From the NCBI GenBank assembly GCA_026388115.1, contig JAPLKK010000017.1:15667-79666 (forward strand): a stretch of DNA of 64,000 nucleotides, written 5' to 3'. The notes under the pieces are model-generated. The model did not search any database and had not been told where the DNA came from. It saw only the letters and a list, made by a program, of their open reading frames with translations. Origin of the DNA: Elusimicrobiota bacterium. Lineage in GTDB: Bacteria; Elusimicrobiota; Elusimicrobia; UBA1565; JACRDR01. The position numbers and the translations under genes were made by a program. Shown piece after piece: positions 1-64,000 of this stretch. Every line of letters begins with the position of its first letter. Positions within the stretch are counted from its first letter, which is position 1.

Positions 1-1
1 C

Positions 2-3000
2 AACCCGAACGGCGGGTTCGTCACCGTCACGGGCTCGAGCCTCACGTCGCTGACCGCCTACAACAATAAGTACTTCGCCGGCGGCGCGGATGGGCGGGTC
101 TATGTGGCCACCGACGGCGTCACGTGGAGCGCCGCCAACGGCGGCGTGGCGTTCGCGACGACGCCGATCCAGACCCTGGCCGCGTTCGACGGAAGGCTGT
201 ACGCCGGCGACGCGACGGGCCGCCTGTACGTCAGCACCGAGGGCAGCGTCTGGATGGTGACGGAGAGCGGCTATCCGATCAGCGGAAGCATCTGGAGCCT
301 GGCGCCGTTCAACGGCAAGCTCTTCACCGCGGACAATATCCTGGCCGGCAATATCTACCAAGTCACGCCGGTCGCCGCCTCCTTCTCCGCCGGCGCGGGC
401 GACGGCACGACGTTGAGCCAGACGCTGAGCGCGACCAACCTCAACCTCGTCAACTCGACGAACACGGCCTCGTGCGCGGGCTTCATGCCCTGCGCCGCGA
501 CGAACCAGGTGATCTTCACGGCGAGCGACCTCGCCGGCAACGTCTTGCGCGCGGGTCCGTTCGCGATCCAGGTGGACGCGACGACGCTGCTCGCGATCTC
601 GACGCCGATCTTCCCGGCCAACGGCGCCTACGTGAACGTCCAGCCGAACTTCGACTGGATCGCTCCCAGCACGACCACGGTCGCCGGCTTGCCGCCGAAC
701 ACGATCTATAACTTCCAGGTCGCGCAGGGCGACCCGTCCTTCCAGCCGATCAGCATCGTCATCAACGTCTCGACGCCGGCCGTGGTGACGAGCACGGTCG
801 TGCCGATGGCTTACGGCGCCTACGTCTCCACCTACGCCCTCGCCAACAACGCGACGTTCTACTGGCGCGTGCAGATCGTCAACGGCATCTACGGCTCCCA
901 GAGCGCGTGGTCTCAGACCTCCAGCTTCGTGACCGCCTTCACCCCGCCGGCGCAGACCGGCGCCTTCCTGAGTTGGGCCTCGACCGGCGGCTTCATCGCC
1001 GAGGTGCAGGTCAACGGCCTGGCCACGGGCGTGACCGCGCAGGTCTCCGTGCAGGATCCGATGGCCGGCCTGGTCGTCTCGACGAACGTGCTGGCCTTCG
1101 CCGGCAACGGCCACGACTTCGCGGGCGGGACCGGCGCGTTCGGCGTCATTTATTCCACGAACTCGGGCCAGACCTGGGTGGACGCCTCGACCGTGACCGT
1201 GGCTAACGGCGGCTACGCGATCGTCGCCTCGAACCTGCGCGCGCTGACCGTGTTCAACAACGCGCTCTATGTCGCCGACGGCAACGGCAGGGTCTACTCG
1301 AGCCCCGACGGCGTGAGCTGGGGCGCGACCAACGGAGGCGCGACCGTCGGCGCCGGCGCCATCCGCGCCATGGCGGTCTTCAACGGTCGTCTGTTCGCGG
1401 GAGACAACACCGGGCGGATCTGGGCGAACAACGGGGTCTCGTGGAGCCAGTCCAACAACAGCCAGGTGGTCGGCACCGGGATCGCGGCCATGACGGTCTT
1501 CAACGGCAACCTGTACGCCGGCGACGGCTCCAGCCCCGGCCGGCTGTACGTGAGCACCGACGGCAACTCCTGGAGGATGGTCCAGGCGGGCATCGGGCCC
1601 TTGGGCACCAGCGGCATCCAGTCCTTGGCCGCGTTCAACGGCCGGCTCTTCGTCGGCGAGCAGGGCATCAGCGCCGCCGCCAGGATATTCTCCTCGGTGG
1701 ACGGCAGCACCTGGCCGTCGAACGCGGTGGCCTCGCTGGGCGCCGTCAACACCAACATCGGCTCGCTGGTCGCGTTCAACAACAAGCTCATCGCCGGCGA
1801 CCAGGGGAACCAGAAGGTGTACGTGAGCACCGACGGCAACTTGTGGAACGCCGGCGTCATGCTCGCGCCCACGGCCAGCAACATCAACGCCCTCACCGTC
1901 TTCAACGGCAAGCTGTACGCCGGGGATTCGCTCGGCCGCCTGTACGTGAGCACCGAGGCGAGCACCTGGCTCGTGACCAACGGCAGCTTCCCGATCGCCG
2001 CCGCCGGCGCCGGCATCCAAGCCTTGGTGCCGTTCAACGGCAAGCTGTACGCGGCCGACAGCGCCGGCTTCGTGTATCAGATGACGCCGACCAGCATGAC
2101 GCTCTCGGGCGCCGACGGCTCGACCGCCTCCCAGGTCCTCGCCGCCAACGCGATGAACCTCGCCAACTCGAGCAACACCCAGACCTGCAACGGTGTCTGG
2201 CCCTGCGGCGCGACCAATCAGGTCCTGTTCACCGTCGTCGATCGCGCGGGCAACGTGGCCAAGTTCGGCCCGTACGCCGTCCAGGTGGACGCGAACACCG
2301 GCCTGGCCGTCTCGGCGCCAAGCCTCCCGGCCAACGGCGCCTACGTGACCACCGGCACCGTGAACTTCGACTGGACCGGCCCGAGCACGGTGACCTTGAG
2401 CGGCCTGCCGGCGGGGACCTCGTACTTCCTGCAGGTGTCGAGGAACGACCCGTCGTTCGCCGGCAACATCGTCGTGGCGATCACCACGCAGGCCGTTCCG
2501 ATCGTGAGCACGACGATGCCCACGGCCTTCGGCGCCTATTACTCGACCTATACGTTGGCCAACAACGCGACCTACTACTGGCGTGTCGCGACGATCAACG
2601 GTACCTACGGCACGGTGAGCCCCTTCTCGCAGACCTACAGCTTCGTGACCGACGTCGCGCTGCCCGTCAGCTCGGGCCCGTTCACGAGCATGGCCCCGGG
2701 CGGAGCGGTGGGCGAGTCCCAGATCAACACGCTGATCGCGAACGTCACGGCCCAGATCGCGCTGTCGCAGGCGGTCAGCGGCTTGGCCGTCTCCACCGGC
2801 GCCGTGGCCTTCGCGGGCGACGGGCACAACTTCCCGGGCGTCACCTCCGGCTTCGGCGTGATGTACTCGACCAACGCGGGACAGACGTGGATCGACTCGT
2901 CGCAGGTCACGGTCGCCAGCGGCGGGATTTCGCTCGGCGGCTACGCCTTGCGCGCCTTCGCGGTGTTCCAGGGCCAGCTGTACGCCGCCGACGCTAACGG

Positions 3001-6000
3001 CAACGTCTTCTTCAGCCCCGACGGCCTGAACTGGAGCGCCTCCAACGCCGCGCTCGGCAAGCCCGTCGGGAACCAAGGTTCGGGCGGTCCGCTCCGCGGC
3101 TTTGCGCTATTCAATGGCAAGCTCTACGTCGCGGACAACAACGCGGCCGGCAGGGTGTACGTCAGCGTGGACGGCCAGAACTGGACGACGAGCAACGGCG
3201 GCAACCCGGTCGGCTCGGTCATCAACGCGATGACCGTCTTCAACGGCCGCCTGTTCGCGTCCGACCCCATTACCAGCCGCGTGTACGTGAGCACCGACGG
3301 GAACATCTGGAGCACCGTACAGGGAGGCAACGCCATTGGCGCCGGCGGCATGATGTCGTTGGGGGTGTTCAACGGCAGAATCTACGCCGGTGACGGGGGC
3401 AACCCGGCCAAGGTCTGGGCCTCGATGGATGGGAGTACCTGGTCAGCCATGAACAGCGGAGCGCCTCTGCCGGGCGCGGTCAAGATTGAGTCGCTGGCCG
3501 TGTTCAACAACAAGCTCATCGCCGCGGACAGCAACAATGGAAAGATCTGGGTCAGCGCGGACGGCAACTCGTGGAGCGCCGCCGTGCAGGCCGGCGGCAA
3601 TGGGATCGCGTCGTTGGCCGTCTTCAACGGGAAGCTGTACGCCGGCGACGGGACGGGCCGGGTGTACGTGAGCACCGAGGCGAGCACCTGGCTGACCGTC
3701 AACGGCGGCTTCGCCGTCGGAGCGAGCACGTTCTACGCCCTGGTGCCCTTCAACGGCAGGCTGTACGCCGGCGACGCCGGCGGCAAGGCCTATCAGATCA
3801 CGCCGGTGACCGCGACGCTCACGGGCGCCGACGGCTCGACGGCGCCGCAGACGCTCACGGCTTTGGGCCTCAGCCTCCTCACCTCGACGAGCGCCAGCAC
3901 CTGCGGCGCCGGGACGGTCTGGCCTTGCGGCGCGACGAACCAGGTGCTGTTCACGGCCAGCGACCTCGCGGGTCGGGCGACGAAGCTCGGGCCCTTCGCG
4001 ATCCTCGTGGACACCCAGACCTCGGGCGGACTCATGGTGTCCACGCCGGCCCTGCCCCTCAACGGGGCCTTCATCAACGTCCAGCCGAACTTCACCTGGA
4101 TCGGCCCGAGCACCCCCACCTTGGCCGGCCTTCCCGCCGGCTCGTCCTATTACCTGCAGGTCTCGGTCAACGACCCGGCCTTCGCGCCCGCCAACATCGC
4201 CATCGCGATCACGACGCCCTCGGTGGTGATGAGCACCGTCGCGCCGACCGGCGCGGGCGCCTATATCTCCACCTTCACGCTGGCCAACAACGCGACCTAT
4301 TACTGGCGCGTGGCGACGATCAACGGCGTGGTGGGCACGCCCGGCCCGTGGTCCGCGACCTACAGCCTCGTGACCGACTTCGTGCCTCCGGTGATGGCCG
4401 GCACGTTCAGGACGCTGAACGCCGCCCAAACGACCCTCGGAGAACTGCAGATCAACAGTCTGGGCAGCGGCGTGACCGCTCAGATCAACGTCCAGGATCT
4501 GGCCAGCGGTCTCGCCGTGTCCACGAGCGTCCTGCTCTTCGCCGGAGACGGCCATGAAGGCCCCGACGTGGTCGGCGGCTTCGGCGTCATGTATTCCACC
4601 AACGCCGGCAAGACCTGGATCGACTTCACGCTCGCCGGCTCCTCCGTCGGCTCCACCGCCTTGTGGGCCGTGACGGCCTTGAACGGCAAGCTGTACGCCG
4701 CCGACAATACCGACTTCGTGTGGGTCAGCACCGACGGCGTCAACTGGAGCAAGACGAATTCCGGAAACAGCAACCTGCCCGTGGGCCTGACCAGCAGCGG
4801 CGGTTCGGCCTTCGCGCCGCTGCGGGCTCTGGTGGCGTTCAACGGCCAATTGTTCACCTCCGACATCACCGGTCGGGTCGATGTCAGCGCGGACGGCGAC
4901 AACTGGATGGCCTACGGCTCCCAGGTGGCCCAGAGCGCGATCCGGGCCATGACCGTGTTCAACGGCCGCCTGTACGCCGGCGACTCGACCGCCCCCGGCC
5001 GGGTCTATATGAGCACCGACGGGGTCAGCAGCTGGAAGGCGGCCGGTCCCGCCGTCGCGCCGCTGCAGACGGCGGGCGTGCTCGCCATGGCCGCGTTCAA
5101 CGGACGGCTCTTCGTCGGCGACGCTCAGGGCAAAGTGTACGTCTCGGTGGACGGCAGCACGTTCACGCTCGGCAACGGCGGCAGCCCGCTGAACACCCTC
5201 AACTCGCCGATCTTCAGCTTCGCCGCCTACAACAACAAGTTCTACGCCGGCGACGGCCTCGGCAAGATCTACGTCAGCAGCGACAGCGGCTCCTCGTGGA
5301 ACGGGACCAACGGCAACGGCGCGACAGGCCTTCCCGTTTCCAGCGGCGCGGCGATCCAGGCCATGATCGCGTTCGACGGCAAGCTGTACGCGGGAGACGC
5401 GGGCGGTCGCGTCTACGTCAGCACCGAAGGCAGCCAATGGCTGGTCGCGAACAGCAGCTTCCCGGTGGGCGTCAGCATCGGCGGCTTCGCCCCGCTGAAC
5501 GGAACGCTTTACGCCGTGGACAATCTCAGCAACTCGGTGTACCGGCTGTCGCCGGTCGCGCCGACGCTGACGGGGACGGACGGCACCACCGGCGCGCAGA
5601 CCCTGAGCGGCACCAGTCTCAACCTGGTGAACTCGCTCGCCTTCACCTACTGCCTGGGCGCCATGCCTTGCAACGCGGTCGACCAGGTGATCTTCACCGC
5701 CACCGACCGCGCCGGCAACGTGTTGAGGGTCGGTCCTTACGCGGTGCAGGTGGACGCGACGATGCCTCTGGCGACCCCCGCGCCGAGCTTCCCGGCCAAC
5801 GGCGCCTATGCGAACGTCCAGCCGAACTTCAACTGGTTCGGTCCGAGCACCGGGGTCATCGCGGGCCTGCCGGCCGGGAGCTCGTACTATCTGCAGGTGT
5901 CCAACGACCCGGCCTTCCAGGCATCGAATCTCGTGGTGAGCGTCTCGACGCCGGCGGTGGTCCTCAGCACCAACCTCCCGACCGGGGCCGGCGCCTATCT

Positions 6001-8968
6001 GTCGACCTACACGTTCACCGACAGCACCACGTACTACTGGCGCGTGGCCATGGTGAACGGCGCCTTCGGCTCCTACAGCCCCTGGTCCTCCACCTTCAGC
6101 TTCGTCACCGACTTGGCCCCGGCCTTGCAGGCATCGATGTTCACGAGCATCGTCAACGGCCAGAGCCAGCCGGAGAGCCAGCTGACGGCCGTGATCTCGG
6201 GGGCGACCGCGCAGCTCACGATCCAGGACCCGGTCAGCGGCCTCGCCATCTCCACGAGCGCCTTCGCGAGCGCAGGCGACGGCCGTTCGGCGCAGGGCGT
6301 CACCGCCGGCTTCGGCGTCATCTATTCCACCAACGGGGGTCAGAATTGGATCGACTTCTCGACCTTCGTGGTGGTGAACGCCGGCCAGCCGATCGTCGGG
6401 GCGCAGAGCCTGCGCACGTTGGCCGTCTTCGGGAACAAGCTGTACGCGGCCGACGGATCCAGCGGCAAGGTATGGCGGAGCCCCGACGGCTTCAATTGGA
6501 GCGCCGCCAACGGCAACAACCCGGTGGGCGCCGCCTTGCGCTCTTTCGCGCTCTTCAACGGCAGGATCTTCGCGGGCGACAACAACGGCAAGGTCTACGT
6601 CAGCACCACGGGCGACACTTGGAGCGCGTCCAACGCGAACGCCGCCGTCGGCGCCTCCATCGGGCCGCTCGGGGTGTTCAACGGCCGGTTGTACGCCGGC
6701 GACGTGTCGAACGGCCGCGTCTATATCAGCACCTCGGGCGACACCTGGAGCGCGACGCTGGGTGGGACAGCGGTCGCCGCGGCGCCGAGCAACGGCATCT
6801 GGTCCTTGGGCTCCTTCAACGGCCGGCTGTACGCCGGCGAGGGCGGGGGCAGCGCCAAGATCTACTACACCGCCGACGGCAGCACTTGGTTCCCGAGCAA
6901 CAACAACGCGGTGGTCGGCTCCTCCATCACCGCCTTGATCGCCCACTCCGGCCGGATGTACGCGGCCGACGGCAATTGGGGCAAGATCTACATGACCACG
7001 GACGGCAACGCCTGGGTTCCGGCCAACGGCGGCGTGACGCTGACGGTCTCGAGCCCGTCGGTGCAGAGCCTGGCCTCTTTCGACGGCAAGCTGTACGCCT
7101 CGGATCCCTCGGGGCGCGTCTACGTGAGCACCGAGGGCAGCACGTTCCTCGCGATCAACAGCAGCGCGCCGATCTCCGCCAGCAGCAATACGGCCCTGGC
7201 GGCCTTCAACGGCAAGCTGTACCTCTCCGGCGCGGACAACCGGGTGTACCAGATCACGCCGGTGACGGCCACGTGGCTGGGCGGAGGGGACGGCACGACC
7301 CTCGCCCAGACCTTGCTGGGCAGGAGCCTCATGCTCGTGACCTCGAGCAACCCCACCGTCTGCGGCGGGAGCTGGCCTTGCGGCGCGTCGAACCAGGTGA
7401 TCTTCACGGTCGCCAATCTGGCCGGCAGCGTCGCGAGGTTCGGCCCGTTCACGGTCCTGGTGGACACGCTGACCGCCGTCGCCATCTCGACGCCCTCGTT
7501 GCCCGCCAACGGCGGGTACGTGAGCCTGCAGCCCAACAACTTCACCTGGATCGGCCCGAGCACCGGGATCGTCTCCGGCCTGCTCGGCGGCTCGGCCTTC
7601 TCCATGCAGGTCTCGGCGAACGACCCGGCCTTCGCGCCCGGCAACGTCGTGATCAGCATCTCGACGCCGGCCGTCGTCGTGAGCACGACCTTGCCGACGA
7701 CCTCCGGGGCGTATCTCTCGACGTTCACCTTGACGGTCAACACGACCTACTACTGGCGCGTGACGACGACGAACGGGCTGTTCGGCGCCTCCGGTCCGTG
7801 GTCGCAGATCTACAGCTTCGTCGCGGCCTCGACGCCGCCCGCGCTGGCCGGGGCCTTCGTCACCGTGACCTCGAGCGGCGGGCTCCTGCCCGAGGGCGCG
7901 GTCAACGGCCTGGCCATCGGCACCACCGACCAGATCGCGAGCCTGGGCACCGGGGTGACCGCGCAGATCGTCCTGCAAGCCGGCAGCGCGGGCCTCGCCG
8001 TCTCCACCTCCGCGCTCGCCTTCTCGGGCGACGGGCACGACAGCCCGGCCGTCACCGGGGCCTGGGGCGTGACCTACTCGTCGAACGCCGGCCAGAGGTG
8101 GGTGGACTACTCGAAAGCAGCGGTCGTACAACAGAACTTCGGCATCGCGTTCTCCGCGATGGCCGCGTTCGCCGGCAACCTCTTCGTGGCCGACGCGGGC
8201 AGCGGCAGGGTCTACTACTATAACCACGTCAGCAACGTTTGGGACTGGTGCAACCACGGCAGCCCGATCAACGGCGCCGCCTCCCAGCTGCGCGCCTTCG
8301 TGAACTTCAGCAACCGGCTCTACGTGGGAGACGGCAACGGCGGCGTCTTCTCGCTCTCGGCTGGCGACCCGACTTGCGGGGGCTCCTGGACCCAATCGGT
8401 CAGCACGATCGGCGTATCGGTGCGGGCGATGGCGGCGTTCAACGGCAGGCTGTTCGCCGGCGATGGGGCCACCGGCAGGATCTACGTCAGCACCGACGGC
8501 CTCACCTGGCCCTGGAGCGCGGTCCAGGCCGGCGGCCAGGTCCTGCAGATGAACAACGTGCAGACCCTCGCCGTCTTCAACGGCCGCATCTTCGCCGGCG
8601 ACGCCTGGGGCAAGATCTATTCCTCCGTCGACGGCAGCACCTGGACCACGGCCAACGGCGGCGCGCCCGTGAGCGGCTCGACGATCACCGTCCTCACGGT
8701 CTATAACAACAAGTTCTACGCCGCCGACTCGACCGGGAAGGTGTACTCGAGCTTCAACGGCACCGCGGGGAGCGGCGCCGTGCAGGTGACGACGGGGACG
8801 AACATCGCCGTCCTGTCCTTCGCCGTCCTCAACGGCAAGCTGTACGCCGGGGAAGCGGCGCCGCCATCGCCGTCAGCAGCGTCGTCGCCCTGTCGCCGTA
8901 CAACGGCAAGCTGTACCTCGCCGACGCGAAGAGCATCTACCAGTACGCTCCGGTGCCCGGCACGATGA
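2..8968 (+). CDS. Giant cell-surface repeat protein, 5' portion. The gene start lies upstream of the window and the reading frame is open from base 2. It is interrupted by a frame change at about 8850-8870 and continues in the 8953..37614 ORF.
   Basis: ORF 104..8968 in the track. Frame 2 is open from the first window codon and already reads the repeat pattern (NPNGGFVTVTGSSLTSLTAYNNKYFAGGADGRVYVATDGVTW). Five complete roughly 1.7-kb supermodules are present, each with blades such as A.AVFNGKLYAGD..GRVYVSTDG.TW carrying the Asp-box S-x-D-G-x-T-W. Confidence 0.85.
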   Translation, partial: NPNGGFVTVTGSSLTSLTAYNNKYFAGGADGRVYVATDGVTWSAANGGVAFATTPIQTLAAFDGRLYAGDATGRLYVSTEGSVWMVTESGYPISGSIWSLAPFNGKLFTADNILAGNIYQVTPVAASFSAGAGDGTTLSQTLSATNLNLVNSTNTASCAGFMPCAATNQVIFTASDLAGNVLRAGPFAIQVDATTLLAISTPIFPANGAYVNVQPNFDWIAPSTTTVAGLPPNTIYNFQVAQGDPSFQPISIVINVSTPAVVTSTVVPMAYGAYVSTYALANNATFYWRVQIVNGIYGSQSAWSQTSSFVTAFTPPAQTGAFLSWASTGGFIAEVQVNGLATGVTAQVSVQDPMAGLVVSTNVLAFAGNGHDFAGGTGAFGVIYSTNSGQTWVDASTVTVANGGYAIVASNLRALTVFNNALYVADGNGRVYSSPDGVSWGATNGGATVGAGAIRAMAVFNGRLFAGDNTGRIWANNGVSWSQSNNSQVVGTGIAAMTVFNGNLYAGDGSSPGRLYVSTDGNSWRMVQAGIGPLGTSGIQSLAAFNGRLFVGEQGISAAARIFSSVDGSTWPSNAVASLGAVNTNIGSLVAFNNKLIAGDQGNQKVYVSTDGNLWNAGVMLAPTASNINALTVFNGKLYAGDSLGRLYVSTEASTWLVTNGSFPIAAAGAGIQALVPFNGKLYAADSAGFVYQMTPTSMTLSGADGSTASQVLAANAMNLANSSNTQTCNGVWPCGATNQVLFTVVDRAGNVAKFGPYAVQVDANTGLAVSAPSLPANGAYVTTGTVNFDWTGPSTVTLSGLPAGTSYFLQVSRNDPSFAGNIVVAITTQAVPIVSTTMPTAFGAYYSTYTLANNATYYWRVATINGTYGTVSPFSQTYSFVTDVALPVSSGPFTSMAPGGAVGESQINTLIANVTAQIALSQAVSGLAVSTGAVAFAGDGHNFPGVTSGFGVMYSTNAGQTWIDSSQVTVASGGISLGGYALRAFAVFQGQLYAADANGNVFFSPDGLNWSASNAALGKPVGNQGSGGPLRGFALFNGKLYVADNNAAGRVYVSVDGQNWTTSNGGNPVGSVINAMTVFNGRLFASDPITSRVYVSTDGNIWSTVQGGNAIGAGGMMSLGVFNGRIYAGDGGNPAKVWASMDGSTWSAMNSGAPLPGAVKIESLAVFNNKLIAADSNNGKIWVSADGNSWSAAVQAGGNGIASLAVFNGKLYAGDGTGRVYVSTEASTWLTVNGGFAVGASTFYALVPFNGRLYAGDAGGKAYQITPVTATLTGADGSTAPQTLTALGLSLLTSTSASTCGAGTVWPCGATNQVLFTASDLAGRATKLGPFAILVDTQTSGGLMVSTPALPLNGAFINVQPNFTWIGPSTPTLAGLPAGSSYYLQVSVNDPAFAPANIAIAITTPSVVMSTVAPTGAGAYISTFTLANNATYYWRVATINGVVGTPGPWSATYSLVTDFVPPVMAGTFRTLNAAQTTLGELQINSLGSGVTAQINVQDLASGLAVSTSVLLFAGDGHEGPDVVGGFGVMYSTNAGKTWIDFTLAGSSVGSTALWAVTALNGKLYAADNTDFVWVSTDGVNWSKTNSGNSNLPVGLTSSGGSAFAPLRALVAFNGQLFTSDITGRVDVSADGDNWMAYGSQVAQSAIRAMTVFNGRLYAGDSTAPGRVYMSTDGVSSWKAAGPAVAPLQTAGVLAMAAFNGRLFVGDAQGKVYVSVDGSTFTLGNGGSPLNTLNSPIFSFAAYNNKFYAGDGLGKIYVSSDSGSSWNGTNGNGATGLPVSSGAAIQAMIAFDGKLYAGDAGGRVYVSTEGSQWLVANSSFPVGVSIGGFAPLNGTLYAVDNLSNSVYRLSPVAPTLTGTDGTTGAQTLSGTSLNLVNSLAFTYCLGAMPCNAVDQVIFTATDRAGNVLRVGPYAVQVDATMPLATPAPSFPANGAYANVQPNFNWFGPSTGVIAGLPAGSSYYLQVSNDPAFQASNLVVSVSTPAVVLSTNLPTGAGAYLSTYTFTDSTTYYWRVAMVNGAFGSYSPWSSTFSFVTDLAPALQASMFTSIVNGQSQPESQLTAVISGATAQLTIQDPVSGLAISTSAFASAGDGRSAQGVTAGFGVIYSTNGGQNWIDFSTFVVVNAGQPIVGAQSLRTLAVFGNKLYAADGSSGKVWRSPDGFNWSAANGNNPVGAALRSFALFNGRIFAGDNNGKVYVSTTGDTWSASNANAAVGASIGPLGVFNGRLYAGDVSNGRVYISTSGDTWSATLGGTAVAAAPSNGIWSLGSFNGRLYAGEGGGSAKIYYTADGSTWFPSNNNAVVGSSITALIAHSGRMYAADGNWGKIYMTTDGNAWVPANGGVTLTVSSPSVQSLASFDGKLYASDPSGRVYVSTEGSTFLAINSSAPISASSNTALAAFNGKLYLSGADNRVYQITPVTATWLGGGDGTTLAQTLLGRSLMLVTSSNPTVCGGSWPCGASNQVIFTVANLAGSVARFGPFTVLVDTLTAVAISTPSLPANGGYVSLQPNNFTWIGPSTGIVSGLLGGSAFSMQVSANDPAFAPGNVVISISTPAVVVSTTLPTTSGAYLSTFTLTVNTTYYWRVTTTNGLFGASGPWSQIYSFVAASTPPALAGAFVTVTSSGGLLPEGAVNGLAIGTTDQIASLGTGVTAQIVLQAGSAGLAVSTSALAFSGDGHDSPAVTGAWGVTYSSNAGQRWVDYSKAAVVQQNFGIAFSAMAAFAGNLFVADAGSGRVYYYNHVSNVWDWCNHGSPINGAASQLRAFVNFSNRLYVGDGNGGVFSLSAGDPTCGGSWTQSVSTIGVSVRAMAAFNGRLFAGDGATGRIYVSTDGLTWPWSAVQAGGQVLQMNNVQTLAVFNGRIFAGDAWGKIYSSVDGSTWTTANGGAPVSGSTITVLTVYNNKFYAADSTGKVYSSFNGTAGSGAVQVTTGTNIAVLSFAVLNGKLYAGEAAPPSPSAASSPCRRTTASCTSPTRRASTSTLRCPAR

Positions 8969-11900
8969 CCGGCTCCGACGGGACCCTGGCCGCGCAGACG
9001 CTGACCATGACCGGCCTGAACCTCGCCAACTCCAGCAATACGGTGGTGTGCGGCGGGTTCGCTCCCTGCGGCGCCACCAACCAGGTGATCTTTACCGCCA
9101 GCGATCTGGCCGGCAACGTCGTGAAGCTCGGGCCCTACTCGATCCTGCTCGACGCGACCACCGCGGTCGCCTACTCGACGCCGGCCGCGCCGGGCCTGGC
9201 CGGCTTCGTCAACGTCCAGCCCAACTTCAACTGGGTGGCGCCGAGCACGCCGATCGCGGCGGCCTTGCCTCCGTCGAGCGCCTACATCCTGCAGGTCTCG
9301 AACAACGACCCCGGCTTCTCGAACGCGAACCTCGTCATCAACATCTCGACGCCGATCAGCGGCGTCGGGGTGAGCCTGAGCACGGCCGTGTCGCCGCCCT
9401 TGTCGGCGTACGTGTCCAGCTTCACGCTGACCAACAACACGACCTATTATTGGCGCGTCGTCACCCTCAACGGCGGCTTCGGCTGGTATGGGCCGTACTC
9501 CTCCACCTTCAGCTTCGTGACCGACTTCAGCGCGCCCACGCAGAACGGCGTCTTCACGACGCTCAGCCCGACGGGAGCGACGCTCACCGAGGCGCAGGTC
9601 AACACGCCGGCGACCTCGTCGGTGACCGCGCAGATCGGCGTTCAGGACACGATCAGCGGCTTGGCGGTCTCCAGCACCGCCGTGGCCTTCGCGGGCGACG
9701 GTCACAACTACACCGGCGCGATGGGCGGCTACGGCGTGGTCTACTCCACCAACGCCGGCCAAAGCTGGATCGACTTCTCGTCGATCACGGCGTCGAGGAG
9801 ATATGACGGCACGGTCACCTTCGGCAGCCAGCTCTACAGCTTCGCCGTTTACAAGGGAGCGCTGTTCGTCTCGGACGCGAACACCGGCTATCTCTACTAC
9901 AGCCCCGACGGCAACATCTGGACGCAGGTGGGCGCGTCCCAGATCGTCCCCGGCGGCTTGTCGAAGCCCCTGGCCGTGTTCAACGGCCGGCTCTTCGCCG
10001 GCGACGGCGCCAACGGCATGATCTACTGGACCGCCGGCGACACCAGCTCATGGAGCACCGCCAACGGCGGGGTGCCGGTCGGCCAAACGATCCGAGCCCT
10101 GGCCCAGTTCAGCGACCGCCTCGTCGCCGCGGACGGGACCAACGGCCACATCTACGTCAGTACGACGGGCGACACCTGGGCGACGTCGCAGGGCGGGCAG
10201 GCGGTGGGCATCGGGGCCATGCCGGCGCTGGCGGCCTATAACGGCCAGCTGTACGCCGGAGACTCGAAGGGCAACATCTACTTCTCGGCCGACGCCAGCA
10301 CCTGGACGAAGTCGAACAACGGCCTCGTCGTGGGCTCGTCCATCTCGGCCTTCGCCGCCTACAACGGCCGCCTGTTCGCGGCCGACGGCCTCAACGGAAG
10401 AGTCTACGCCACGAGCGACGGGGTCAGCTGGAGCACAGTCAACGGAGGGGTCCAGGTCACGACGGCGCCGACCATCGGCGTCGCGGCCCTCGCCTCCTTC
10501 AACGGCAGGCTGTACGCCTCCGCCGTCACCGGCACCGTATCGGTCAGCACCGCGGGCGGCAGCTGGTGGATGTTGAACAACGGCTATCCCATCAGCCCGA
10601 CGGGCGGCGCGTTCTGGGCTCTCGCTCCATTCAACGGGAACCTCGTCGCGGCCGATGCCGGCAGCGTGTACGTGATCGCGCCGGTGAGCGCGACGTTGGG
10701 AGGCGCGGACGGGACGGGCGCGGTCCAGACGCTGACGGCCACGGGCCTGGCGCTTGTGAACTCGACGCGCTCGGTCGTCTGCGGGGGCGTCGCGCCCTGT
10801 TCCGCCACCGACCAGGTGATCTTCACGGCGACGGATCGCGCCGGCAACGCGAAGCCGTTCGGTCCCTTCGCGGTGCTGGTGGACACCCTGACGCAGACCC
10901 TCGTCTCGACGCCGACCTTCCCGGCCAACGGCGCCTGGGTGAACATCCAGCCCAATTTCGACTGGATCGGGCCGAGCACCACGCCGGCCTCGGGCTTGCC
11001 GCCGGGCTCCTCTTATTACTTGCAGGTTTCCAACAACGACCCGGCCTTCGCGCCGGGGAACATCGTCATCAGCGTGTCGACCCAAGAGTACCTCTCGGCG
11101 ACGGGGACGTCGGTGCTGGCGAGCACGTCGTTGCCGACCGCGCAGAGCGGCTACATCTCGAGCTTCACGCTCACCAACGCGACGACCTATTACTGGCACG
11201 TGCTCCTGGGCAACAGCGTCCTCGGCACCAAGGGGCCATGGTCGCAGACGTACAGCTTTGTGACCGATTTCGCCGGACCCGCGCAGGCCGGCGCCTTCCT
11301 GAGCTCTTCGCCGGTCCTCGGCTGGATCGGCGAGACCCAGGTGAACCCGCTGTCGAACGGCGTCACCGTCCAGGTCGGCGTCCAGGATCTGCTCAGCGGC
11401 ATGGCCGTCTCGACGGGCTCGCTGCCGTTCGCGGGCGACGGGCACGATTACGCCGGCGTCACCGCGGGCTACGGCGTGATCTATTCGACCAGCGCGGGAC
11501 AGACCTGGATCGATTTCTCCACCGTGACCGCCGCCGCCGTCTACACCGCCGGCAACGCGGTCACCCCGAGGCTGCTCGCCCTGGCGGTATCCTCGGGCAC
11601 CATCTACGCGGCCTACGCCGACAACAATCTTCCTAAGTTCTACGTCTACCACAGCGCGGATGGAGCCGTCTGGACCGCCAACAACACCCCGTCGTTCTCC
11701 TACGCGCCCCAGGCGCTTGTGCCCTTCAACGGGAAGATCTTCGCCGGCTTCGCCGACGGCAGCATCTATTACTCGCTCAATGCCGGCACCAATTTCTCCC
11801 AGGCGAGACCCGGGCTCACCGGCGGTCTGGCCCCCATCGGCTCGAACATCAATGCGCTGGTCGTCTTCAACGGAAAGCTGTATGCCGGCGACAACAACGG

Positions 11901-14900
11901 CCAGGTGTACGTCAGCACCAGCGGCGACGCCGGCTGGAGCGCGACGCAGGGCGGCAGCGCGCTCTCCAGCAACGGCATCGCATCGCTCGCCGCCTTCGCG
12001 GGCAGGCTGTTCGCCGGCGACAGGGGCGGAAGGGTGTTCGCCACGGTGGACGGCAGCACCTGGACTCTGATGAACGCCGGCGTCGCCGTCGGCTCGAACC
12101 TCGGGTCGCTGGCCGCCTATGACAACCGCCTGTTCGCCGGCGATGCGACGAACGGCAACATCTACGTGAGCACCGATGGCGGCAGGTCCTGGCGCGCCAC
12201 CAACGGCGCCGTCCCGCCCACCGGCAGCGCGATCAGCGCGCTCTCCTCGTTCAGCGGCAAGCTCTATGCGTGCGACAGCGCGGGCAGGGTGATCGTCAGC
12301 ACCGAGGGCTACAGCTGGATGACGCTCAACAGCGGTTATCCGATCACCGGGAGCCTCTCGTACCCCGCCTATGGGCTGGCGCCCTTCAACGGCAAGTTCT
12401 ACGTGGCGGCGAGCAGCAGGGTCTTCCAGATCACGCCGGTGACGGCGAATCTATCGGGCGCCGAAGGCTCGACCGCGGTCCAGACGCTGACGGCGAGCTC
12501 GCTGCGGCTCGTGACCTCGACGACCACGGCCACCTGCGGCGCCGCGATGCCGTGCGGCGCCACCAACCAGGTGCTCTTCACCGCCTCCGACCGGGCCGGC
12601 AACGCGGCCCGCTACGGGCCTTACGCCGTGCTCGTGGACTCGACGATCGCGGTCGCGATCTCGACGCCCGTCTATCCGGCCAACCAGAGCTACGTCAACC
12701 TCCAGCCGAACTTCAACTGGAACGGGCCGAGCACGACCACGGTCTACGGCCTGTCGCAGGGCTCGGCGTACTACCTCCAGGTCTCGCAGAACGATCCCAC
12801 GTTCTCGATGGGCCTTGTGATCAGCATCTCCACGCCGATCGTCAACACGCCGCAGATCAGCGTGAGCACGAGCCTGCCGATCGCCCCCGGCGCCTACCTG
12901 TCGACCTTCACGCTGGCCGATAACGCGACGTATTACTGGCGCGTCGCGGTGGCCAACGCGATGGACGGCATGTTCAGCGCGTGGTCGACGAGCTTCAGCT
13001 TCGTCACCAACTTCACGGCCCCCGCGGCGGCCGGCGTTTTCTACTCGATGAGCCCCGGCGGGCAGCTGTTCGGCGAGACGCAGATCATCGGCATCCAGAA
13101 CGGCGTGACCGCGCAGATCACCGTGCAGGACGCCAACAGCGGCCTCGCCGTTTCGACCTTGAACTTCACCGGCGACGGGCACGACAGCGTGATCCTGACC
13201 GTTCCGTTCGGCGTGATGTACTCGACGACGAGCGGGCAGCAGTGGATCGACTTCTCGGCCGTCACGCCGTCGAACCCCGGCGTCGCCCGCCTCTACAACC
13301 TGACGGTGTACAACAACGAGCTGTACGCGGTCGACGGGGGCGGCGTCCTGTACCGCACCGTTGACGGCGCCGCCTGGTATCCCGGCATCAACAACAACTG
13401 GAACGCGTCCGTCCGGTCGATGGTCGGGTTCAAGTCCGCCGCTTCCTCCACCCTCCGCCTCTTCGCGGGCGACTCCAACGGCAAGATCTACTCGAGCCCG
13501 TCCCCGCCCACGCAAGGCTTTGCGACCGTCTTCTCCGGGGGCTCCAGCATCGGCACGCTCGCCACCTTCAACGGCAGGATCTATGCCGGCGACCTCAAGA
13601 CGGGCCGCATCTACGTCAGCACGAGCGGCGACGCCAACGCGTGGAGCGCGACGCAGGGCGGCAACGCCGTCTCGACCACCGGCATCCAGGCGCTGTCCAC
13701 GCTCAACGGCCGCTTCTTCGCGGCCGACAAGACGGGCAGCGTCTTCGTGTCGGTGGACGGCACCACCTGGACGCTCGGGAACATCGGCGGAGCGCCCGTG
13801 GGCTCCAGCATCACCGCCCTGGCTCCGTTCAACGGCCTGATGTACGCGGCCGACGCGATCACCGGCAAGATCTACTCCAGCCCGGACGGCAACACCTGGA
13901 CCACCGCCAACCAGGGCGTGCAGGTCACGACGAGCCCGAACGTCGGCTTGCAGGCGCTGGCGGTCATGGACGGGAAGCTGTACGCCGGCGACTCGGGCGG
14001 AAACGTCTGGGTCACCGTCGACGGCAGCACCTTCACGGCCGCCTATCCGACGCCCGTCGCCGGCAATATCGGCGGCCTCGCGCCGTTCAACGGCAAGCTG
14101 TACGCCGCCGACAGCGGCAACGGGAACGTGGCCCAGCTCTCCCCGGTCGCCACCGCGCTGGGCGGCGCCGACGGGACGAACGCGGCGCAGGTCCTCACGG
14201 CCAGGGGGCTCAACCTCGCCAACTCGGGGACGGTCTTCACCTGCGCGGGCGTCGCGCCGTGCCTGGCGACGAATCAGATCCTGTTCACGGCATCCAACCG
14301 CGCGGCCAACGCCGCCAAGATCGGCCCCTACGCGATCCTCGTGGACGCCATCACGCCGGTGGTGAGCCTGAGCCTGCCGGCCAACGGGACCTATCTGAAC
14401 GTCCAGCCGAACTTCAACTGGCTTGGGCCGAGCACGATGACGGCGGTGAGCCTGTCCCCGGGCACCTCCTACTATCTCCAGGTCTCCGCCGATCCGACCT
14501 TCAATCCGGCGAACATCCTCGTCAGCATCTCGAGCCCCGTCCTCCCCAGCGCCGGCCAGGCGATCAGCACGATGGCCATCACCTCCGACGGCGCCTACGT
14601 CTCCACCTATACGCTGAACGGGGCGACGACCTACTACTGGCGCGTGGCGACCAACAGCGGACTCTATCACGCCGTCGGCGCCTTCTCGTCGACGTTCACC
14701 TTCATCACGGACTTCGCGCCGCCCTACTCGTCGACGGCGTCGTTCGCGAGCGTCAGCTCTTCGGGAGGGGCGCTCGCCGAGGCGCAGTTCAACGATACGG
14801 CCTCGGGCGTGAGCGCGCAGCTCGCCGTGCAGGACGACGTGGCCCTGGCCGTCTCCACCGCGGCCATGAGCTTCGCGGGCGACGGCCACGATAGCGGCCT

Positions 14901-16480
14901 GAGCGCCGGCGGCTTCGGCGTCATGGTCTCGACCAACGCCGGCGCCACGTGGACGGACTGGACGGTCCCGGCTTCCTCGGTCGCCGTCGCCGCGCCGGTC
15001 CAGGCTTTCGCCGTCTTCGGCGGCAAGCTGTACGCCGGGGGCGCCGGCTCTAACTTGTACGCGACCGCCGACGGTCTCGGGTGGACTACGAAGACGGTCG
15101 CCACCTGCGGCGGCGGAGGCACGATCAACGCTCTCGCCGCCTTCCGAGGGAAGCTCTTCGCGGGCTGCGGCGGCACGCACGGCATTTCGAGCGATGGGAC
15201 CAGCTTCTCCGCCTTCCTCGCGCCCGGCAAGATCCTGTCGTTCGCTTCCTTCAACGGGAGGCTGTACGCCGGCGCCGACAGCCAGCAGGTCTCGATGAGC
15301 ACCGACGGGGCCGCTTGGTGGCAGTTCAGCCTGCCCTTGGGGCAGACGCAGAACTCGAGCCTGGCCGTTTTCCGCGGCCGCCTCTACGCCGGCACCGACT
15401 CCGCCGCGACGCGCGTCTGGCACTCGGTCGACGGCTCGACCTGGTCCAAGACCGCCGGCGGCAGCGCCGGCGGCGCGCCGCCGGCGATGGCGGTCTTCAA
15501 CGGCAGGCTGTACGTCGGCGGCAGCGCCGATACGACCATCCGCGCGAGCGTCGATGGCGTCAACTTCGTCCCGGTCTTCACCGCGCCGTTCGCGGCGGGA
15601 TCGAGCAACATGGCGGCGATGACGGTCTTCAACGGCAAGCTGTACGTCCTCGATGGCGCGAACAAGGCCCTCTTGTGGACGGCCGACGGCTACCGTTGGT
15701 TCACGTCCGCGCTCGCCGTCACCGACGCCGCCTTGAACGCCCTCGCCTCCTTCAACGGCAGCCTGTACATCGGCGGCTCGAGCAACCTGTATCGCCTGCA
15801 GGCGCTGCCCGCGGTCCTGGCGGGGCCGGACGGCACCACCTCCCCGCAGACGCTCTCGGCCAGCTCGCTGAGCCTCGCGCAGTCCTCGGTGACCACGGTC
15901 TGCAACGGCGTCTATCCGTGCGCGGCGACCGACCAACTCGTGTTCACCGCCTCCGACCTGGCGGGCAACACGGCGCTGTTCGGCCCCTTCGCCGTCCTCG
16001 TCGACAGCACCAGCCCGGTCGCGATCTCGACGCCGGCCTTCCCGCTCAACGGCATGCACGTCTCGGGCCAGCCGCGCCTCTACTGGCTGGGGCCGAGCAC
16101 CTCCGTGGCCGCGGGCCTGCAGCCGCCCGCCGCCTATTACCTGCAGGTGGCCAAGAACGACCCGGCCTTCGCGGCCGGCAACCTCGTGGTCAACATCGCC
16201 ACGCCCGTCGTGACGAGCCCCGGCGATCTGACGGCGAACTCGCACTACGTCTCGACCTATACCCTGCTCGACAACACCACCTATTACTGGCGCGTGCGCG
16301 CGCAGAGCGGCCTGGGCACGGCGAGCCCGTGGTCGAAGGCCTTCGTCTTCGCGACCCAATTCACCACGCCGACCTTGAGCGGCCCGTTCGTGAGCAACTC
16401 GACGGGGGCGCTGATCCCGGAGACCCAATTCCACGTCCTGGCCGCGGGGGTCACCGCGCAGCTGACCGTCCAGGATCCCG
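355..16480 (+). repeat. Ten tandem in-frame coding supermodules of about 1.66-1.75 kb. Each is a Cys-pair linker (TLTG.DGT..QTL.A..L.L..S.N..C.G..PCGATNQV.FTA.D.AGN), an FN3-like domain, a GVTAQ..VQD..SGLAVS..FAGDGH module and a roughly 7-blade Asp-box propeller. They are divergent protein-level repeats, not identical DNA.
   Basis: Linker starts fall near 355, 2083, 3790, 5540, 7250, 8940, 10670, 12420, 14130 and 15790, spaced 1660-1750 nt. I read these directly from the translated frames; coordinates are approximate. Confidence 0.8.
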
Positions 16481-19400
16481 GCGGCCTGGCGTTCGATTTC
16501 GTGCCGGCCAACCGCATCGGCACCTGGCACTTCGAGGAGGCGGCGGGCGCGCTCAGCACGGACCTGTCCGGCAACGGCAACATCGCGACGCTCAGCAGCC
16601 CCGCGATGTGGGCCTCGGGCTACCTCGGCACCGGCGTCGCGGCCAACGGGAACTGGGTGGACGTGGCGACGCCGACGGTGGCCGCGTGGAGCGGGCTCAC
16701 GGCGATGGCCTGGGTGTACGTCCCGAGCGCGGGCTTGGGGGTCGTCCGCTCCTCGCAGACCGTGCTCGCCGGCCGGCAGTTCCGGCTCGAGTACAAGGTC
16801 GAGTACCGCTCGGTCGGCTTCTACGCCGACGTCGATCCTGTCACCGGCGGCTGCTCCATCGACGAGGGGCCGGCGGTGCCGCTGCAGGCGGCGGCGGGCA
16901 CGTGGAACCACGTGGCGTTCGTGATGGACCCGGTGAATCTCGTCAACAGCATCTACATCAACGGCGTGCTCTCGCGGACCTGCTCCGGAAACCCGGTGCC
17001 CGGCGACAGCAGCTTCCGCTTCGGCGAAGACGGGCTGAGCGGCATCGGCCTCGCGGACGCGATGAGCGGCTCGATCGACGAGGTGAGCCTGTTCAGCCGG
17101 ACGCTGCCCCAGCCCGAGATCGCCGGCGAGATGAACCGCAAGCTCGGCTTCTGGGTGTACTACTCGACGAACGCCGGCAGCCAGTGGAACCTCGTCGCCT
17201 CGACGGCGCCGGGCAACGGGCCCTACCTGGGCTCTTACGGGGTCAACGGTTCCGTCGGGCCGCTCACCGTGTCGGTGGCCGGGCTCTCGCTGATCCAGTC
17301 CACCAATGCGCTCACGTGCGGCGCCGTCGCCCCGTGCGGCGCGACGAACCAGGTCAAGTTCGTGGTCTCCGACCTGGCGGGCAACGTGCTGTCGGCCGGA
17401 CCGTACGCGATCCTGACCGACTCCACCGCGTTGAGCGCCGTCCCCGCGCTGAGCTACCCGGCCAACGGCGCGAACGTCGGCCTCCAGCCGAACTTCGACT
17501 GGATGGGCCCGTCGACCAAGACGGCCGTGGGCCTGCCGCCCGGCGCCGCCTTCCTGCTGCAGGTGTCCCAGAACGACGTGACGTTCGCGCCGGCGAACGT
17601 CGTCGTCAGCATGTCCACGCCGTGCATCGTGGCCAGCACGTACGTGCCCACCGCCGACGCCACTTACATCTCCACCTACACGCTGGTCGACAACGCCACC
17701 TACTATTGGCGCGTGGCCGTCCAGGATCCGGTCCTCGGCACCCAGAGCCCATGGTCGTCCACCTTCAGTTTCGTCCTGGACCTGACGCCGCCGGCCCAGA
17801 CGGGCGCTTTCACGAGCATCGACGGCGGCCTGAACAACCTGCCGGAGACGACGTTCAACACGCTCTCCGCGGGCGTCACGGCCTTCATCACCGTGCAGGA
17901 CGCGGCCAGCGGCCTGGCGGTATCCAACACCGCCTTGCCGCTCTCGGGCGACGGCCACGACGGCCCGGCCTCGGCCGCCGGCTTCAGCGTGATGTACTCG
18001 ACCACCGCCGGGCGGCTGTGGATCGACGTCTCCACCATGATCGTCGCCAACGGCGGCTTGGCGGTGGGGGCGAAGATCGGCGCGTTGGCCACGTTCGGCG
18101 GCAAGCTGTACGCGACGGACGCGGCGGGGGCCAGGGTGTACAGCAGCGGCAACGGCGGGGTCTCGTGGACCACGGTCAACCTGCCCGCCGCGACGACGCT
18201 CGGCCCGATCGCCGTCTTCGCCGGCAAGATCTATGTCGGCGACACCACGACCGGCATGATCTTCTCGAGCGCGAACGGCTTGACTTGGACCGCCGCCGCC
18301 GGCGGCGCTCCCGTCTCGGCCTGCGGGACGGTGCGCAGCCTTGCCGTGTTCCTGAACAAGCTCTACGCGGCCGACAACTGCGGCAAGGTCTATCTCTCGA
18401 CGGACGGCAACGGGTGGGGGATCGGCAACAACGGCGCCGCCGTGGGCGCGTCGATCGGCGCGCTGGCGGCCTTCAACGGAAAGCTGTACGCCGGCGACGC
18501 CAACGGCAACGTGTACGTCACCCTGCGCGGGATCGTCTGGACTCCGACCAACGGCGGCAACCCGGTCGTCGGCTCCGTCATCGCGCTGGCGATGTTCGAC
18601 GGCCGGCTCTTCGCGGCCGGCGCCGCCGGCGACCTGGCCTTCAGCGCCGACGGCGTCGAATGGCCCGCGGTCAACGGCGGCGTCCCGGTGACGAATTCCT
18701 TCGCCGCTCTCACGGCGTTCAACGGCAAGCTGTACGGCGCCGATCCCGCGACGGGGCGGCTGTACGCGAGCCCGGACGGGAATCTCTGGGTCGTGCTCAA
18801 CAGCAGCGCGCCCGTGGGCGCGGCCCTGGGCGCGCTCGTCCCCTACAACGGCAGCCTGTACGCGGGCGATTCGGCCAACGGCAAGGTGTACCAGCTCGCG
18901 CCGGTGCCCGCTTCGCTCGCGGGCGCGGACGGGACGGCGGCGGCGCAGGCCCTCTCCGCCCTGGCGCTCAACTTCACCTTCTCGACCAACACGCAGGTCT
19001 GCGGCGGCGTCCAGCCTTGCGGCGCGACGAACCAGCTGATCTTCACGGCCTCGGACCGCGCGGGCAACGTCACCGCGGGCGGGCCTTTCGCGATGCTCGT
19101 CGGCACGCCGGTCAACAGCGCGACGCCGACGCTGCACGTGCCGATGGACATGGGCTACGTCAACGTCACCCAGCCGGTCCTGAGCTGGCTGCACCCGAGC
19201 ACGGCCGCCTACCCCGGCTTGACCATCTTCCACCTCGAGGTCTCGGCCGACCCCTCGATGTCGCCGCTGCTGGTGCTCGTCAGCACCAACGTGGGCTTCG
19301 GCGTGCCGGCGGTCACGTATCCCTTGTCGAGCGTGGTGCTGCCGGCCGCCACGACCTATTACTGGCGCGTGCGCGGTGAGACCTTCAGCGGCGTGGTGGG

Positions 19401-22400
19401 ACCGTATTCGGCCGTCCGGTCTTTCCAGACCGTGCTCAGCCCTCCCGCGCTCACGAGCTTCGTGCATCTCAACTCGATGGGCGCGCCCCTCAACGAGTAT
19501 CAGGCGTCGGACCTGGCCCTCGGCGTGACGGCGCAGGTCACGGCGCAGGACGGTCAGACCGGCTTGAACCTCTACGGCACCCCGGATACCACGGCCGTGG
19601 CTTTCTATCCGTTCGAGGACCTGGTGAGCAGCGCGGCGCGCAACGCCTTCAATAACGGCAATCCGGCGGTCCTGATGGGAGGCGCCGTTCCGGCGCCGGG
19701 GCGCTGGGGGGTCGGCGTGGCGCTTGACGGCGCGAGCGGGACGCTCAGGGTGAGCGATGCCCCGAACCTCGACGTGTTCGACCGCATCACGGTGGAGGCG
19801 TGGATCAAGCCGGCCGCCCCCGTGACGGCCGACACGACCTTCGTGCGCAAGGCCGCGGCCAACGGCACGTCGGGCTGGGCGCTCGAGTACCTGGGCGGCC
19901 AGCTCGCCTTCTGGACGGCCAACGGCGGGGCGGCGAACTGCAGCGCGGGCAACGCCGCCTGCGCCCCCGTGTACCTCAACGGCGGGGAATGGTATCACCT
20001 GGTCGGCACCCTCGACGGAGCGACGCTCTCGCTGTACTTGGACGGCGTGCTGGTGTCCAGCCGGAACGTGACCACGGGACCGGGCGAGCCGCATGCCCCC
20101 ATCTACCTGGGCAGCTCGCAGGGGACCGGCCGGTTCTTCGCCGGGACCATCGACGACGTCCGCCTCTTCTACGAGGGGCGCGGCTCCGCCGTGGTCCTGC
20201 AGGACTTCCGCAGCCCGACCTCGCCCGTGGCGGTCTTCTCCTCCGACGCGGGCAACACCTGGAGCATCGTGTCCACGACTTACCCGGTCACCGCCGGGAT
20301 GCCGTTCCTCGCCGTCGGCGGCAGCCAGGGAACGACCGGCGCGCAGGCCTTCCAGCTGGTGAATTTCAACGTCGTCCAGTCGACCACTGCGGCGGTCGGG
20401 GCCGCCGCGACGAACCAGGTCAAGTTCTTCGCCTCGAGCGTCGGCGGCTACGCCAATACGGCCGGACCCTACGGGGTGCTTTACGACGCGGTGGCCAACA
20501 TCGCCATCGACACGCCCACGAGCCCCGCCAACGGCGTCTACGTGAGCTCGCCGAGCCCGACCTTCGTCTGGAACGCGCCGAACCTCGCCGGCGTCACGCT
20601 CTACGAGCTGAGGGTCTCCGCCGACCCGTCGTTCTCGTCGCTGGTGATCAACAACAGCACGCCGGCGGTGACCGGGGTGGCGGTCGGGACGTATTCCGCC
20701 GTCGAGGTCCTCGGGCCCGCCACGACCTATTATTGGCAGGTGCGCTCGCGCACGACCCTGAACCGGACGGGGCCGTGGTCGATCCCGTATTCCTTCGTCA
20801 CCGACTTCACGCCGCCGGGCTTGTTGAACTTCAACACGGTCGGCTCCACGGGCGCCGTCTTCATCGAGACGCAGGTGCAGGTCTCGACGGCCGTCGTCGC
20901 CGACCTCACCGTGTTCGACGGCCTCGCGGGCCTTTCGGCCGCGGCGGGCTTCAGCGCGTCCTTCTCGACCAACGCGGGCCAGGGTTGGAACGTCGTCACG
21001 AGCACGGTCGGCGGCGCCGGGCCGTATCTGAACGTCACGTGGCCGGAGGGCGGCAACGCGGGCATCTTCAGCCTGGTGAATATGCCGGTCGGCCAGTCGA
21101 CGTCGACGGCGGTCTGCGGCGGGGTGCCCCAGCCGTGCGGCGCCACCAACCAGGTCGTCTTCTACCTGCGCGACCGCGCCGGCAACCTGTCGGTCGGCGG
21201 ACCCTACGCGATCCTCGCCGACACGACCGCGGCCGTGGCGATCTCCTCGCCGGCGGCGCCGGCGGCCGGCGCGTGGTCGGGGCTGAACCCCGGCACCGCC
21301 TTCGTCTGGAGCACGCCGAGCACCTACACGCTGTCGGGGCTGCAGAGCTTCTCTCTCGAGGTCTCGTCGAACGCGTCGTTCGCGCCGCTGTCGTTCATCG
21401 TGTCCACGCCGGTGGTGACGGGGGCTCTGGCCGCCTCGTATGTCTCGACCCAGATGCTGCCCGAGGGCACGACGATCTATTGGCGCGTGCGCGTCCTCGA
21501 CTCGCTCGGCAACTTCAGCCCGTACTCCGCCGTCTCCACCTTCCTCGTCGACTCGGGCTCGCCGCTGCCGTTGTCCTACGGCGTGGTCAGCTCGACGGGC
21601 GGCATCCTGACCGAGGCGGACCCGCTGGGCAGCTTCACGGTGTCGGTCGCGCTGTCGGCGCAGGCCGCGGTCAGCGGCCTGCCCGCGACCGGGGCCTCGG
21701 TGATCGTTTCGACGGACGGCGGCGCCCATTGGAGCACCTTCGGTTCGACGCTGACCGTCCTGTCCAGCACGCTGGAAGCCGGGGTCATCTCGGCCAAGGT
21801 GTTCAACGGCTCGGCCTACGCCGGAACCCAGGGCAACGCCCGGCTCTTCCGCAGCCCCGACGGCCGCTCCTGGCCGCCGGTCGCGGCCTTCTCGAACAAC
21901 GTCTCGGTCAACAGCCTCGAGGTCTTCAACGGCAGACTGTACGCGGGCACCGGCGGCGGGCTGGCGGGCGGGCGGGTGTACTCCTCGGCGGACGGCAATG
22001 TCTGGTCGCCGGCGTTCACGCCGTCGGGCGCCTCGTCGGTCGCGGCCCTGGCCGCCTTCAACGGCAGGATCATCGCGGCCTACGACGCCTTCGTCGCGGG
22101 CTCCACCAACGGCGTGAGCTGGTCCAAGCTCGCGACGATGCCCAACGGCCCGGCGACGGCGCTCGCGGTGTTCAACGGCAAGGCGTACGCCGCCTGCGGC
22201 CCCTACGTCTGCTCAAGCTACGGCGGCGCCGCGTGGTCTTCGACCCCGCGCTTCTCCGGGTCGAGCAATCTCTCCGCCATCGCCGCGTTCAACGGCCGCA
22301 TCTACGTCGCCGGAGACATCGGCGTGCAGTCGACGGCCGGCGACGACGCGTGGCCTTGGAGGAGCGAGCTGTCGGTGCCGGGAGAGACCTTCTCGAGCCT

Positions 22401-25400
22401 CGCCGTCGCCGACGGCCGGCTGTACGCGGGCAGCGCGCAGAACGGCTACGTCTATGCGACGGTGGACGGCACCAGCTGGGCGCGCGTGCTCTCCGGCACC
22501 GGCGAGACGGGCATGTCGGCCCTGCAGGCCTTCAACGGCAAGCTGTACGCCGGCACCGCGCCGAACGCCAAGATCCTCGAGCTCTCGCCGTATGCGGCCG
22601 TCTCGGGCGTCGACGGCGCGGTCACCCCGCAGGCCCTCATCGCCACGGGGCTCGCGGTGGCCGCCTCCACCTCGACCGCGTTGTGCGGCGGCGACTGGCC
22701 CTGCTCCGCCAACAACCAGACGCGCTTCGCGGTGTCCAACGAGGCCGGCAACGTGGCCTTCCTCGGGCCGTACGCCGTCATCGTCGACACGGTCATCGCC
22801 CTGGCGCGGCCGCTGCTGGTCGAGCCGACCGTCGAGGGAATGACGCTGCTGCAGCCCGAGTTCCGCTGGACGGTGAGCACCGCCATCGCGGCGGGCAACC
22901 TGACCGGCTTCGAGGTCCAGCTCGCGGGGGCGCCGTCGTTCAACACCCTGCTGCTGGATCAGCCCGTGGCGAACATGTTCCTCCCCTCGCCGCTGATCCT
23001 GGCGGCGTCGGGCGTGTACTATTGGCGCGTGCGCTCCTTCGACGTGTTCGGCGCCAGCTCGAGCTTCTCGGACGCGGCGACGGTGATCATCGACACCCAA
23101 GCGGCCCGGGGCTCCCAGTTCTTGACCTACAACAACCTCGGCGTGACGTTCCCCGAGGGCGGCCTGATGGACCTCGCCACCGGCGTGACCGCGCAGCTGA
23201 ACGTGCAGGAGGGCGTCAGCGGGCTCGAGCGCGCGGGGCCGGGTCCGTTGGCGCCGGTCAGCGGCACGCTGCTGCTGTGGCATCTCGACGAGGGGGCCGG
23301 CTCGACGGTCGGCGACGCCGGGACGTGGGGCAACGGCGGCACGATCTACGGCGCGCCCGTGTGGACGAACGGCCGCTTCGGCAAGGCCCTGCGCTTGCCC
23401 GCGCCGGCGTCCGCGTCGAACTACCTCGCGGCCGCGAGCCAGCCGAGCCTCTCGGCGGCGAACGTCACGCTCGAGGCGTGGATCAACACCCAGAGCACGC
23501 AGGCGGCGGTGCTCCAATCGCAGGGCGGCGCCTACGGCATCACGATCGGGATGGGCGGCGCCGCGGGCGACGTGGGGGCGACGTTCAACGGCGTCAGCGC
23601 CGATTGCCACCGCCGTGTCGACGACGGCGCGTGGCACCATCTCGCCGCGACCTGCGACTTCGGCTCGGCGCGGTTCTACCTCGACGGGGCGCTGTGCGCC
23701 AACGTCGGGGCCCCGTCGTCCATGCCTTCGGCGGGAGCGCTCAGCGTGGGCCTGCGCTTCGACGGCACCCAGCCGTACGCCGGCCTCCTCGACGAGCTGC
23801 GCGTCGTCAACCGGGCCCTCTCGGCCGACGAGATCTACCGCGACGCCACCTACGGCGCGCCGTACACGGCCTTCGTCTCCACCAACGGAGGCCAGAACTT
23901 CCTGGTCGTGGCCACGACCTTCCCGGTGACGCCCGGAGCCCCCTACGTGACCTTGACGGGCGTCGACGGCTCGACGTCGACGGAGGTCCTGCAGGCGCGC
24001 AACCTGAGCCTCGTCCAGTCCACGACGCTTTCCTCCGGGGCGCTGGCGACCGACCAGATCATCTGGCGCGTGGCCAACCGCGCCGGGGCGATCACGGCCA
24101 TCGGACCTTACGCGGTGCTCGTCGATTCCACGGGGCTCGCCGCCCTGCCGAAGCTGACGTACCCGGCTCACGGCGCCTACTCGAACGTGCAGCCCAACTT
24201 CGCCTGGGTCGGCCCGAGCACGACCACGGCCGCGGGGCTGCCGGCCAGCTCGGGCGTCGTGCTCCAGGTCTCCAGCAACGACCCGGCGTTCAGCTTGGCC
24301 AGTATGGTCGTGAACATCTCCACGCCGGTCGTCGTGGCCAGCACCGTCGTCCCCACCGCCGACGGGGCCTACTTCTCCACGTTCACGCTGACGGACGCGA
24401 CCACCTTCTACTGGCACGTCGGGGTCTTGAATGCCGCGCTGGGCACGTACGGCCCGTGGTCGCAGACGTTCAGCTTCGTGACGGACCTGACGAAGCCGGT
24501 CCAGACCGGCAGCTTCTCGTCGTTCAACTCGGTGCAGGCCAGCCTGGGCGAGACGTTCTGGAACGACCTCTCGGCGGGCGTCACCGCGCAGATCACGGTC
24601 CAGGACGGCGGCAGCGGCCTGGCGCTGTCGGCGGGCGCGCTGGCCTTCGCGGGCGACGGCCACGACGGGCCGGGCCTGTCGGGCGGCTACAGCGTGATGT
24701 ACACCACGATGGCGGGCCAGCAGTGGGTGGAGTGGCCCACCTTCACCGTCGGGACCGTCGGGACCTCGGCCATCGATAGCCTCGCCGTGTTCAAAGGCAA
24801 GCTGTACGCGGGCTACGGGACCGGCGGCAAGATCTACTCCTCGCCCAACGGAGCGTTCTGGACCCAGGTGTTCGCGCCCGGCGTCTCGGACTCGGTGAAC
24901 ACCCTGGCGGAGTTCAACGGCAGGCTGTACGCCGGGGCCGGCGGGTCCAGCGCGCTCGTCTACGCCTCGAGCAACGGCGTCAACTGGAGCCAGGTATTCG
25001 CCTCGGCCGACGCGGCCGTTCAAAGCCTCGCGGCCTTCAACGGAAAGCTTTACGCCGGGACCGCGAGCAACGGGAACATCTACGCCTCGACCGACGGCGT
25101 CATCTGGGCGCAGGTGTTCGCGGGCAACTCCTCGCCGTTGTCCGCCCTCGCCGCCTTCAACGGCAGGCTCTATGCGGGCGACGCCGCCAGCGTCTACGCC
25201 TCCGCCGACGGCGTCACCTGGACCGCCGTCTCGCTGCCCGGAGGCGTGGGTCCGGCCGCGTTCGCGGCGTTCAACGGGAAGCTCTTTGCCGGGACCAACG
25301 GCGGCGGAACCAACCACATCTTCTCCTCGCCGGACGGCGTCGCCTGGACGCCGGTATTGAGCTTGGCGGGAGAGGGCGTCACCGCCTGCGCCGTCACCAA

Positions 25401-28400
25401 CGGCAAGCTCGATTGCGCGACCGGCGCCGGCAACCTGTACGCGTCTCCCGACGGCACGGTCTGGGCGCAGACCTTGAGCAGCGCGATGACGAACCAAGGC
25501 CCGATCTATGCCCTGGCGGCCTTCAACGGGAAGCTGAACGCCGGAGCCGGCACGGGCAATGTGATCCAGCTCGCCCCGGTCGCCGCCGCCATCAGCGGGA
25601 CCGACGGCACGCTGGCCTCGCAGAACCTGTCCTCGATGCTGAACCTGACCTTGTCCACGAACACCGCCGTCTGCGCGGGCTCCTGGCCTTGCGGGGCGAC
25701 GAACCAGGTCCTGTTCACGGCCTCCGACCGGGCGGGCAACGTGACGCGGTCCGGGCCGTTCGCCCTCCTCGTCGACACCCCGGTGGACAGCGCCACGCCG
25801 ACGCTGCACCTGCCGATGGACATGGGCTACGCGAGCCAGCCGTCGCCGGTCTTCACCTGGGTGCATCCGAGCACGACGGCCTTCCGCGGGCTCTCGGTGT
25901 TCCATTTCGAGCTGGCCAACTCCGCCTCGATGAGCCCGCTGCTGGTCAACGTGGCCACCCCGGTCGTCTTCGGGATGCCCGCGCCGTCGTACGCCCTGGC
26001 CGCGGCCCTGGCGCCGGCGACCACCTATTTCTGGCGCGTGCGGGCCGAGACGTTCGCAGGCGTGCTCGGCCCGTATTCGTCGACCTACTCGTTCCAGACC
26101 GCCTTCTCCTCGCCGGCGGCGTCGAACTTCGTGCACTTCAGCTCCACGGGCGGGGCGCTGACCGCTCTGCAGGACTCCGACCTGAGCGTCGGCGTCACGG
26201 TGCAGATCACGGCGGTTGACCTGCAGACCGGCTTGAGCTTCTGGGGCTCGCCGGACGCCACGGCGATGCTCTTCTATCCGTTCGAGGACGTCGTCAACCC
26301 GCCGGCCCTCAACGCGTTCAACGGAGTCAACCCGCTCTCCTTCGTGGGCGGCGCGGCCGTCGGTCCGGGCCGCTGGGGCAAGGGCGCGGTGCTCAACGGC
26401 GCCAACGGCACGCTGACGACGCCGAACACGCCCGGGCTGCAGGACCTGACCGGCAGCATCACGCTCGAGACGTGGATCAAGCCGTCCTCGCTCGTCTCGA
26501 ACGACACGACGTTCATCCGCAAGGGCGGCAACGTGTTCGGCTGGTCTTTGGAGTACCTGGGCGGCCTCTTGGTCTTCTGGCTGGGCAACGGCGCCGGGCC
26601 CACCTGCGGAGTGAACGCCGTCTGCGTCAACGCGGTCCTGGCCGGCGGCGAATGGTATCACCTCGCCGGGGCCTACGACGGCACGGCGATGAGCTTGTAT
26701 GTGGACGGCAAGCTGATGGCGGTCACGCCCTATTCGTCCGGCGGCGGGTTCAACTCCGACGCCCTCTATGTCGGCAGCTACCAGGGAACGAGCCGCTTCT
26801 TCGGCGGCGTCATCGACGACGTGCGCGTCTTCGCCGCCGGGCGCACCGCGGCGCAGGTGCTCTACGACTTCCGCAGCCCGACGCCGCCCTTGGCCCTGTA
26901 CTCGACGAGCGCCGGCAACGCCTGGAGCGTGGTCTCGGCCACGTATCCGGCGTATCCCGGCCTGCCGTTCATCTCCTTGACGGGCCTCCAGGGCACGACG
27001 AGCGCCCAACCGGTGCAGCTGGTCGGCTTCAGCGTCGTGCAGTCCACCAGCGTCCTGCCGGGGGCCGGGGCGACGAACCAGGTGAAGTTCCTCTTCGCCG
27101 ACGTGGCGGGCAACGCGGTCGTCGCCGGGCCGTACGGGATGATCTTCGACTCGGTGGCGAGCGTGGCGCTGGACACGCCCTCCGCGCCCGGCAACGGCGT
27201 CTACGTCAGCTCGCCGAGCCCGAATTTCTACTGGCAGGCGGCGGGCTTGGCCGGCGTGACGCTGTATGAGATGCGCGCCTCGATCGACCCCGCCTTCGGT
27301 CCGCTGTCGATCAGCATCAGCACGCCGGCGACGACCGGCGTCTTCATCGGCACCTACAACGCGGTCGAGGTGCTGGCGCCGTCGACCACGTATTACTGGC
27401 AGCTCCGTTCGCGCACGACCCTCAACCGGACCAGCGCCTGGTCCACCGCGTACTCGTTCGTCACTGATTTCGTGCCGCCCGCCCTGGCGACCTACACGAC
27501 GGTGGGCTCCTACGGGGCGGTCCTGACCGAGGCCCAGACGCAGATCTCCACGTCGGTGGCCGTGCGCATCCAGGCCTTCGACGGCCTCGCGGGCCTGGCG
27601 GGCTCGGGCTTCCGCGTCGTCTACTCGAGCAACGCGGGCGCCTCGTGGAGCCTCGTGTCCTCGACGGCGCCCTCGGCCGGCCCGTACCTGCAGGTGACGT
27701 GGCAGGACGGGCAGTCGAGCGGCACGCTGAGCCTCGTCAACCTCTTCCTCGGGCAGTCCACGAGCACGACGATCTGCGGCGGCGCGGCGCCCTGCGCGGC
27801 CACCAACCAAGTCCTCTTCTACATCAACGACCGCGGCGGCAACCTCTCGATCGCCGGGCCCTACGCGATCCTCGCCGACACGACGGCGGCGCTGGCCATC
27901 TCCGCACCGGCGGTCCCCGCCGCCGGAGCGTGGGTCACGGCCAACCCCGGCGCGGCCTACGTCTGGAACACCCCGAGCACCTCGACCTTGTCGGGCTTGG
28001 CCGCCTTCTACCTCGAGGTCGCGGCGAACCCCTCGTTCAACCCGCTGGTGTTCACCGTCTCCACGCCCGCGGTGCCCGGCGCACTGGCCGCGGCCTATGT
28101 GTCCACGCACACGCTGGCCGAAGGGGCGACGATCTACTGGCGGGTGCGCTCCTTGGACAGCCTCGGCAACTTCAGCCCCTACTCGGCGCCGTCCACCTTC
28201 CTCGTGCAGTCGGGCGCGCCCAACCCGCTGGCCTACGGCGTGGTGAGCTCGACGGGCGGCATCCTCACCGAGGCCGACGCGCTCGGGAACTACACCGCCG
28301 CGGTCACGCTCGCGGCCCAGGACTCCTTGAGCGGCCTGTCGGCCGGCGGCGCCTCGGTCGTCGTCTCCATCAACGCGGGCAACGACTGGTACGCCCTGGC

Positions 28401-31400
28401 CGGCACCTTCACCGCGCTGTCGGGCACCGCGGAAACGGGCGTGCTGTCGCTCGCGTACTTCGGCGGCTACCTGTACGCGGGCACCCAGGGGACGGCGCGG
28501 GTGTACCGCTCTCCCGACGGCCGCAACTGGTACCCGGTCTACGCCTTCGGCGGCAACAGCGCGGTGCCGAGCCTCGCGGTCTTCAACGGCCAGCTGTACG
28601 CCGGCACCAGCGGCGGCATGTCCGGAGGCCGCGTGTTCAGCTCGCCGGACGGGACGCAATGGTCGTCGGCCTATGCCCCGGCGGGCGTCGCGAGCATCAG
28701 TGCTCTGGCGGCCTACGACGGCCGCGTCTACGCGACGCTGGATGACGGCTGGATCGCGGCCTCGACCAACGGCGTCAACTGGGCGAAGATGGCGCTGTTG
28801 CCCAACGGAGCGGCCACCGCGCTGACCGTGTTCAAGGGCAAGCTGTACGCGACTTGCGGCGGCGCCTATCTATGCTCGAGCTACGGCGGGACGACTTGGT
28901 CGTCGACCCAGCGCTTCAGCAGCTTCACGGTGCTCGACGCCCTGGCCTCCTTCAACGGCCGTCTCTACGTCGGCGGCGACGGCGGCATCGCGTCCGCCCC
29001 CGACGACCTGACCTGGCCGTGGCGCTTCGAAGTCTGGACGGGGGGCGAGACGGTCGCGAGCTTCGGCACCGTCGGTGGGCGGCTGTACGCGGCCACGGCG
29101 CAGAGCGCGGCGCTGTATGCGGTCATCGACAGCGGCCATTGGGCGCAGGTCTTGTCCGGGACCGGCGAGTCCGACATCGCCGCCTTGCAGGCCTTCAACG
29201 GCAAGCTGTACGCCGGCACGCTGCCCCACGGCTTCGTCCTCGAGCTGAGCCCCTTGGCGGCGCTCATGCCCGGCGGCGACGGCGCCACCGGCGTGCAGTC
29301 CTTGCGCGCCTCCGGCTTGACGCTGACCCAGTCCACGACGACGGCCCTGTGCGGCGGCGCCGTTCCCTGCGGGGCGACCAATGAGGTGCGCTTCACGGCG
29401 GCGAACATGGCGGGCAACGTCCGCTTCGCCGGGCCCTACGCGGTGCTCATCGACACCGTCATCGCCACGGCCCGGCCGATGCTGGTCGAGCCGGTCGTCG
29501 AGGGCTTCTCGCTGAAGGTGCCCGAGTTCCGCTGGACGGTGAGCACCGCGGTCTCGATGGGCAACCTCACGGGCTTCGAGTTCCAGCTGGCCAACGCCCC
29601 CGACTTCATCGCGCTGCTGTGGGCGCAGCGCACGATGGACCGGGCCTTGACGTTGCCCTTCTATCTCGGCGAGGGCGGCAAGTATTACTGGCGCGTGCGC
29701 GCCTTCGACGTGGCCGGCACGACCTCCACCTTCTCCGACGTGTCGACCGTGTTCATCGACACCTTCCCGCCGATCGGCAACAGCTTCGCGGCGTTCACCT
29801 CGACCGGACTGGCCGTGCCGGAAGGCACTCTCATCGACCTGGCCAGCGGCGTAACGGCCCAGCTGACGGTGCAGGACACGGTGAGCGGCCTGCGGCTCAG
29901 CGGGCCCGGGCCGGCGGCCGTCATCCCGGGGACGGCGCTGTTGTGGCGCTTCGACGAGGGGACCTACTCCACGGCCACGTCGAACTCGGCGTGGCCCGGG
30001 CAGAAGGTCTATGACAGCGGGCCTTGGGGCAGCACGGGCGCGGTCGCCGGCTTGCCGGTCTGGGTCAACGGCCGCTTCAACAAGGCCCTGCGCTTCTCGG
30101 GCACGGGAGCGGACTGGGTGTACGGCATCTGGCCCTTCCTGTCGCTGAGCAGCCCGACGGTCGAAGCCTGGATCAACACGCTGAGCACCAGCGGCTACGT
30201 CCTCTCCTCGCAGGGCGGCGCCTACTCGGTGTTGATCGGCTCCGCCGGCTTGAGCGCCGGCGACATCGGCGCCATCTTCAACACGGTGCTCGTGGACTGC
30301 GGCCGTCGCGTCGACGACGGGGGCTGGCACCATGTGGCCGCGACGGACGACGGCGCGGACCTGTCATTCTACCTCGACGGGGCGCTGTGCGGATCCACGC
30401 CGGCGCCGGCGAGCTTGCCCGCGCCGGGCACCTTGGACGTCGGCGTCAACATCGACGGCAGCGGGGCCTTCAGCGGGGTCATCGACGAGGTGCGCATCAT
30501 CGACCACCCGCTCGGCGCGGCGGAGATACTGCGCGACGCCACCTTCGGCGTCCCCTACGCGGCGGCGTTCTCCACCAACGCCGGCCGCAGCTTCCAGCTC
30601 GTGACCTCCACCTATCCCGTCACATCGACGTCGCCGTACGTGTCGGTGAGCGGCGCCGACGGCGCGACGAGCCCGCAGGCCTTGCAGATCTGCAATCTGA
30701 CCCTCACCCAGTCGACGAACACGAAGACCGGCGCCCAGGGGACCAACCAGATGGTCTTCGTGGCGAGCGACCGGTCGGGCAACCTCGCGAAGTTCGGACC
30801 CTTCACGATCCTGGTGGACTCGCTGATCGGCCAGCCGACCGCCTACTACCCGGCGCCGGGGAGCTGGGTCAACAGGCTCTCGCCCGCGTTGACCTGGGCC
30901 GAGGCGAACGCGCTGCCGCGCCACGAGGTCCTGCTGTCGCGCGACAACTTCCTGACCCTGGTGATGGACTCCACCACCGCCAACAGCGACATCCTCCTTT
31001 CGGGCTATCCGACCAGGCTCACGCTGGCGCAGGGCGGCACCTACCAATGGAAGGTGAGGGCGACGGGCTTGACCGGCAATAAGTCGCTGTACTCGGCGGC
31101 GAACCAGTTCACCGTCGACGCCGTCGCGCCGACGGCCGGAGGCTTCGGGACCTACAGCTCGACCGGCGCCTTCCTCGACCAGACGCAGTGGAGCAACCGG
31201 TACGGCGCCAACACCGTCCAGGCGCGCTTCCAAGACACCGGGCCGAGCGGCCTGGCCATGTCCACCGGCTCCTTCGGCGTGATGTACTCGACGACCGCGG
31301 GGCTCAATTGGGTGGACTGGTCCCAGCTCGTGTCGACGCTCGCCGTCCAGGGCGCGACGGCGGTTTCCGCTCTCGCGTCCTTCGACGGCTCGCTCTACGC

Positions 31401-34400
31401 GGGCTCCTCGGGCAACGGGCAGGTCGTGACGAGCGCGGACGGCGTGTCCTGGACGCCGGCCTTCGGGTTCCCGGGCCAGAGCGGCGTCTTGAGCCTGCAG
31501 CCCTTCGCGGGCCAGCTTTTCGCCGGCGTCTCACCCGGCCATCAGGTCTGGGCCTCGGCCGACGGGGCCAGTTGGGCCCAGGCGTTCGACACCGGCGGGG
31601 GCAGCGCGGTCGAGAGCATGGTCCTGTTCGACGGCAAGCTGTTCATGGGCACCGACAACAACGCTTCGATCTACTCCTCGGTGGACGGCTCGAGCTTCAC
31701 GCTGGCCGCCGCCATCGGCGGCCAGACGGACGTCCTGGCCTTCGCGGTCTTCGACGGCCACCTCTACGCCGGGACCGCGGGCGGCAACGGGGCGCAGCTG
31801 TGGCGCAGCCCCGACGGCGCGCGCTGGCAGCTGGCCTGGCCGCCGGCCGGCAACACCACCGGCGAGACGCGCGTGCGCAGCCTCGCCGTCTTCAACGGCA
31901 AGCTTTACATGGGCACGGCGCCCGGCGGGCTGATCCTTGCCTCCGTCGACGGCCTGACCTGGCCCGGCACGGCGCTCTCGGGCACCGGCGCGACCGACGT
32001 CCCGGCGATGACGTCGACCAACGGCAAGCTGTACGCCTCCCTGGCGGCGCCCGGCGGCATGCTGTACGCCACCGCCGACGGCGTGAACTGGCGGCTCACC
32101 CTGAGCGGGACTTCCGACAACGGCTTCGCGAGCCTGACCTCCTTCAACGGCGGGCTGTACGCCGGCGGGAGATCGAGCGGCTGGGTGTACGCGATGCCGC
32201 CCGTCGTCTCCGCTTTCACGGGCGTGGACGGCTCGATCGGCGTGGAGACGATGACGGCGACGGGCCTCGCCCTCACGCAATCCGCCGACGGTACGAGATG
32301 CTCGGGCGGCGTCGGGTCGTGCGCGGCGACGAACCAGGTCCTGTTCTCGGCGAGCGACCGCGCGGGCAACGCGGTGTCCTACGGGCCCTACAGCGTGCTC
32401 GTCGATTCGTCGGTCCCGCAGCCGGTCATCGCTGCCCTGACCGCGACCTCCACGGACTCGGTCCGGGTGGACCTGTACCCGGTGCCCGACCTGCTGTCCG
32501 GGACGTCCGACTACCAGTACTACCTCTCGGGCGTGTCCGACTTCTCGGACGCCGTGACGACCACGCCCTTCGTGACGACCTCGAGCTACACCTTCCGCGG
32601 CCTCGGCGAGGCGACGACCTATTATATCCGCGCCGTCGCCCGCGACAGGGTGGGCAGCGTCTCGCCGTACTCCGTCCTCGCCGCCACGATGACCGACGGC
32701 GTGCTGTACTCGTCGTACACCGATATCACCTCGTCTTCGGCGTACCAGTCCACCGACCAGCCGATGCTGCGTCTGATGCTGTGGACCGAGGTGGGGCGGA
32801 CCGCCCTCCTGAACCGGCTCGAGGTCCACATGGACACCGCCGCCAACCCGGCGGCGCCCTTGTCGTCGCCCCTGGGGGCGGGCAACGACGCTGATATCCT
32901 CATCGCCAAGCTGTACGCCGACGCCCAGGGCTTGGGCGTCTTCGACTCGCACGCGGTGCAGTTGGGCGAGGCGCCGATGTCGAACGGCCGCGCGATAATC
33001 GACCTGAGCGGCAACGTCCAGGCGATCCAGTCCTCCACGCGGACGTACTTCGTCGTGTACAAGGTCGCCGACGCGGCGGCGATCAACGACCGGCTGGACG
33101 CGGTGCTCCTCGACGACAACGCCCTCGGCTTCGCGAACTCCTACCGGGCCCTGGCGGCGTACTCCGTGTCCTCGCTCAACACGTATCCGGTCATCTCCAG
33201 CGGCACGGTGGTCGTCGACGGCCCCAACAACCTGTACGTCGACGCCCTGTCGGTCGCCCCGCAGACCGCGGCGCCGGGCCAGTCGGGGATCCCGATGATG
33301 CGGCTGCGCATGAACACCGACCACGGCACGAGCGCGCTCGACCACGTGGTCTTCGATGTGACCGGCTCCGCGGTGGCGTCGACGGACGTGGCCTCCATCG
33401 CGATCTATCGCGACGACAACGGCGACGGCGTTTACGAGCCCGGCATCGACGGGCTGGTCACGTCGGGCAACGACCTCTTCAGCAACGCCGTGGCGAGTGT
33501 GGCCTTTGTGACCTCACTCCATGTGCCCATCTCCTCGCGCACGATCAACTCGGGCACCCAGGACTATTTCGTCCTGATCAACATGGCGCTCGGCGCCCAG
33601 CCGAGCGACCTGGTCGGCGTCTCGGTGACCGCCTCGAGCTCCGTCGTGACGGTGGGGCCGGACACGCCGATCCTGTCGGCGTCGCCGCTCTCCTCCAGCC
33701 AGGTCCGGCTGTCTTTGCCCAACAGGCTCTATCTGAGGACCAGCTCGGTGGCCCCGCCCTCGGTCAAGCAGGGACAGAAGTACGCGGTGCTCATGACCTC
33801 CATGAACGTCGTCTGCGGCCTGCCCGCCTGCGCCAACCCGGGCGCGACCACGGTGACCGGCCTCCAGGTCAACCGCACAGGCACCGCGCAGGACGGCGAC
33901 GTGGCCGCCGTCGAGGTCTGGAAGAGCGCCAATCCGGGCTCGCCCTTCAACCCGTCGGCCGACTATCCGCTCGGCACCGGGGCGTTCGTCGGCGGCACCT
34001 CCTTCGTCGCCTTCTCGACGCAGACGCTCACGAGCCCGACGACGTCGGTGTTCTTCATCGTCTATACCTTGAGCGTCAACGCCAACGCGGGCGCCACCGT
34101 CGGCGCGAGCCTGACCAACAACACCTACGTCACCGTGACGAACCCCGACACGACGGTGACGGGCGCCTTCCCGATGCCGACGGTCTCGACGACTTCGTTG
34201 ATCGCCCAGACCGTGAACAAGCTCCTGGTCACCAACTCCCAGGACGTCACCGTCGCGGCCCAGTTCCTCCAGGCGCGCGCCGACCTGCCGCTGCTGCGGC
34301 TCGACGTGCACGCCGACCAGAACACCGTCTCGTGGACGGGCCTGACGCTCCGGAGCACCGGCACCGCGATGGACTCGGATATCGCGGCCGTCAAGGTCTA

Positions 34401-37400
34401 TGCGGACGCCAACGGCAACGGACAGCTCGACGTGGGCACCGATACGCTGGTCACCAGCGGCAACGACCGGTTCACCAGCGGGTTGGTCACCGTGGGCTTC
34501 ACGCAGTCCCAGGTCATCGCCGCGAGCACGCAGACGTTCTTCGTCTCTGTGGACATTCCGGCCACAGCCATCCCCGGCGATACCTTCGGCGTGGTCGCGC
34601 TCTCGAGCGGCAGCCTCATCGTCGTCGCGCCGAACACGGTCTCGACGACGAGCGTCTCCTTCCCGCTCAAGACGACGCCCGTGCCGATCCAGCAGTATCC
34701 CAACATCATCACCGCTTCGACGGCCTCTTTGGCCCCGGCCGCGATCGACCCGTCGCAGACCAACGTGGGGATGCTGGCCCTCACGCTCAAGACCAACGTT
34801 TCGAACGCGCGCTGGTCGAAGCTGCTCCTCGATCGCGTCGGCGGCCTCGACGCCGACGTCAAGGAGGTCCGCGTCTATTACGACGCCAACAACGTGGGCT
34901 CATGGGACTCGAGGAACGCGAACGCGTATCTTCTCGTCACCTCGACGGGCCAGAGCTTCGGGCTCAAGGGCATCCAGGGTCAGGTGAGCTTGAGCATCGC
35001 CCTGCCGCCGTCGCAGCCGGTGAACTCGACGCCGAAGACGTTCTATATCGTCATCGACATAGCGAACGGGGCCTTGCCGTCGGACTCGATCGCGGTGCGC
35101 ATCCTCAACGCGAACTACCTCACGGTCGACGCCCCCAACACCGTCGCCGCCTTCTCGGCGCAGTCCGGCGCGTCCGTCGTGAACCAGCAGGCCGCGATGA
35201 TGACGGTCGTCGCCTCCACCGGCGTCCTGCCCGCCGTCGTGCGACAGGGCGACTTCAGCGTGCCGTTCGCGCGCTTCGATCTGCAGATGGACCGCTACAC
35301 CGCGCTGTGGACGAAGCTGACGGTCACCGAGGGAGGCACGGCGGCGGACGCCGACGTCAGCAAGGTCAGGCTGTATCTGGCCGCCAGCTCCAGCGAAACG
35401 ACGGTCCAGCCGTTCAGCGACCAGCAGGTGGCCGCGGGCACCTTCGTCTCGGGCCAGGTCATCCTGACCTTCCAGCTCCCGCAGGTCATCTTGTCGACGA
35501 GGACGTTGACGTACTTCCTGACGTACGACATCTCGCCGGTCGCGCAGGCCGGGGTGCTGGCCGGCGCCACGATGAGCGGCCCGGGCTCGTTCGTGCTGGC
35601 CGCGCCCAACGGCGTCAATCCCACCGGCTTCCCGATCCACTCGGGCCTGGCGCTGATCCAGCCGACGGTGACGGGCGTGCTGGCCAGCTTCCAGGACAAG
35701 GCTCCGGCGGGCCTGAAGCAGGGGGCCACCGCCCAGGTGATGATGAGCCTGACCCTTCAGACGACCTCCAACGAGGCCCTGTGGTCCTCGCTCGTCGTGC
35801 AAAAGACGGGCACCGCGCCGGACGCCGACATCCACGCGGTGCGCCTCTTCGTGGACGCCGACGGCAGCGGCGTCCTCAAGCCCGGAGACGCGGAGCTGAC
35901 CTCCGGCGCCGACCGCTTCATCAACGGCTCGGTGACGCTGGCGTTCAACACGCCGCAGGAGATCAGCCCGACGCCGAAGCGGTACCTGCTCGGTCTCGAC
36001 GTGGACCTCCACGCCTCGCCGACGGACACCGTGGGCCTGGCGATCCCGTCGCCCTCCTACTTCGGTCTCGTCGCGCCGAACTACGTCATCAACAGCGGAT
36101 TCCCGCTGCAGTCGTCGAGGATACCGGTCGCCAAGCTCCCGGATATCCTCGACGTGACCTTCACGGACCTGGCGCCGACGGGGGCCAACGAGGGCTCCGA
36201 AACGCTGATGGCGCGGTTGCGGCTGCGCGCCGAGCGCGACAACGCCGTCTTCACGAGCTTGCGCCTGCTCAAGATGGGCTCGTTGCCCGACGTGAATGTG
36301 ACGCAGGTGCGCCTGTATCTCGATGCGAACAACAACGGCGCGGTGGACCCGCAGGACGTGCTCGTGGCGACGGCCGCCTTCTCCAACGGCATGGTCGCGT
36401 TGAGCACGTCGAACGCGATCCTCACCTCGACGCAGACGTACCTGCTGACCTGCGTCCTCGACCCCGGCGCCGCGGTCGGCGCGACGCTGGGCTTGCGCGT
36501 GCCGGACAGCACCTACGTGGGCGCGGCCTTCCCGGACACCCTGTCGGCGCCGGCCTTGCCCTTCTCGACCATCCTCGTCAACGTGCTCGACGCCCGCACG
36601 CCGTCGAAGCCCGTGGTCACGGTGCCCGGCGGGTACTGGGCCGCCTTCGACAACCTGCCGTTCAGCTGGACCTCCCAGGTGGCGCTGGGCTCGATCATGG
36701 ACGTGCAGTACGCCGTCGGCACGGCTTCGACGATGACCGATGTCCTGGCTTGGCAGGACCTGCCGCCGTCGCAGGCGGACGTGACCATCGCCGGGCTCAA
36801 CCTGCAGAGCGGGATCACGTACTTCGTGCTCGTCCGGGCGATCAACGTCATCGGAGGCGTGACGTTCGTCAGCCCCATCGGCGTGTCGCAGGGAGTGCTC
36901 ATCGACTATCAGATCCCGCGGCCGCCCGTGCCCTTGGTCAGCGTGAGCGAAAACGCGGTGCGCATCGCCTGGCCGGCCGTGACGACGGCGGTCGACAGCT
37001 CGACGCTCCCGTCGGGGATCATGGGGTACCTGGTCCAATACCGCACGGGAGCGAGCCCCGTCTGGATCAACGCCAAGACCCAGCTGGCGGTCCCGTCGTC
37101 CATGGCCTTCGGCCCGGCGGCCGCGTGGGCCGCGCGCAAGGCGGCCCAGAACGGCGTCGCGCCGGCGGCGGTCGCGCTCTCGTCGGCGGATCTCATCACC
37201 AACACCAGCTACAATTTCGCTCCGCCGGCCGGCACGGTCTACCTTAAGGCGAGCGCGGTCAGCAACTCCGGACAGATCAGCGCGGACTCGCCGGTGCAGA
37301 AGGTCCAGGTCGGCGCCCTGCCGAAGGGCGGCATCACCAACGTCAGAAACTACCCGAACCCGTTCGACTCGCGCACCGGGGTGACGACGATCAACTTCAC

Positions 37401-37614
37401 GCTGAGCACGGACAGCGACGTGACGATCCGCATCATGACGGTCTTCGGCCAGCAGATCCGAACGATCCACTACAAGGGCTCGGCCGGCTCGGGCAACGAC
37501 GTCCCGTGGGACGGCACCGACGACTCGGGGCGAAAGGTCTCCAAGGGCATCTACCTCGCGGTCATCGAGGGCGGCGGCGCGAGGGTCGTCCAGAAGGTCG
37601 GCATCATCCATTAG
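8953..37614 (+). CDS. Giant cell-surface repeat protein, main portion (9553 aa). Contains Asp-box/BNR beta-propellers, FN3-like domains, five LamG-like domains, nine C-terminal Ca-binding-like repeats, two FN3 domains and a C-terminal FlgD-Ig/Por_Secre_tail-like sorting domain. The same frame is open from about 8707.
   Basis: Uninterrupted 28.6-kb ORF with strong periodic protein repeat structure. Recognisable motifs include the Asp-box S/T-x-D-G-x-T-W, FN3-like TYYWRV, LamG_3-like W.FDEG...DEVR.F.RALSA.EI, and the C-terminal NYPNPF...IY.L..PWDG.D..G..V.KGIYL tail. The stop codon TAG is at 37612-37614. Confidence 0.9.
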   Translation: MPGTMTGSDGTLAAQTLTMTGLNLANSSNTVVCGGFAPCGATNQVIFTASDLAGNVVKLGPYSILLDATTAVAYSTPAAPGLAGFVNVQPNFNWVAPSTPIAAALPPSSAYILQVSNNDPGFSNANLVINISTPISGVGVSLSTAVSPPLSAYVSSFTLTNNTTYYWRVVTLNGGFGWYGPYSSTFSFVTDFSAPTQNGVFTTLSPTGATLTEAQVNTPATSSVTAQIGVQDTISGLAVSSTAVAFAGDGHNYTGAMGGYGVVYSTNAGQSWIDFSSITASRRYDGTVTFGSQLYSFAVYKGALFVSDANTGYLYYSPDGNIWTQVGASQIVPGGLSKPLAVFNGRLFAGDGANGMIYWTAGDTSSWSTANGGVPVGQTIRALAQFSDRLVAADGTNGHIYVSTTGDTWATSQGGQAVGIGAMPALAAYNGQLYAGDSKGNIYFSADASTWTKSNNGLVVGSSISAFAAYNGRLFAADGLNGRVYATSDGVSWSTVNGGVQVTTAPTIGVAALASFNGRLYASAVTGTVSVSTAGGSWWMLNNGYPISPTGGAFWALAPFNGNLVAADAGSVYVIAPVSATLGGADGTGAVQTLTATGLALVNSTRSVVCGGVAPCSATDQVIFTATDRAGNAKPFGPFAVLVDTLTQTLVSTPTFPANGAWVNIQPNFDWIGPSTTPASGLPPGSSYYLQVSNNDPAFAPGNIVISVSTQEYLSATGTSVLASTSLPTAQSGYISSFTLTNATTYYWHVLLGNSVLGTKGPWSQTYSFVTDFAGPAQAGAFLSSSPVLGWIGETQVNPLSNGVTVQVGVQDLLSGMAVSTGSLPFAGDGHDYAGVTAGYGVIYSTSAGQTWIDFSTVTAAAVYTAGNAVTPRLLALAVSSGTIYAAYADNNLPKFYVYHSADGAVWTANNTPSFSYAPQALVPFNGKIFAGFADGSIYYSLNAGTNFSQARPGLTGGLAPIGSNINALVVFNGKLYAGDNNGQVYVSTSGDAGWSATQGGSALSSNGIASLAAFAGRLFAGDRGGRVFATVDGSTWTLMNAGVAVGSNLGSLAAYDNRLFAGDATNGNIYVSTDGGRSWRATNGAVPPTGSAISALSSFSGKLYACDSAGRVIVSTEGYSWMTLNSGYPITGSLSYPAYGLAPFNGKFYVAASSRVFQITPVTANLSGAEGSTAVQTLTASSLRLVTSTTTATCGAAMPCGATNQVLFTASDRAGNAARYGPYAVLVDSTIAVAISTPVYPANQSYVNLQPNFNWNGPSTTTVYGLSQGSAYYLQVSQNDPTFSMGLVISISTPIVNTPQISVSTSLPIAPGAYLSTFTLADNATYYWRVAVANAMDGMFSAWSTSFSFVTNFTAPAAAGVFYSMSPGGQLFGETQIIGIQNGVTAQITVQDANSGLAVSTLNFTGDGHDSVILTVPFGVMYSTTSGQQWIDFSAVTPSNPGVARLYNLTVYNNELYAVDGGGVLYRTVDGAAWYPGINNNWNASVRSMVGFKSAASSTLRLFAGDSNGKIYSSPSPPTQGFATVFSGGSSIGTLATFNGRIYAGDLKTGRIYVSTSGDANAWSATQGGNAVSTTGIQALSTLNGRFFAADKTGSVFVSVDGTTWTLGNIGGAPVGSSITALAPFNGLMYAADAITGKIYSSPDGNTWTTANQGVQVTTSPNVGLQALAVMDGKLYAGDSGGNVWVTVDGSTFTAAYPTPVAGNIGGLAPFNGKLYAADSGNGNVAQLSPVATALGGADGTNAAQVLTARGLNLANSGTVFTCAGVAPCLATNQILFTASNRAANAAKIGPYAILVDAITPVVSLSLPANGTYLNVQPNFNWLGPSTMTAVSLSPGTSYYLQVSADPTFNPANILVSISSPVLPSAGQAISTMAITSDGAYVSTYTLNGATTYYWRVATNSGLYHAVGAFSSTFTFITDFAPPYSSTASFASVSSSGGALAEAQFNDTASGVSAQLAVQDDVALAVSTAAMSFAGDGHDSGLSAGGFGVMVSTNAGATWTDWTVPASSVAVAAPVQAFAVFGGKLYAGGAGSNLYATADGLGWTTKTVATCGGGGTINALAAFRGKLFAGCGGTHGISSDGTSFSAFLAPGKILSFASFNGRLYAGADSQQVSMSTDGAAWWQFSLPLGQTQNSSLAVFRGRLYAGTDSAATRVWHSVDGSTWSKTAGGSAGGAPPAMAVFNGRLYVGGSADTTIRASVDGVNFVPVFTAPFAAGSSNMAAMTVFNGKLYVLDGANKALLWTADGYRWFTSALAVTDAALNALASFNGSLYIGGSSNLYRLQALPAVLAGPDGTTSPQTLSASSLSLAQSSVTTVCNGVYPCAATDQLVFTASDLAGNTALFGPFAVLVDSTSPVAISTPAFPLNGMHVSGQPRLYWLGPSTSVAAGLQPPAAYYLQVAKNDPAFAAGNLVVNIATPVVTSPGDLTANSHYVSTYTLLDNTTYYWRVRAQSGLGTASPWSKAFVFATQFTTPTLSGPFVSNSTGALIPETQFHVLAAGVTAQLTVQDPGGLAFDFVPANRIGTWHFEEAAGALSTDLSGNGNIATLSSPAMWASGYLGTGVAANGNWVDVATPTVAAWSGLTAMAWVYVPSAGLGVVRSSQTVLAGRQFRLEYKVEYRSVGFYADVDPVTGGCSIDEGPAVPLQAAAGTWNHVAFVMDPVNLVNSIYINGVLSRTCSGNPVPGDSSFRFGEDGLSGIGLADAMSGSIDEVSLFSRTLPQPEIAGEMNRKLGFWVYYSTNAGSQWNLVASTAPGNGPYLGSYGVNGSVGPLTVSVAGLSLIQSTNALTCGAVAPCGATNQVKFVVSDLAGNVLSAGPYAILTDSTALSAVPALSYPANGANVGLQPNFDWMGPSTKTAVGLPPGAAFLLQVSQNDVTFAPANVVVSMSTPCIVASTYVPTADATYISTYTLVDNATYYWRVAVQDPVLGTQSPWSSTFSFVLDLTPPAQTGAFTSIDGGLNNLPETTFNTLSAGVTAFITVQDAASGLAVSNTALPLSGDGHDGPASAAGFSVMYSTTAGRLWIDVSTMIVANGGLAVGAKIGALATFGGKLYATDAAGARVYSSGNGGVSWTTVNLPAATTLGPIAVFAGKIYVGDTTTGMIFSSANGLTWTAAAGGAPVSACGTVRSLAVFLNKLYAADNCGKVYLSTDGNGWGIGNNGAAVGASIGALAAFNGKLYAGDANGNVYVTLRGIVWTPTNGGNPVVGSVIALAMFDGRLFAAGAAGDLAFSADGVEWPAVNGGVPVTNSFAALTAFNGKLYGADPATGRLYASPDGNLWVVLNSSAPVGAALGALVPYNGSLYAGDSANGKVYQLAPVPASLAGADGTAAAQALSALALNFTFSTNTQVCGGVQPCGATNQLIFTASDRAGNVTAGGPFAMLVGTPVNSATPTLHVPMDMGYVNVTQPVLSWLHPSTAAYPGLTIFHLEVSADPSMSPLLVLVSTNVGFGVPAVTYPLSSVVLPAATTYYWRVRGETFSGVVGPYSAVRSFQTVLSPPALTSFVHLNSMGAPLNEYQASDLALGVTAQVTAQDGQTGLNLYGTPDTTAVAFYPFEDLVSSAARNAFNNGNPAVLMGGAVPAPGRWGVGVALDGASGTLRVSDAPNLDVFDRITVEAWIKPAAPVTADTTFVRKAAANGTSGWALEYLGGQLAFWTANGGAANCSAGNAACAPVYLNGGEWYHLVGTLDGATLSLYLDGVLVSSRNVTTGPGEPHAPIYLGSSQGTGRFFAGTIDDVRLFYEGRGSAVVLQDFRSPTSPVAVFSSDAGNTWSIVSTTYPVTAGMPFLAVGGSQGTTGAQAFQLVNFNVVQSTTAAVGAAATNQVKFFASSVGGYANTAGPYGVLYDAVANIAIDTPTSPANGVYVSSPSPTFVWNAPNLAGVTLYELRVSADPSFSSLVINNSTPAVTGVAVGTYSAVEVLGPATTYYWQVRSRTTLNRTGPWSIPYSFVTDFTPPGLLNFNTVGSTGAVFIETQVQVSTAVVADLTVFDGLAGLSAAAGFSASFSTNAGQGWNVVTSTVGGAGPYLNVTWPEGGNAGIFSLVNMPVGQSTSTAVCGGVPQPCGATNQVVFYLRDRAGNLSVGGPYAILADTTAAVAISSPAAPAAGAWSGLNPGTAFVWSTPSTYTLSGLQSFSLEVSSNASFAPLSFIVSTPVVTGALAASYVSTQMLPEGTTIYWRVRVLDSLGNFSPYSAVSTFLVDSGSPLPLSYGVVSSTGGILTEADPLGSFTVSVALSAQAAVSGLPATGASVIVSTDGGAHWSTFGSTLTVLSSTLEAGVISAKVFNGSAYAGTQGNARLFRSPDGRSWPPVAAFSNNVSVNSLEVFNGRLYAGTGGGLAGGRVYSSADGNVWSPAFTPSGASSVAALAAFNGRIIAAYDAFVAGSTNGVSWSKLATMPNGPATALAVFNGKAYAACGPYVCSSYGGAAWSSTPRFSGSSNLSAIAAFNGRIYVAGDIGVQSTAGDDAWPWRSELSVPGETFSSLAVADGRLYAGSAQNGYVYATVDGTSWARVLSGTGETGMSALQAFNGKLYAGTAPNAKILELSPYAAVSGVDGAVTPQALIATGLAVAASTSTALCGGDWPCSANNQTRFAVSNEAGNVAFLGPYAVIVDTVIALARPLLVEPTVEGMTLLQPEFRWTVSTAIAAGNLTGFEVQLAGAPSFNTLLLDQPVANMFLPSPLILAASGVYYWRVRSFDVFGASSSFSDAATVIIDTQAARGSQFLTYNNLGVTFPEGGLMDLATGVTAQLNVQEGVSGLERAGPGPLAPVSGTLLLWHLDEGAGSTVGDAGTWGNGGTIYGAPVWTNGRFGKALRLPAPASASNYLAAASQPSLSAANVTLEAWINTQSTQAAVLQSQGGAYGITIGMGGAAGDVGATFNGVSADCHRRVDDGAWHHLAATCDFGSARFYLDGALCANVGAPSSMPSAGALSVGLRFDGTQPYAGLLDELRVVNRALSADEIYRDATYGAPYTAFVSTNGGQNFLVVATTFPVTPGAPYVTLTGVDGSTSTEVLQARNLSLVQSTTLSSGALATDQIIWRVANRAGAITAIGPYAVLVDSTGLAALPKLTYPAHGAYSNVQPNFAWVGPSTTTAAGLPASSGVVLQVSSNDPAFSLASMVVNISTPVVVASTVVPTADGAYFSTFTLTDATTFYWHVGVLNAALGTYGPWSQTFSFVTDLTKPVQTGSFSSFNSVQASLGETFWNDLSAGVTAQITVQDGGSGLALSAGALAFAGDGHDGPGLSGGYSVMYTTMAGQQWVEWPTFTVGTVGTSAIDSLAVFKGKLYAGYGTGGKIYSSPNGAFWTQVFAPGVSDSVNTLAEFNGRLYAGAGGSSALVYASSNGVNWSQVFASADAAVQSLAAFNGKLYAGTASNGNIYASTDGVIWAQVFAGNSSPLSALAAFNGRLYAGDAASVYASADGVTWTAVSLPGGVGPAAFAAFNGKLFAGTNGGGTNHIFSSPDGVAWTPVLSLAGEGVTACAVTNGKLDCATGAGNLYASPDGTVWAQTLSSAMTNQGPIYALAAFNGKLNAGAGTGNVIQLAPVAAAISGTDGTLASQNLSSMLNLTLSTNTAVCAGSWPCGATNQVLFTASDRAGNVTRSGPFALLVDTPVDSATPTLHLPMDMGYASQPSPVFTWVHPSTTAFRGLSVFHFELANSASMSPLLVNVATPVVFGMPAPSYALAAALAPATTYFWRVRAETFAGVLGPYSSTYSFQTAFSSPAASNFVHFSSTGGALTALQDSDLSVGVTVQITAVDLQTGLSFWGSPDATAMLFYPFEDVVNPPALNAFNGVNPLSFVGGAAVGPGRWGKGAVLNGANGTLTTPNTPGLQDLTGSITLETWIKPSSLVSNDTTFIRKGGNVFGWSLEYLGGLLVFWLGNGAGPTCGVNAVCVNAVLAGGEWYHLAGAYDGTAMSLYVDGKLMAVTPYSSGGGFNSDALYVGSYQGTSRFFGGVIDDVRVFAAGRTAAQVLYDFRSPTPPLALYSTSAGNAWSVVSATYPAYPGLPFISLTGLQGTTSAQPVQLVGFSVVQSTSVLPGAGATNQVKFLFADVAGNAVVAGPYGMIFDSVASVALDTPSAPGNGVYVSSPSPNFYWQAAGLAGVTLYEMRASIDPAFGPLSISISTPATTGVFIGTYNAVEVLAPSTTYYWQLRSRTTLNRTSAWSTAYSFVTDFVPPALATYTTVGSYGAVLTEAQTQISTSVAVRIQAFDGLAGLAGSGFRVVYSSNAGASWSLVSSTAPSAGPYLQVTWQDGQSSGTLSLVNLFLGQSTSTTICGGAAPCAATNQVLFYINDRGGNLSIAGPYAILADTTAALAISAPAVPAAGAWVTANPGAAYVWNTPSTSTLSGLAAFYLEVAANPSFNPLVFTVSTPAVPGALAAAYVSTHTLAEGATIYWRVRSLDSLGNFSPYSAPSTFLVQSGAPNPLAYGVVSSTGGILTEADALGNYTAAVTLAAQDSLSGLSAGGASVVVSINAGNDWYALAGTFTALSGTAETGVLSLAYFGGYLYAGTQGTARVYRSPDGRNWYPVYAFGGNSAVPSLAVFNGQLYAGTSGGMSGGRVFSSPDGTQWSSAYAPAGVASISALAAYDGRVYATLDDGWIAASTNGVNWAKMALLPNGAATALTVFKGKLYATCGGAYLCSSYGGTTWSSTQRFSSFTVLDALASFNGRLYVGGDGGIASAPDDLTWPWRFEVWTGGETVASFGTVGGRLYAATAQSAALYAVIDSGHWAQVLSGTGESDIAALQAFNGKLYAGTLPHGFVLELSPLAALMPGGDGATGVQSLRASGLTLTQSTTTALCGGAVPCGATNEVRFTAANMAGNVRFAGPYAVLIDTVIATARPMLVEPVVEGFSLKVPEFRWTVSTAVSMGNLTGFEFQLANAPDFIALLWAQRTMDRALTLPFYLGEGGKYYWRVRAFDVAGTTSTFSDVSTVFIDTFPPIGNSFAAFTSTGLAVPEGTLIDLASGVTAQLTVQDTVSGLRLSGPGPAAVIPGTALLWRFDEGTYSTATSNSAWPGQKVYDSGPWGSTGAVAGLPVWVNGRFNKALRFSGTGADWVYGIWPFLSLSSPTVEAWINTLSTSGYVLSSQGGAYSVLIGSAGLSAGDIGAIFNTVLVDCGRRVDDGGWHHVAATDDGADLSFYLDGALCGSTPAPASLPAPGTLDVGVNIDGSGAFSGVIDEVRIIDHPLGAAEILRDATFGVPYAAAFSTNAGRSFQLVTSTYPVTSTSPYVSVSGADGATSPQALQICNLTLTQSTNTKTGAQGTNQMVFVASDRSGNLAKFGPFTILVDSLIGQPTAYYPAPGSWVNRLSPALTWAEANALPRHEVLLSRDNFLTLVMDSTTANSDILLSGYPTRLTLAQGGTYQWKVRATGLTGNKSLYSAANQFTVDAVAPTAGGFGTYSSTGAFLDQTQWSNRYGANTVQARFQDTGPSGLAMSTGSFGVMYSTTAGLNWVDWSQLVSTLAVQGATAVSALASFDGSLYAGSSGNGQVVTSADGVSWTPAFGFPGQSGVLSLQPFAGQLFAGVSPGHQVWASADGASWAQAFDTGGGSAVESMVLFDGKLFMGTDNNASIYSSVDGSSFTLAAAIGGQTDVLAFAVFDGHLYAGTAGGNGAQLWRSPDGARWQLAWPPAGNTTGETRVRSLAVFNGKLYMGTAPGGLILASVDGLTWPGTALSGTGATDVPAMTSTNGKLYASLAAPGGMLYATADGVNWRLTLSGTSDNGFASLTSFNGGLYAGGRSSGWVYAMPPVVSAFTGVDGSIGVETMTATGLALTQSADGTRCSGGVGSCAATNQVLFSASDRAGNAVSYGPYSVLVDSSVPQPVIAALTATSTDSVRVDLYPVPDLLSGTSDYQYYLSGVSDFSDAVTTTPFVTTSSYTFRGLGEATTYYIRAVARDRVGSVSPYSVLAATMTDGVLYSSYTDITSSSAYQSTDQPMLRLMLWTEVGRTALLNRLEVHMDTAANPAAPLSSPLGAGNDADILIAKLYADAQGLGVFDSHAVQLGEAPMSNGRAIIDLSGNVQAIQSSTRTYFVVYKVADAAAINDRLDAVLLDDNALGFANSYRALAAYSVSSLNTYPVISSGTVVVDGPNNLYVDALSVAPQTAAPGQSGIPMMRLRMNTDHGTSALDHVVFDVTGSAVASTDVASIAIYRDDNGDGVYEPGIDGLVTSGNDLFSNAVASVAFVTSLHVPISSRTINSGTQDYFVLINMALGAQPSDLVGVSVTASSSVVTVGPDTPILSASPLSSSQVRLSLPNRLYLRTSSVAPPSVKQGQKYAVLMTSMNVVCGLPACANPGATTVTGLQVNRTGTAQDGDVAAVEVWKSANPGSPFNPSADYPLGTGAFVGGTSFVAFSTQTLTSPTTSVFFIVYTLSVNANAGATVGASLTNNTYVTVTNPDTTVTGAFPMPTVSTTSLIAQTVNKLLVTNSQDVTVAAQFLQARADLPLLRLDVHADQNTVSWTGLTLRSTGTAMDSDIAAVKVYADANGNGQLDVGTDTLVTSGNDRFTSGLVTVGFTQSQVIAASTQTFFVSVDIPATAIPGDTFGVVALSSGSLIVVAPNTVSTTSVSFPLKTTPVPIQQYPNIITASTASLAPAAIDPSQTNVGMLALTLKTNVSNARWSKLLLDRVGGLDADVKEVRVYYDANNVGSWDSRNANAYLLVTSTGQSFGLKGIQGQVSLSIALPPSQPVNSTPKTFYIVIDIANGALPSDSIAVRILNANYLTVDAPNTVAAFSAQSGASVVNQQAAMMTVVASTGVLPAVVRQGDFSVPFARFDLQMDRYTALWTKLTVTEGGTAADADVSKVRLYLAASSSETTVQPFSDQQVAAGTFVSGQVILTFQLPQVILSTRTLTYFLTYDISPVAQAGVLAGATMSGPGSFVLAAPNGVNPTGFPIHSGLALIQPTVTGVLASFQDKAPAGLKQGATAQVMMSLTLQTTSNEALWSSLVVQKTGTAPDADIHAVRLFVDADGSGVLKPGDAELTSGADRFINGSVTLAFNTPQEISPTPKRYLLGLDVDLHASPTDTVGLAIPSPSYFGLVAPNYVINSGFPLQSSRIPVAKLPDILDVTFTDLAPTGANEGSETLMARLRLRAERDNAVFTSLRLLKMGSLPDVNVTQVRLYLDANNNGAVDPQDVLVATAAFSNGMVALSTSNAILTSTQTYLLTCVLDPGAAVGATLGLRVPDSTYVGAAFPDTLSAPALPFSTILVNVLDARTPSKPVVTVPGGYWAAFDNLPFSWTSQVALGSIMDVQYAVGTASTMTDVLAWQDLPPSQADVTIAGLNLQSGITYFVLVRAINVIGGVTFVSPIGVSQGVLIDYQIPRPPVPLVSVSENAVRIAWPAVTTAVDSSTLPSGIMGYLVQYRTGASPVWINAKTQLAVPSSMAFGPAAAWAARKAAQNGVAPAAVALSSADLITNTSYNFAPPAGTVYLKASAVSNSGQISADSPVQKVQVGALPKGGITNVRNYPNPFDSRTGVTTINFTLSTDSDVTIRIMTVFGQQIRTIHYKGSAGSGNDVPWDGTDDSGRKVSKGIYLAVIEGGGARVVQKVGIIH
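16480..17140 (+). other. LamG/concanavalin-A-like lectin domain 1 (Laminin_G_3-like) inside the giant protein.
   Basis: Translated segment GTWHFEEAAGALSTDLSGNGN...GTWNHVAFV...IYINGVLS...SIDEVSLFSRTLPQPEIAGE. This matches the LamG_3 pattern W.FDE..G....D.SGNGN....W..G..G.AL.FDG...L.DE+..+.RALS..EI. Confidence 0.65.
19590..20210 (+). other. LamG-like domain 2.
   Basis: VAFYPFEDLVSS...RWGVGVALDGASGTLRV...ITVEAWIKP...EWYHLVGTLDGATLSLYLDGVL...GTIDDVRLFYEGRGSAVVLQDF. Confidence 0.65.
23270..23850 (+). other. LamG-like domain 3.
   Basis: LLLWHLDEGAGSTVGDAGTWGNGGTIYGAPVWTNGRFGKALRL...VTLEAWINT...AWHHLAATCDFGSARFYLDGAL...LLDELRVVNRALSADEIYRDAT. Confidence 0.7.
26265..26880 (+). other. LamG-like domain 4.
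   Basis: AMLFYPFEDVVNPPALNAF...RWGKGAVLNGANGTL...ITLETWIKP...EWYHLAGAYDGTAMSLYVDGKL...GVIDDVRVFAAGRTAAQVLYDF. Confidence 0.65.
29935..30545 (+). other. LamG-like domain 5.
   Basis: ALLWRFDEGTYSTATSNSAWPGQKVYDSGPWGSTGAVAGLPVWVNGRFNKALRFSG...PTVEAWINT...GWHHVAATDDGADLSFYLDGAL...VIDEVRIIDHPLGAAEILRDAT. Confidence 0.65.
32700..36600 (+). repeat. Nine tandem in-frame repeats of roughly 140-150 aa in the C-terminal third of the giant protein. Each carries an EF-hand/FG-GAP/dockerin-like DxNxDG..D loop, which predicts Ca-binding beta-sandwich-like modules of unknown family.
   Basis: Recurrent pattern A.W..L.L...GT..D.DI..V.VY.DANGNG.LD.GTD.LVTSG.D.F..G.V.L.F...Q.I....+TYF...DI...A.PGDT.G. Examples: YRDDNGDGVYEPGIDGLVTSGNDLF, YADANGNGQLDVGTDTLVTSGNDRF, FVDADGSGVLKPGDAELTSGADRF, YLDANNNGAVDPQDVLV. 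Confidence 0.6.
36600..37300 (+). other. Two fibronectin-III-like domains that precede the sorting domain.
   Basis: PSKPVVTVPGGYWAAFDNLPFSWTSQ...GITYFVLVRAINVIGGVT and PVPLVSVSENAVRIAWPAV...GYLVQYRTG...YNFAPPAGTVYLKASAVSNSG. Confidence 0.5.
37320..37614 (+). other. C-terminal sorting domain of the FlgD-Ig-like / Por_Secre_tail (T9SS-type CTD) kind.
   Basis: PKGGITNVRNYPNPFDSRTGVTTINFTLSTDSDVTIRIMTVFGQQIRTIHYKGSAGSGNDVPWDGTDDSGRKVSKGIYLAVIEGGGARVVQKVGIIH. This is the canonical YPNPF..T.I.F.L.....V.I.I....G..V..L....AG.....WDG.D..G..V..G.Y shape of about 90 aa at the extreme C-terminus. Confidence 0.7.
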
Positions 37615-37644
37615 CGTCCGAACCGGCCGCGCGCCTCGAGGCTC

Positions 37645-37727
37645 TTGACAGCGCAAGCAAGATCGAGCCCCAGTCAAGGCCGCAATCGATTTAAGCTGCA
37701 ACAACAACACCTTTTTTATTAAAAAAT
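37645..37727 (+). promoter_or_regulatory. Intergenic candidate promoter region for the downstream PorV-like operon. It has a TTGACA hexamer at 37645-37650 and an AT-rich tract ttttttattaaaaaat at 37712-37727.
   Basis: This is the only AT-rich stretch in about 38 kb. I do not see a convincing -10 at 17 bp from the TTGACA, so the exact promoter is uncertain. Confidence 0.3.
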
Positions 37728-37775
37728 CTCAGAATGTCTTCGTGATTAGGGGGGCTATCCCGTTAAACTTGTGGT

Positions 37776-39410
37776 GTGCCGCGCTCCCTCCTCCTCGCGA
37801 GCCTCACCTTCCTCGGCGGTTTGATCGCCGCCCCCGCTTTTGCGCAGGTTTCCGCGATCAATCCCGGCCAACTTTACTCCGCCGGCGGCGGCGCCCGCGG
37901 CCTCGCTATGGGAAGCGCGCTCACCAGCGTCGCGGGCGACATCTCCTCGCTGTACTACAATCCCTCCGGCCTCGCGACCCTGAGCGGCCGCCAGATCACC
38001 GCGATGCAGGCGTCCCTCTACGACGGCGCGGCCTACCAGTACCTCGGCTACGGTCAGGGACTGCGCCGCAGCCTCGGCGGCTTCGGCCTCGAGGTCATGC
38101 GGCTCGGCATCTCGGGCGCCGACGGCCGCGACGCCAGCAACCTCGGAACCGGGTCTTTCGGCTACAGCGAGCAGAGCATCGGCGCGGGCTTCGGCATGCG
38201 CGGCGTGCTCCACCCCGACCTGTCGGTGGGCATGAAGGTGCATCGGCTCACCCGCAGCCTCGGCGGCTCCTCCGACAACCTGACCGGCGTCGACTTCGGC
38301 GGGATGTACGGCCCGATCTTCGGCGAGCGGCTGACCCTCGGCTTCATCGTCCAGAACGCGCTGCAGAAGAGCCAGGGCGACACCTCCGACAAGCTCGCCG
38401 CGCTGACCCGCGTGGGCGCGGCCTATAATCTCGCCGAGGGCTTCCTGCTCGCCGCCGACGTCTCGAGCGACAAGGACTTCCGCATCGGCACCGAGTACAA
38501 CTGGGGCATCGCCACCTTCCGCGCCGGCTATACCGGCGCCGGCGTGAGCTTCGGCACGGGCCTGCTGTTCCGCCAGGCGCTCGTCCTCGACCTCGCCATG
38601 GTGAACAGCTCGGTGCTCGGCAACTCCACCCGCGTGTCGCTGGGCTATAAGTTCCGCGAGGCCGCGGCGAAGCGCAACGTGCAGGCGATCGCCGAGGAGT
38701 ACCTGGCGAACGCGCTGCTCGAGCTGAAGGCCCGCGACTACGTGCGGGCGTCGAAGGGGCTCGACGCCGCGCTGGGCATCAGCCCGCGCCTGGGCGAGCT
38801 GGGCTGGAAGGTGCGGGCCCAGCGGCTGCGCAGCCTGGTCATCGAGCTCGACCTCGCCAACCTCCCCGAGTTCCAGGAGATCTACAAGGCGCAGACCGCC
38901 CCGGCCCTGCTGGCGCACGAGGGCGTGATGGCGCTGCTGGACGAGGACAACGGGCGCGCCATGCTCTTCGTCCACGCGGCCCTCGGCCAGAACTCGCGCG
39001 AGAGCGCCTACCGCAAGCTCCTCGAGGCGATGTCGCGCCTGACCAAGGGCGAGATCCACCGCGAGGACATCCTCCCGCCGTCGGCGCTGGTCGAGCGCCG
39101 CCTGCAGCGCGCCGTGGACCAGATCTACGGCGGCCACTACGACACGGCCATCGTGGACTGCAAGGACGCGCTGGCCCTGGACCCGAACAACGCCACGGCC
39201 TGGATGAGGCTGGGCTCGGCGTACTTCGCCGCCGGCGACAAGTCCGACGCCGCCACGGCGTACCGCAACTCGCTGAGCCTCGACCCGACCAACGAGAGGC
39301 TCCGCCAGTTCATGCAGCAGCAAAGGATGCCGCTCTACACCCCGCGCGTGGCACCGCTTCCAAGCGGTGCCATGCTCGGGCTCATGGTGAGCCGCTTGGA
39401 GGTTCGATAA
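37776..39410 (+). CDS. Outer-membrane PorV/PorQ-family-like beta-barrel (T9SS-associated shuttle-like) with a C-terminal TPR-repeat region. GTG start; cleavable signal peptide ...APAFA/QV.
   Basis: Signal peptide MPRSLLLASLTFLGGLIAAPAFA. The N-terminal motif SAGGGARGLAMGSALTSVAGDISSLYYNPSGLA resembles the PorV N-terminal signature (GMG....A...DA....YNPA.LA). Gly/Tyr-rich alternating strands end ...SLGYKF. The C-terminal roughly 240 aa is helical, with a TPR-like stretch NATAWMRLGSAYFAAGDKSDAATAYRNSLSLDPTN. Family assignment is by motif only. Confidence 0.55.
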   Translation: MPRSLLLASLTFLGGLIAAPAFAQVSAINPGQLYSAGGGARGLAMGSALTSVAGDISSLYYNPSGLATLSGRQITAMQASLYDGAAYQYLGYGQGLRRSLGGFGLEVMRLGISGADGRDASNLGTGSFGYSEQSIGAGFGMRGVLHPDLSVGMKVHRLTRSLGGSSDNLTGVDFGGMYGPIFGERLTLGFIVQNALQKSQGDTSDKLAALTRVGAAYNLAEGFLLAADVSSDKDFRIGTEYNWGIATFRAGYTGAGVSFGTGLLFRQALVLDLAMVNSSVLGNSTRVSLGYKFREAAAKRNVQAIAEEYLANALLELKARDYVRASKGLDAALGISPRLGELGWKVRAQRLRSLVIELDLANLPEFQEIYKAQTAPALLAHEGVMALLDEDNGRAMLFVHAALGQNSRESAYRKLLEAMSRLTKGEIHREDILPPSALVERRLQRAVDQIYGGHYDTAIVDCKDALALDPNNATAWMRLGSAYFAAGDKSDAATAYRNSLSLDPTNERLRQFMQQQRMPLYTPRVAPLPSGAMLGLMVSRLEVR

Positions 39411-41884
39411 TGGAGTTCCTGCTCATCGCCGCGATGCCGCTGATGTTCCTGCTCCTGGCGACCGTGATGATGGTCGTGAGCGAGACGTCCGGCTTCTTCA
39501 CCTTCACGCGCATGTCGGCCCGCCAGCGGGCGACCAACCGGGTGCTGCTGGGCTACGTCCAGCGCCAGCGCATGGCGCGCCGCCAGCTCTCCTTGCGCAG
39601 CCGCCAGCTCGCGGGCCTTTCGGCGAGCCTGGCGGGCTCCAACCGCGAGCTCGAGCAGCTCAACAGCCTCAAGTCGCGCTTCTTGTCGGTGGCCGCGCAC
39701 GACATGCGCACGCCGCTGGCCTCCATCCGCGGCTTCGCCGAGAGCCTCTCGGGGCAGAAGATGCTGACGCCCAAGGACCGCCGCTACGTCGGCAACATCA
39801 TGACGGCCGCGGACCAGATGGGGCGGCTGACGGCGGACCTGACGGACCTGTCGATCATCGAGGCCGGCAAGCTCAAGATGGAGCCGGCGCCCTTCGACTA
39901 CGCCGCGCTCATCGAGGAGCTGTGGGGACAGCTGAGCCTGGTGGCCGAGCGCAAGGGGGTGCGCCTCATCGCCTCGGAGCTTCCGCGCGGCCTCGTCCTC
40001 GCCGGCGACCGCTTCCGCATCGGTCAGGTCGTCAGCAACCTCGTCGGCAACGCGATCAAGTTCACCCCGGCCGGAGGCGTGGTGGACCTGCGGGTGCGCG
40101 AGGCGGCGTCGGGCGTGATGACCGTCGTCGCCGACACCGGCCCTGGCATCCATCCCTCCGAGCAGAAGCGCATCTTCGAGAAGTTCTATCAGGCGCGCTA
40201 CGGGGCGAGCGCCGCCGCCGCCAAGCAGGGCTGGGGCCTCGGCCTCTCCATCGCCTTCGAGATCGTGCATGCCCATCACGGCGAGATCGGCGTCGAGTCG
40301 CCGGGCCTGGGCCGCGGATCGAAGTTCTGGTTCTTCATCCCGCGCGAGCCGGCGGCGCGCAGGCCCGGGGCGGGGCTGTTGCGCGCCCTGGCGGCGGCGG
40401 CGCTCCTGCTCGCGTTCGTCTTGAGGACGGGAGCGCAGGCGCAGACCCTCCCCTTGGAGGACAAATCGCGCTACGACAAGTACCTCGAGCAGAAGGTCGA
40501 GTCGGTGCTGACCGACATGCTCGGCCCCGGCCGCGCCAAGGTGGTCGTGGACGCCACGGTGGACTTCACGCGCATCGAGAAGTTCACGGTCGCCGGGGGC
40601 GAGGGCAAGGGCAAGGATAAGGCCGGCCAGGAAGCCCTGTACGCCTGGCAGAACATCGTCGCCCAGACCAGCGGCCCCAACGAGTTCCTGCCGGGCGTGC
40701 CGGTCCATGAGGGCGGCCCCGGCGGGGCGCCGACCTCCTATGAGCGTCAGTCGGGATTCACCCCCGAATTCCTTAAGAAGCTCTCGGTGACGCTCATCGT
40801 GGACCAGAGCGTCCCGGAAAGGCAGGTGGGCGACATCCAGGACATCGTCACCAACCTCCTGCAGGTGGACGAGGCCCGCGGCGACGCGTTGACGGTCGTG
40901 CGCACGACCTTCCCGCCTCCCTGGAAGACGATGTGGTATTCGCAGGACTCGGTGAGCATGGTCTTCCGCTACTCGATCCTGGGCCTGTTGTGCCTGGCGA
41001 CGCTCACCGTGGTGGCCTTTTGCTTCTACCGCCTCGCGGGGGCCATGGACGCCATGGCGCGCAGCCAGGCGAACTACGGCTTCGACCTGGGCCAGGAGGC
41101 CGCGGGATTGGGCGAGCCGGCGGCCGAGCCGCCCGCCATCGAGGCCGAGCAGAAAGAGGAGCCGCAGGCCCTTGCGGGCCCCGAGGGAGAGCAGATCGTC
41201 ATCGCGGTGCGCGAGGACCAGATGCCCGTGCTGGTGACCATGATGCTGGGAGAGGAGCCGGAGAACATCGCGCTGGTCATGGCCCACCTGGACCCCGAGC
41301 GCCGGCGCGACTTCATGCGCCAGATGCCGCGCGAGCTGGAGGCGAAGGTGCTGGGCAGCCTCGCGCAGGTGCGCTTCGTGGAGGAGAGCCTGGTCCAGTC
41401 TATAAAGGAAGAGATCGAGCGCCGGCTGGCGGGGGCGGTGGGGGGCCTGCACAGCGTCTATCAGATCGTCGACCAGGCGGACCCATCGGCCAAGCGGGAG
41501 CTGTTGGAGATCCTGCGGCGCACCGACCCCGACCTGGCGAAGGCCGTCCGCTCGCGCATCCTGCTCATGGAGGACCTGCTGCGGCTCAGCGCCGACGGCT
41601 GGAGCCTCCTCACCGGGCGGGTGCGCCTGGAGGACTGGGCCTCGGCGCTCAAGGACGCCTCGTCCGAGCTCAAGGACGCCTTGCGGTCCCAGATGCTGCC
41701 GAGGACGTGGGCGATCCTGGAGCAGGTGGCCGAATCGGGCGAGGCCACCCCCGAGAAGCTCGCCGCCGCCCAATCGGCCATCCTCGACGAGGTCTCGCGG
41801 ATGATCTCGGCGAACCTCATCGAGGACCCGCGGCCGACCGAGGAAGCGCCGCAGCGTTTGGAAGCGCCGGCGGTAGGAGCATAA
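39410..41884 (+). CDS. Chimeric membrane protein. An N-terminal TM is followed by a histidine kinase (HisKA plus HATPase_c), then a TM and a FliF/YscJ-type ring-building (RBM3-like) periplasmic domain, then a TM and a FliG-like domain (N domain plus C-terminal torque helix). The start overlaps the upstream stop (ATAATG).
   Basis: Kinase part: His[15 protein letters not shown]; HATPase N-box [24 protein letters not shown]. FliF-like part: [29 protein letters not shown] (compare Salmonella FliF IEAILSPIVGNGNVHAQVTAQLDF), LSVTLIVDQ, and [13 protein letters not shown] preceding the [26 protein letters not shown]. FliG N-like: [25 protein letters not shown]. FliG C-like: [27 protein letters not shown] (compare FliG ALKGASEELREKIFKNMSKRAAEMLREDLE). 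There is no in-frame stop between the parts. Confidence 0.7.
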
Positions 41885-41887
41885 GCC

Positions 41888-42844
41888 ATGGCGAACGAGC
41901 CCACCAAGAAAGCGGCGTCGTTTCTGGCCTCCTTGCGCGGCGGCGCGCGGGGAGCGGCGGGGGGGGCGGCGGCCGCGGGCGGCGCCCCGCCCGAAGAGCT
42001 GGTCCGTCCGCTGCAGCGGCGCGTCGACGAGCTCGAGAAGCGCGTGCAGGACGTCTTGAAGGCGGCCGCGGGACCCGAGGAGGGCGAGCCTCCGCGCGCG
42101 CCGACGGAGCTGATGATGTACATCCACGCTCGCACCGAGCTCCTCGAGCGCAAGCTGCAGGAAGCGCAGGCCGAGGCCCTGCGCGCGAACCTCCTGCTGC
42201 ACGAGCGCGAGACGGCCCAGCGGCAGGCGCAGAAGGAGGTGGAGGAGCTGTTCCGCACCATCAAGGAGCACGAGCGCGCCGCGCGCTACGACGGCGCGCT
42301 TCGCGAGCAGCTATCGTCGGCCCAAAGGAAGATCGCGGAGCTGGAACGGAAGGTCGGGGGAGGGGAGCCGCCGTCGTCGGCGCCTCCCGCGCCGCCTGCT
42401 GAGGCCCAATTGGCCACAACCGTCCGCGACGTCGACTCTATGGCGCTGCTCGTGCTGACGGCGAAGCTCGCCGATCTGGAGCGGGAACTCGAGGCGGCGC
42501 GGCGGGAGAGGGATGAGGAGCGCGCGCGCAGGACCCGGTGGGAGCGCGAGACGGCCGCGACGCTGGCCCAAGCCCATTGGAAGAAGCCCACCAACATCGA
42601 GCTCACGGTCGAGGCCGCGCTCGAGACGATGGCGCTGGCCTTGCGCGAGCGCGAAGACACCGAGCGGGAGCTGAAGGAGGCTATGGCTCAGGCGGAGAGT
42701 CAACCGCCGGACGCCGGTCCCGATCCCGTGCTGCGCGCCCGCATCACGGGCGCGCAGGAGCGTCTTGACCGGCTGTCGCGGACGCTGGACGAGCAGATGC
42801 ATCTGGTCCAGGCGTGGATCGCGGGGAATAAACAGGCAGGGTGA
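41888..42844 (+). CDS. Charged coiled-coil protein with an Ala/Gly-rich N-terminus. A FliH/FliJ-like role is speculative.
   Basis: ATG at 41888, 4 nt after the upstream stop. Heptad-rich E/R/A/L sequence (LQRRVDELEKRVQDVLKAAAG..., RELEAARRERDEERARRTRWERE). No globular domain recognised. Confidence 0.5.
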   Translation: MANEPTKKAASFLASLRGGARGAAGGAAAAGGAPPEELVRPLQRRVDELEKRVQDVLKAAAGPEEGEPPRAPTELMMYIHARTELLERKLQEAQAEALRANLLLHERETAQRQAQKEVEELFRTIKEHERAARYDGALREQLSSAQRKIAELERKVGGGEPPSSAPPAPPAEAQLATTVRDVDSMALLVLTAKLADLERELEAARRERDEERARRTRWERETAATLAQAHWKKPTNIELTVEAALETMALALREREDTERELKEAMAQAESQPPDAGPDPVLRARITGAQERLDRLSRTLDEQMHLVQAWIAGNKQAG

Positions 42845-44408
42845 AATAGAATACGCTGCCTTTTTCGGGCTCCGATTCCGCCCAGATCCTGCCGCCGTGC
42901 CCCTCGACGATCGTCTTGCAGATCGAAAGCCCCAGGCCCGTGCCCTCCACCGGCGTCGCCCGGTGATGGTCGTCCACGATCCTTTCGAACTTGACGAACA
43001 GCCGTCCCATATCCTCGGGCCGTATCCCGAGGCCGGTGTCCTTGACCGCGCAGCGGATGAAGTCCCCGTCGCGTCCGGCCTCGATGCGGACCGAGCCGCC
43101 GCGCGGGGTGAACTTGAGGGCGTTGCCGATCAGGTTGTTGAAGACCTGGTCGAGCTTCTCGGGATCCGCCCAGACGGCGGGCAGGTCCTCTGGAACGTCG
43201 TGGCTGAAGGCGACGCCGCGCGAGGCCGCGCTCGCGGCTAACAGAGCCAGGCGCGGCACGAGCTCCTGGAGGCGCGCCTCCTTCATCATGAATTTGAACC
43301 GCCCCGAGCGGATCCTCGCCGCGTCCAGGATGTTGGCCACGAAAGCCGACAGCTTCCGCGTCGAGTTCTTGATGAGGTTCACCAGCCGCGTCTGCTCCTC
43401 GCCGAGCGAGCCGTAGTCGCCGGTCGTGAGCGCGTCGGTGATCATCGTGACGGCGTTGAGGGGCCCGCGCAGGTCGTGCGAGACCATCGAGATGAACTCG
43501 TCTTTGAGCTGGTCGAGGGTGCGCAGCCGGTCGTACAGCTTGGCGTTGTGGATCGCCTGGGCGATCATCGAGCAGAAGATGGCGGCGTGCCGCAGGTCCT
43601 GGGCCACGAACGGCTGCTGGCCCGGCTTGCGGTTGACGCTCAGCACGCCCAAAAGGTCCTCGTTGAGCATGATCGGGTACACCAGCGACACGCCGACGTC
43701 CTTGCGCCCCGGCAGGTCGGCGAAGCGCGGGTCGGTCTGCAGGGGGCCGTTGATGTTGACGCCGGTCCGCCATTGGGCGACGCGGTCGGCCACGGCGGGG
43801 GCCGGGGCCACGGAGGGCATGCGCCCCCACTCCTCGCGGGGGAGGGCGGTCGAGGCGGTCAGCGTGAACTGCTTCTGGTCGTTGAGGAGCATCACGCTCA
43901 CGTCATCGGCGCTCAGGACCTTGGCGGCCAGCGAGATGAGATCGGGCAGCAGCTCCTCGAGCTCCGTGTCGGCGAAGACGCTGCGCGTCGCCTCATAGAG
44001 CGCGACCAGCGCCTTGAGGCCGATCTTCTCGCCGAGGGCGGGCAGGAGCGCCTCGAGCTCGACCTGGGCGAACGGCTTGATAAGGAAGGCGTAGGCCCCG
44101 AGGCGGATGGCCTGCCGCGCGACGCGCTCGGCGAGGGCGTCGCCGGTGGCCAGGATCACCTCGATGTCGGGGTCCACCCGGCGCAGGGCCTCGAGGGTCT
44201 GCAGGCCGTCTTTGCCCGGGAGCTGGTAGTCCACCACGGCGACCTGGAACTTGCGCCGGCGGGCCTCGGCCACCGCCTTTTCAGCGGTGTCAACGCCGAC
44301 CACCTCGTAGCCCTTGGCCTTCAGGCTCGCGGAGACAAGCTCCCGCCACTCGTCGTCATCTTCGACGACAAGGATGCGGTGAGCGTCAGAAGCCTCAGAC
44401 GCTCCCAT
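42744..44408 (-). CDS. Hybrid signalling protein: receiver (REC) domain, GAF-like domain and histidine kinase.
   Basis: REC: ILVVEDDDEW...VAVVDYQLPGKDGL...LIKPF. HisKA: FISMVSHDLRGPLNAV. HATPase: FNNLIGNALKFTP, DTGLGI, GTGLGLSICK. Its 3' end overlaps the convergent coiled-coil ORF by about 100 nt. Confidence 0.8.
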   Translation of the reverse strand: MGASEASDAHRILVVEDDDEWRELVSASLKAKGYEVVGVDTAEKAVAEARRRKFQVAVVDYQLPGKDGLQTLEALRRVDPDIEVILATGDALAERVARQAIRLGAYAFLIKPFAQVELEALLPALGEKIGLKALVALYEATRSVFADTELEELLPDLISLAAKVLSADDVSVMLLNDQKQFTLTASTALPREEWGRMPSVAPAPAVADRVAQWRTGVNINGPLQTDPRFADLPGRKDVGVSLVYPIMLNEDLLGVLSVNRKPGQQPFVAQDLRHAAIFCSMIAQAIHNAKLYDRLRTLDQLKDEFISMVSHDLRGPLNAVTMITDALTTGDYGSLGEEQTRLVNLIKNSTRKLSAFVANILDAARIRSGRFKFMMKEARLQELVPRLALLAASAASRGVAFSHDVPEDLPAVWADPEKLDQVFNNLIGNALKFTPRGGSVRIEAGRDGDFIRCAVKDTGLGIRPEDMGRLFVKFERIVDDHHRATPVEGTGLGLSICKTIVEGHGGRIWAESEPEKGSVFYFTLPVYSPRSTPGPDASARPASATAGQDAPARP

Positions 44409-44545
44409 TCAGTTAATTTTTCGCTTATGAGGAAGCTCTGTCAAGTGGGGAATTGTCAGCGCTAGTCAGCGGCGCTGCAATCGCCGAGGCCCCTTCCTCG
44501 ACCCGGGGTGAAGGAAGTTGTAGTATTGTCGAGAGCGGAAATGAC

Positions 44546-45406
44546 ATGGCCTCGCTGACGGCCCTAAAAAACATCGCGGATAGCTATAGATTTCAGCTTC
44601 GGCTTCGCGGCCAACTGGGGCCGCGTCTGGCCTACACCACGCTGTACTGGGGGCGGTACCTCGCCGCCCGCTACGGCCCGCGGCGTCTGGACAGCAGCGG
44701 CGCCCACTGCGCCGCCTTCGCTTATCTCGGCCGCAGCGGCCGCAGCGCTCGGACCGTCACCGTCGCCACGCCGCAGGGCCTGCGCCTCCGGGTCTATCTC
44801 ATGACCGCTTTCATGGTGCTCAAGGAGCTCTACGGCGAGCGCATCTATGAGGACTGCGACCTCGATGACTTCCGGGTCGGTGAGGGCCAGGTGGTCTTCG
44901 ACATCGGCAGCCAGCAGGGCGTCTTCGCGCTGGCCGCCGCCCGGCGGGCCGGCGCGGGCGGGCGCGTCGTCGCCGTCGAGCCGGAGCCGCGCAACCGCGA
45001 GCTGCTGCTCGCGAACATCGCCTTGAACGGCCTCTCGAACGTCCGCGTCTTCGATTGCGCGATCTCGGACCAGGAGGGCTCCGCGCGGCTGTTCATCAAT
45101 GCCGAGAACACCGGCGCCCATTCGCTGGTGGGGGCCGGCTCCGGCCGCCACGTCGTCGTGCGGACGATCACGCTCGACCAGCTGGCGCGCGAGGCCGGCT
45201 GCGCGCCGCAGCTGGTCAAGATCGACGTGGAGGGCAGCACCCTGGCGGTGCTGCGCGGGGGCCTCGAGACCATCGGCGCTTCCAGGCCCCGCATCGTCCT
45301 GGAGCTGGACGCTCCGGAGGACGAGGCGACGATCCGGGCGCTGCTCGAGCCTTTGGGCTACCGCCTGCGCCGGAAAGGCAACAATCTCTTTGCCAGCGCG
45401 GCGTAA
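44546..45406 (+). CDS. FkbM-family SAM-dependent methyltransferase. Likely start is the internal ATG (MASLTALKN...); the track ORF begins at 44453.
   Basis: VVFDIGSQQGVFALAAARRAG..GRVVAVEPEPRNRELLLANIALNGLSNVRVFDCAISDQEGSARLFIN...SLVG...ITLDQLAREAGCAPQLVKIDVEGSTLAVLRGG matches the Methyltransf_21 (FkbM) pattern. Confidence 0.75.
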   Translation: MASLTALKNIADSYRFQLRLRGQLGPRLAYTTLYWGRYLAARYGPRRLDSSGAHCAAFAYLGRSGRSARTVTVATPQGLRLRVYLMTAFMVLKELYGERIYEDCDLDDFRVGEGQVVFDIGSQQGVFALAAARRAGAGGRVVAVEPEPRNRELLLANIALNGLSNVRVFDCAISDQEGSARLFINAENTGAHSLVGAGSGRHVVVRTITLDQLAREAGCAPQLVKIDVEGSTLAVLRGGLETIGASRPRIVLELDAPEDEATIRALLEPLGYRLRRKGNNLFASAA

Positions 45407-45417
45407 TATCGCCGACC

Positions 45418-45446
45418 TTGACAGCCCCGACGGCGGCTGGTATTCT
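45418..45446 (+). promoter_or_regulatory. Sigma70-like promoter upstream of motA: TTGACA at 45418-45423, a 17-nt spacer, and TATTCT at 45441-45446. A GAGGGA Shine-Dalgarno sits about 10 nt before the ATG at 45479.
   Basis: Read directly from the sequence: cgaccTTGACAgccccgacggcggctggTATTCTtttgtcgcccacgccGAGGGAacttcaccgctATG. Confidence 0.5.
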
Positions 45447-45478
45447 TTTGTCGCCCACGCCGAGGGAACTTCACCGCT

Positions 45479-46222
45479 ATGGACCTCACCACAATCCTTG
45501 GCATCTTCGGTATCTTCGGCTTAGGCGCCGTCGTCTGGGTCACCGGCCAGGTCTCCTCCGCCTTCCTGAACGCGCACGGTCTGACCATGGTGATCGGCGG
45601 CGCCCTGGTCGCCATCCTCGTGAACACTCCCCTGCCGCTGTTCCTCGAGGCGCTGCGGGCTCTCTTCGTGCTGTTTCGGCGCGAGTCGGCGGGCGATCCG
45701 CGCGAGATCGTCCCCGTCCTGGTGACGGCGTCGCAGAACGTCCACGCGCGCGGCATCAACGCCCTGGCGGGCATGGACCCCGCGGTGGCCGGGGGGTTTT
45801 TGGCCCGCGCCGCGCAGATCGCGATGGAATTCAAGGACCCCGTCTACGTGAACGAGGTCCTCGGCGCGGAGTTGGCGCGCGAGAATGAGCATCACAACGA
45901 GATCGTGAACGTGTACCGGACGCTCAGCGTCCTCTTTCCGATGTTCGGCCTCATCGGCACTCTGTTCGGCATCGTGCACGTGCTGAAGAACCTCGGGACC
46001 GACCCCGGCGCCATCGGCCCGGCCATGGCCGTCGCCATCACCTCCGCCTTCTACGGCATCTCGTTCGCGAACCTCTTCGCCGTGCCGGTGGCGGGAAAGC
46101 TCCGCATCAAGTTCCGCCAGGAGCTGTTCGTCAAATCCGTGATCGCGGAGGCGGTGGTCGAGATGCTCAAGGGGACCGCACCGGTCCTCGTCGAGCGCCG
46201 CCTGGAGTCGGCCCTCTTGTAG
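45479..46222 (+). CDS. motA: MotA/PomA-family proton-channel stator subunit (4 TM).
   Basis: About 247 aa with TM1/TM2, a cytoplasmic loop, and TM3/TM4. The TM4 signature AMAVAITSAFYGISFANLFAVPVAGKLR is typical of MotA. The size matches PomA/MotA. Confidence 0.8.
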   Translation: MDLTTILGIFGIFGLGAVVWVTGQVSSAFLNAHGLTMVIGGALVAILVNTPLPLFLEALRALFVLFRRESAGDPREIVPVLVTASQNVHARGINALAGMDPAVAGGFLARAAQIAMEFKDPVYVNEVLGAELARENEHHNEIVNVYRTLSVLFPMFGLIGTLFGIVHVLKNLGTDPGAIGPAMAVAITSAFYGISFANLFAVPVAGKLRIKFRQELFVKSVIAEAVVEMLKGTAPVLVERRLESALL

Positions 46223-46237
46223 GGCGGGGCCGCGCCG

Positions 46238-46936
46238 ATGCCGATCCTGCACCTGCCGGAAGACGACCTCGAAAGCAAGCTCAACTCCAGCGCGCTGTGG
46301 GCCGTGACCTACGGCGACATGATGAGCTATCTGATGATCTTCTTCCTGGTCCTGTTCGCCTTCAACGTCACGAAGAAGGTGGACCAGAAGGAGGTGCAGC
46401 CCGATAAGAAGACCGACGATACGGTCATCAGCATCGTGAACGTGTTCGGCGGTAAGATCGACCTCGAGCGGCAGAAGCGCTTGAAGCAGCGTCAGGCGGA
46501 GCAGGAGATGGCGCAGAAGGCCGAGGCGGAGGCGAAGGCGGGGCCCGCGGGCATGGAGGTCAAGAATCTGGCCGACCGGGTCCAGTTCGTGCTCGACAGC
46601 GCCGTGCTCTTCGACTCGGGCCACGCCGAGCTCAGGAAGGAGGCGGTCCCGACGCTCGAGAAGATCGCCGAGAACCTCAAGGAATCGCCCAACGAGATCG
46701 TGGTGGAGGGGCACACCGACAACGTGCCCATCCACCACGGCAAGTACAGCTCCAACTACGAGCTGTCCATGGCCCGCGCCTACAGCGTCGTAACCTTCTT
46801 GATCAATCACGGCATCGCGCCTCAGCGCCTGTCGGGGGCGGGCTACGGCGAGTACAAACCCGTGGCCGACAATCAGACGGCCGAAGGCAAGGCCAAGAAC
46901 CGCCGCATCGAGATCGCGCTTTTCCGCACCAAGTGA
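46238..46936 (+). CDS. motB: MotB-family stator subunit with an OmpA-like peptidoglycan-binding C-terminal domain.
   Basis: N-terminal LWAVTYGDMMSYLMIFFLVLFAF (compare MotB W.VTYADLMTLLMAFF, with the conserved protonatable Asp). The OmpA-like C-terminus reads VVEGHTDNVPI...YSSNYELSMARAYSVVTFL...NRRIEI. Confidence 0.85.
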   Translation: MPILHLPEDDLESKLNSSALWAVTYGDMMSYLMIFFLVLFAFNVTKKVDQKEVQPDKKTDDTVISIVNVFGGKIDLERQKRLKQRQAEQEMAQKAEAEAKAGPAGMEVKNLADRVQFVLDSAVLFDSGHAELRKEAVPTLEKIAENLKESPNEIVVEGHTDNVPIHHGKYSSNYELSMARAYSVVTFLINHGIAPQRLSGAGYGEYKPVADNQTAEGKAKNRRIEIALFRTK

Positions 46937-48324
46937 AGCCTCTCCGGGTCGCTCGCCGAGTCCGCTTATCACTGCGGGCATTCGAAGCCGCCGCCGCATT
47001 CCAGGCGCTGGCGGGCGGCGCGCGCCAGGCCTTCCTCATCGAGCGCGGCGGCTGGGGCGGCGAGCCGGAGACCGCCTGCCTCGGCTGGGGTCCCGCGGCC
47101 GTCTTCCGCCTCTCGCGCGGCCGCTTGGCGGCTCTCGGCGCGCGGGCGCTCTCCGGACCTCACCCTCTCGCGGCCCTGGGCCGCTCGCTCCAAGCGGTCC
47201 TGGCCGCTCGCGCGGGCCCGGCCTGGGCCGGCGGCGCGGTCGGCTACCTGGCCTACGAGGTCGTCCGCCACGTCGAGCCGGTCCCCGCGCGGCCGCATCT
47301 GGCGGAGGAAGGCCTGCTGATGGTCTTCGACCGCGCGCTGATGCATGACTACCGCACCGGCGTGACGGAGCTGGTCCTGTGGGACCGGGGCGCCGCTGCC
47401 GCGCGGGAGGAAGCCGCCGTCGTCGAGAAGGCGCTTCTTGCCGTTGTTCCCTCTCCCCGCGTTCGGGGAGAGGGTAGGGTGAGGGTGAATTCCGTTAAAC
47501 TCACCAGTAGTCTCGGCCGCTCCGGCTACATGGCCGGGGTGCGGCGGCTCAAAGAGCACATCCGCGCCGGGGATATCTTCCAGGCCGTCCTGTCCGACCA
47601 GTTCCGCGCGAGCGTCCGCCCCGGCGACCTCGCGCTCTATCGCGCGCTGCGGGCCTCCAATCCCTCCCCCTACCATTTCCTCCTGCGCGACGGCGACGAA
47701 AGCTTCGTCGGCGCCTCGCCGGAACGCCTCATCAAGGTGGAGGGGAGGCGCGCGCTCTACAGCCCGATCGCCGGCACGCGCCCGCGCTCGCCGTCGGCGT
47801 CCCGGGACCGGCGGCTCGAGGCCGCGCTCAAGCGCAGCCCCAAGGAGCGCGCCGAGCATCTGATGCTCGTCGATCTCGGCCGCAACGACCTCGGCCGCGT
47901 CTGCCGGCCCGGCACCATCCGCGTGTCCCGCTTCATGGACGTGCGGCGCTTCTCGCGCGTCATGCATCTGGTCAGCGAGCTCGAGGGGCGGCTGGAGCGA
48001 GGAAAGTCCGCTTGGGACGCGCTCGAGGCGGCCTTCCCCGCGGGAACCGTGACGGGCGCTCCGAAGGTGCGCGCCATGCAGCTGCTGCATGAGCTGGAGC
48101 CGGCCGCCCGCGGCTTCTACGCGGGCGCCGTCGTTCAGCTGGATCCTCTCGGCAACCTCGACTCGTGCATCAGCCTGCGCAGCATCCGGCTGACGCCTTC
48201 GGGGGCGGTCCTGCAGGCGGGCGCCGGCATCGTCGCCGATTCGAACCCCGCGCGCGAGTACCGGGAGGTCCTGGACAAGCTCGAGGCCGGCCGCCGCGCG
48301 CTCGCGGCCGCCGCGCTCCTGTGA
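46933..48324 (+). CDS. trpE: Anthranilate synthase component I. Carries an in-frame palindromic-repeat insertion at about 47445-47490.
   Basis: Chorismate-binding core: GDIFQAVLSDQF, SPYHFLL, SPERL, LVDLGRNDLGRV, GTVTGAPKVRAMQLL, GFYAGAV. The ATGA overlap with the motB stop is read directly. Confidence 0.85.
   Translation: MKPLRVARRVRLSLRAFEAAAAFQALAGGARQAFLIERGGWGGEPETACLGWGPAAVFRLSRGRLAALGARALSGPHPLAALGRSLQAVLAARAGPAWAGGAVGYLAYEVVRHVEPVPARPHLAEEGLLMVFDRALMHDYRTGVTELVLWDRGAAAAREEAAVVEKALLAVVPSPRVRGEGRVRVNSVKLTSSLGRSGYMAGVRRLKEHIRAGDIFQAVLSDQFRASVRPGDLALYRALRASNPSPYHFLLRDGDESFVGASPERLIKVEGRRALYSPIAGTRPRSPSASRDRRLEAALKRSPKERAEHLMLVDLGRNDLGRVCRPGTIRVSRFMDVRRFSRVMHLVSELEGRLERGKSAWDALEAAFPAGTVTGAPKVRAMQLLHELEPAARGFYAGAVVQLDPLGNLDSCISLRSIRLTPSGAVLQAGAGIVADSNPAREYREVLDKLEAGRRALAAAALL
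47449..47488 (+). repeat. GC-rich palindromic REP-like element, copy 1: an 11-bp stem ccctctccccg / cggggagaggg with a cgtt loop, followed by tagggtgagggtga. It lies in-frame inside trpE and encodes ...PSPRVRGEGRVRVN...
   Basis: Perfect inverted repeat at 47449-47459 and 47464-47474. It is near-identical to copy 2 at 54270-54310. Confidence 0.7.
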
Positions 48325-48905
48325 AGAACATCCTCCTCATCGACAACTACGATTCCTTCACGTATAACTTGTACCAGGCGCTCCGAGGGCTCGGGGCGCG
48401 GGTGGAGGTGGTGCGCAACGACAAGATCGACGTCGCCGGGATCCGCAAGCGCCGCCCGAGCCATCTCGTGCTCTCGCCCGGGCCCGGCCGCCCCGAGGAC
48501 GCCGGCATCACGCTCGACGCCGTCGGCGCCTTCGCGGGGCGCGTTCCGATCCTGGGCGTCTGTCTGGGCCATCAGGCGATCGGCCTGGCCTTCGGGGGCC
48601 GCGTGGTGCGCGCGCCGCGGCTGATGCACGGAAAGACGAGCCGGATCCGCCACGACGGGCTGGGCGTCTATCGCGGGCTGGCCAACCCGTTCACGGCCAC
48701 CCGCTATCATTCGCTGCTCGTCGAGGAAGCGAGCCTGCCCCGCTGCCTTCAGGCCACCTCAAGGGCCGACGACGGGGAGCTGATGGGGATCCGCCATCGC
48801 TCGCTCGCGGTCGAGGGGGTCCAGTTCCATCCGGAATCGGTGATGACGCCGGAGGGCGTGCGGCTCTTGGATAATTTCCTCGCCTTCTCATGCAAGAATT
48901 CCTGA
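48321..48905 (+). CDS. trpG: Anthranilate synthase component II, a glutamine amidotransferase. GTG start overlaps the trpE stop.
   Basis: KNILLIDNYDSFTYNLYQ...PILGVCLGHQAIG...HSLLV...GVQFHPES is the class-I GATase triad pattern. Confidence 0.85.
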   Translation: MKNILLIDNYDSFTYNLYQALRGLGARVEVVRNDKIDVAGIRKRRPSHLVLSPGPGRPEDAGITLDAVGAFAGRVPILGVCLGHQAIGLAFGGRVVRAPRLMHGKTSRIRHDGLGVYRGLANPFTATRYHSLLVEEASLPRCLQATSRADDGELMGIRHRSLAVEGVQFHPESVMTPEGVRLLDNFLAFSCKNS

Positions 48906-49912
48906 AGCCTTTGCTCGAGGGGAGGGGCCTGGCGCAGGCCGACGCCCGGCGCGCCATGGACACTATCATCGGCGGCTCGGCCACGGCCGCGCAGATCGGC
49001 GCCTTCCTCGCCGCCTTGCGCGTGCGCGGCGAGACCGAGGAAGAGCTTGCCGGCTTCGCCGAGGCGATGCGCTCGCGCGCGCGGGCGGTGACGATCTCCC
49101 GCCGGCCCCTCTTGGATACGTGCGGCACCGGGGGCGACGGCGCCGGCACCTTCAACATCTCGACGGCGGCCGCGCTGGTGGCGGCGGGAGCGGGCGCGGC
49201 GGTGGCCAAGCACGGCAACCGCGGCGTGTCCAGCCGCTGCGGCTCGGCCGACGTGCTCGAGGCCCTGGGCGTGCGCTGCGACGCGCCGGCGGCGCTGGCC
49301 GCCTTGGCGGAGCGGTGCGTTTGCGAGGCCGGCGTCTGCTTCCTCTTCGCCCCTTCCTTCCATCCCGCCATGAAGCACGCGGCCCCGGTCCGCAAGGAGC
49401 TGGGCGTGCGCACCGTATTCAACCTCCTGGGGCCTCTGTCGAACCCCGCCGGGGCGACGAGGCATCTGTTGGGCGTCTATGATCCGAGCCTGGTGCCGGT
49501 CGTCGCCCGGGCGCTCGGGCGCCTCGGCGTCGAGGAGGCGATGGTGGTCGCGGGGACCGACGGCCTCGACGAGCTCTCTCCCTTCGCTCCGACCCGCGTC
49601 GCGCATCTGAAGGGCGGCCGGCTCGAGCAGTACGAGGTGCTGCCCGAGGCGGCGGGGATCAGCCGCCAAACGCCGGGTTCCTGCCGCGGCGGGGACGCGG
49701 CCGAGAACGCGCGCATATTGCGCGGCGTGCTCGAAGGCGTTCCGGGCCCGGCCCGCGAGGCGGTGAGGCTCAATGCCGGCGCGGCGCTGATGGTCGCCGG
49801 CCTCGCCCGCGACCTGAAAGAGGGCGCGCTCCTCGCCGCCGAGGCCATCGACTCGGGCAAGGCGCTCGGCGCGCTGGAAAAGCTGAAGGCGTTGACGAAT
49901 GAGCGTCCTTGA
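48890..49912 (+). CDS. trpD: Anthranilate phosphoribosyltransferase.
   Basis: LDTCGTGGDGAGTFNISTAAALVAAGAGAAVAKHGNRGVSSRCGSADVLEALG. Confidence 0.85.
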   Translation: MQEFLKPLLEGRGLAQADARRAMDTIIGGSATAAQIGAFLAALRVRGETEEELAGFAEAMRSRARAVTISRRPLLDTCGTGGDGAGTFNISTAAALVAAGAGAAVAKHGNRGVSSRCGSADVLEALGVRCDAPAALAALAERCVCEAGVCFLFAPSFHPAMKHAAPVRKELGVRTVFNLLGPLSNPAGATRHLLGVYDPSLVPVVARALGRLGVEEAMVVAGTDGLDELSPFAPTRVAHLKGGRLEQYEVLPEAAGISRQTPGSCRGGDAAENARILRGVLEGVPGPAREAVRLNAGAALMVAGLARDLKEGALLAAEAIDSGKALGALEKLKALTNERP

Positions 49913-50699
49913 CGACATCCTCGCCCGCACGCGCGGACGCGTCGAGCGGCTCAAAGCCGAGCGCCCCGCCGATACCCTGCGCGCCGACGCCCTGTACGCT
50001 CGCGAGCCGCGCGATTTCCGGCGGGCGTTCCTCAAGGGCGGCCCCTGCGTGATCGCCGAGATCAAGTTCTCGTCACCCTCCAAGGGCGCGATCTACCCGG
50101 GCGAGGCCTCGGCGGCCCAAGCGGCGCGGATCGCCTCGGAGTACCTCGCCTCGGGCGCCGTTGCGTTGTCGGTCCTGACCGAGCCGGAGTTCTTCAAGGG
50201 CGATGCGGCGTTCCTGCGCCGCGTCCGCCAAGAACACCCCCGCGCGCCTCTCTTGATGAAGGATTTCGTCGTGGACGTGTATCAGCTCCACCTGGCCCGC
50301 TGGGCGGGCGCCGACGCCGTCCTGCTCATCGCCGCCGCGCTCGGCCGCCGGCTGCCGCTCTTGCTGGAAGGCGCCCAGGCCTTGGGGCTCGCTGCGCTCG
50401 TCGAGGTGCACGATGAAGCCGAGATGGCCGATGCCTGCAAGGCCGGGGCCGCGCTCATCGGGGTCAACAGCCGCGATCTAATGACCCTCAAGACGGACCT
50501 CGGAGTGGCCCGAAGATTGGCGCTCGAGGGAAAATCTGCGGCGGGGTCGCGGGCTGTCCTGATCGCGGAGAGCGGCATCACCTGCCGCGCCCAACTCGAA
50601 GAGTTGGCCGCGCTCGGTTACCGCGGTTTCTTGGTGGGGACCTCGCTGATGGCGACCGGCAGGCCGGGAGAAGCGCTGAAGGAGCTGCTGGCGGGATGA
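49899..50699 (+). CDS. trpC: Indole-3-glycerol-phosphate synthase.
   Basis: ILARTRGRVERLK...FRRAFLKGGPCVIAEIKFSSPSKGAIY...IGVNSRDLMTLKTD. Confidence 0.85.
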   Translation: MSVLDDILARTRGRVERLKAERPADTLRADALYAREPRDFRRAFLKGGPCVIAEIKFSSPSKGAIYPGEASAAQAARIASEYLASGAVALSVLTEPEFFKGDAAFLRRVRQEHPRAPLLMKDFVVDVYQLHLARWAGADAVLLIAAALGRRLPLLLEGAQALGLAALVEVHDEAEMADACKAGAALIGVNSRDLMTLKTDLGVARRLALEGKSAAGSRAVLIAESGITCRAQLEELAALGYRGFLVGTSLMATGRPGEALKELLAG

Positions 50700-51330
50700 G
50701 GATCAAGATCTGCGGCGTGACGACCGCCGGCGACGCCTATATGGCCAGCTCGTTGGGCGCGTGGGCCGTCGGCCTGATCTTCGTCCCCTCGAGCCCCCGC
50801 GCGCTCGACGTCGCCGCGGCCCGCCTCATCCGCAGCGCCATCGGCCCGGACACCCTCGCGATCGGCGTCTTCCAGGACGCCGAGCCCGCTTTCATCCAGC
50901 GCGCGATCTCAGCGTGCCGCCTGGACGCCGTGCAGCTCCACGGGTCCGAGACGCCCGAGGCTTGCGCCTCGGCGGCCGTGCCGGTATATAAGGGGGTGCC
51001 TCTCGCTTCCGCGGCCGACTTGGCTGCCTTGGACCCGTACGCCGGCCGGGTGGCGGGATTCCTGGTCGAGACGGTCCGGCGGCTGCCGGCCGGCCGCGAG
51101 GCCATCGACGAGCGCGAACGGCGCGCCCGCTGGGCGCTGGTCAGGCAGGCCGGGCTCTCCATGGCCGTCATTTTGGCGGGAGAGCTTACGCCGGAGAATG
51201 TCGGCGAGGCGGTCCGGCTGGCCGAGCCGGCGGGCGTAGACGTCTGCGGCGGCGTGGAAGCCTCGCCGGGCCTGAAAGACCCGGGCAAGCTGAAGGCGTT
51301 CTTCGACGCCGTGCGGGCGGTGGAAAGGAC

Positions 51331-51334
<4 letters not shown>
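50696..51334 (+). CDS. trpF: Phosphoribosylanthranilate isomerase.
   Basis: [38 protein letters not shown]...QLHGSE. Overlaps trpC by 4 nt. Confidence 0.8.
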
Positions 51335-52392
<1,058 letters not shown>

Positions 52393-52396
<4 letters not shown>

Positions 52397-53190
52397 CGCT
52401 CGCCGAGGCGCTGGCGCGCGCGCGCCCTTCGAAGCGGTCGGGATTCGTGGCGTTCTTGACCGCCGGGGACCCCGACTTGCGCGCCACGGCCCGCTATGTG
52501 TCCGCCCTGCGCTCGGAAGGGGCGGACATCGTGGAGCTGGGGATCCCGTTCTCCGATCCGGTGGCTGACGGGCCCGTCATCCAGGCCGCCGCAGAGCGCG
52601 CCTTGAAGAAGGGCACGCGGCTCCTGGACGTGCTCGCCGCGCTCAGGCGCCTGCGCGCGGCCGGCGAACGCGTGCCGGTCATCCTCTTCAGCTACCTGAA
52701 CCCCGCGCTGCGGCTCGGGGCCGAGCGCTTCGCCCGCGAGGCCGCCGCCGCGGGAGCGCAGGGAGCCTTGCTCGTCGACCTGCCCGCCGAGAGCGCGGGG
52801 CCTTGGAGGCGGGCGCTCGCGCGCGCGGGCGTGGAGCTCGTGCTGCTCGCCTCCCCGACGACGTCGGATGAGCGCCTGCGCCTCATCGGAGACGGCAGCG
52901 GCTCGATCGTCTATTATGTGTCGCGCGAGGGCGTGACGGGGGCGCGCCGCGGGCTGCCTCCGGGGCTGGCCGAACGCCTGGCGCGCGTGCGCCGGCTCAC
53001 GGGCAAGCCGCTCATCGTGGGCTTCGGCGTCTGCGGCGCCGATCAGGCGCGCCGGCTGGCTCCCTTCGCCGCGGGTGTCGTCGTCGGCTCGGCGCTGGTC
53101 CGGGCGGCGGCGGGGAAGTCCGCCGCGGCGGGCGAGAGGGCGCTGCGGCGGCTGGCGAAGGACATCGTTCGGGGGTTATCGGAATGCTGA
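52393..53190 (+). CDS. trpA: Tryptophan synthase alpha chain.
   Basis: [14 protein letters not shown]...[21 protein letters not shown]...[14 protein letters not shown] overlap with trpB. Confidence 0.85.
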
Positions 53191-54245
53191 TCTTGATGGA
53201 GGCGGGGCACGAGGAGAAGCAGCTCGAAGCGGTGATCGAGAAGGTCCGGTCGCTGGGATTCAAGGCTCACGTCATCCCCGGCGCGCAGAATGTCGCCGTC
53301 GGCGTCACCGGCAACAACGCCGCCATCGACCCGAGGCTCTTCGAGGGCATGCCGGGCGTCGCCGATGCCATCCCCGTCACCAAGCCCTACAAGCTGGCCG
53401 GCCGCGATTTCAAGCGCGGCGAGACCGAGATCCGCGTCGGCGGGGTCGTCTTGGGCGGCTACGATTTCGTCGTGATCGCGGGCCCTTGCGCCGTCGAGTC
53501 CGAGGAGCAGACCCTGCGCATCGCCCGCGCCGTCAAAAAGGCCGGGGCGCATCTCTTGCGCGGAGGGGCCTACAAGCCGCGGACCTCGCCGTACGCTTTC
53601 CAGGGGCTGGGAGAGGAGGGCTTGAAGATCCTTGCCGCGGCGCGGGCCGAGGTGGGCCTGCCGATCGTGACCGAGGTGCTGGATCAGAGGAGCCTCGATG
53701 CCGTGGCCGCGACCGCGGACGTCCTGCAGGTCGGCGCGCGCAACATGCAGAACTTCGCCCTCCTGAAGGACCTCGGCAAGATCCATAAGCCGGTCATGCT
53801 CAAGCGCGGCCTGTCCGCCACGCTGGAGGAGTGGCTGCAGTCCGCCGAGTACATCCTGGCCGAGGGCAACCCCGACGTCTTCCTGTGCGAGCGCGGCGTG
53901 CGCACGTTCGCCGACCACGCCCGCAACACGCTCGACCTGAACGTGGTGCCGGCGATCCAAGAGTTGAGTCACCTGCCGATCTTCGTGGACCCCAGCCATG
54001 CCACCGGCCTGCGCCGCCGCGTCACGCCCATGGCGCGCGCCGCCGCCGCGGCGGGCGCGCACGGCGTCATGGTCGAGGTCCATGATCAGCCGCAGCACGC
54101 GCTCTGCGACGGCCCCCAGGCGCTGTCGCCGGACGAATTCGGCCACCTGATGGACGATCTCGACAAGCTCTGCCGCGCCATCGGCAAGCAGCTGGCCCCG
54201 CAGCCCGCCGCGACCGCCGCCTCCCGCACCAAGAGCCACCGCTAG
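53184..54245 (+). CDS. DAHP synthase of the I-beta (KDOPS-like) type, with an N-terminal ferredoxin-like/ACT-like regulatory domain.
   Basis: The N-terminal roughly 80 aa ([33 protein letters not shown]...) is followed by a DAHPS I-beta core: FVVIAGPCAVES...LLRGGAYKPRTSPYAFQGLGEEGL...VGARNMQNF...KPVMLKRG...DPSHATG. Overlaps the trpA stop by 7 nt. Confidence 0.8.
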   Translation: MLILMEAGHEEKQLEAVIEKVRSLGFKAHVIPGAQNVAVGVTGNNAAIDPRLFEGMPGVADAIPVTKPYKLAGRDFKRGETEIRVGGVVLGGYDFVVIAGPCAVESEEQTLRIARAVKKAGAHLLRGGAYKPRTSPYAFQGLGEEGLKILAAARAEVGLPIVTEVLDQRSLDAVAATADVLQVGARNMQNFALLKDLGKIHKPVMLKRGLSATLEEWLQSAEYILAEGNPDVFLCERGVRTFADHARNTLDLNVVPAIQELSHLPIFVDPSHATGLRRRVTPMARAAAAAGAHGVMVEVHDQPQHALCDGPQALSPDEFGHLMDDLDKLCRAIGKQLAPQPAATAASRTKSHR

Positions 54246-54269
54246 TCACACCGTTCTGCTTGTCGTTCT

Positions 54270-54310
54270 CCCTCTCCCGACGTTCGGGAGAGGGCCGGGG
54301 TGAGGGCAGG
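54270..54310 (+). repeat. GC-rich palindromic REP-like element, copy 2: stem ccctctcccg / cgggagaggg with an acgtt loop, followed by ccggggtgagggcagg. Intergenic, downstream of the DAHP synthase gene.
   Basis: Copy 1 tgttcCCTCTCCCcGcGTTCGGGgAGAGGGtaGGGTGAGGG aligns with copy 2 cgttctCCCTCTCCCGaCGTTCGGGAGAGGGccgGGGTGAGGG. Confidence 0.7.
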
Positions 54311-54352
54311 TTTCCGTTTCTTTTCTTCTCCAAGCTTTTCCTTCGGGCCGTG

Positions 54353-54473
54353 TCGGATATTGGTCCGGCGGAGACGCTCGCCGCGCTTTGGGCGCGGCTC
54401 GCTCGGTTACGGACGGCGCGGCTAGATGTGAGAACGCGCCGTCCTCCACACGCCCCGGCGGACCAATATCCGA
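54353..54473. repeat. MITE-like nested hairpin element: 19-bp terminal inverted repeats (18 of 19 complementary) flank an 83-nt core that contains a second 10-bp inverted repeat.
   Basis: tcggatattggtccggcgg at 54353-54371 pairs with ccggcggaccaatatccga at 54455-54473. The inner pair is ggacggcgcg ... cgcgccgtcc. Confidence 0.6.
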
Positions 54474-54583
54474 CCTGGCCCTCTGCGCCACGGCTACGTT
54501 GACGAAAACAGCTATCCAGACTACCTTCGGCCGCGGTGCGTAGATTAGCCCGGTTATTCTACGCAATTTAAGCGTAATATAAC

Positions 54584-54612
54584 TTGATTTAATCTCCCGT
54601 GTCCCCTACAAT
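54584..54612 (+). promoter_or_regulatory. Sigma70-like promoter for fic: TTGATT at 54584-54589, a 17-nt spacer, and TACAAT at 54607-54612. An AAGAG Shine-Dalgarno sits about 8 nt before the ATG at 54633. A 9-bp inverted repeat attctacgc...gcgtagaat brackets the promoter.
   Basis: Read directly from the sequence. Confidence 0.55.
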
Positions 54613-54632
54613 ATACGCACTAAGAGCGTAGA

Positions 54633-55739
54633 ATGACACAATACATCCACGAACTGAGCGATTGGCCCAATTTCCAATGGAGACAGGAGGTCCTGACCGA
54701 GATCCTAGCGAACGTCCGCCTCAAGCAAGGCCAGCTCATCGGTTCGATGGAAAGCCTAGGCTTCTCCCAGCAGAACGAGGCCGTGCTTAAGGCCTTGACG
54801 CAAGATGTCCTCAAGTCGAGCGAGATCGAGGGGGAGATCCTCAACCCGGATCAGGTGAGGTCGTCCATCGCTCGCCGGTTGGGCATAGACATTGCGGGTC
54901 TCACGCCCGCCGATCGTCAGGTTGAAGGCGTGGTGGAGATGACCCTTGAGGCCACGCAAAATTACTCCGAACCGCTGACGAAGGAGCGACTGTTCGGCTG
55001 GCATAAGGCATTGTTTCCCAGCGCGTCGCCGAGTGTGCAAGTGGGCCGGTGGCGCGACGACGCGAAGGGGCCGATGCAGGTGGTCTCGGGAGCCCTTGGT
55101 CGGGAGCGTGTCCATTACGAAGCGCCCGCAGCCGAGCGCTTGGATCGGGAGATGGAAGCCTTCTTCGAATGGGCGAATCGGTCCGGCGACATCGACCCGC
55201 TTCTTCGGGCGGCTAAGGCGCATCTTTGGTTCGTGAACATCCATCCATTCGACGACGGCAACGGCCGCATCGCGCGCGCCATCGCGGATTGGGCATTAGC
55301 GCGATCCGAGAACAGATTGCGCCGCGCCTACAGCATGTCGGCGCAAATCCAACTCGAACGCAAGGCCTACTATCAGATCCTTGAAAGCACCGGAAAGGGA
55401 GACCTCGACATCACGGACTGGATGTTATGGTTTCTCGGCTGCCTTGATCGGGCCATCGCCGGAGCGCAGGCTTCTCTAGGGTCCGTCTTGGAAAGAGACA
55501 AGTTCTGGAAGACGTACGCTCCGCTCCCGTTGAACGAGAGGCAAAAGCAGATGCTGAACAGGCTGCTCGACGGCAGTTTCAAGGGGAAACTGACCACGAC
55601 CAAATGGGCGAAGCTGACGAAATGCTCTCATGACACGGCGCAGCGCGACATCGTCAATCTCATCGAGCACGGAATCATGGTGAAGGACGCCGGCGGAGGC
55701 CGAAGTACGAGCTATTCCCTGAAGCAGGCGCGGATCTGA
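54633..55739 (+). CDS. fic: Fic-family (Fido) protein with an N-terminal DUF4172-like region. It has the HPFDDGNGRIAR active-site motif and an upstream SSEIEG inhibitory-helix-like motif. GC is lower than its surroundings.
   Basis: HPFDDGNGRIARAIADW matches HPFx[DE]GNGRxxR. SSEIEG matches [ST]xxxE[GN], N-terminal to the core. GC is about 57% against about 70% locally. Confidence 0.8.
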   Translation: MTQYIHELSDWPNFQWRQEVLTEILANVRLKQGQLIGSMESLGFSQQNEAVLKALTQDVLKSSEIEGEILNPDQVRSSIARRLGIDIAGLTPADRQVEGVVEMTLEATQNYSEPLTKERLFGWHKALFPSASPSVQVGRWRDDAKGPMQVVSGALGRERVHYEAPAAERLDREMEAFFEWANRSGDIDPLLRAAKAHLWFVNIHPFDDGNGRIARAIADWALARSENRLRRAYSMSAQIQLERKAYYQILESTGKGDLDITDWMLWFLGCLDRAIAGAQASLGSVLERDKFWKTYAPLPLNERQKQMLNRLLDGSFKGKLTTTKWAKLTKCSHDTAQRDIVNLIEHGIMVKDAGGGRSTSYSLKQARI

Positions 55740-55805
55740 TGGGCCGAAAGCTTCGTGCACTGCCGGATCAAGCGTTTCGTTAGTTTTATAGGATAGCCGT
55801 CAGCG

Positions 55806-57146
55806 ATGCCCCAGCCCTACCACCCCCGGTCGTGGATGCCCGCGGGCCGCAAGCCGCTCGTCGGCGAGCTGCGCGTCCCCGGCGACAAGTCGGTGTCTCA
55901 TCGCGCCCTGATCCTCGGCGCCCTCGCGGAGGGCACGACCGCGATCCGCGGGCTCTCCGACGGCGCGGACGTCGCCTCCACGCGCCGATGCCTCGAGCAG
56001 CTGGGCGTCCGCGTGGAGGACGGCGGCGAGCTCGTGAAGACGGCGGCGGGAGAGGCCTGGAGCGAGGTGCGCGTCCACGGGGCCGGCGCGGGCGGCCTTG
56101 CCGCTTCGCGCAGGGCCCTCGACTGCGGCAACTCGGGCACGACCCTGCGCCTGCTCCTCGGCGTGCTGGCGGGCCAGCCCTTCCGCTCCCGGCTCACCGG
56201 CGACGCCTCCTTGAGGCGGCGCCCGATGGGCCGCGTGGCCGAGCCCTTGCGCGCGATGGGGGCGAAGGTCGAGCTCTCCGACGGCGACCATGCGCCCTTG
56301 AGCGTGCGGGGCGGCGCCCTGCGGGGCATCGCGTACCGCTCCCCGGTGGCGAGCGCACAGCTCAAGAGCGCCGTGCTCTTGGCGGGGCTGTCCGCCTCGG
56401 GGGAGACGTCGGTCGAGGAGCCGAGCCCGAGCCGCGACCACACCGAGCGGATGCTCCGGCATTTCGGCGTGAAGGTGGGCGTCGAGGGCTCGCGCGTCTG
56501 GGTCCATGGCGGCGCCAGGCTGAAGGCCTCCAAGGTGCGCGTGCCCGGCGACGTCTCCTCGGCGGCTTTCTGGCTCGTGGCGGCCTGCGTGGTGCCGGGC
56601 TCCACGCTCCGGGTCGGAGGCGTCGGCATCAACCCCACGCGCGCGGGCGCCGTCGAGGTCCTGCGGCGCATGGGCGCCCGGCTCCAGGTGCGGCCGGCCC
56701 AGGCCGGCGCGGGTGAGGAGCCGGCGGCCGACATCACGGCGCGCCACGGGCCGTTGGTCGCGACCGAGACCACGCCGCAGGAGTTCCCCACGCTCGTCGA
56801 CGAGGCGCCGATCCTGGCCGTCGCCGCCACCCAAGCGCGCGGCACGACCCGCATCCGCGGCGCGGGCGAGCTGCGCGTGAAGGAATCCGACCGGCTCGAA
56901 GGGACGGTGCGGATGCTCGCGGCCTTCGGCGCCGAGGCCAAAGTCGAGGGCGACGACCTTGTCGTCTTCGGTCCGCAGGCGCTGCGAGGGGGCGTGGTCG
57001 ATCCGCGCGCCGACCATCGCATCGCCATGGCCGCGGCGGTCGCCGCGCTGATCGCCGACGGTCCGGCGAAAGTCCTCGACCCCGGCTGCGCCCAGATATC
57101 GTATCCTGCATTCTTTCCGACCCTCGATGCCCTCCTCAAAGCTTAA
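55806..57146 (+). CDS. aroA: 3-phosphoshikimate 1-carboxyvinyltransferase (EPSP synthase).
   Basis: LRVPGDKSVSHRALILGALAEG...LDCGNSGTTLRLL...RPM.RV..PL..MGA. Confidence 0.85.
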   Translation: MPQPYHPRSWMPAGRKPLVGELRVPGDKSVSHRALILGALAEGTTAIRGLSDGADVASTRRCLEQLGVRVEDGGELVKTAAGEAWSEVRVHGAGAGGLAASRRALDCGNSGTTLRLLLGVLAGQPFRSRLTGDASLRRRPMGRVAEPLRAMGAKVELSDGDHAPLSVRGGALRGIAYRSPVASAQLKSAVLLAGLSASGETSVEEPSPSRDHTERMLRHFGVKVGVEGSRVWVHGGARLKASKVRVPGDVSSAAFWLVAACVVPGSTLRVGGVGINPTRAGAVEVLRRMGARLQVRPAQAGAGEEPAADITARHGPLVATETTPQEFPTLVDEAPILAVAATQARGTTRIRGAGELRVKESDRLEGTVRMLAAFGAEAKVEGDDLVVFGPQALRGGVVDPRADHRIAMAAAVAALIADGPAKVLDPGCAQISYPAFFPTLDALLKA

Positions 57147-57993
57147 GCCCCGCAAGGCGGCGGTGATCGCCTGGCCGGCCGGCCACACGAGATCGCCGGA
57201 CCTCCACCACGAGATGGCGAAGCTGCTGAAGCGGCCCGTCCAGTACGAGCGGATCGCGGTGCCTCCGCACGAGCTGTCCGCCTTCCTCGACAAGATCCGC
57301 AAGACGGGCGAGGCCGATGGCTGGGTGGGCTTCAACGTGACCATCCCGCATAAGGAAGCGGTCTTGCGCCTTCTGGACGCGGTCGCGCCCGAGGCCAAGG
57401 GCATCGGGGCGGCGAACGTGGTGACGGTCGGCCGCCGCAAGCTCTCGGGCGACAACACCGACGCGGGCGGCTTCCTGGACGCGTTGACCGAGCGCGGAGT
57501 GCCGGTCGCCGGGACGGAGGTGCTCGTCTTCGGCGCGGGCGGCGCGGCCCGCGCGGTCTGCTGGTCGCTGGCGGGGGCGGGAGCCAAGCGCATCCACCTG
57601 CTCAACCGCAACGCGGGGCGGGCGTTCGAGCTCGCGGGGTCCCTCGCCCGCCATTTCCCGAAGACGCAGTTCACCGCCGGCCCGCAGTGGCCGCGCGACG
57701 CGATGGTCTGGGTCAACGCCACGCCGCTCGGCATGGAGGGCTTCCCGGCCGTGAGCCCGATCCCGCATGGCGTGACCCTGCCCCGCGGGATGTGGGCCTA
57801 CGACCTTGTGTGCACCCCGCCGAAGACGCCGTTCCTCCAGCAGGCGGCCGCGGCCGGCGCGCGAACGATCGGCGGAGCGGACATGCTGGTCTATCAGGCG
57901 CTGCGCACCTGGGAGCTGTGGTTCGAGCCGCTGGGGGGCCGGCGTCGGCGCGAGCTCAAGAGCGAGCTCATGGAAAGGGTGAAGTGGCGCTGA
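57127..57993 (+). CDS. aroE: Shikimate dehydrogenase.
   Basis: AVIAWPAGHTRSP (compare AVIG.PI.HS.SP), then NVTIPHK and LVFGAGGAARAV. The exact start is uncertain. The track ORF overlaps aroA by 20 nt. Confidence 0.75.
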   Translation: MPSSKLKPRKAAVIAWPAGHTRSPDLHHEMAKLLKRPVQYERIAVPPHELSAFLDKIRKTGEADGWVGFNVTIPHKEAVLRLLDAVAPEAKGIGAANVVTVGRRKLSGDNTDAGGFLDALTERGVPVAGTEVLVFGAGGAARAVCWSLAGAGAKRIHLLNRNAGRAFELAGSLARHFPKTQFTAGPQWPRDAMVWVNATPLGMEGFPAVSPIPHGVTLPRGMWAYDLVCTPPKTPFLQQAAAAGARTIGGADMLVYQALRTWELWFEPLGGRRRRELKSELMERVKWR

Positions 57994-59141
57994 GGTTCTT
58001 GACCGCGGGCGAATCGCACGGGGTTGCGCTCGTGGGAATCATCGAGGGCATGCCGGCCGGGCTCGCGCTCACCGCCGAGTATCTCCAGGCTCAGGCGGCC
58101 CGGCGAAAGCTGGGCTTCGGCCGGGGCGGCCGTCAGAAGATCGAGACCGACGAGGTGCGCATCCTCTCGGGCGTGCGCCGCGGCTTCACCCTGGGAAGCC
58201 CGATCGCGCTGCTCATCGAGAACCGCGATTTCGCCAATTGGAGGGACGTGATGCGGGTGGAGCCCGCGCGGGGGGAGGCCCGGCGGCGCGTGGACGTCCC
58301 GCGGCCGGGGCACGCCGACCTCGGAGGGGCGCTCAAGTACCGGCATCAGGATATGCGCGACGTGCTGGAGCGGGCCAGCGCGCGCGAGACCGCGATGCGC
58401 GTGGCGCTGGGGTCGGCGGCGCGGCGGCTGCTGGAGGGGCTGGGGGTGGCGCTTGGCAGCCGCGTCGCGGCGCTCGGGCCGGTGGCGGACGATTCCGATT
58501 ACGGCGACGCGAAGACGCTGAACGCGCGCGCCGACCGCTCGCCGGTGAGGAGCCTGCGCAGGAGCCGGGAGATGGCCGCCTTCATCGACGGCGCGCGCGG
58601 CGCCGGAGACACGGTCGGCGGGGTCATCGAGGTGGTCGCGGGCGGCATGCCGACGGGCCTGGGCTCCTACGCGCAATGGGACCGGCGGATCGAGGGCCCC
58701 ATCGCCTCCGCGTTCATGAGCCTCAACGGCGTCAAGGGAGTCGAGATCGGCCTGGGCTTCGGCGCGGCCGGCAGGCCCGGCTCGAAAGCCCACGACGAGT
58801 ACGCCCCCGCGCCCGCCGGGCGCGTGCGGTTCTTGTCGAACCGCTCGGGCGGCATCGACGGCGGCATCACCACGGGGCAGGACCTCGTCGTCCGCGCGGC
58901 CATGAAGCCGCTGGCGACCCTGATGCGCCCGCTCCGGTCGGTGGACCTGCGCACGGGCAAGAGCGCCTCGGCCCACGTCGAGCGGTCGGACGTGTGCGCG
59001 CTGCCTTCGGCGGCCGTGATCGGCGAGGCCCTGCTCGCGTTGGTGCTCGCCTCGGCCGTCCTCGACAAGTTCGGCGGCGACTCGATGGACGAGCTGCTCC
59101 CCAGGGTGAGGCAGTGGCGAAAGACGGGAACATCTATCTGA
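57984..59141 (+). CDS. aroC: Chorismate synthase. GTG start overlaps the aroE stop; the track ORF at 57687 is an in-frame N-terminal extension.
   Basis: (M)ALRFLTAGESHG...GGRQKIETDEVRILSGV...GRSSARETA...LNGVKGVEIG. Confidence 0.85.
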   Translation: MALRFLTAGESHGVALVGIIEGMPAGLALTAEYLQAQAARRKLGFGRGGRQKIETDEVRILSGVRRGFTLGSPIALLIENRDFANWRDVMRVEPARGEARRRVDVPRPGHADLGGALKYRHQDMRDVLERASARETAMRVALGSAARRLLEGLGVALGSRVAALGPVADDSDYGDAKTLNARADRSPVRSLRRSREMAAFIDGARGAGDTVGGVIEVVAGGMPTGLGSYAQWDRRIEGPIASAFMSLNGVKGVEIGLGFGAAGRPGSKAHDEYAPAPAGRVRFLSNRSGGIDGGITTGQDLVVRAAMKPLATLMRPLRSVDLRTGKSASAHVERSDVCALPSAAVIGEALLALVLASAVLDKFGGDSMDELLPRVRQWRKTGTSI

Positions 59142-59650
59142 TCGGACCCATGGGCTCGGGAAAGACGGCCGTGGGACGCGAGCTGGCCCGGAGGCTCAAG
59201 CGGCGCTTCGTGGACACCGACCTCGTGCTTGTGCGGCGCTGCGGGGCCTCCATCGAGGACGTCTTCGCCAAGCGCGGCGAGCCGGCGTTCCGCCGCCTCG
59301 AGCTGGGCGAGGTCCGCCGCGTGGCGAAGCGCTCGAGCCTCGTCGTCGCCCTGGGCGGCGGGGCGCCCTCTCAGTCCGAGGTGCGGCGCCTGCTCAGCTC
59401 CACGGGGACGACCGTGCTCTTGACGTGCGACCAGCGGACGCTGTGGAAGCGTCTTGCGCCCCGGAAGCGCTCGCGCCCCCTGCTGCACGCCCCGTCGGAC
59501 GCGCACAGCCGCGCGCGGCTGGCCTCCTTGATCCGCAAGCGCAAGCACGCCTATCCCAAAGGCGACTTCCGCATCTCCACCACGCGCCTGGACGCCAAGG
59601 CGGTCGCGCGCGCGATCGTTCGGCGTTTATCGGATGAAGAGCGCAATTAA
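59114..59650 (+). CDS. aroK: Shikimate kinase. GTG start; the track ORF at 58238 is an N-terminal extension.
   Basis: NIYLIGPMGSGKTAVGRELARRL...FVDTD (Walker A plus the shikimate-kinase pattern). Confidence 0.8.
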   Translation: MAKDGNIYLIGPMGSGKTAVGRELARRLKRRFVDTDLVLVRRCGASIEDVFAKRGEPAFRRLELGEVRRVAKRSSLVVALGGGAPSQSEVRRLLSSTGTTVLLTCDQRTLWKRLAPRKRSRPLLHAPSDAHSRARLASLIRKRKHAYPKGDFRISTTRLDAKAVARAIVRRLSDEERN

Positions 59651-60671
59651 AGTCGGCCGCGGCCTCCTCCGCAAGCCGGCCTGGGCGAGGCTGCTCGGCA
59701 GGCGCGTGTGCCTGGTCACCGAGCCCGAGGCCCATCGGCGCTTCGGGAGGAAGCTGCTCGACGCATTGAGGCGCGAGGGCATCGAAGCGGCGCTGCACCT
59801 CCTGCCGGCCGGCGAGGCGGCCAAGACGCTCGCGTGCGTCCATTCCATCTACCGCACGCTCGTGCGCTCGGGCCTCGGCCGCGACGGGGGCGTCATCGCC
59901 CTGGGCGGCGGCGCCGTGACCGACGCGGCCGGCTTCGCGGCCGCCACTTATCTGCGCGGCGTCCCGTGGATCACCGTCCCTACGACCCTGCTTGGCCAGG
60001 TCGATAGCGGCATCGGGGGCAAGACCGGCGTGAACATCGCGGAGGGAAAGAACCTGGTCGGAGCTTTCCATCAGCCGCGCGCGGTCATCTGCGACCTGGC
60101 CGTTCTGGACTCCCTGCCCTTGCGGGAGGTGATCTCGGGCTTGGGCGAAGCGGTCAAATACGGCCTCGTCTTCGACCGCGCCTTCTTCGACCGCATGCGC
60201 CGGGATTGGGACCGTCTGCTCGCGCTGGACCCTTTGGCGCTCGCTCCCGTCGTGAGGCGCTGCGCCGCCCTGAAGGCGGAGATCGTCGCCAAGGACGAGC
60301 GCGAGACGACCGGGCTCCGGGAGCTGCTCAACTTCGGCCATACCGTCGGCCACGCGCTCGAGACGGAGGCGGGCTACGGCACGCTGCGCCACGGCGAGGC
60401 GGTCGTGTGGGGGATGCGGGCCGCGCTGGCGCTCTCGTTGATGAAGACCGGGTTGCCGAAGGCGGACGCGCTCGACGCGGGGCGCGTCTTGGCGCAGATC
60501 CCCGTGCCGCGGCCGCCGGCGAGGCCCGAGCGATTGCTGGCCCGCATGCGGCGCGACAAGAAGGCGCGCGGCGGCCGCATCCGCTTCGTGCTGCTCAAGC
60601 GCATCGGCCGGCCGGTCGTCGCGGCGGTCACCGAGAGCGAGGCCCGCGCGGCCCTGGAGGTCCTGAGGTAA
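59634..60671 (+). CDS. aroB: 3-dehydroquinate synthase.
   Basis: GGGAVTDAAGFAAATYLRGVPWITVPTTLLGQVDSGIGGKTGVN...NFGHTVGHALE. Confidence 0.85.
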   Translation: MKSAIKVGRGLLRKPAWARLLGRRVCLVTEPEAHRRFGRKLLDALRREGIEAALHLLPAGEAAKTLACVHSIYRTLVRSGLGRDGGVIALGGGAVTDAAGFAAATYLRGVPWITVPTTLLGQVDSGIGGKTGVNIAEGKNLVGAFHQPRAVICDLAVLDSLPLREVISGLGEAVKYGLVFDRAFFDRMRRDWDRLLALDPLALAPVVRRCAALKAEIVAKDERETTGLRELLNFGHTVGHALETEAGYGTLRHGEAVVWGMRAALALSLMKTGLPKADALDAGRVLAQIPVPRPPARPERLLARMRRDKKARGGRIRFVLLKRIGRPVVAAVTESEARAALEVLR

Positions 60672-60672
60672 G

Positions 60673-61113
60673 GTGGCGCGGTCCGGGAGGAACGTCCTCG
60701 TCCTGCACGGCCCGAACCTGAACCTGCTCGGCGAGCGCGAGACCGGGATCTACGGCGTGCGCAGCCTGGCCGAGCTGAACGCGGCGCTGCGCAAGAAGGC
60801 TCGCGAACTGGGCCTCACGCTGAAGATCTTCCAGAGCAACCATGAGGGCCGCCTCATCGATCTCTTGCACGCGAACCGCAAGTGGGCCTCGGCGGTCGTG
60901 ATCAATCCGGGCGCCTACACGCATTACAGCTACGCGCTGCGCGACGCCGTCGCCGCCGTCAGCCTGCGCGCCATCGAGGTTCATCTTTCGAACATCAAGA
61001 AGCGCGAGCCCTTCCGGCGCGTGTCGGTCATCGCCCCGGTCTGCGAGGCGCAGATCTCGGGCAAGGGCTTCGGCTCCTACGTCGCCGCGCTCGAGCGGCT
61101 CGCGAAGGGATGA
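60673..61113 (+). CDS. aroQ: Type II 3-dehydroquinate dehydratase.
   Basis: VLVLHGPNLNLLGERE..IYG...QSNHEGRLID...VINPGAYTHYSYALRDA. Confidence 0.85.
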   Translation: MARSGRNVLVLHGPNLNLLGERETGIYGVRSLAELNAALRKKARELGLTLKIFQSNHEGRLIDLLHANRKWASAVVINPGAYTHYSYALRDAVAAVSLRAIEVHLSNIKKREPFRRVSVIAPVCEAQISGKGFGSYVAALERLAKG

Positions 61114-61649
61114 CCGAGCGCGGCTTCGGCGGACGCCGCATCCGCCTGGTCCAAGGGGACATCACGAGATGCCCGGCCGACGCCATCGTCAACGCCGCCA
61201 ACTCCAGCCTGGCGGGCGGCGGGGGCGTCGACGGCGCCATCCACGACGCGGGCGGGCCGTCGATCATGGAGGAGCTCGACCGCATCCGCGGCCAGGGCTG
61301 CCCGACCGGTTCCGCCGTGATGACCGGGGCGGGGGACCTTCCCGCCAAGCACGTCATCCACGCCGTCGGTCCCCGCTGGCGGGGAGGCGGAAAAGGCGAG
61401 GAGCAGCTGCTCGCCAGCGCCTATCTATCGAGCCTGCGCCTCGCCGAGAAGGCGGGAGCCGCGGTCGTCACCTTCCCCTCGATCAGCACCGGCATCTACG
61501 GCTATCCCGTCGAAAAGGCCGCGCCGGTCGCCCTGGGGGCCGTGAGCGAGTTCCTCAAGGCGGAGGCGAAGGCCGTGCGCGAGGCGCAGTTCGTGCTCTT
61601 CGACCGGTTCACCTTCGCCGCCTACGAGGCGGCGCTCGGCGCGCTCTAA
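61110..61649 (+). CDS. Macro-domain protein (O-acetyl-ADP-ribose deacetylase / YmdB-like). ATG overlaps the aroQ stop; the track ORF at 60882 is an N-terminal extension.
   Basis: IRLVQGDITRCPADAIVNAANSSLAGGGGVDGAIHDAGG...HVIHAVGPRW...SISTGIYGYP. Confidence 0.8.
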   Translation: MTERGFGGRRIRLVQGDITRCPADAIVNAANSSLAGGGGVDGAIHDAGGPSIMEELDRIRGQGCPTGSAVMTGAGDLPAKHVIHAVGPRWRGGGKGEEQLLASAYLSSLRLAEKAGAAVVTFPSISTGIYGYPVEKAAPVALGAVSEFLKAEAKAVREAQFVLFDRFTFAAYEAALGAL

Positions 61650-61651
61650 CC

Positions 61652-62278
61652 CTAACGGACGGGCTTCTCGAGAGAGAGGAGCTTTGCGCCCCTGAACTTC
61701 CCGGCGTTGGTGAAGTCGTAGGCGATGCTTGCGACGGCGAGGTCCTCGCAGGCGTGGCAGGTGCGAAGGGGGACCGACGCCGTGAAGCGGAAGCCGTCGT
61801 TGGTGGGAACCCGCTCGGGCAGCGTGAAGCCGTCGAACACCAGGAAGGCGCTCTTCCATGCGCGGCGGTTCTCGCGGTACAGCGGCTCGCGCGTCAGATC
61901 GACCTTCTTCAGGACCTTGTCGTCGGCCTCATCGATTCTCGGCGGGTCGCCGTTGAGGAAGTAGATGGTCTGGTTCGTGTTGGCGCGGAAGGGGAAGTCG
62001 ACACGGCCGAGGTCGATCTTCTCCTTGGGGATGAATTCGCGCAGGTAGCCCGGCTGATCGAGCGTCTCGGAGAAGGCGATCGCCTCCAGGCTCGCCTCCG
62101 TTTGCTTCATATAGTCGCGCAGGCATTTGCCGAGCCCCTTGCCGCTCGCGTTCTTGCAGGCGACGTGGAGTTGGGCGTCGACGTCCATCAAGGGCGCCCA
62201 CACGGCGTCGGGCCCGGTCCGCGTCGCGGGCGCCGCGGCCATCGCGGCCGCCGCGATGAGAAGGAGAGGGATTCGCAT
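61652..62278 (-). CDS. Secreted hypothetical protein (208 aa) with a signal peptide.
   Basis: MRIPLLLIAAAAMAAAPATRTG at the internal Met; no recognised domain. The longer track ORF to 62335 is likely an N-terminal extension. Confidence 0.5.
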   Translation of the reverse strand: MRIPLLLIAAAAMAAAPATRTGPDAVWAPLMDVDAQLHVACKNASGKGLGKCLRDYMKQTEASLEAIAFSETLDQPGYLREFIPKEKIDLGRVDFPFRANTNQTIYFLNGDPPRIDEADDKVLKKVDLTREPLYRENRRAWKSAFLVFDGFTLPERVPTNDGFRFTASVPLRTCHACEDLAVASIAYDFTNAGKFRGAKLLSLEKPVR

Positions 62279-62353
62279 GGCTGAAGGATGGCCTGTCCAG
62301 GCGTTTTTAGCAAGGTCTCGCGCTGCCCGCTCCATGGCAAGGCTCGGCGGGCG

Positions 62354-63076
62354 CTACGTCCGCTGCGCCGGCGCCGCTTGCGGGGCGGCCGGCAGATAGG
62401 CGGAGAAGAGGTTCTCTATCTCCTGCAGCGAATCATCCAGGATCGAGATCACCGTGACGGCGGCGAAACAATCCAAGCTGACCAGCGCGTTGAGGCTCGC
62501 GTCCTGGAGCTTGATCGTCTTCAGCCGCTTCACAAAATCACGGTTCACAGTGCTGACGGCATTGTAGATATCCACGAGGTGCTTGAGGTCCCAGTCGGGC
62601 TGGCGTCCCCGTTTGTAAACGAAGAACTGGGCCAGCAGGTACATGGAGATGGCCCGGTACATGGTCTCGATCGTCTCCGGGAAGGGCATGTGGATGCGCA
62701 CCATGGGCCGCAGCTTGTCCAAGACCGGACAGCCGCTGGTGACCATCACGATGCCGATGAGCCCGCTGATGCCCTCCTGCAGAGCGGCCTTCTTGCGGAA
62801 CTCGCGGGCCTCGGTGAGGATGGATATCTCCGCCTCATGGAAGGAGATGCTGTCCTTGAATTCCTCGATGACCCCGGCGAGGTTGGCGGCGATGGGGCAG
62901 TGAGGATGATCCTGCTCGTTCAGCGGGCAGATCGAACACCGCCGGTTGCCGAGCCGCGTCCATTCAGGCAGGGGCTCGGGCGCCGGGTTCATGAGGGCGA
63001 GGGAAGCGGGGTCGAGGGAGAGATCGAATTCCTTCACCCTGCCGCCCGTCAGGGCAAAACGGTATCGGATATGCAT
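62354..63076 (-). CDS. Hypothetical protein (240 aa from the internal Met MHIRYRF...) with a CSICPLNEQDHPHCP Cys/His motif. GC is lower, at about 60%.
   Basis: ORF 62354..63217 in the track. The N-terminal 47 aa (RGRELDQGQRLRERARP...) look like a non-coding extension. No family recognised. Confidence 0.45.
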   Translation of the reverse strand: MHIRYRFALTGGRVKEFDLSLDPASLALMNPAPEPLPEWTRLGNRRCSICPLNEQDHPHCPIAANLAGVIEEFKDSISFHEAEISILTEAREFRKKAALQEGISGLIGIVMVTSGCPVLDKLRPMVRIHMPFPETIETMYRAISMYLLAQFFVYKRGRQPDWDLKHLVDIYNAVSTVNRDFVKRLKTIKLQDASLNALVSLDCFAAVTVISILDDSLQEIENLFSAYLPAAPQAAPAQRT

Positions 63077-63090
63077 GCCCTCTTCGACTC

Positions 63091-63477
63091 CTACTTGACG
63101 ACCGGGAGGCCGGCGTTCTCCCAGGCGCGGATGCCTCCGGAAAGGTCGTGCACGCTCGCGTAGCCTCTGGCCTTGATCAAGCTCGCGGCCACGGCCGATC
63201 GGCCGCCCATCGCGCAATACACCAGAATGTTGGCCCTCTTCTCCGCCGGCAGCTCCTGGAGCCTTCCCGGCAGCTGCTGGATCGGGATGAGGACGGCCCG
63301 CTCCAGATGCCCCTGGGCGAATTCCCCCTCGCTGCGCACGTCCAGGATGAACGTCCCGGGGTCCTTGGCCAGCTCAGCGGCCACGTTCGGCTTGGTCGCG
63401 GCGGTCCGCGAGCAGGCCACCGCCGCCAGCACCATCACTCCTGCGCCCAAAGCCACCGCTTCCCATATGCCGATCAC
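63091..63477 (-). CDS. Rhodanese-domain sulfurtransferase with an N-terminal signal/lipoprotein-like peptide.
   Basis: ILDVRSEGEFAQGHLERAVLIP...ILVYCAMGGRSAVAAS...GGIRAW (active-site Cys in CAMGGRS). N-terminus: MIGIWEAVALGAGVMVLAAVAC. Confidence 0.75.
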   Translation of the reverse strand: MIGIWEAVALGAGVMVLAAVACSRTAATKPNVAAELAKDPGTFILDVRSEGEFAQGHLERAVLIPIQQLPGRLQELPAEKRANILVYCAMGGRSAVAASLIKARGYASVHDLSGGIRAWENAGLPVVK

Positions 63478-63511
63478 CGGAGCCTCCTCCCGCTTGCGTT
63501 ATCTTATCGCT

Positions 63512-64000
63512 TTAATCGCATCCTGAGTTCAACCGATGCATAAGAGCGGCCGCCAGCGCCGCGAAAGCCGCGGCGTGCAGGCATGCCATGCCCGCGAGCA
63601 GCGGGCGGGCGCCGGCGAGAGGGAGGAGCAGGGTCCCGCATAGGAAGGCGGCGAGGGCTGCGCCCATGGTGTCCGCGGCGTACAAGGCGCCGGCGCCGCC
63701 CTCGCCGTAGACCTCGAGCGCCGCCGGGAATTCGGCTCCCAGCACCAAGGCGCAGACGAATATCCCGGCGCCGATCGCCGGGCCCGAGTCCGCGCCGCAA
63801 ACGAAGGCGGACAGGCCGCAGGAAGCGATCATCGCGGCCCTCAAGCCCAGCAAGCCGCGCGCCTTCAAGCCTGTGCGCGCGCCGAGCCAGGCTCCCGCGG
63901 CCAAGCCGAGCATATACGCGGCGAACAGCGCGCCGACCGCCCTATATAGCTGGCCCGACCGGCTCTGGTAGGCGTAGATGAGCGCCAGTTCGCCCGCCAT
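63512..64000 (-). CDS. Polytopic membrane protein, C-terminal part only. The gene continues beyond the window end.
   Basis: Hydrophobic Ala/Gly/Leu-rich helices; the ORF is open to position 64000. Confidence 0.4.
   Translation of the reverse strand: MAGELALIYAYQSRSGQLYRAVGALFAAYMLGLAAGAWLGARTGLKARGLLGLRAAMIASCGLSAFVCGADSGPAIGAGIFVCALVLGAEFPAALEVYGEGGAGALYAADTMGAALAAFLCGTLLLPLAGARPLLAGMACLHAAAFAALAAALMHRLNSGCD

Follow-up and report, generated by a model that had tools for sequence, protein, structure and literature searches.

A single 64,000-nucleotide stretch of a contig from an Elusimicrobiota bacterium (hereafter the window) opens with about 37.6 kb of coding sequence on the + strand, which raises the question of whether so long a region is one gene, whether its length is authentic and what kind of protein it would specify. 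Bacterial proteins of up to 85,804 amino acids have been published (bioRxiv 10.1101/2023.11.21.568195) and it has been remarked that the phylum Elusimicrobia tends to have huge proteins (PMC11573180). Measured against these, the description of the locus as one of the largest bacterial genes, given in a first-pass annotation made from the sequence alone, was overstated, as the product is several-fold shorter than known bacterial records, yet it is the largest known in its own family. We propose, as the reading we hold to be reasonably probable, that the locus encodes one giant modular, T9SS-type, surface-anchored multivalent adhesin fibre, and that the frame break it carries is probably an artefact.

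Coding status and the interruption at 8851/8852

The coding status of the region can be read directly from its composition. GC3 is 0.94 for positions 2–8968 and 0.95 for 8953–37614, and the phase of high GC3 changes frame a single time within 2–37614, with open frames at +2 over 2–8968 and at +1 over 8707–37614. Thus, the initial claim that the + strand encodes one modular protein across 2–37614 is borne out, but the gene as deposited is not the single open reading frame that had been described. The relevant features are as follows.

2–37614, + strand: giant gene, about 37.6 kb, encoding one repeat-built modular protein predicted to lie at the cell surface
2–8851, + strand: upstream coding fragment, frame +2, incomplete at its 5' end, with out-of-frame readthrough to a TGA at 8966–8968
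8852–37614, + strand: downstream coding fragment, frame +1, with its stop codon at 37612–37614
8851/8852, + strand: frame-breaking lesion, 55 nt (3 × 18 + 1) missing relative to seven paralogous units

When the two fragments are spliced, the product has 12,537 amino acids, matching the approximately 12,537 codons first reported, and lacks its N-terminus. Base 2 already lies within a propeller (positions 147–263 of our propeller HMM fall at amino acids 8–123), as had been recognised at the outset, and no start codon or signal peptide was seen at the 5' end of the window. The earliest in-frame starts of the downstream fragment are GTG 8953 and ATG 8965, the latter overlapping the upstream TGA at 8966–8968.

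The 55-nt gap was located by protein alignment together with a DNA alignment of eight units, and it takes out about 18 residues, the core strands of a single blade in propeller 6. A programmed frameshift was rejected because these residues, common to every other blade, are physically absent and no slip could restore a normal blade without them. The junction is the sole frame switch in 2–37614 and is followed by 28.7 kb without secondary stops. It is one of three non-triplet deletions in the 64 kb, the others being a 92-nt loss in trpB and a 17-nt loss at 39337/8; a suspected third gene break at 60.6–61.8 kb was discarded, as two separate genes are found there, aroQ and a macro-domain gene. The trpB gene is undamaged in a relative of about 95% identity and the trp operon of the window is otherwise intact. 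The 17-nt deletion is missing from an independent assembly of the same organism (Logan contig L038), which shows zero mismatches over 12.5 kb and in which the TPR protein encoded at that position ends where the alignments of its orthologues end.

Because the 17-nt deletion is contradicted by an independent and otherwise identical assembly, the break at 8851/8852 is probably a defect of assembly or a rare variant; we infer that a deletion-type assembly or minor-variant defect is its most likely origin, and that the native gene is probably a single open reading frame of at least 12.5 thousand codons. It is possible, although we consider it unlikely, that the 55-nt deletion is real and fixed, which would make the locus a recent pseudogene or a pair of separate genes. 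In that case the N-terminal fragment would reach the periplasm without the sorting tail, whereas the remainder, of 9,549–9,553 amino acids, would have no signal peptide and its translation would at best restart at ATG 8965, the overlap of which with the upstream TGA would suit such an arrangement. The break is, after all, present in the deposited sequence; the giant gene has no database protein entry whereas its neighbours do, which fits pseudogene annotation by the depositor's pipeline; and a family member (L037) has a 1-nt frameshift within a propeller, which we take as real inactivation occurring in the family. Against these points stand the two further non-triplet deletions in the same 64 kb, one of them in a gene of an otherwise intact operon and the other absent from the Logan assembly, and the maintenance of GC3 at 0.95 without a stop across the 28.7 kb after the break. 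Moreover, a downstream fragment without a signal peptide would not work as a surface protein. Among sequences independent of the window none crosses the lesion, the nearest fragment (P0079, 88% identical) ending 78 residues before it. If the break is a defect, small frame-breaking deletions in the deposited contig probably hid the giant gene from protein databases, and the practical lesson is that giant genes can drop out of catalogues by this route.

Domain organisation and authenticity of the repeat array

Mapping with HMMs built from the protein itself, together with Pfam and NCBIfam models, gives a product with 15 seven-bladed DUF6242 propellers, 22 Cys-pair linkers and five LamG domains, followed on the C-terminal side by eight sialidase-CBM-like β-sandwich repeats, a pair of FN3-like domains and, last, a sorting domain of T9SS type A. 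The features mapped, all on the + strand, are listed below.

392–16491 (start approximate), + strand: regime 1, tandem supermodules of about 575 amino acids (self-HMM mapping)
23–370 (partial), 1292–2089, 3005–3805, 4574–5554 and 6311–7261, + strand: regime 1 propellers, first five
8216–8952, 9895–10683, 11644–12438, 13411–14145 and 15232–15798, + strand: regime 1 propellers, last five
16492–32412, + strand: regime 2, in which five LamG domains are interspersed among linker/FN3 pairs and five propellers (self-HMM mapping)
16492–17232, 19573–20316, 23245–23952, 26239–26976 and 29908–30648, + strand: LamG domains (Laminin_G_3)
18016–18903, 21685–22560, 24835–25578, 28357–29220 and 31273–32196, + strand: regime 2 propellers
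32413–32808, + strand: FN3-like domain that follows the last linker and precedes the C-terminal repeats, a weak assignment (fn3 E 0.0045, Pur_ac_phosph_N)
32809–36543, + strand: eight C-terminal β-sandwich repeats with a period of about 160 amino acids (self-HMM 107–149 bits)
32809–33138, 33295–33669, 33832–34155 and 34291–34644, + strand: C-terminal repeats 1–4
34771–35145, 35266–35616, 35740–36087 and 36208–36543, + strand: C-terminal repeats 5–8
36556–37320, + strand: pair of FN3-like domains preceding the tail; orthologues conserve the segment (cfn3x2 HMM), which has only a weak Ig-type Pfam match
37321–37611, + strand: C-terminal sorting domain (T9SS type A CTD / FlgD-Ig-like; TIGR04183, FlgD_ig)

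Regime 1 consists of nine complete units, each in the order Cys-pair linker, FN3-like domain, d3 and seven-blade propeller, plus a tenth linker-FN3, and the units are 43–60% identical in amino acids. This agrees with the modules of Cys-linker, FN3-like domain and propeller that the first-pass annotation had drawn to about 16.5 kb. The linker is recognisable by its cysteines, with exactly two in 18 of the 22 copies, and conservation of the pair suggests extracytoplasmic disulfides. With Ig_Rha78A_N (cutoff 27.4) some copies of the FN3-like domain reach 59.5, 48.8 and 29.8 bits and others fall below it, which supports the original assignment for part of the copies, and with PF00041 fn3 they give only E 0.0045.

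An AlphaFold2 model of the propeller has the seven blades first proposed, with pLDDT of 80–94, while the linker, FN3 and d3 parts are modelled at low confidence. What did not survive for most of the blades is their identification as canonical Asp-box repeats: across the 15 propellers 10 canonical SxDxGxTW motifs are found vs 53 of a shortened SxDGxxW form, and Pfam BNR (PF02012) reaches 16.3 bits against a cutoff of 27, at one motif only. A BNR/Asp-box sialidase-type propeller was ruled out on this score and on the presence of seven rather than six blades; instead the family is DUF6242 (PF19755), with 65.6 bits for a regime 1 unit (cutoff 29) and 34.6–60.9 bits for the regime 2 propellers. Foldseek searches with the propeller model return propellers as top matches, of generic 7–8-blade types (Ycf48, BamB, WD40) and not sialidases, and the fold was therefore dropped as a clue to function.

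The extent of regime 2, to about 32.4 kb, and its five LamG domains were correctly described, the latter matching Laminin_G_3 (PF13385) at 50.7–96.3 bits (cutoff 27.6; E 2.9e-13 to 2.6e-27), but the regime contains five propellers by our mapping and not four. Within it a block of about 2,240 amino acids has undergone an ancient duplication, with 52% amino acid identity over 2,268 columns. The order of repeats, two FN3 domains and tail was likewise correct, except that there are eight repeats and not nine, the domain preceding them being FN3-like. AlphaFold2 models the repeat as a β-sandwich (pLDDT 88), the best PDB matches of which are Bacteroidota GH33 sialidases (E about 1e-3, TMq 0.5); the resemblance is to the non-catalytic domain of these enzymes, and there is a weak match to Pfam BNR_assoc_N.

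Giant genes rich in repeats are known to be difficult to assemble correctly, and the source MAG demonstrably has small deletion defects, so it might be argued that the tandem array was duplicated, chimeric or collapsed in assembly and that the true gene is much shorter or otherwise sized. We regard this as highly improbable. The first-pass annotation had itself raised duplication in silico as a concern, and it is refuted because DNA identity between repeat units does not rise above 71%; with a longest exact repeat of 32 nt in the 37.6 kb, ordinary reads therefore resolve every unit uniquely. Tandem Repeats Finder reports no long-period DNA array, the last 8.2 kb of the giant gene are reproduced with zero mismatches in the independent Logan assembly, the P0079 fragment shows the same idiosyncratic unit at 88% identity in a related population, and other assemblies also contain long orthologues (8 or more and 9 or more units). 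Judged from these sequence comparisons, old tandem duplication of the supermodule of about 575 amino acids, and of the block of about 2,240 amino acids, in this lineage would be the best explanation for the extreme length.

Family, sorting signal and neighbouring genes

Relatives of the giant protein are few. Only 76 proteins among 1.84 billion representatives match at E ≤ 1e-30, the largest listed having 7,176 amino acids, and a scan of GTDB representatives gave relatives at up to 51% identity. A JGI metagenome scan for the missing 5' end returned nothing, and exact-protein look-ups for the giant protein returned short Logan contigs only. P0028 (5,272 amino acids, with a signal peptide) was considered as the missing N-terminus and ruled out, being only 46–49% identical. 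Complete orthologues are built as SP-[FN3-d3-propeller-linker]n-repeats-FN3x2-CTD, and the same domain grammar is found in L003, L004, L005, L008, L012 and L013. In orthologues from Elusimicrobiota MAGs n is 1–3 supermodules when the gene is complete and at least 8 when it is cut. The family is rare and Elusimicrobiota-restricted, its members have anywhere from 1 module to 15 or more while keeping their place in a syntenic locus, and it offers a clean natural series for the growth of giant genes by module duplication.

The secretion-sorting tail noted at the outset is confirmed by TIGR04183, which matches amino acids 266–348 of the last 352 at 28.1 bits (cutoff 23). FlgD_ig also passes, at 32.3 bits (cutoff 27), while Pfam Por_Secre_tail (PF18962) stays under its cutoff of 27 with 24.1 bits. 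The domain, of about 90 amino acids, can be aligned with the C-termini of the PorU and PorZ models, and a nearly identical C-terminal tail is found in the orthologue P0032. At the other end, complete orthologues (L003, L005, L008, L013, P0028 and P0032) have signal-peptide-like starts. Downstream of the giant gene we find the following.

37776–39410, + strand: PorV/PorQ-like–TPR gene, with a signal peptide, an outer-membrane domain at amino acids 37–293 and C-terminal TPR repeats; its 3' end is altered in the window by the 17-nt deletion at 39337/8
39410–41884, + strand: HisKA-FliF-FliG fusion (Pfam, hydrophobic segments, synteny)
45479–46936, + strand: stator pair of a MotA/PomA-like and a MotB/OmpA-like protein, lying 3.6 kb beyond the FliG fusion

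The TPR and FliG-fusion genes are syntenic downstream of the giant gene in six MAGs, at 38–48% amino acid identity. NF033709 (PorV/PorQ family) matches the TPR gene with E 1e-17 and 64.8 bits, under its cutoff of 90, and a PDB sequence search with the PorV/PorQ-like protein gave no match. Within the 64 kb covered, this protein is the only candidate for a component of the T9SS core. We consider from these data that the giant protein would be exported by Sec, as the signal peptides of its orthologues indicate, that a type-IX-like pathway may recognise the C-terminal type A sorting domain and carry the protein across the outer membrane, and that the PorV/PorQ-like barrel encoded immediately downstream could plausibly retain it at the surface. 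A T9SS-type sorting domain with a PorV/PorQ-like partner would be of interest here, since a literature search found no report of T9SS in the Elusimicrobia.

Predicted function and comparison with known systems

Outside the cell the protein would extend as a long fibre of rigid β-propellers strung like beads and spaced by disulfide-stabilised linkers and FN3-type domains, in which the distal half would display the five LamG lectin-type domains and the eight sialidase-CBM-like β-sandwiches would form a cell-proximal stalk. It is from the arrangement of LamG domains and β-sandwiches that a multivalent adhesin is predicted, and the giant adhesin-like surface fibre originally suggested is also our best reading, in view of the matches to LamG, FN3-like, propeller and sorting-tail models. 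The accompanying argument that propellers and LamG domains together point to carbohydrate binding holds in part, as it can be drawn only from the LamG domains and the C-terminal repeats, because no ligand is known for the one DUF6242 protein that has been studied. Giant modular adhesins of the cell surface are already familiar, and this gene takes them to an extreme without introducing a new principle.

A protein that is very large, repetitive, rich in Ala, Gly, Ser and Thr and extracellular could also serve primarily as an S-layer- or sheath-like coat, or, given C-terminal repeats that resemble a non-catalytic GH33 sialidase domain, as a scaffold for glycan-degrading enzymes. This seems to us quite doubtful, as none of the chunks of the product gave a match to a catalytic domain, the propeller is under the BNR/sialidase threshold with only generic fold matches, and relatives differ in copy number, from 1 up to 15 or more. 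Variable copy number is typical of length-variable adhesin stalks, unlike lattice-forming S-layer proteins.

Among known systems, the T9SS type A cargo of Bacteroidota (gingipains, PorU/PorZ) provides a close likeness for the sorting signal, with a CTD that passes TIGR04183, an adjacent PorV/PorQ-like gene and signal peptides in orthologues, and in PorU and PorZ the CTD is kept and seated on PorV/PorQ. The differences are the phylum, the PF18962 score under its cutoff, and a PorV-like protein that is fused to TPR repeats and falls under the family cutoff. SprB and RemA of Flavobacterium johnsoniae are likewise very large repetitive surface adhesins with a T9SS-type signal, a dedicated outer-membrane partner gene adjacent and proton-channel motor genes near. 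SprB, however, relies on a CTD of type B and on a partner of the PorP/SprF-like kind, is moved by GldLM and is without DUF6242 propellers or LamG domains, whereas the neighbours here are a FliF-FliG-like fusion and MotA/MotB-type proteins. Bt3727, a DUF6242 protein of the Bacteroides BAM surface dome, shares surface exposure and the combination of an Ig-like domain with a propeller, but this small lipoprotein has a single six-bladed propeller against 15 seven-bladed copies, and the NCBIfam BamI model scores 62 on the giant protein against a cutoff of 370. The giants of Omnitrophota (to 85,804 amino acids) and the RCC1-propeller giants of Oscillospiraceae resemble it in exceeding 10,000 amino acids, in amplified propeller modules and in predicted extracellular location, and differ in domain set and sorting signal. 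RTX/T1SS adhesins such as MpIBP, a comparison that had been recommended, share a long repetitive stalk and distal ligand-binding domains (predicted here), but the giant protein ends in a T9SS-type β-sandwich and not a T1SS signal, and GGxGxD RTX nonapeptide repeats have zero matches in the 12,537 amino acids; LPXTG and PEP-CTERM motifs were likewise absent from this product.

The neighbouring genes hint at an undescribed envelope machine. The fusion protein is ordered as TM, HisKA/HATPase, TM, FliF/YscJ-like periplasmic segment, TM, FliG_M and FliG_C, and it matches T. maritima FliG (1lkv) with E 7.5e-21. The stator pair matches MotA_ExbB, MotB_plug and OmpA in Pfam, and its best NCBIfam matches are flagellar stator models, all under their cutoffs. 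To our knowledge the lineage is not known to be flagellated, and a literature search on FliG/MotA or the giant-protein family in Elusimicrobia found nothing relevant. As a decidedly speculative extension, by analogy, the CTD-bearing fibre, the PorV/PorQ-like–TPR protein, the kinase-FliF-FliG fusion and the MotA/MotB pair might be parts of one conserved Elusimicrobiota apparatus, in which a flagellar-type rotor-stator would drive or control how the adhesin is exported, moved or tensioned; if so, it would parallel the gliding of SprB on the GldLM/T9SS motor with a machine built from different parts. MotA is also encoded nearby in three of the family members (L003–L005).

Architecture and reading frame of the giant gene

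The window has a G+C content of 69%, and the + strand from 2 to 37614 is coding (third-position GC 0.94 for 2-8968 and 0.95 for 8953-37614); long antisense ORFs opposite the giant gene show the mirror-image pattern. The first-pass annotation had described a single open gene across this interval, which does not hold: there are two open frames, +2 (2-8968) and +1 (8707-37614), and sliding third-position GC changes phase exactly once, around 8.8-8.9 kb. Here '...AVLNGKLYAG' in the first frame gives way to '...SGAAIAVSSVVALSPYNGKLY...' in the second. Compared with six sister units in an alignment, ~18 residues are absent, and a DNA alignment of eight units locates a 55-nt (3 x 18 + 1) gap directly after '...ctgtacgccgggga' at 8851. 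Spliced across the break, the product is 12,537 aa long, as the earlier count of about 12,537 codons had it, and it starts mid-propeller at the window edge, so that its N-terminus lies upstream, again as proposed.

Domains were mapped with HMMs made from the giant gene's own units and run over the whole protein, which falls into two main regimes:

Regime 1: nt 392-16,491, + strand, nine complete supermodules of ~575 aa each
Regime 2: nt 16,492-32,412, + strand, five LamG domains and five propellers, with additional linker/FN3 pairs

Each supermodule incorporates, in order, a ~70-aa linker that contains a conserved pair of cysteines, an FN3-like domain of ~117 aa, a segment of ~84 aa that we call d3, and a propeller. 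Regime 1 is preceded by a partial propeller at the edge of the window, and after its ninth unit comes a tenth linker-FN3; regime 2 includes an old duplication of a ~2,240-aa block (52% aa identity). In the C-terminal part, one FN3-like domain leads into eight repeats that recur every ~160 aa, and these are followed by two FN3-like domains and a ~95-aa tail. The map thus corrects earlier counts of four propellers in regime 2 and nine C-terminal repeats. The linkers hold 37 of the protein's 65 cysteines, with exactly two in 18 of the 22, and the protein contains no RTX, LPXTG or PEP-CTERM motif.

The worry that the tandem array is an assembly duplication can be set aside, since all unit pairs are at most ~71% identical at the DNA level and the longest exact repeat across the 37.6 kb is 32 nt. 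Tandem Repeats Finder reported no long-period array in the gene, and its last 8.2 kb are matched exactly by L038, a Logan contig.

The propeller scores 65.6 bits against DUF6242 (cutoff 29). Its AlphaFold2 model has seven blades (pLDDT 80-94), and Foldseek returned generic propellers only (Ycf48, BamB, WD40). The seven blades called from sequence were therefore borne out; their assignment as Asp-box/BNR was not, as PF02012 reaches 16.3 against a cutoff of 27 and the blade motif is mostly a shortened SxDGxxW (n=53, with SxDxGxTW in 10). All five LamG-like domains were upheld (50.7-96.3 bits on Laminin_G_3), and several FN3-like copies reach up to 59.5 bits on Ig_Rha78A_N. The C-terminal repeat is modelled as a confident beta-sandwich (pLDDT 88); in the PDB it comes closest to GH33 sialidases of Bacteroidota (E about 1e-3), with which a weak BNR_assoc_N match agrees. 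The predicted secretion-sorting tail passes TIGR04183, the type A sorting domain of the T9SS (28.1 bits vs 23), and FlgD_ig (32.3 vs 27); on Pfam Por_Secre_tail it is below cutoff (24.1 vs 27).

A rare family of modular proteins

Ten proteins encoded nearby are matched exactly by those of an NCBI MAG, 'Elusimicrobia bacterium' (MCX5787166.1 and neighbours), on a contig of 106,321 bp. None of the databases searched contains a protein entry for the giant gene itself, and its relatives are almost confined to Elusimicrobiota MAGs. The orthologues, 2,270-4,837 aa when complete and > 6,107 aa when cut, share a plan of signal peptide, [FN3-d3-propeller-linker] x n, 5-8 repeats, FN3x2 and a C-terminal T9SS-type sorting domain (CTD), where n is 1 in one contig (L008), 3 in three (L003-L005) and at least 8 in another (L006), and two more (L012, L013) carry a LamG-rich variant. 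Among 1.84 billion representatives, just 76 proteins match a profile of the family-specific linker-FN3-d3 segment at E <= 1e-30. The longest of the matches listed has 7,176 aa, which makes the window protein (at least 12,537 aa) the largest family member seen. To call it one of the largest bacterial genes was an overstatement, as published bacterial giants reach 85,804 aa (bioRxiv 10.1101/2023.11.21.568195); the proneness of Elusimicrobia to huge proteins has already been noted (PMC11573180). The protein would be an extreme example of the giant modular surface adhesins, a known kind, from a rare, undescribed family. Literature searches yielded nothing on this family, and nothing for Elusimicrobia on either T9SS or FliG-type modules.

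Neighbouring genes and a proposed mechanism

In six MAGs the big gene is followed by the same pair of genes (38-48% aa identity), and a stator-like pair lies further downstream:

37776-39410, + strand, PorV/PorQ-like TPR protein with a signal peptide and TPR repeats at the C-terminus
39410-41884, + strand, HisKA-FliF-FliG fusion of 824 aa, next to the orthologue of the giant gene in at least six MAGs of Elusimicrobiota
45479-46936, + strand, MotA/PomA-like and MotB/OmpA-like stator pair, 3.6 kb past the fusion

Residues 37-293 of the TPR protein (~260 aa) resemble the PorV/PorQ family at E 1e-17, under the family cutoff, and the TPR protein could serve the CTD of the giant protein as a dedicated partner. 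The giant protein is modular and repeat-expanded, has a T9SS-type CTD and adjoins a PorV/PorQ-like gene. It would be exported by Sec, cross the outer membrane and stay on the surface by way of its CTD and the barrel encoded next door, and could form a beads-on-a-string fibre serving as a multivalent adhesin. Carbohydrate binding had been read from propellers and LamG domains together; any lectin-type binding would instead come from the LamG domains and the sialidase-CBM-like repeats and not from the propellers, whose sole studied relative, Bt3727 (a DUF6242 lipoprotein of the Bacteroides BAM surface dome), has no known ligand.

The 824-aa protein amounts to a rotor-like fusion of FliF and FliG. 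Its predicted topology is TM, HisKA/HATPase_c, TM, FliF/YscJ-like periplasmic segment, TM, FliG_M and FliG_C, and its match to T. maritima FliG has an E-value of 7.5e-21. We found no literature on a histidine kinase-FliF-FliG fusion. The stator pair, flanked by an FkbM methyltransferase gene and trpE, has flagellar stator models as its best NCBIfam matches, all under cutoff, and MotA is also close by in L003-L005. Elusimicrobiota is a phylum that is not known to be flagellated, and no further flagellar genes were found among the window genes scanned. That the giant gene and the FliF-FliG/MotAB genes form a functional machine is a speculation from conserved synteny, and we consider it quite improbable. 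Of interest for further work are the series of module numbers in the family, the presence of a T9SS-type signal in Elusimicrobiota and the motor-like genes conserved next door.

Otherwise the window holds housekeeping trp and aro genes. A Fic/DUF4172/HTH gene (54246-55782) stands between aroF and aroA in a lower-GC stretch (62.5% vs about 70%); since aroF and aroA lie side by side in L039, a close relative, the gene probably represents a small mobile insertion.

Frame-disrupting lesions

Besides the 55-nt gap, the window holds two more non-triplet deletions, at 39337/39338 in the TPR protein gene and in trpB:

51331-52396, + strand, broken trpB, lesion at 51741/51742, 92 nt absent relative to L039

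Independent data contradict one of the three directly. L038, 12.5 kb long and independently assembled from run SRR25046533, aligns to 29427-41940 of the window without a single mismatch, yet has 17 extra nt (ATGGCCATCTTCATTTC) at 39337/39338. With them the TPR protein stops at '...RMPL', where orthologue alignments end, whereas without them its natural stop is lost and a 24-residue read-through follows. The trpB lesion takes out positions 88-126 of the Pfam PALP profile and shifts the frame of a housekeeping gene, the remainder of the trp operon being intact; the ~95% identical ENA contig L039 encodes an intact TrpB of 385 aa, and no accession is left for trpB in the NCBI protein numbering of the source MAG. 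The 28.7 kb beyond the 55-nt lesion contain no secondary stop. Given the contradicted 17-nt lesion, the housekeeping role of trpB and this lack of later stops, the 55-nt lesion is probably an assembly or minor-variant defect rather than fixed pseudogenisation. No independent sequence was found to cross the 55-nt lesion, as the sole closely related fragment, P0079, ends 78 residues before it. Real inactivation does occur in the family, as a 1-nt deletion at position 12686 of L037 (ENA contig k141_1017554), seen against the near relative L003, frameshifts the second propeller of a three-supermodule orthologue. Frame-disrupting lesions therefore recur in assemblies of this giant-gene family.

The 5' part of trpB (51329-51743) is just 87.5% identical to L039, against 94-95.5% for the flanking genes, and this local divergence peak adjoins the deletion point. 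Relative to another Logan contig, L002, the window differs by an in-frame 6-nt GGGGCC tandem copy at 43804, in a hybrid histidine kinase gene, and by one SNP at 44795, both of which are ordinary strain-level variation.

Follow-up and report, generated by a model that had tools for sequence, protein, structure and literature searches.

Does the change of reading frame inside a giant Elusimicrobia surface-protein gene belong to the organism, or only to its assembled sequence? Coordinates throughout are positions in the window, the whole 64-kb stretch of DNA that was analysed, and all listed features are on the plus strand. The visible part of the gene covers at least 37.6 kb and at least 12,536 codons, and its 5′ end lies beyond the window start. 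Frame 2 is open from position 2 to the TGA at 8966–8968 and reads ...NIAVLSFAVLNGKLYAGEAAPPSPSAASSPCRR... Frame 1 is open from 8707, after a stop at 8704–8706, to 37614 and reads ...GSGAAIAVSSVVALSPYNGKLYLADAKSIYQYAPVPGTMTGSDGT. The original prediction had placed the end of the frame 2 protein at 8968 and the opening of frame 1 at about 8707, and translation confirms both. The gene is divided as follows.

2–8853, plus strand: upstream part of the giant gene in frame 2, about 2,950 codons, based on open frame, translation and GC3 (0.94–0.98)
8853–8854, plus strand: deletion junction, GCCGGGGA joined to AGCGGCGCC, based on nucleotide and protein alignments, blade spacing and an AlphaFold model
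8854–37614, plus strand: downstream part of the giant gene in frame 1, 9,586 codons and a stop
37351–37599, plus strand: C-terminal sorting domain, T9SS type A (Por_Secre_tail/FlgD-Ig-like), based on TIGR04183 and Pfam

The upstream part contains five supermodules; in each, Ig-like/fn3-like domains precede a 7-bladed DUF6242 propeller (Pfam match to DUF6242, E = 9e-19). The downstream part continues with further propeller supermodules, then Laminin_G_3, Ig_Rha78A_N, and fn3 domains. TIGR04183 matches the last 83 residues with 28.8 bits against a curated cut-off of 23, and Pfam FlgD_ig matches the C-terminal end (E = 2.3e-7). This T9SS sorting domain, located in the downstream fragment, is the only one within the window part of the gene. 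In our reading the window carries one giant gene for an Elusimicrobia cell-surface protein, with supermodule repeats and a terminal T9SS type A sorting domain.

What is missing at the junction can be read from the regularity of the propeller blades. The blade motif, similar to FNGKLYAG, recurs with a median spacing of 126 nt. Across the giant gene, adjacent blades are 114–159 nt apart, in multiples of 3, if one false motif hit that splits a 132-nt interval is set aside. The only true exception is the 71 nt between 8828 and 8899. Aligned at the nucleotide level with the nine other module ends, this one lacks 55 nt (53+2), and the spread of spacings between blades 6 and 7 allows a loss of 52–64 nt. 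Since 55 corresponds to 3n+1, the reading frame moves from 2 to 1; after a further 38 codons the upstream ORF reaches the TGA. In the protein alignment, about 18 residues are absent here and present in all nine paralogous and all 14 homologous module ends. The missing nucleotides would encode roughly D-x-x-G-R-x-Y-V-S-T-E-G-x-x-W-x-x-x. In the alignments and in an AlphaFold model (pLDDT 84) of a paralogous propeller that is intact, the absent residues form strands C and D, the two outer strands, of blade 6 in the 7-bladed propeller. Alignments and blade spacing thus bear out the earlier view that the event is a deletion, not a point frameshift, within a propeller blade; the nine propeller-to-linker module ends used for comparison were also found again in the giant gene. 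The loss is out of frame, as had been proposed, but its size was overestimated: 60–75 nt and 20–25 residues become 55 nt and about 18 residues by alignment.

Codon usage places the break at the same position. GC3 is 0.94–0.98 in frame 2 up to 8853 and 0.95–0.97 in frame 1 from 8854, against about 0.5–0.6 in the remaining frames, and the flip from frame 2 to frame 1 falls exactly at 8853/8854. Around this point the two open frames overlap as follows.

8707–8853, plus strand: chance-open stretch of frame 1, GC3 0.52 in frame 1, bounded by the stop at 8704–8706
8854–8968, plus strand: out-of-frame tail of the upstream ORF, 37 codons (AAPPSPSAASSPCRRTTASCTSPTRRASTSTLRCPAR) and the TGA at 8966–8968

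Across 8854–8968, GC3 is 0.56 in frame 2 versus 0.97 in frame 1; frame 2 is non-coding here. In frame 1, no ATG, GTG or TTG occurs between 8707 and 8953. The break is the single one in 37.6 kb, and the 8.85 kb upstream and 28.8 kb downstream are otherwise stop-free with GC3 of about 0.95. Because both halves are fully open with full codon bias, the break is either not real or extremely recent.

The window has two other lesions of the same class.

39338–39339, plus strand: second lesion, 17 nt (ATGGCCATCTTCATTTC) absent, which an independent same-strain assembly contains
51742–51743, plus strand: third lesion, 92 nt (31 codons + 2) missing in the middle of trpB, changing frame 1 to frame 2

The 17-nt loss lies in an intergenic stop/start region and takes away the TAA stop of a TPR gene. 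Independent Logan assemblies of two public read sets, SRR25046533 and SRR20698641, show 0 mismatches to the window over about 25 kb, and the extra 17 nt are their sole difference; contig SRR25046533_29640, compared with 29427–41940, shows this as its single gap. Same-strain reads therefore lack at least one such lesion. The samples could, however, truly differ by these 17 nt, as a polymorphism. The trpB lesion divides the Pfam PALP domain between two ORFs. The 92-nt loss is seen in comparison with TrpB homologues (81–94% identity) and, at the nucleotide level, with a syntenic contig. It falls inside a gap between Logan contigs (51668–52280), so that these contigs do not contradict it. Otherwise trpB is intact, as is the remainder of the trpEGDCFBA operon. 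Both the 17-nt and the trpB deletions are of middle size, out of frame, in non-repetitive DNA and with 0–2 nt of microhomology. Public assemblies contain the intact neighbouring proteins but neither of the two deletion alleles. Neither stop codons nor 1-nt frameshifts interrupt about 25 other genes of the window. Three such lesions beside about 25 clean genes are unlike natural gene decay.

Homologues of the giant gene were compared in seven metagenome contigs. The equivalent module ends lie inside single ORFs, with lengths from 2,788 up to more than 5,947 codons, which read straight through the site and have no frame change; the contiguity in related genomes that the original prediction had left to be checked is thus observed. 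Elsewhere in the family, one relative (L002) has a gene broken by a 1-nt frameshift, whereas the 84% identical orthologue in L013 is intact, indicating that real frame breaks do occur within this gene family. The database protein P0001 has residues that look out of frame at both its start and its end.

Based on these observations, the break at 8853 is probably a local assembly or consensus error. Sequence would have been dropped while the contig was built or processed, and the real organism would carry one continuous ORF. An error at the assembly level is the best explanation because the window contains two more out-of-frame deletions, and a same-strain assembly made independently contradicts one of them. 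By analogy, the lesion at 8853 probably shares an artefactual origin with those in trpB and at 39338. For the part of the giant gene around 8853, contig searches found no same-strain contig. Published cases are similar. In one, a giant gene appeared as two neighbouring ORFs owing to a local assembly error, and the corrected sequence is a single gene of 74,983 aa (bioRxiv 10.1101/2023.11.21.568195). In another, a 1.13-Mb genome from a metagenome contained 13 local assembly errors, one of them within a repeat-rich gene (PMC7111523). On the error reading, the giant gene resembles the cases of Chen et al. 2020 (PMC7111523) and West-Roberts et al. 2023: two adjacent giant ORFs of one contig would really be one gene, and the error would span tens of bases, be out of frame, and be accompanied by further errors in the genome. 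The density, 13 errors per 1.13 Mb in the published genome and 3 lesions per 64 kb here, is of similar order and locally higher here. The published errors were recognised from a consensus without read support, whereas the case for the giant gene is made from the assembled sequence. A point against the error reading is that a 55-nt loss without a long flanking repeat is not typically the product of de Bruijn-graph collapse.

This leads to the question of whether the assembler jumped between near-identical blade copies and dropped the sequence between them, a classical repeat collapse, which was one of the three readings in the original prediction. The giant gene is highly repetitive, and an exact repeat on the left flank ends at the break.

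8830–8853, plus strand: 24-nt exact repeat CAACGGCAAGCTGTACGCCGGGGA, codons of NGKLYAG, with a copy at 1903–1926, found by a longest-exact-match scan

No longer repeat than this 24-mer touches the break, and its last base is the last one before the junction, but it is on the left side only; for the right flank, the window contains no repeat above 10–13 nt. Final contigs are built with k-mers above 24 nt, the 55-nt loss fits neither the 126-nt blade nor the module period of about 1.7 kb, and the lesions in trpB and in the stop/start region at 39338 are in non-repetitive DNA. In the strict sense, collapse is not supported by these data and has only a small chance of being correct. A better case can be made for a real and very recent 55-nt deletion, the true mutation among the readings of the original prediction. 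It would have produced a null or truncated allele, so that the gene would be a pseudogene in its beginnings or this strain a loss-of-function variant. Export of the upstream product would then take place without a sorting domain, and the downstream 9,586 codons would be untranslated or their product not exported. The loss is plainly present in the assembled sequence, giant repetitive surface genes are often dispensable and prone to indels, and small natural deletions with little microhomology exist. The frameshift in L002, beside its intact L013 orthologue, and the out-of-frame-looking termini of P0001 point in the same direction. Like a frameshift-disrupted pseudogene, the locus has an out-of-frame internal deletion, a stop 38 codons on and no restart signals. 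Unlike a decaying pseudogene, the break is flanked by 37 kb of coding sequence without secondary decay: apart from the single break, no extra stops, frameshifts or lost codon bias were seen in the giant gene, and the stop-free 8.85 kb upstream and 28.8 kb downstream keep full codon bias. It is also accompanied by a fresh lesion in trpB, a gene of an essential pathway, and by another lesion, at 39338, of which an independent assembly is free. A real deletion would require three simultaneous recent deletions in 64 kb, including those of trpB and the 17 nt, with no lesion of any other type. It ranks second, and we regard it as less likely than an assembly error.

The remaining explanations take the two frames as functional, either as separate genes or as one recoded gene. 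For separate genes, the upstream one would end at the TGA at 8968 and the downstream one would restart at one of two codons.

8953–8967, plus strand: first possible restarts in frame 1, GTG at 8953 and ATG at 8965, the latter overlapping the upstream stop as ATGA

Each of the two ORFs is long and intact, and the ATGA overlap could couple stop and start. However, the ATG simply encodes the Met of a TMTG motif in the linker, and in the wrong frame no stop comes before this TGA. No Shine-Dalgarno motif was found upstream of GTG 8953 or ATG 8965, while about half of the window's well-supported genes have a motif of the GGAG/GAGG/AGGA type. The restart product (MTGSDGTLAAQ...) would begin partway through a linker and lacks a signal peptide, and the upstream product would end in a half blade followed by 37 out-of-frame residues. 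With the sole T9SS domain at 37351–37599 and the signal peptides of homologues at the gene start, neither half would have both signals. The split is conserved in no homologue. The original prediction had reserved this arrangement for a credible ribosome-binding site and start after the break with a sorting signal before it, and neither is present. A genuine two-gene arrangement at 8853 is unlikely, and the version coupled through ATGA or restarted at GTG has a very small chance. As for recoding, programmed −1 ribosomal frameshifting or another mechanism would join both frames into one protein. The frames overlap by 260 nt (8707–8968), and the change from frame 2 to frame 1 equals a −1 shift, the same arrangement of overlapping frames with the downstream one at −1 as in the programmed sites of dnaX and the transposases of IS elements. 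Unlike those sites, the junction at 8853 has neither slippery heptamer, stimulatory structure nor conservation, and part of a domain is missing. No X XXY YYZ heptamer was found in frame 2 between 8700 and 8970, so that the overlap lacks one; the only homopolymers are three GGGG runs. The RNA at 8856–8975 folds no better than shuffled sequence (minimum free energy −40.2 kcal/mol versus a shuffle mean of −42.1, z = +0.56). The GC3 switch coincides with the physical absence of about 18 conserved residues, and no homologue changes frame at the equivalent site. The programmed frameshift that the original prediction had considered is therefore refuted at the level of sequence signals, and recoding of any kind has almost no probability.

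If the gap is the artefact that an assembly or consensus error would leave, annotation should join the two ORFs, giving one protein of about 12,550 residues. The contig would then carry uncorrected local errors, which also affect at least trpB and the TPR gene at 39338; left as they are, they would make the organism look like a tryptophan auxotroph and the giant gene look split. A real deletion, in contrast, would simply be an ordinary loss-of-function allele of a surface-protein gene. In both cases the result says nothing about recoding or new biology, and the chief consequence is for annotation. It can also be speculated that the giant propeller-repeat surface genes of Elusimicrobia are switched off, or split into pieces made separately, by frequent small out-of-frame indels, a deletion-based on/off variation of a T9SS-type giant adhesin, with L002 and P0001 as further cases; this is a very improbable generalisation.

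The giant gene itself is of greater interest than its break. Like the giant T9SS-type surface proteins of uncultivated bacteria, such as DUF6242 proteins of Elusimicrobia MAGs and giant genes of Omnitrophota, it exceeds 12,500 codons and consists of tandem supermodules of Ig-like domains and 7-bladed DUF6242 propellers, with Laminin_G_3 and a C-terminal Por_Secre_tail. Its best homologues are proteins of Elusimicrobia MAGs. The closest database relatives are only about 44–55% identical and mostly partial, and the function of the gene is predicted from sequence. Two homologues, P0003 and the ORF of L013, have an N-terminus resembling a signal peptide, MKKAASALIFALAAVF..., at the very start of the gene.

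The original prediction of a frame change in the giant propeller-repeat gene is borne out, and the translations are identical to those quoted there. Frame 2 is free of stops from position 2 to the TGA at 8966–8968, and frame 1 from 8707 to the TGA at 37612–37614. Combined, both frames give one repetitive protein of at least 12,536 codons (2–37614), with the N-terminus upstream of the window. GC3 is 0.94–0.98 in frame 2 as far as 8853, and from 8854 onward it is 0.95–0.97 in frame 1. This indicates that the coding frame switches at the junction 8853/8854. The 37-codon frame-2 tail (8854–8965; AAPPSPSAASSPCRR...), an out-of-frame extension of the upstream ORF, and the open frame 1 at 8707–8853 are non-coding.

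The missing segment is 55 nt. In a MAFFT alignment of nine propeller-to-linker module ends, there is a single gap of 53 + 2 = 55 nt, confined to the module whose end is near 9067 and flanked by GCCGGGGA (last base 8853) and AGCGGCGCC (first base 8854). The same size is obtained from the blade motifs. Adjacent blades are spaced by 114–159 nt in multiples of three (median 126 nt), and the interval from 8828 to 8899 is 71 nt, 55 nt short of the median. Since 55 is 3n + 1, the loss matches what a change from frame 2 to frame 1 requires. The out-of-frame loss is thus confirmed, and its predicted size of 60–75 nt is not. GGGGA(A)GCGGCGCCG occurs as a direct repeat at both 8767 and 8849; it was dismissed as a slippage signature and is taken as a 10-mer that matches by chance in a GC-rich region.

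At the protein level, the junction was aligned with nine paralogous propeller ends of the window and, from seven metagenome contigs, 14 homologous ones. In all 9 + 14 ends, KLYAG and the final blade are separated by D-x-x-G-[RK]-x-Y-V-S-x-x-G-x-x-W-x-x-x, which is absent only at 8853/8854. The AlphaFold model of one intact paralogue of this propeller (window 2792–3811; pLDDT 84, pTM 0.84) has 7 blades, and the missing residues correspond to two strands of its blade 6, C (RVYV) and D (WLT). A fold search with this model returned nothing beyond generic propellers of 7 or 8 blades (e.g. Ycf48, WD40 proteins).

The host gene itself is notable. It lies in an Elusimicrobia-like genome (window G+C ~68%) and contains ~10 propeller supermodules together with Laminin_G_3 and Ig regions. 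Pfam assigns DUF6242 propellers, Ig domains (Ig_Rha78A_N-like, fn3-like, and PurAcPhosph_N-like), Laminin_G_3 and, at the very 3′ end, a FlgD_ig/Por_Secre_tail domain. The last 83 residues (nt 37351–37599) match the T9SS type A sorting domain TIGR04183 of NCBIfam with 28.8 bits (cut-off 23 bits). The closest database homologues are Elusimicrobia MAG proteins, hypothetical or DUF6242, mostly partial and 44–55% identical.

Relatives of the gene are seen in seven JGI metagenome contigs, where the equivalent module ends are all uninterrupted within single ORFs (2,788; 2,802; >3,651; 4,840; >4,933; 5,663; and >5,947 codons). This indicates that the family does not share the split. Assemblies of this family do show sporadic breaks. 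A 1-nt frameshift at ~12690 of an ENA contig (ERZ27256801 k141_1017554) separates the 939-aa protein P0003 from a ≥1,774-aa ORF, and the 84% identical orthologue of this split gene in another contig (JGI; L013, 7502–15910) is one intact ORF of ~2,777 codons. The NCBI protein P0001 has out-of-frame-looking residues at both its start and end; no record of its contig was found.

Two further out-of-frame deletions are present in the 64 kb, of 17 and 92 nt. The 17-nt one was detected by comparison with Logan contig SRR25046533_29640. Against window 29427–41940, this contig shows 0 mismatches, and the sole difference is 17 nt (ATGGCCATCTTCATTTC) missing from the window at 39338/39339, with no microhomology. 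As a result, a TPR gene (37776–) has no TAA and is fused to a 29-codon ORF, whose ATG is also lost. Four more Logan contigs (SRR25046533 and SRR20698641) match the window with 100% identity at 47456–51667, 52281–53496, 57052–61023, and 58594–64000. Over ~25 kb, same-strain assemblies made independently are thus identical to the window base for base, the one exception being the dropped 17-mer. No mention of either run was found in a literature search.

The 92-nt deletion is in the tryptophan operon:

51331–52396: trpB, with a frame 1 → frame 2 break at 51742/51743 and Pfam PALP in two ORFs

PALP positions 5–88 are found in one ORF and 126–294 in the other. TrpB homologues of 81–94% identity have 31 extra residues at the break. 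Compared with a syntenic contig of 94–95% nucleotide identity (L006), the window is short of exactly 92 nt at 51742/51743, and the junction shows 2 nt of microhomology. The 31 residues are conserved; the remainder of the trpEGDCFBA operon is intact, and the other trp and aro genes all look intact. Taken at face value, the break would lead to a wrong prediction of tryptophan auxotrophy. The Logan contigs end 75 nt before this lesion and restart 540 nt after it. A short-query protein search for an intact same-strain trpB allele returned only matches of ≤62% identity and was uninformative. Exact records of the deletion-allele proteins (trpB, 346 aa; TPR, 544 aa) were not found, which is weak evidence because the collection evidently lacks the source assembly; their intact neighbours are on record.

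At the trpD/trpC boundary (window 49900), the window has 40 nt fewer than L006, and the TrpD C-terminus is shorter (340 aa vs. 353 aa). Here Logan contig L005 has the same sequence as the window, indicating a real lineage difference, which contrasts usefully with the three suspect lesions.

Among the explanations for the break at 8853/8854, programmed frameshifting has next to no probability: the overlap of the two frames contains no X XXY YYZ heptamer, the predicted folding of the downstream RNA is no stronger than that of shuffled sequence (z = +0.56), and the homologues are contiguous. Two genuine genes would need a start after the break and a sorting signal before it. The earliest frame-1 start codons are GTG 8953 and ATG 8965, the latter overlapping the stop as ATGA. 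Neither is preceded by a Shine–Dalgarno-like motif, which about half of the well-supported window genes have. The predicted restart product begins inside the linker and lacks a signal peptide, and the predicted upstream product terminates with half a blade and 37 nonsense residues, lacking a sorting domain. Homologues with known N-termini (P0003 and the L013 ORF) begin with a signal peptide, and the sole C-terminal sorting domain is at the far 3′ end of the host gene, so neither fragment would have both signals. A two-gene arrangement is accordingly very improbable. The break is neither a programmed frameshift nor a natural pair of genes.

Strict repeat collapse, also proposed originally, is hardly more probable than two genes: a repeat is present on the left flank only (a 24-mer common to 1903–1926), the lost segment is not a repeat unit, and the sister lesions are in unique DNA. 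A genuine recent deletion producing an ordinary null allele is the second most probable reading. No point frameshifts or stop codons were seen in ~25 other window genes, and no decay of the giant gene across 37 kb. Combined with the three deletions of 17, 55, and 92 nt, this pattern does not resemble natural gene decay. For the 17-nt lesion, same-strain reads, as assembled independently, directly contradict the window. An uncurated metagenome genome was found to contain ~1 local assembly error per 90 kb (PMC7111523), and a giant gene split into two adjacent ORFs by such errors has been reported (bioRxiv 10.1101/2023.11.21.568195), which we regard as the same situation. A local assembly or consensus error is thus the most likely reading, and a reasonably probable one.

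Independent copies of the junction were sought in several collections, and none turned up. With a 700-aa query across the break, a protein search gave no match other than relatives of ≤55% identity, and a wobble-degenerate DNA pattern of the left flank had 0 matches in JGI metagenomes. The scan of GTDB species representatives gave a single irrelevant archaeal match and no junction copy. A second metagenome scan gave relatives of ≤46% identity, informative on contiguity and not on the 8853 allele.

Other loci of the window are also of interest:

45479–46936: MotA and MotB genes
54633–55739: Fic/DOC-DUF4172-HTH gene, within a 1.5-kb insertion

One 824-codon ORF (39410–41884) encodes HisKA + HATPase_c (residues 88–313), the FliF C-terminal tip (454–501), and FliG middle and C domains (608–804). 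It is identical in an independent Logan contig, and is an unusual fusion or remnant. Besides this ORF, MotA, and MotB, no flagellar genes were found in the window. Relative to the syntenic L006, the 1.5-kb insertion (54246–55782) separates the DAHP synthase gene from aroA. Its G+C is 0.625 against ~0.70, and it is probably a strain-specific mobile insertion.

Follow-up and report, generated by a model that had tools for sequence, protein, structure and literature searches.

A conserved locus in Elusimicrobiota joins flagellar-type rotor and stator domains to a giant surface protein: a candidate non-flagellar envelope motor

The window analysed here is a stretch of 64,000 nt from an uncultured Elusimicrobia bacterium (Elusimicrobiota bacterium, contig JAPLKK010000017.1 of assembly GCA_026388115.1, positions 15,667 to 79,666 of the forward strand); all organisms compared are MAGs. 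An earlier note on this DNA had placed five types of gene on one strand of a single locus: a giant surface protein, a barrel fused to TPR repeats, a kinase-rotor fusion, a coiled-coil protein and a MotA/MotB stator. All five are present on the + strand, as follows.

2..37614 (+): giant surface (adhesin-like) protein gene, >12,500 codons; ORFs 104..8968 and 8953..37614
37351..37599 (+): sorting-type domain at the C terminus of the giant protein (T9SS type-A CTD / FlgD Ig-like β-sandwich), from profile matches
37776..39410 (+): PorV/PorQ (FadL-like) outer-membrane barrel with C-terminal TPR, from profile searches
39410..41884 (+): fused kinase-rotor protein, 824 aa, from Pfam, alignment and AF2/Foldseek
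39671..40348 (+): histidine kinase core of the fusion (HisKA, aa 88-153; HATPase_c, aa 199-313)
40445..40936 (+): periplasmic FliF-type ring-building domain of the fusion, RBM3 split by a short β-collar insert
41231..41821 (+): FliG_M (aa 608-676) and FliG_C (aa 702-804) of the fusion, from profile and structure matches
41696..41725 (+): torque-helix equivalent, aa 763-772, from alignment to T. maritima FliG
41888..42844 (+): cytoplasmic coiled-coil protein, 318 aa, no TM segment
42744..44408 (-): hybrid receiver-GAF-histidine kinase, from Pfam
44444-44416 (-): predicted promoter-like site for the hybrid kinase gene
44453..45406 (+): FkbM-family methyltransferase, from profile matches
45418..45446 (+): sigma-70-like promoter candidate just 5' of motA, TTGACA-17-TATTCT with TG
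45479..46222 (+): MotA/PomA-type stator A subunit, 247 aa, 4 TM, Pfam MotA_ExbB
46238..46936 (+): MotB-type stator B subunit, 232 aa, from profile matches

The ORFs at 46.9-53.2 kb, judged from their translations alone, look like a trp operon, and the HMM scan identified DAHP synthase, shikimate-pathway and Fic genes at 53-61 kb.

The giant protein had been described as about 12,500 codons long with a FlgD-Ig/Por_Secre_tail-like end. The end is well supported, the last ~85 residues exceeding the cutoffs of both TIGR04183 Por_Secre_tail (NCBIfam; 28.8 bits, where 23 are required) and Pfam FlgD_ig (32.2 bits, where 27 are required). The ORF, however, is frameshifted and lacks its 5' end: frame analysis shows it open to window base 2, where the window edge cuts it, and changing frame within a repeat, near 8,860-8,950. 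The two ORFs are one gene, and the frameshift is either genuine or an assembly error. Pfam domains in the body of the protein are DUF6242 (propeller-like repeats), Laminin_G_3 (lectin-like), Ig and fn3. In 17 fusion-type loci, tblastn placed the same CTD immediately 5' of the barrel gene, and proteins of 2,250 to 14,454 aa occupy the position of the giant protein in related loci.

The barrel-TPR protein consists of a signal peptide and barrel (~aa 1-300) followed by TPR (~aa 330-520), the latter presumably periplasmic. Its proposed kinship with PorV/PorQ holds at the level of the family: the L040 orthologue scores 156 bits against PorV_fam and also matches Pfam PorV and Toluene_X, but the copy in the window reaches only 64.8 bits, under the NCBIfam cutoff of 90. 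The C-terminal TPR families exceed their Pfam cutoffs. Orthologues in five loci are 43-48% identical, and the family consists of fusions of 509-525 aa. The stop codon of the barrel-TPR gene overlaps the ATG of the kinase-rotor gene (TAATG), and start and stop codons of the module genes overlap or almost abut; as part of the best explanation of the locus, the barrel-TPR and kinase-rotor genes would be translationally coupled.

The kinase-rotor protein contains three hydrophobic segments (about aa 1-30, 319-345 and 514-547), giving the order TM1, cytoplasmic histidine kinase, TM2, periplasmic FliF RBM3/β-collar, TM3, linker, FliG_M and FliG_C. HisKA, HATPase_c, YscJ_FliF_C, FliG_M and FliG_C all score above the Pfam gathering cutoffs. 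The kinase motifs (H97, N210/N214, D242-x-G-x-G246, G274-G278) are invariant in an alignment of 24 orthologues, and the kinase core of the AF2 model matches those of GacS, HK853 and RetS in Foldseek. The kinase is catalytically intact, sensor-less and tethered to the membrane. The FliF part scores 34 bits with YscJ_FliF_C (39.5 bits across the full profile in L040), and both RBM3 halves align with FliF chains 9yh6 and 8z5s. Foldseek matches it to the FliF RBM3/collar entries 6sd1, 7bk0 and 8z5v with a probability of 1.0; the collar insert itself has a pLDDT below 50 in the monomer AF2 model. RBM1 and RBM2, which house the export gate in FliF, are missing from the FliF part by domain analysis.

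FliG_C is the domain that contacts the stator. FliG_M and FliG_C are each above the Pfam cutoff (37.6 and 53 bits), and the FliG part matches T. maritima FliG (1lkv) in phmmer (E=2e-21) and Foldseek (E=1e-11), and 1qc7 with a TM-score of 0.82-0.89 and an rmsd of 1.2-1.4 Å. Modelled with AF2, the last 479 residues match flagellar rotor proteins only: FliG, FliF RBM3/collar and FliG_C-MotAB (8ucs). The single ORF had been read as a histidine kinase, a FliF-type domain and a FliG-like N domain with a torque helix. The kinase stands, as do the FliF domain, confined to the C-terminal RBM3/collar, and the torque helix, located by alignment to T. maritima FliG; the N domain does not, as the FliG_N match reaches 15 bits, under its cutoff of 25, and coincides in part with that of FliG_M, and the FliG domains present are FliG_M and FliG_C. 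The torque-helix motif of the family is K/R-[TS]-W-x-x-L-E-Q, with K/R...E-Q kept across 39 loci. The E. coli FliG charges R281, D288, D289 and R297 are partly retained, K/R being kept, D288 replaced by Q and D289 by a hydrophobic residue; in a more canonical variant of the rotor family the acidic pair (KEEME) is retained, alongside a MotA R...E loop. EHPQR, the FliM-binding motif of FliG, has become E[DE]PxN in the kinase-rotor lineage. By its sequence, then, this inner-membrane protein covalently joins a FliF S-ring/collar domain (RBM3) to FliG_M and FliG_C. The fusion is not an artefact, because an identical ORF occurs in the Logan assembly of run SRR25046533, orthologous fusions occur in ~20 species and the two halves are neighbouring but separate genes in ~16 more.

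The coiled-coil protein, also anticipated in the earlier note, gave no family in Pfam or NCBIfam searches and is a conserved member of the module, 143-680 aa long elsewhere. Its family shares an N-terminal motif and a 'EREEAQRKAQKEVEELF'-type block, and the fusion-type and split-type proteins align with each other in hhalign (probability 96.9%, E=2e-10). Two genes that had not been listed before lie between the coiled-coil gene and motA. The closest relatives (L006 and L036) have the hybrid kinase gene in an equivalent position, at 60% identity; it is an insertion specific to the clade of the window and a candidate signalling partner of the module. No counterpart of the FkbM methyltransferase was seen in the other loci, and it is therefore probably not part of the module.

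Profiles confirm the stator. The best NCBIfam matches of the A subunit are PomA, MotP and MotA, not TolQ, and its best PDB matches are Aquifex MotA (8gqy, 108 bits) and PomA (98 bits); the PDB search did not match ExbB or TolQ. The channel prolines and loop charges are conserved, the loop having conserved basic residues and an invariant Asp. The B subunit has a plug, a TM segment with an invariant Asp (YGD) and an OmpA-like peptidoglycan-binding domain. Judged from these features, the pair is a flagellar-type, ion-driven MotA/MotB stator anchored to peptidoglycan. The promoter of its own that had been suggested for it has a candidate in the sigma-70-like site at 45418-45446; the scan for such sites found 2, against 0.5 expected from shuffles.

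The gene set is not a chance grouping, because more than 40 related loci repeat it. The order CTD-giant, barrel-TPR, HK-FliF-FliG, coiled coil, MotA, MotB was found in all five long contigs and also in ~20 species, and orthologues of the kinase-FliF-FliG fusion occur in ~20 Elusimicrobia species. Another ~16 species have the split order barrel-TPR, HK, MotA, FliF-FliG, coiled coil, MotB; in these split-type loci no CTD protein was found directly upstream. The kinase is thus part of the rotor protein in the lineage of the window, its neighbour in a sister lineage and missing from others: a kinase-less FliF-FliG family comprises 227 cluster representatives (E<=1e-30) and retains barrel-TPR, FliF-FliG and MotAB. 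Giant proteins lie upstream in two kinase-less loci (L049 and L051), and FlgD_ig proteins adjoin in two more (L052 and L047, the upstream flank of L047 being truncated). Module proteins are 35-50% identical across ~40 species, with catalytic and channel residues intact. Conservation of the neighbourhood with MotAB, barrel-TPR and CTD or giant proteins, which the earlier note had proposed as a check, is therefore strong and includes distant kinase-less relatives. The module is characteristic of Elusimicrobiota.

Might these be normal fliF, fliG and motAB genes, or relics of them, that merely lie beside an adhesin gene? The domains are unmistakably flagellar, a few Elusimicrobiota possess complete flagella, and flbD is retained next to motA in one variant. 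According to one paper, flagellar structural genes are absent from most free-living Elusimicrobiota, in which motAB, flbD and fliG nevertheless occur, in a role described as "unclear". The window had been said to lack fliH/I/J, flhA/B, fliM/N, rod and hook genes, and the window ORFs scanned indeed contain neither these nor any other flagellar genes. No fliM/N, flhA/B, fliI, rod or hook genes were found in 11 Pfam-annotated related loci either, where FlbD or an FlgO-like protein, in single variants, are the sole further flagellar-type genes. We consider an ordinary or decaying flagellar origin of the locus very improbable. The FliF part has no RBM1/2, the FliG part has neither the N domain nor EHPQR, and the rotor protein is fused to a kinase; residues are intact in ~40 species and the family extends to 227 cluster representatives; and the neighbours are always barrel-TPR and MotAB, never, those single variants apart, further flagellar genes. 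Decaying relics would have lost the gene order, the overlapping start and stop codons and the invariant residues, all of which are kept, and this version of the reading is ruled out.

Compared with the flagellar motor, the module has homologous FliF RBM3/collar, FliG_M and FliG_C with a torque-helix equivalent, a MotA of the flagellar clade, a MotB with plug, channel Asp and OmpA-like domain, and a FliF-like topology (TM, periplasmic ring domain, TM, cytoplasmic FliG). It differs in lacking RBM1/2, FliG_N and FliM/FliN, in the absence of export, rod, hook and filament genes from the loci, in having FliF and FliG in one polypeptide (with an N-terminal histidine kinase in the fused form), in its altered EHPQR and partly altered charge pattern, and in its conserved partners, a PorV-like barrel-TPR and giant CTD proteins. 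In Salmonella and Vibrio, engineered fusions of FliF with FliG build rings and, at a 1:1 stoichiometry, are able to sustain rotation, but these are artificial, full-length FliF and FliG within a complete flagellum. A natural FliF-FliG fusion with a shortened periplasmic region and of unknown function occurs in Chlamydiaceae, bacteria not thought to be flagellated (Bergeron 2016, PMC4768692). The chlamydial protein is ~330 aa long, with RBM2, one RBM-like element and only a FliG_M-like cytoplasmic part, and has no RBM3 (SpoIIIAG-like) domain, whereas the Elusimicrobia protein has RBM3/collar and both FliG_M and FliG_C, and never occurs without MotAB. The only chlamydial flagellar genes named are FliF, FliL and FlhA; a MotAB partner is not mentioned, and the fusion is discussed in the context of the injectisome (PMC4768692).

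The reading that we favour, with moderate confidence, is that the locus encodes an envelope-spanning, non-flagellar, ion-driven ring motor linked through the periplasmic TPR of the barrel to a surface adhesin, with built-in two-component signalling. Ring formation, rotation and the output of the module are what we infer. By analogy with FliF and the engineered fusions, the fusion protein would oligomerise into a ring, to be turned by MotAB via the helix of FliG_C. On the periplasmic side, the collar of this ring would engage the C-terminal TPR of the PorV-like barrel encoded immediately upstream, and the barrel, like PorV or SprF-type carriers, would hold the type-A CTD of the giant lectin/Ig-repeat protein. 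Ion flow would then produce force at the outer membrane that drags, tensions or helps deploy the barrel-bound adhesin. Such a device would serve SprB-like surface translocation (gliding or attachment), built on a flagellar rotor instead of GldLM. The most likely role of the histidine kinase is to monitor or set the motor state by way of CheY-like and OmpR-like proteins, genes for which flank many module loci; none lie in the window.

SprB with SprF is the giant adhesin and partner barrel of the Bacteroidota gliding machinery. T9SS/gliding systems share with the module an ion-driven 5:2-type stator, associated two-component regulation, a giant adhesin made of repeats and ending in a sorting domain, a neighbouring PorV/PorP-family outer-membrane barrel and TPR linkers. 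In contrast, the module has MotAB on a FliF-FliG ring rather than GldLM on GldKN, its barrel is fused to TPR, SprA, PorU and GldK/N/J are not seen, and Elusimicrobiota lie outside the recognised range of T9SS. Myxococcus Agl-Glt likewise couples a proton-driven MotAB-family motor, across the periplasm, to proteins of the outer membrane and to adhesion at the surface, but AglRQS is TolQR-like and of a non-flagellar clade, FliF and FliG are absent, and the periplasmic and outer-membrane Glt proteins differ from those of the module.

The resemblance to T9SS raises another explanation, namely that MotAB and FliF-FliG are the counterpart of GldLM/PorLM and the GldKN ring, and drive proton-motive export of CTD giants and their hand-over to the PorV-like barrel, the exported adhesin not being moved. 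The type-A CTD and the PorV/PorQ-family barrel would fit, CTD, barrel and motor genes are contiguous in at least 17 loci and in distant variants, and TPR proteins connect ring and translocon in T9SS, as described in one study (PMC8754138). Yet no SprA/Sov-like translocon, PorU sortase or GldK/N was seen in the window or annotated flanks, a dedicated motor for a single cargo gene would be unusual for general secretion, and split-type loci have no adjacent CTD gene. We regard this explanation as unlikely.

Flagellar stators are load sensors. Ring and stator might accordingly sense load or envelope state, to be read by the fused or adjacent kinase and passed to OmpR-like regulators of transcription, with adhesin and barrel as a regulated or force-transmitting input on which no net work is done. 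Consistent with this, a sensor-less kinase with a single-TM tether and invariant catalytic residues is fused to or beside the rotor in ~36 species, CheY-like and OmpR-like genes are frequent neighbours, and the clade of the window has an additional receiver-GAF-kinase within the module. However, barrel-TPR, FliF-FliG and MotAB persist in the wider family in the absence of a kinase, so signalling cannot be the core function, and an ion-conducting, peptidoglycan-anchored stator with a conserved torque helix exceeds the needs of a sensor. This possibility seems to us even more doubtful than secretion.

Gene linkage alone does not separate moving the adhesin from secreting it or from pure signalling. 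Several observations also count against the ring motor acting on the adhesin: the missing upstream CTD protein in split-type loci, the sub-threshold PorV-like domain and frameshifted giant gene of the window, the only partly kept FliG charges and changed EHPQR, and the low pLDDT of the collar. Moreover, no driveshaft-like component is apparent in the locus, nor was an outer-membrane translocon for a 12,500-aa protein identified there. The earlier note had interpreted the gene set as a rotor-stator used to export, anchor or move a giant adhesin, an idea to which gene content and linkage point. All of its proposed tests that were run favoured this interpretation, which is supported: the profile searches bear out FliG_M/C, FliF, MotA, MotB plug and OmpA, and Por_Secre_tail/FlgD_ig. 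It had also called the architecture undescribed, and we found no description of this rotor-stator/barrel/giant-protein system in the literature. The gene set, with no other flagellar genes nearby, points to an undescribed rotary machine of the cell envelope.

The window has a G+C content of approximately 69%, and its nearest relatives are, without exception, metagenome-assembled Elusimicrobia; metagenome-assembled genomes (MAGs) were the data source throughout. The module and its neighbours are arranged as follows.

Genes of the module and its surroundings (window coordinates)
104..8968 and 8953..37614, plus strand: giant surface gene, two ORFs
37776..39410, plus strand: barrel-TPR protein, 544 aa
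39410..41884, plus strand: kinase-rotor protein (HK-FliF-FliG), 824 aa
41888..42844, plus strand: coiled-coil protein, 318 aa
42744..44408, minus strand: receiver-GAF-histidine kinase (Pfam), between the coiled-coil gene and motA
44453..45406, plus strand: FkbM methyltransferase, between the receiver-GAF-kinase and motA
45479..46222, plus strand: MotA
46238..46936, plus strand: MotB
46.9-53.2 kb: trp-operon-like ORFs, judged by translation alone
53-61 kb: DAHP synthase, shikimate-pathway and Fic genes (HMM scan)

The stop codon of the barrel gene overlaps the ATG of the rotor gene (TAATG, 39408-39412), and 3 nt separate the rotor gene from the coiled-coil gene. The coiled-coil and receiver-GAF-kinase genes are convergent and share ~100 nt at their 3' ends (42744-42844). 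At the end of motB, the stop codon overlaps the GTG start of a putative trpE (GTGA, 46933-46936). Further downstream, a DUF4172-Fic-HTH gene (54633-55739) with a local G+C of 0.625, compared to ~0.70, lies amid aromatic amino-acid biosynthesis genes and looks like an insertion. Three plus-strand ORFs at 61169-63981 (371, 291, and 132 aa) belong to no Pfam family.

The earlier note described a giant surface protein of about 12,500 codons ending in a sorting domain. The length and the ending stand, but the gene is not a single intact ORF here: the frame switches in the middle of the repeats near 8.9 kb (~8,840-8,970), and the upstream ORF has no stop or start boundary before the 5' edge of the window (2-104). 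In the upstream frame the repeat character is gone after '...LNGKLYAGE', and the downstream frame is repeat-like from ~100 nt 5' of its nominal start. The two ORFs are thus a single, frameshifted gene of >12,500 codons whose 5' end is cut by the window; the frameshift may be genuine or an assembly error within the repeats. The body of the protein contains DUF6242, Laminin_G_3, Ig and fn3 domains, and its C-terminal domain passes the thresholds of both TIGR04183, the type-A sorting domain (CTD) of type 9 secretion systems (T9SS; 28.8 bits, cutoff 23), and Pfam FlgD_ig (32.2 bits, cutoff 27).

The central component is the 824-aa protein, which exceeds the Pfam gathering thresholds for HisKA, HATPase_c, YscJ_FliF_C, FliG_M and FliG_C, bearing out the proposal that a histidine kinase, a FliF ring domain and FliG are joined in one ORF. 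The fusion is not a sequencing or assembly artefact, as an identical ORF is present in the Logan assembly of SRR25046533 and orthologous fusions occur in ~20 species. The FliG part scores 37.6 bits for FliG_M (cutoff 25) and 53 bits for FliG_C (cutoff 23.3), and both domains align to Thermotoga maritima FliG (1lkv, E=2e-21). The FliG homology noted earlier is thus correct, but the supposed FliG N domain is in fact the middle domain: the FliG_N match has only 15.4 bits (cutoff 25) and overlaps the FliG_M match. The place of FliG_N is taken by covalent joining to the FliF part.

The FliF part matches YscJ_FliF_C with 34 bits in the window and with 39.5 bits and full profile coverage in L040, a related locus. 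Two pieces of the periplasmic part align to the two halves of RBM3, the S-ring domain of FliF, with a shorter insert at the position of the β-collar. RBM1 and RBM2, which hold the export gate in flagellar FliF, are absent from the 824-aa protein: there is no N-terminal YscJ_FliF Pfam match, and the periplasmic region of only ~165 aa is wholly covered by RBM3 and the insert. From three hydrophobic segments (~aa 1-30, 319-345, and 514-547), the predicted topology is TM1, cytoplasmic kinase, TM2, periplasmic RBM3/collar, TM3, cytoplasmic FliG_MC. This topology is like that of flagellar FliF, except that the protein carries FliG directly, replacing the contact between the FliF peptide and FliG_N.

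AlphaFold monomer models of the 824-aa protein have a mean pLDDT of 69-70, with values >80 in the kinase and FliG and <50 in the collar insert. A Foldseek search with the whole protein was swamped by kinase matches, and was rerun with the C-terminal 479 aa. This model matched flagellar rotor structures exclusively in the PDB: FliG (E=1e-11), isolated FliG_C (1qc7; TM 0.82-0.89, r.m.s. deviation 1.2-1.4 Å), MotAB-bound FliG_C (8ucs), and FliF RBM3/collar rings (6sd1, 7bk0, 8z5v). The kinase half (Pfam HisKA, 59.8 bits; HATPase_c, 86.4 bits) has a fold like that of kinase cores, and H97, N210/N214, D242-x-G-x-G246 (D242-G244-G246), and G274-G278 are invariant in 24/24 sequences. The kinase lacks a sensor domain, and its coupling to the ring or the stator probably takes place inside the membrane.

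With the FliF-FliG half as query, we found 27 orthologous fusions of 820-850 aa (37-52% identity), the named ones all from Elusimicrobia. Five long contigs have an identical gene order: giant FlgD_ig protein, barrel-TPR, HK-FliF-FliG, a variable unannotated protein, MotA and MotB, with MotAB directly adjoining the variable protein. When each species was represented by a single genome, scanning yielded 38 loci, all from Elusimicrobia save two titled only 'bacterium'. By tblastn mapping of the components, ~20 species have the fused kinase-rotor gene (fusion type), 17 of them with a CTD encoded immediately 5' of the barrel gene. In another ~16 species (split type) the order is barrel-TPR, HK (336 aa), MotA, FliF-FliG (542 aa), coiled coil and MotB, an order borne out in L040 by its ORFs and their Pfam matches. 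When two genes are fused in one lineage and stand side by side in another, here with motA between the two, this is a classic sign that kinase, rotor and stator act jointly. The module is more than a chance neighbourhood.

The FliF-FliG family extends further. A profile built from the FliF-FliG half matched 227 proteins at E<=1e-30 among 1.84 billion cluster representatives. The best 150 of these are mostly 470-700 aa long and matched over nearly the whole profile, the remainder being shorter and partial; the 470-700-aa members are FliF(RBM3)-FliG fusions without a kinase. A common core was present in every kinase-less locus retrieved.

Gene order at kinase-less loci
L047: FliF-FliG, MotA, MotB, FlgD_ig protein (upstream flank truncated)
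L049 (Elusimicrobia UBA genome GCA_002412545.1): 14,454-aa protein, TPR protein, FliF-FliG-TPR, 800-aa protein, FlbD, MotA, OmpA protein, MotB
L050: order as in L049, with a giant protein of 10,883 aa and a 1,007-aa protein in the slot of the 800-aa protein
L051: two large Ig/Kelch proteins, UPF0164-TPR, FliF-FliG, MotA, MotB-LysM
L052: FlgD_ig protein, FadL-like-TPR, FliF-FliG, MotA, LysM protein

These loci define barrel-TPR, FliF-FliG and MotAB as the invariant core, to which particular lineages have added the kinase and the coiled-coil protein. The usual neighbours of this core are surface proteins that are giant or carry a CTD. That the module might be primarily mechanosensory is improbable: such a role would make signalling the core function, against which the kinase-less variants argue. 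Another family member (P0029, GCA_964502965.1; L046 1143-3290) is a 715-aa FliF(RBM3)-FliG_M-FliG_C protein with C-terminal TPR repeats, and is preceded by a protein ending in TPR repeats.

The stator-associated FlbD precedes motA in L049, and an extra OmpA-domain protein lies between motA and motB (14592-16306); this variant adjoins the 14,454-aa protein and hints at descent of the module from a flagellar operon of the flbD-motAB type. Almost all named members of the wider family are from Elusimicrobiota. Two members of related clusters, both on short MAG contigs, are labelled otherwise: a Thermoprotei archaeon (P0226, cluster of P0119) and Candidatus Saganbacteria (P0130/L052, whose downstream synteny is common to the unlabelled L051). 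These labels are likely binning errors, and we make no claim of a distribution beyond Elusimicrobiota.

In flagella, FliG and MotA form the torque-generating interface, and the corresponding helix and loop were compared between loci. A ten-residue stretch of the window lineage occupies the torque-helix position. It retains counterparts of Escherichia coli K264 and R281, but has Q for D288, the hydrophobic V for D289, and T for R297; a conserved Glu lies one residue ahead of the Gln, and 39 loci show good conservation of the motif K/R-[TS]-W-x-x-L-E-Q. The cytoplasmic loop of MotA retains basic residues, together with an Asp that never varies, where PomA has R88-G90 and E99, and the counterpart of PomA E96 is basic. 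The kinase-less relatives are nearer to the canonical pattern, with the helix sequence 'NMSEGxxALLKEEMEFG[KR]P', in which the acidic pair is kept as EE, and the MotA loop sequence 'RARTEG..ALERD'. When we checked for charge-swap co-variation, the two sub-families differed in both partners with no clean pairwise rule, and we do not count this as evidence. The interface appears to be conserved, having drifted alongside a dedicated stator, which is compatible with torque generation without proving it. The FliM-docking motif EHPQR of FliG reads E-E-P-E-N in the window and E[DE]PxN across the 39 loci, which fits the absence of FliM.

The downstream stator proposed in the earlier note is indeed of the flagellar type. 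MotA matches Pfam MotA_ExbB (68.5 bits), its top NCBIfam matches are PomA, MotP and MotA, and TolQ reaches merely E=5e-4. Its PDB matches are all flagellar MotA or PomA (Aquifex MotA 8gqy, 108 bits; Vibrio PomA, 98 bits), with no ExbB or TolQ among them, which excludes a Tol/Exb/Agl-type motor. MotA scores below the NCBIfam equivalog cutoffs (132 vs 341), which means that none of the named stators is its orthologue. MotB contains MotB_plug (41.3 bits) and OmpA (75.1 bits) domains by Pfam. The channel Asp of MotB (YGD) and the MotA prolines ('PMFG' and 'VPVAGK') are conserved in six aligned MotA/MotB pairs.

In the 544-aa protein, a signal peptide precedes a PorV/PorQ-family domain, which is followed by TPR repeats at the C terminus. 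The NCBIfam PorV-family model (cutoff 90) gives 64.8 bits for the window barrel, 81.9 bits for L001 and 156 bits for the homologous barrel of L040, which also passes Pfam PorV. The proposed PorV/PorQ-like barrel fused to TPR repeats is thus supported at family level by the L040 orthologue, well above the cutoff, but the window domain itself falls below it. The coiled-coil protein, correctly placed in the locus from the outset, is homologous between fusion and split types (hhalign probability 96.9%, E=2e-10); Pfam and NCBIfam give no support for a FliH, FliJ or FliL type.

The receiver-GAF-kinase within the window module has counterparts of 60% identity in the two closest relatives (L006 6900-8444, L036 3520-5064), and this insertion is absent from other lineages. 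As it occupies the matching site in both relatives, the gap before MotAB is a clade-specific insertion and not a break in the module. The FkbM methyltransferase has no counterpart at other loci, and was rejected as a module member. Many versions of the module adjoin CheY-like single-domain receivers (53-70% identity between loci), located between barrel-TPR and kinase in some split-type loci (L029 7602-7970, L031 7603-7965, L039 4001-4363) and after motB in some of the fusion type (L002 15361-15744, L004 14394-14768, L027 7251-7619). In many loci of the fusion type, the genes after motB encode OmpR-type proteins whose receiver domains are degenerate. These neighbours suggest motor control plus transcriptional output. 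The window contains no CheY-like or OmpR-type genes, and its receiver-GAF-kinase may stand in for them. In a single relative, L001, a FlgO/CsgG-like lipoprotein gene follows motB (16339-17190).

A flagellum has FliM/FliN, an export apparatus, a rod, a hook and a filament, all of which are missing from the module locus. FliM and FliN are absent from the window and from 11 annotated related loci. As reported earlier, the 64 kb contain no further flagellar genes: we saw no FlhA/B, FliPQR, FliHIJ, rod, hook or filament genes in HMM scans of the module, the giant gene and 53-64 kb, or in translations of 46.9-53.2 kb. Nor are there flagellar export, rod, hook or filament genes within 8-10 kb of the module at the annotated loci, contig permitting. 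Given that these defining parts are absent at the locus and that FliF and FliG lack the regions binding them, the module is not a flagellum. What it has of a T9SS is the cargo sorting tag and a candidate PorV-family barrel; SprA/Sov, GldK/L/M/N (PorK/L/M/N) and PorU are absent from the window and the annotated flanks of related loci. With no more than these two parts, the module cannot be classed as a T9SS. It is unlikely that the motor serves to energise export: that neither a translocon nor a sortase lies close by speaks mildly against a secretion system.

The nearest counterpart in nature is the FliF-FliG fusion of Chlamydiaceae, which lacks RBM3 and FliG_C and for which no MotAB partner is mentioned (Bergeron 2016, PMC4768692). 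Most free-living Elusimicrobiota have motAB, flbD and fliG homologues of "unclear" role and no flagellar structural genes, as reported by Uzun et al. (bioRxiv 10.1101/2022.07.08.499144); their preprint is silent on the fusion, on the operon and on any link with barrel and giant protein. A survey in ISME J (2025) considers other functions possible for rotor proteins without filaments, and a paper on groundwater Elusimicrobia genomes does not discuss motility. Full-text literature searches turned up no account of this operon, of the fusion or of a connection between FliG and PorV, in agreement with the initial impression of an undescribed architecture.

Comparative genomics thus supports the candidate put forward in the earlier note, a non-flagellar rotor-stator linked to CTD-bearing cargo and a PorV-like carrier, with a mechanism that is plausible and unproven. 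Domain composition, topology, conservation and linkage are established, and from these we infer the following steps. The FliF-FliG protein would form a ring, as FliF RBM3 does; the ring of flagellar FliF has ~33-34 subunits, and engineered fusions of FliF with FliG also assemble into rings and sustain rotation. MotAB units, anchored to peptidoglycan, would turn this ring via FliG_C. At the outer membrane, the barrel would bind the CTD of the giant protein; PorV and PorP/SprF-type carriers bind their cargo. Both termini of an outer-membrane barrel are periplasmic, which places the TPR domain in the periplasm, where the collar could contact it. In T9SS, TPR proteins are reported to bridge ring and translocon (PMC8754138). 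We lean towards a device that passes ion-driven force to a barrel-bound giant adhesin, that is, the logic of SprB gliding on a flagellar rotor.

More tentatively, the module could be a minimal flagellar-type rotor, in which an S-ring of FliF-FliG is turned by MotAB without export apparatus or filament and the TPR arm of the barrel takes up the torque, propelling or tensioning the giant adhesin for flagellum-independent surface motility or adhesion. It would then be an unrecognised rotary machine of Elusimicrobiota, with one kinase per rotor subunit in some lineages. It could have arisen from the flagellar motor by loss of parts, or could be a present-day model of a rotor-stator that preceded flagella.

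To our knowledge, the FliG-MotA interface is known solely as the torque generator of flagella. That picture would change with a module, conserved throughout the phylum, that retains just this interface along with the FliF S-ring, has shed the secretion and axial parts, and has acquired an outer-membrane carrier, giant adhesins and a kinase. If our reading is true, a flagellar rotor-stator is able to serve as a stand-alone power unit, which bears on the use of 'half a motor' and on scenarios of flagellar origin or reduction; T9SS-type sorting domains and PorV-like barrels would be tied to a different motor outside Bacteroidota. One polypeptide with 1:1 FliF:FliG and no switch complex is also a simpler rotor for structural and biophysical work. 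Finally, the module may account for the 'enigmatic' motAB and fliG of Elusimicrobiota that lack flagella, among them magnetotactic ones, which must move somehow.
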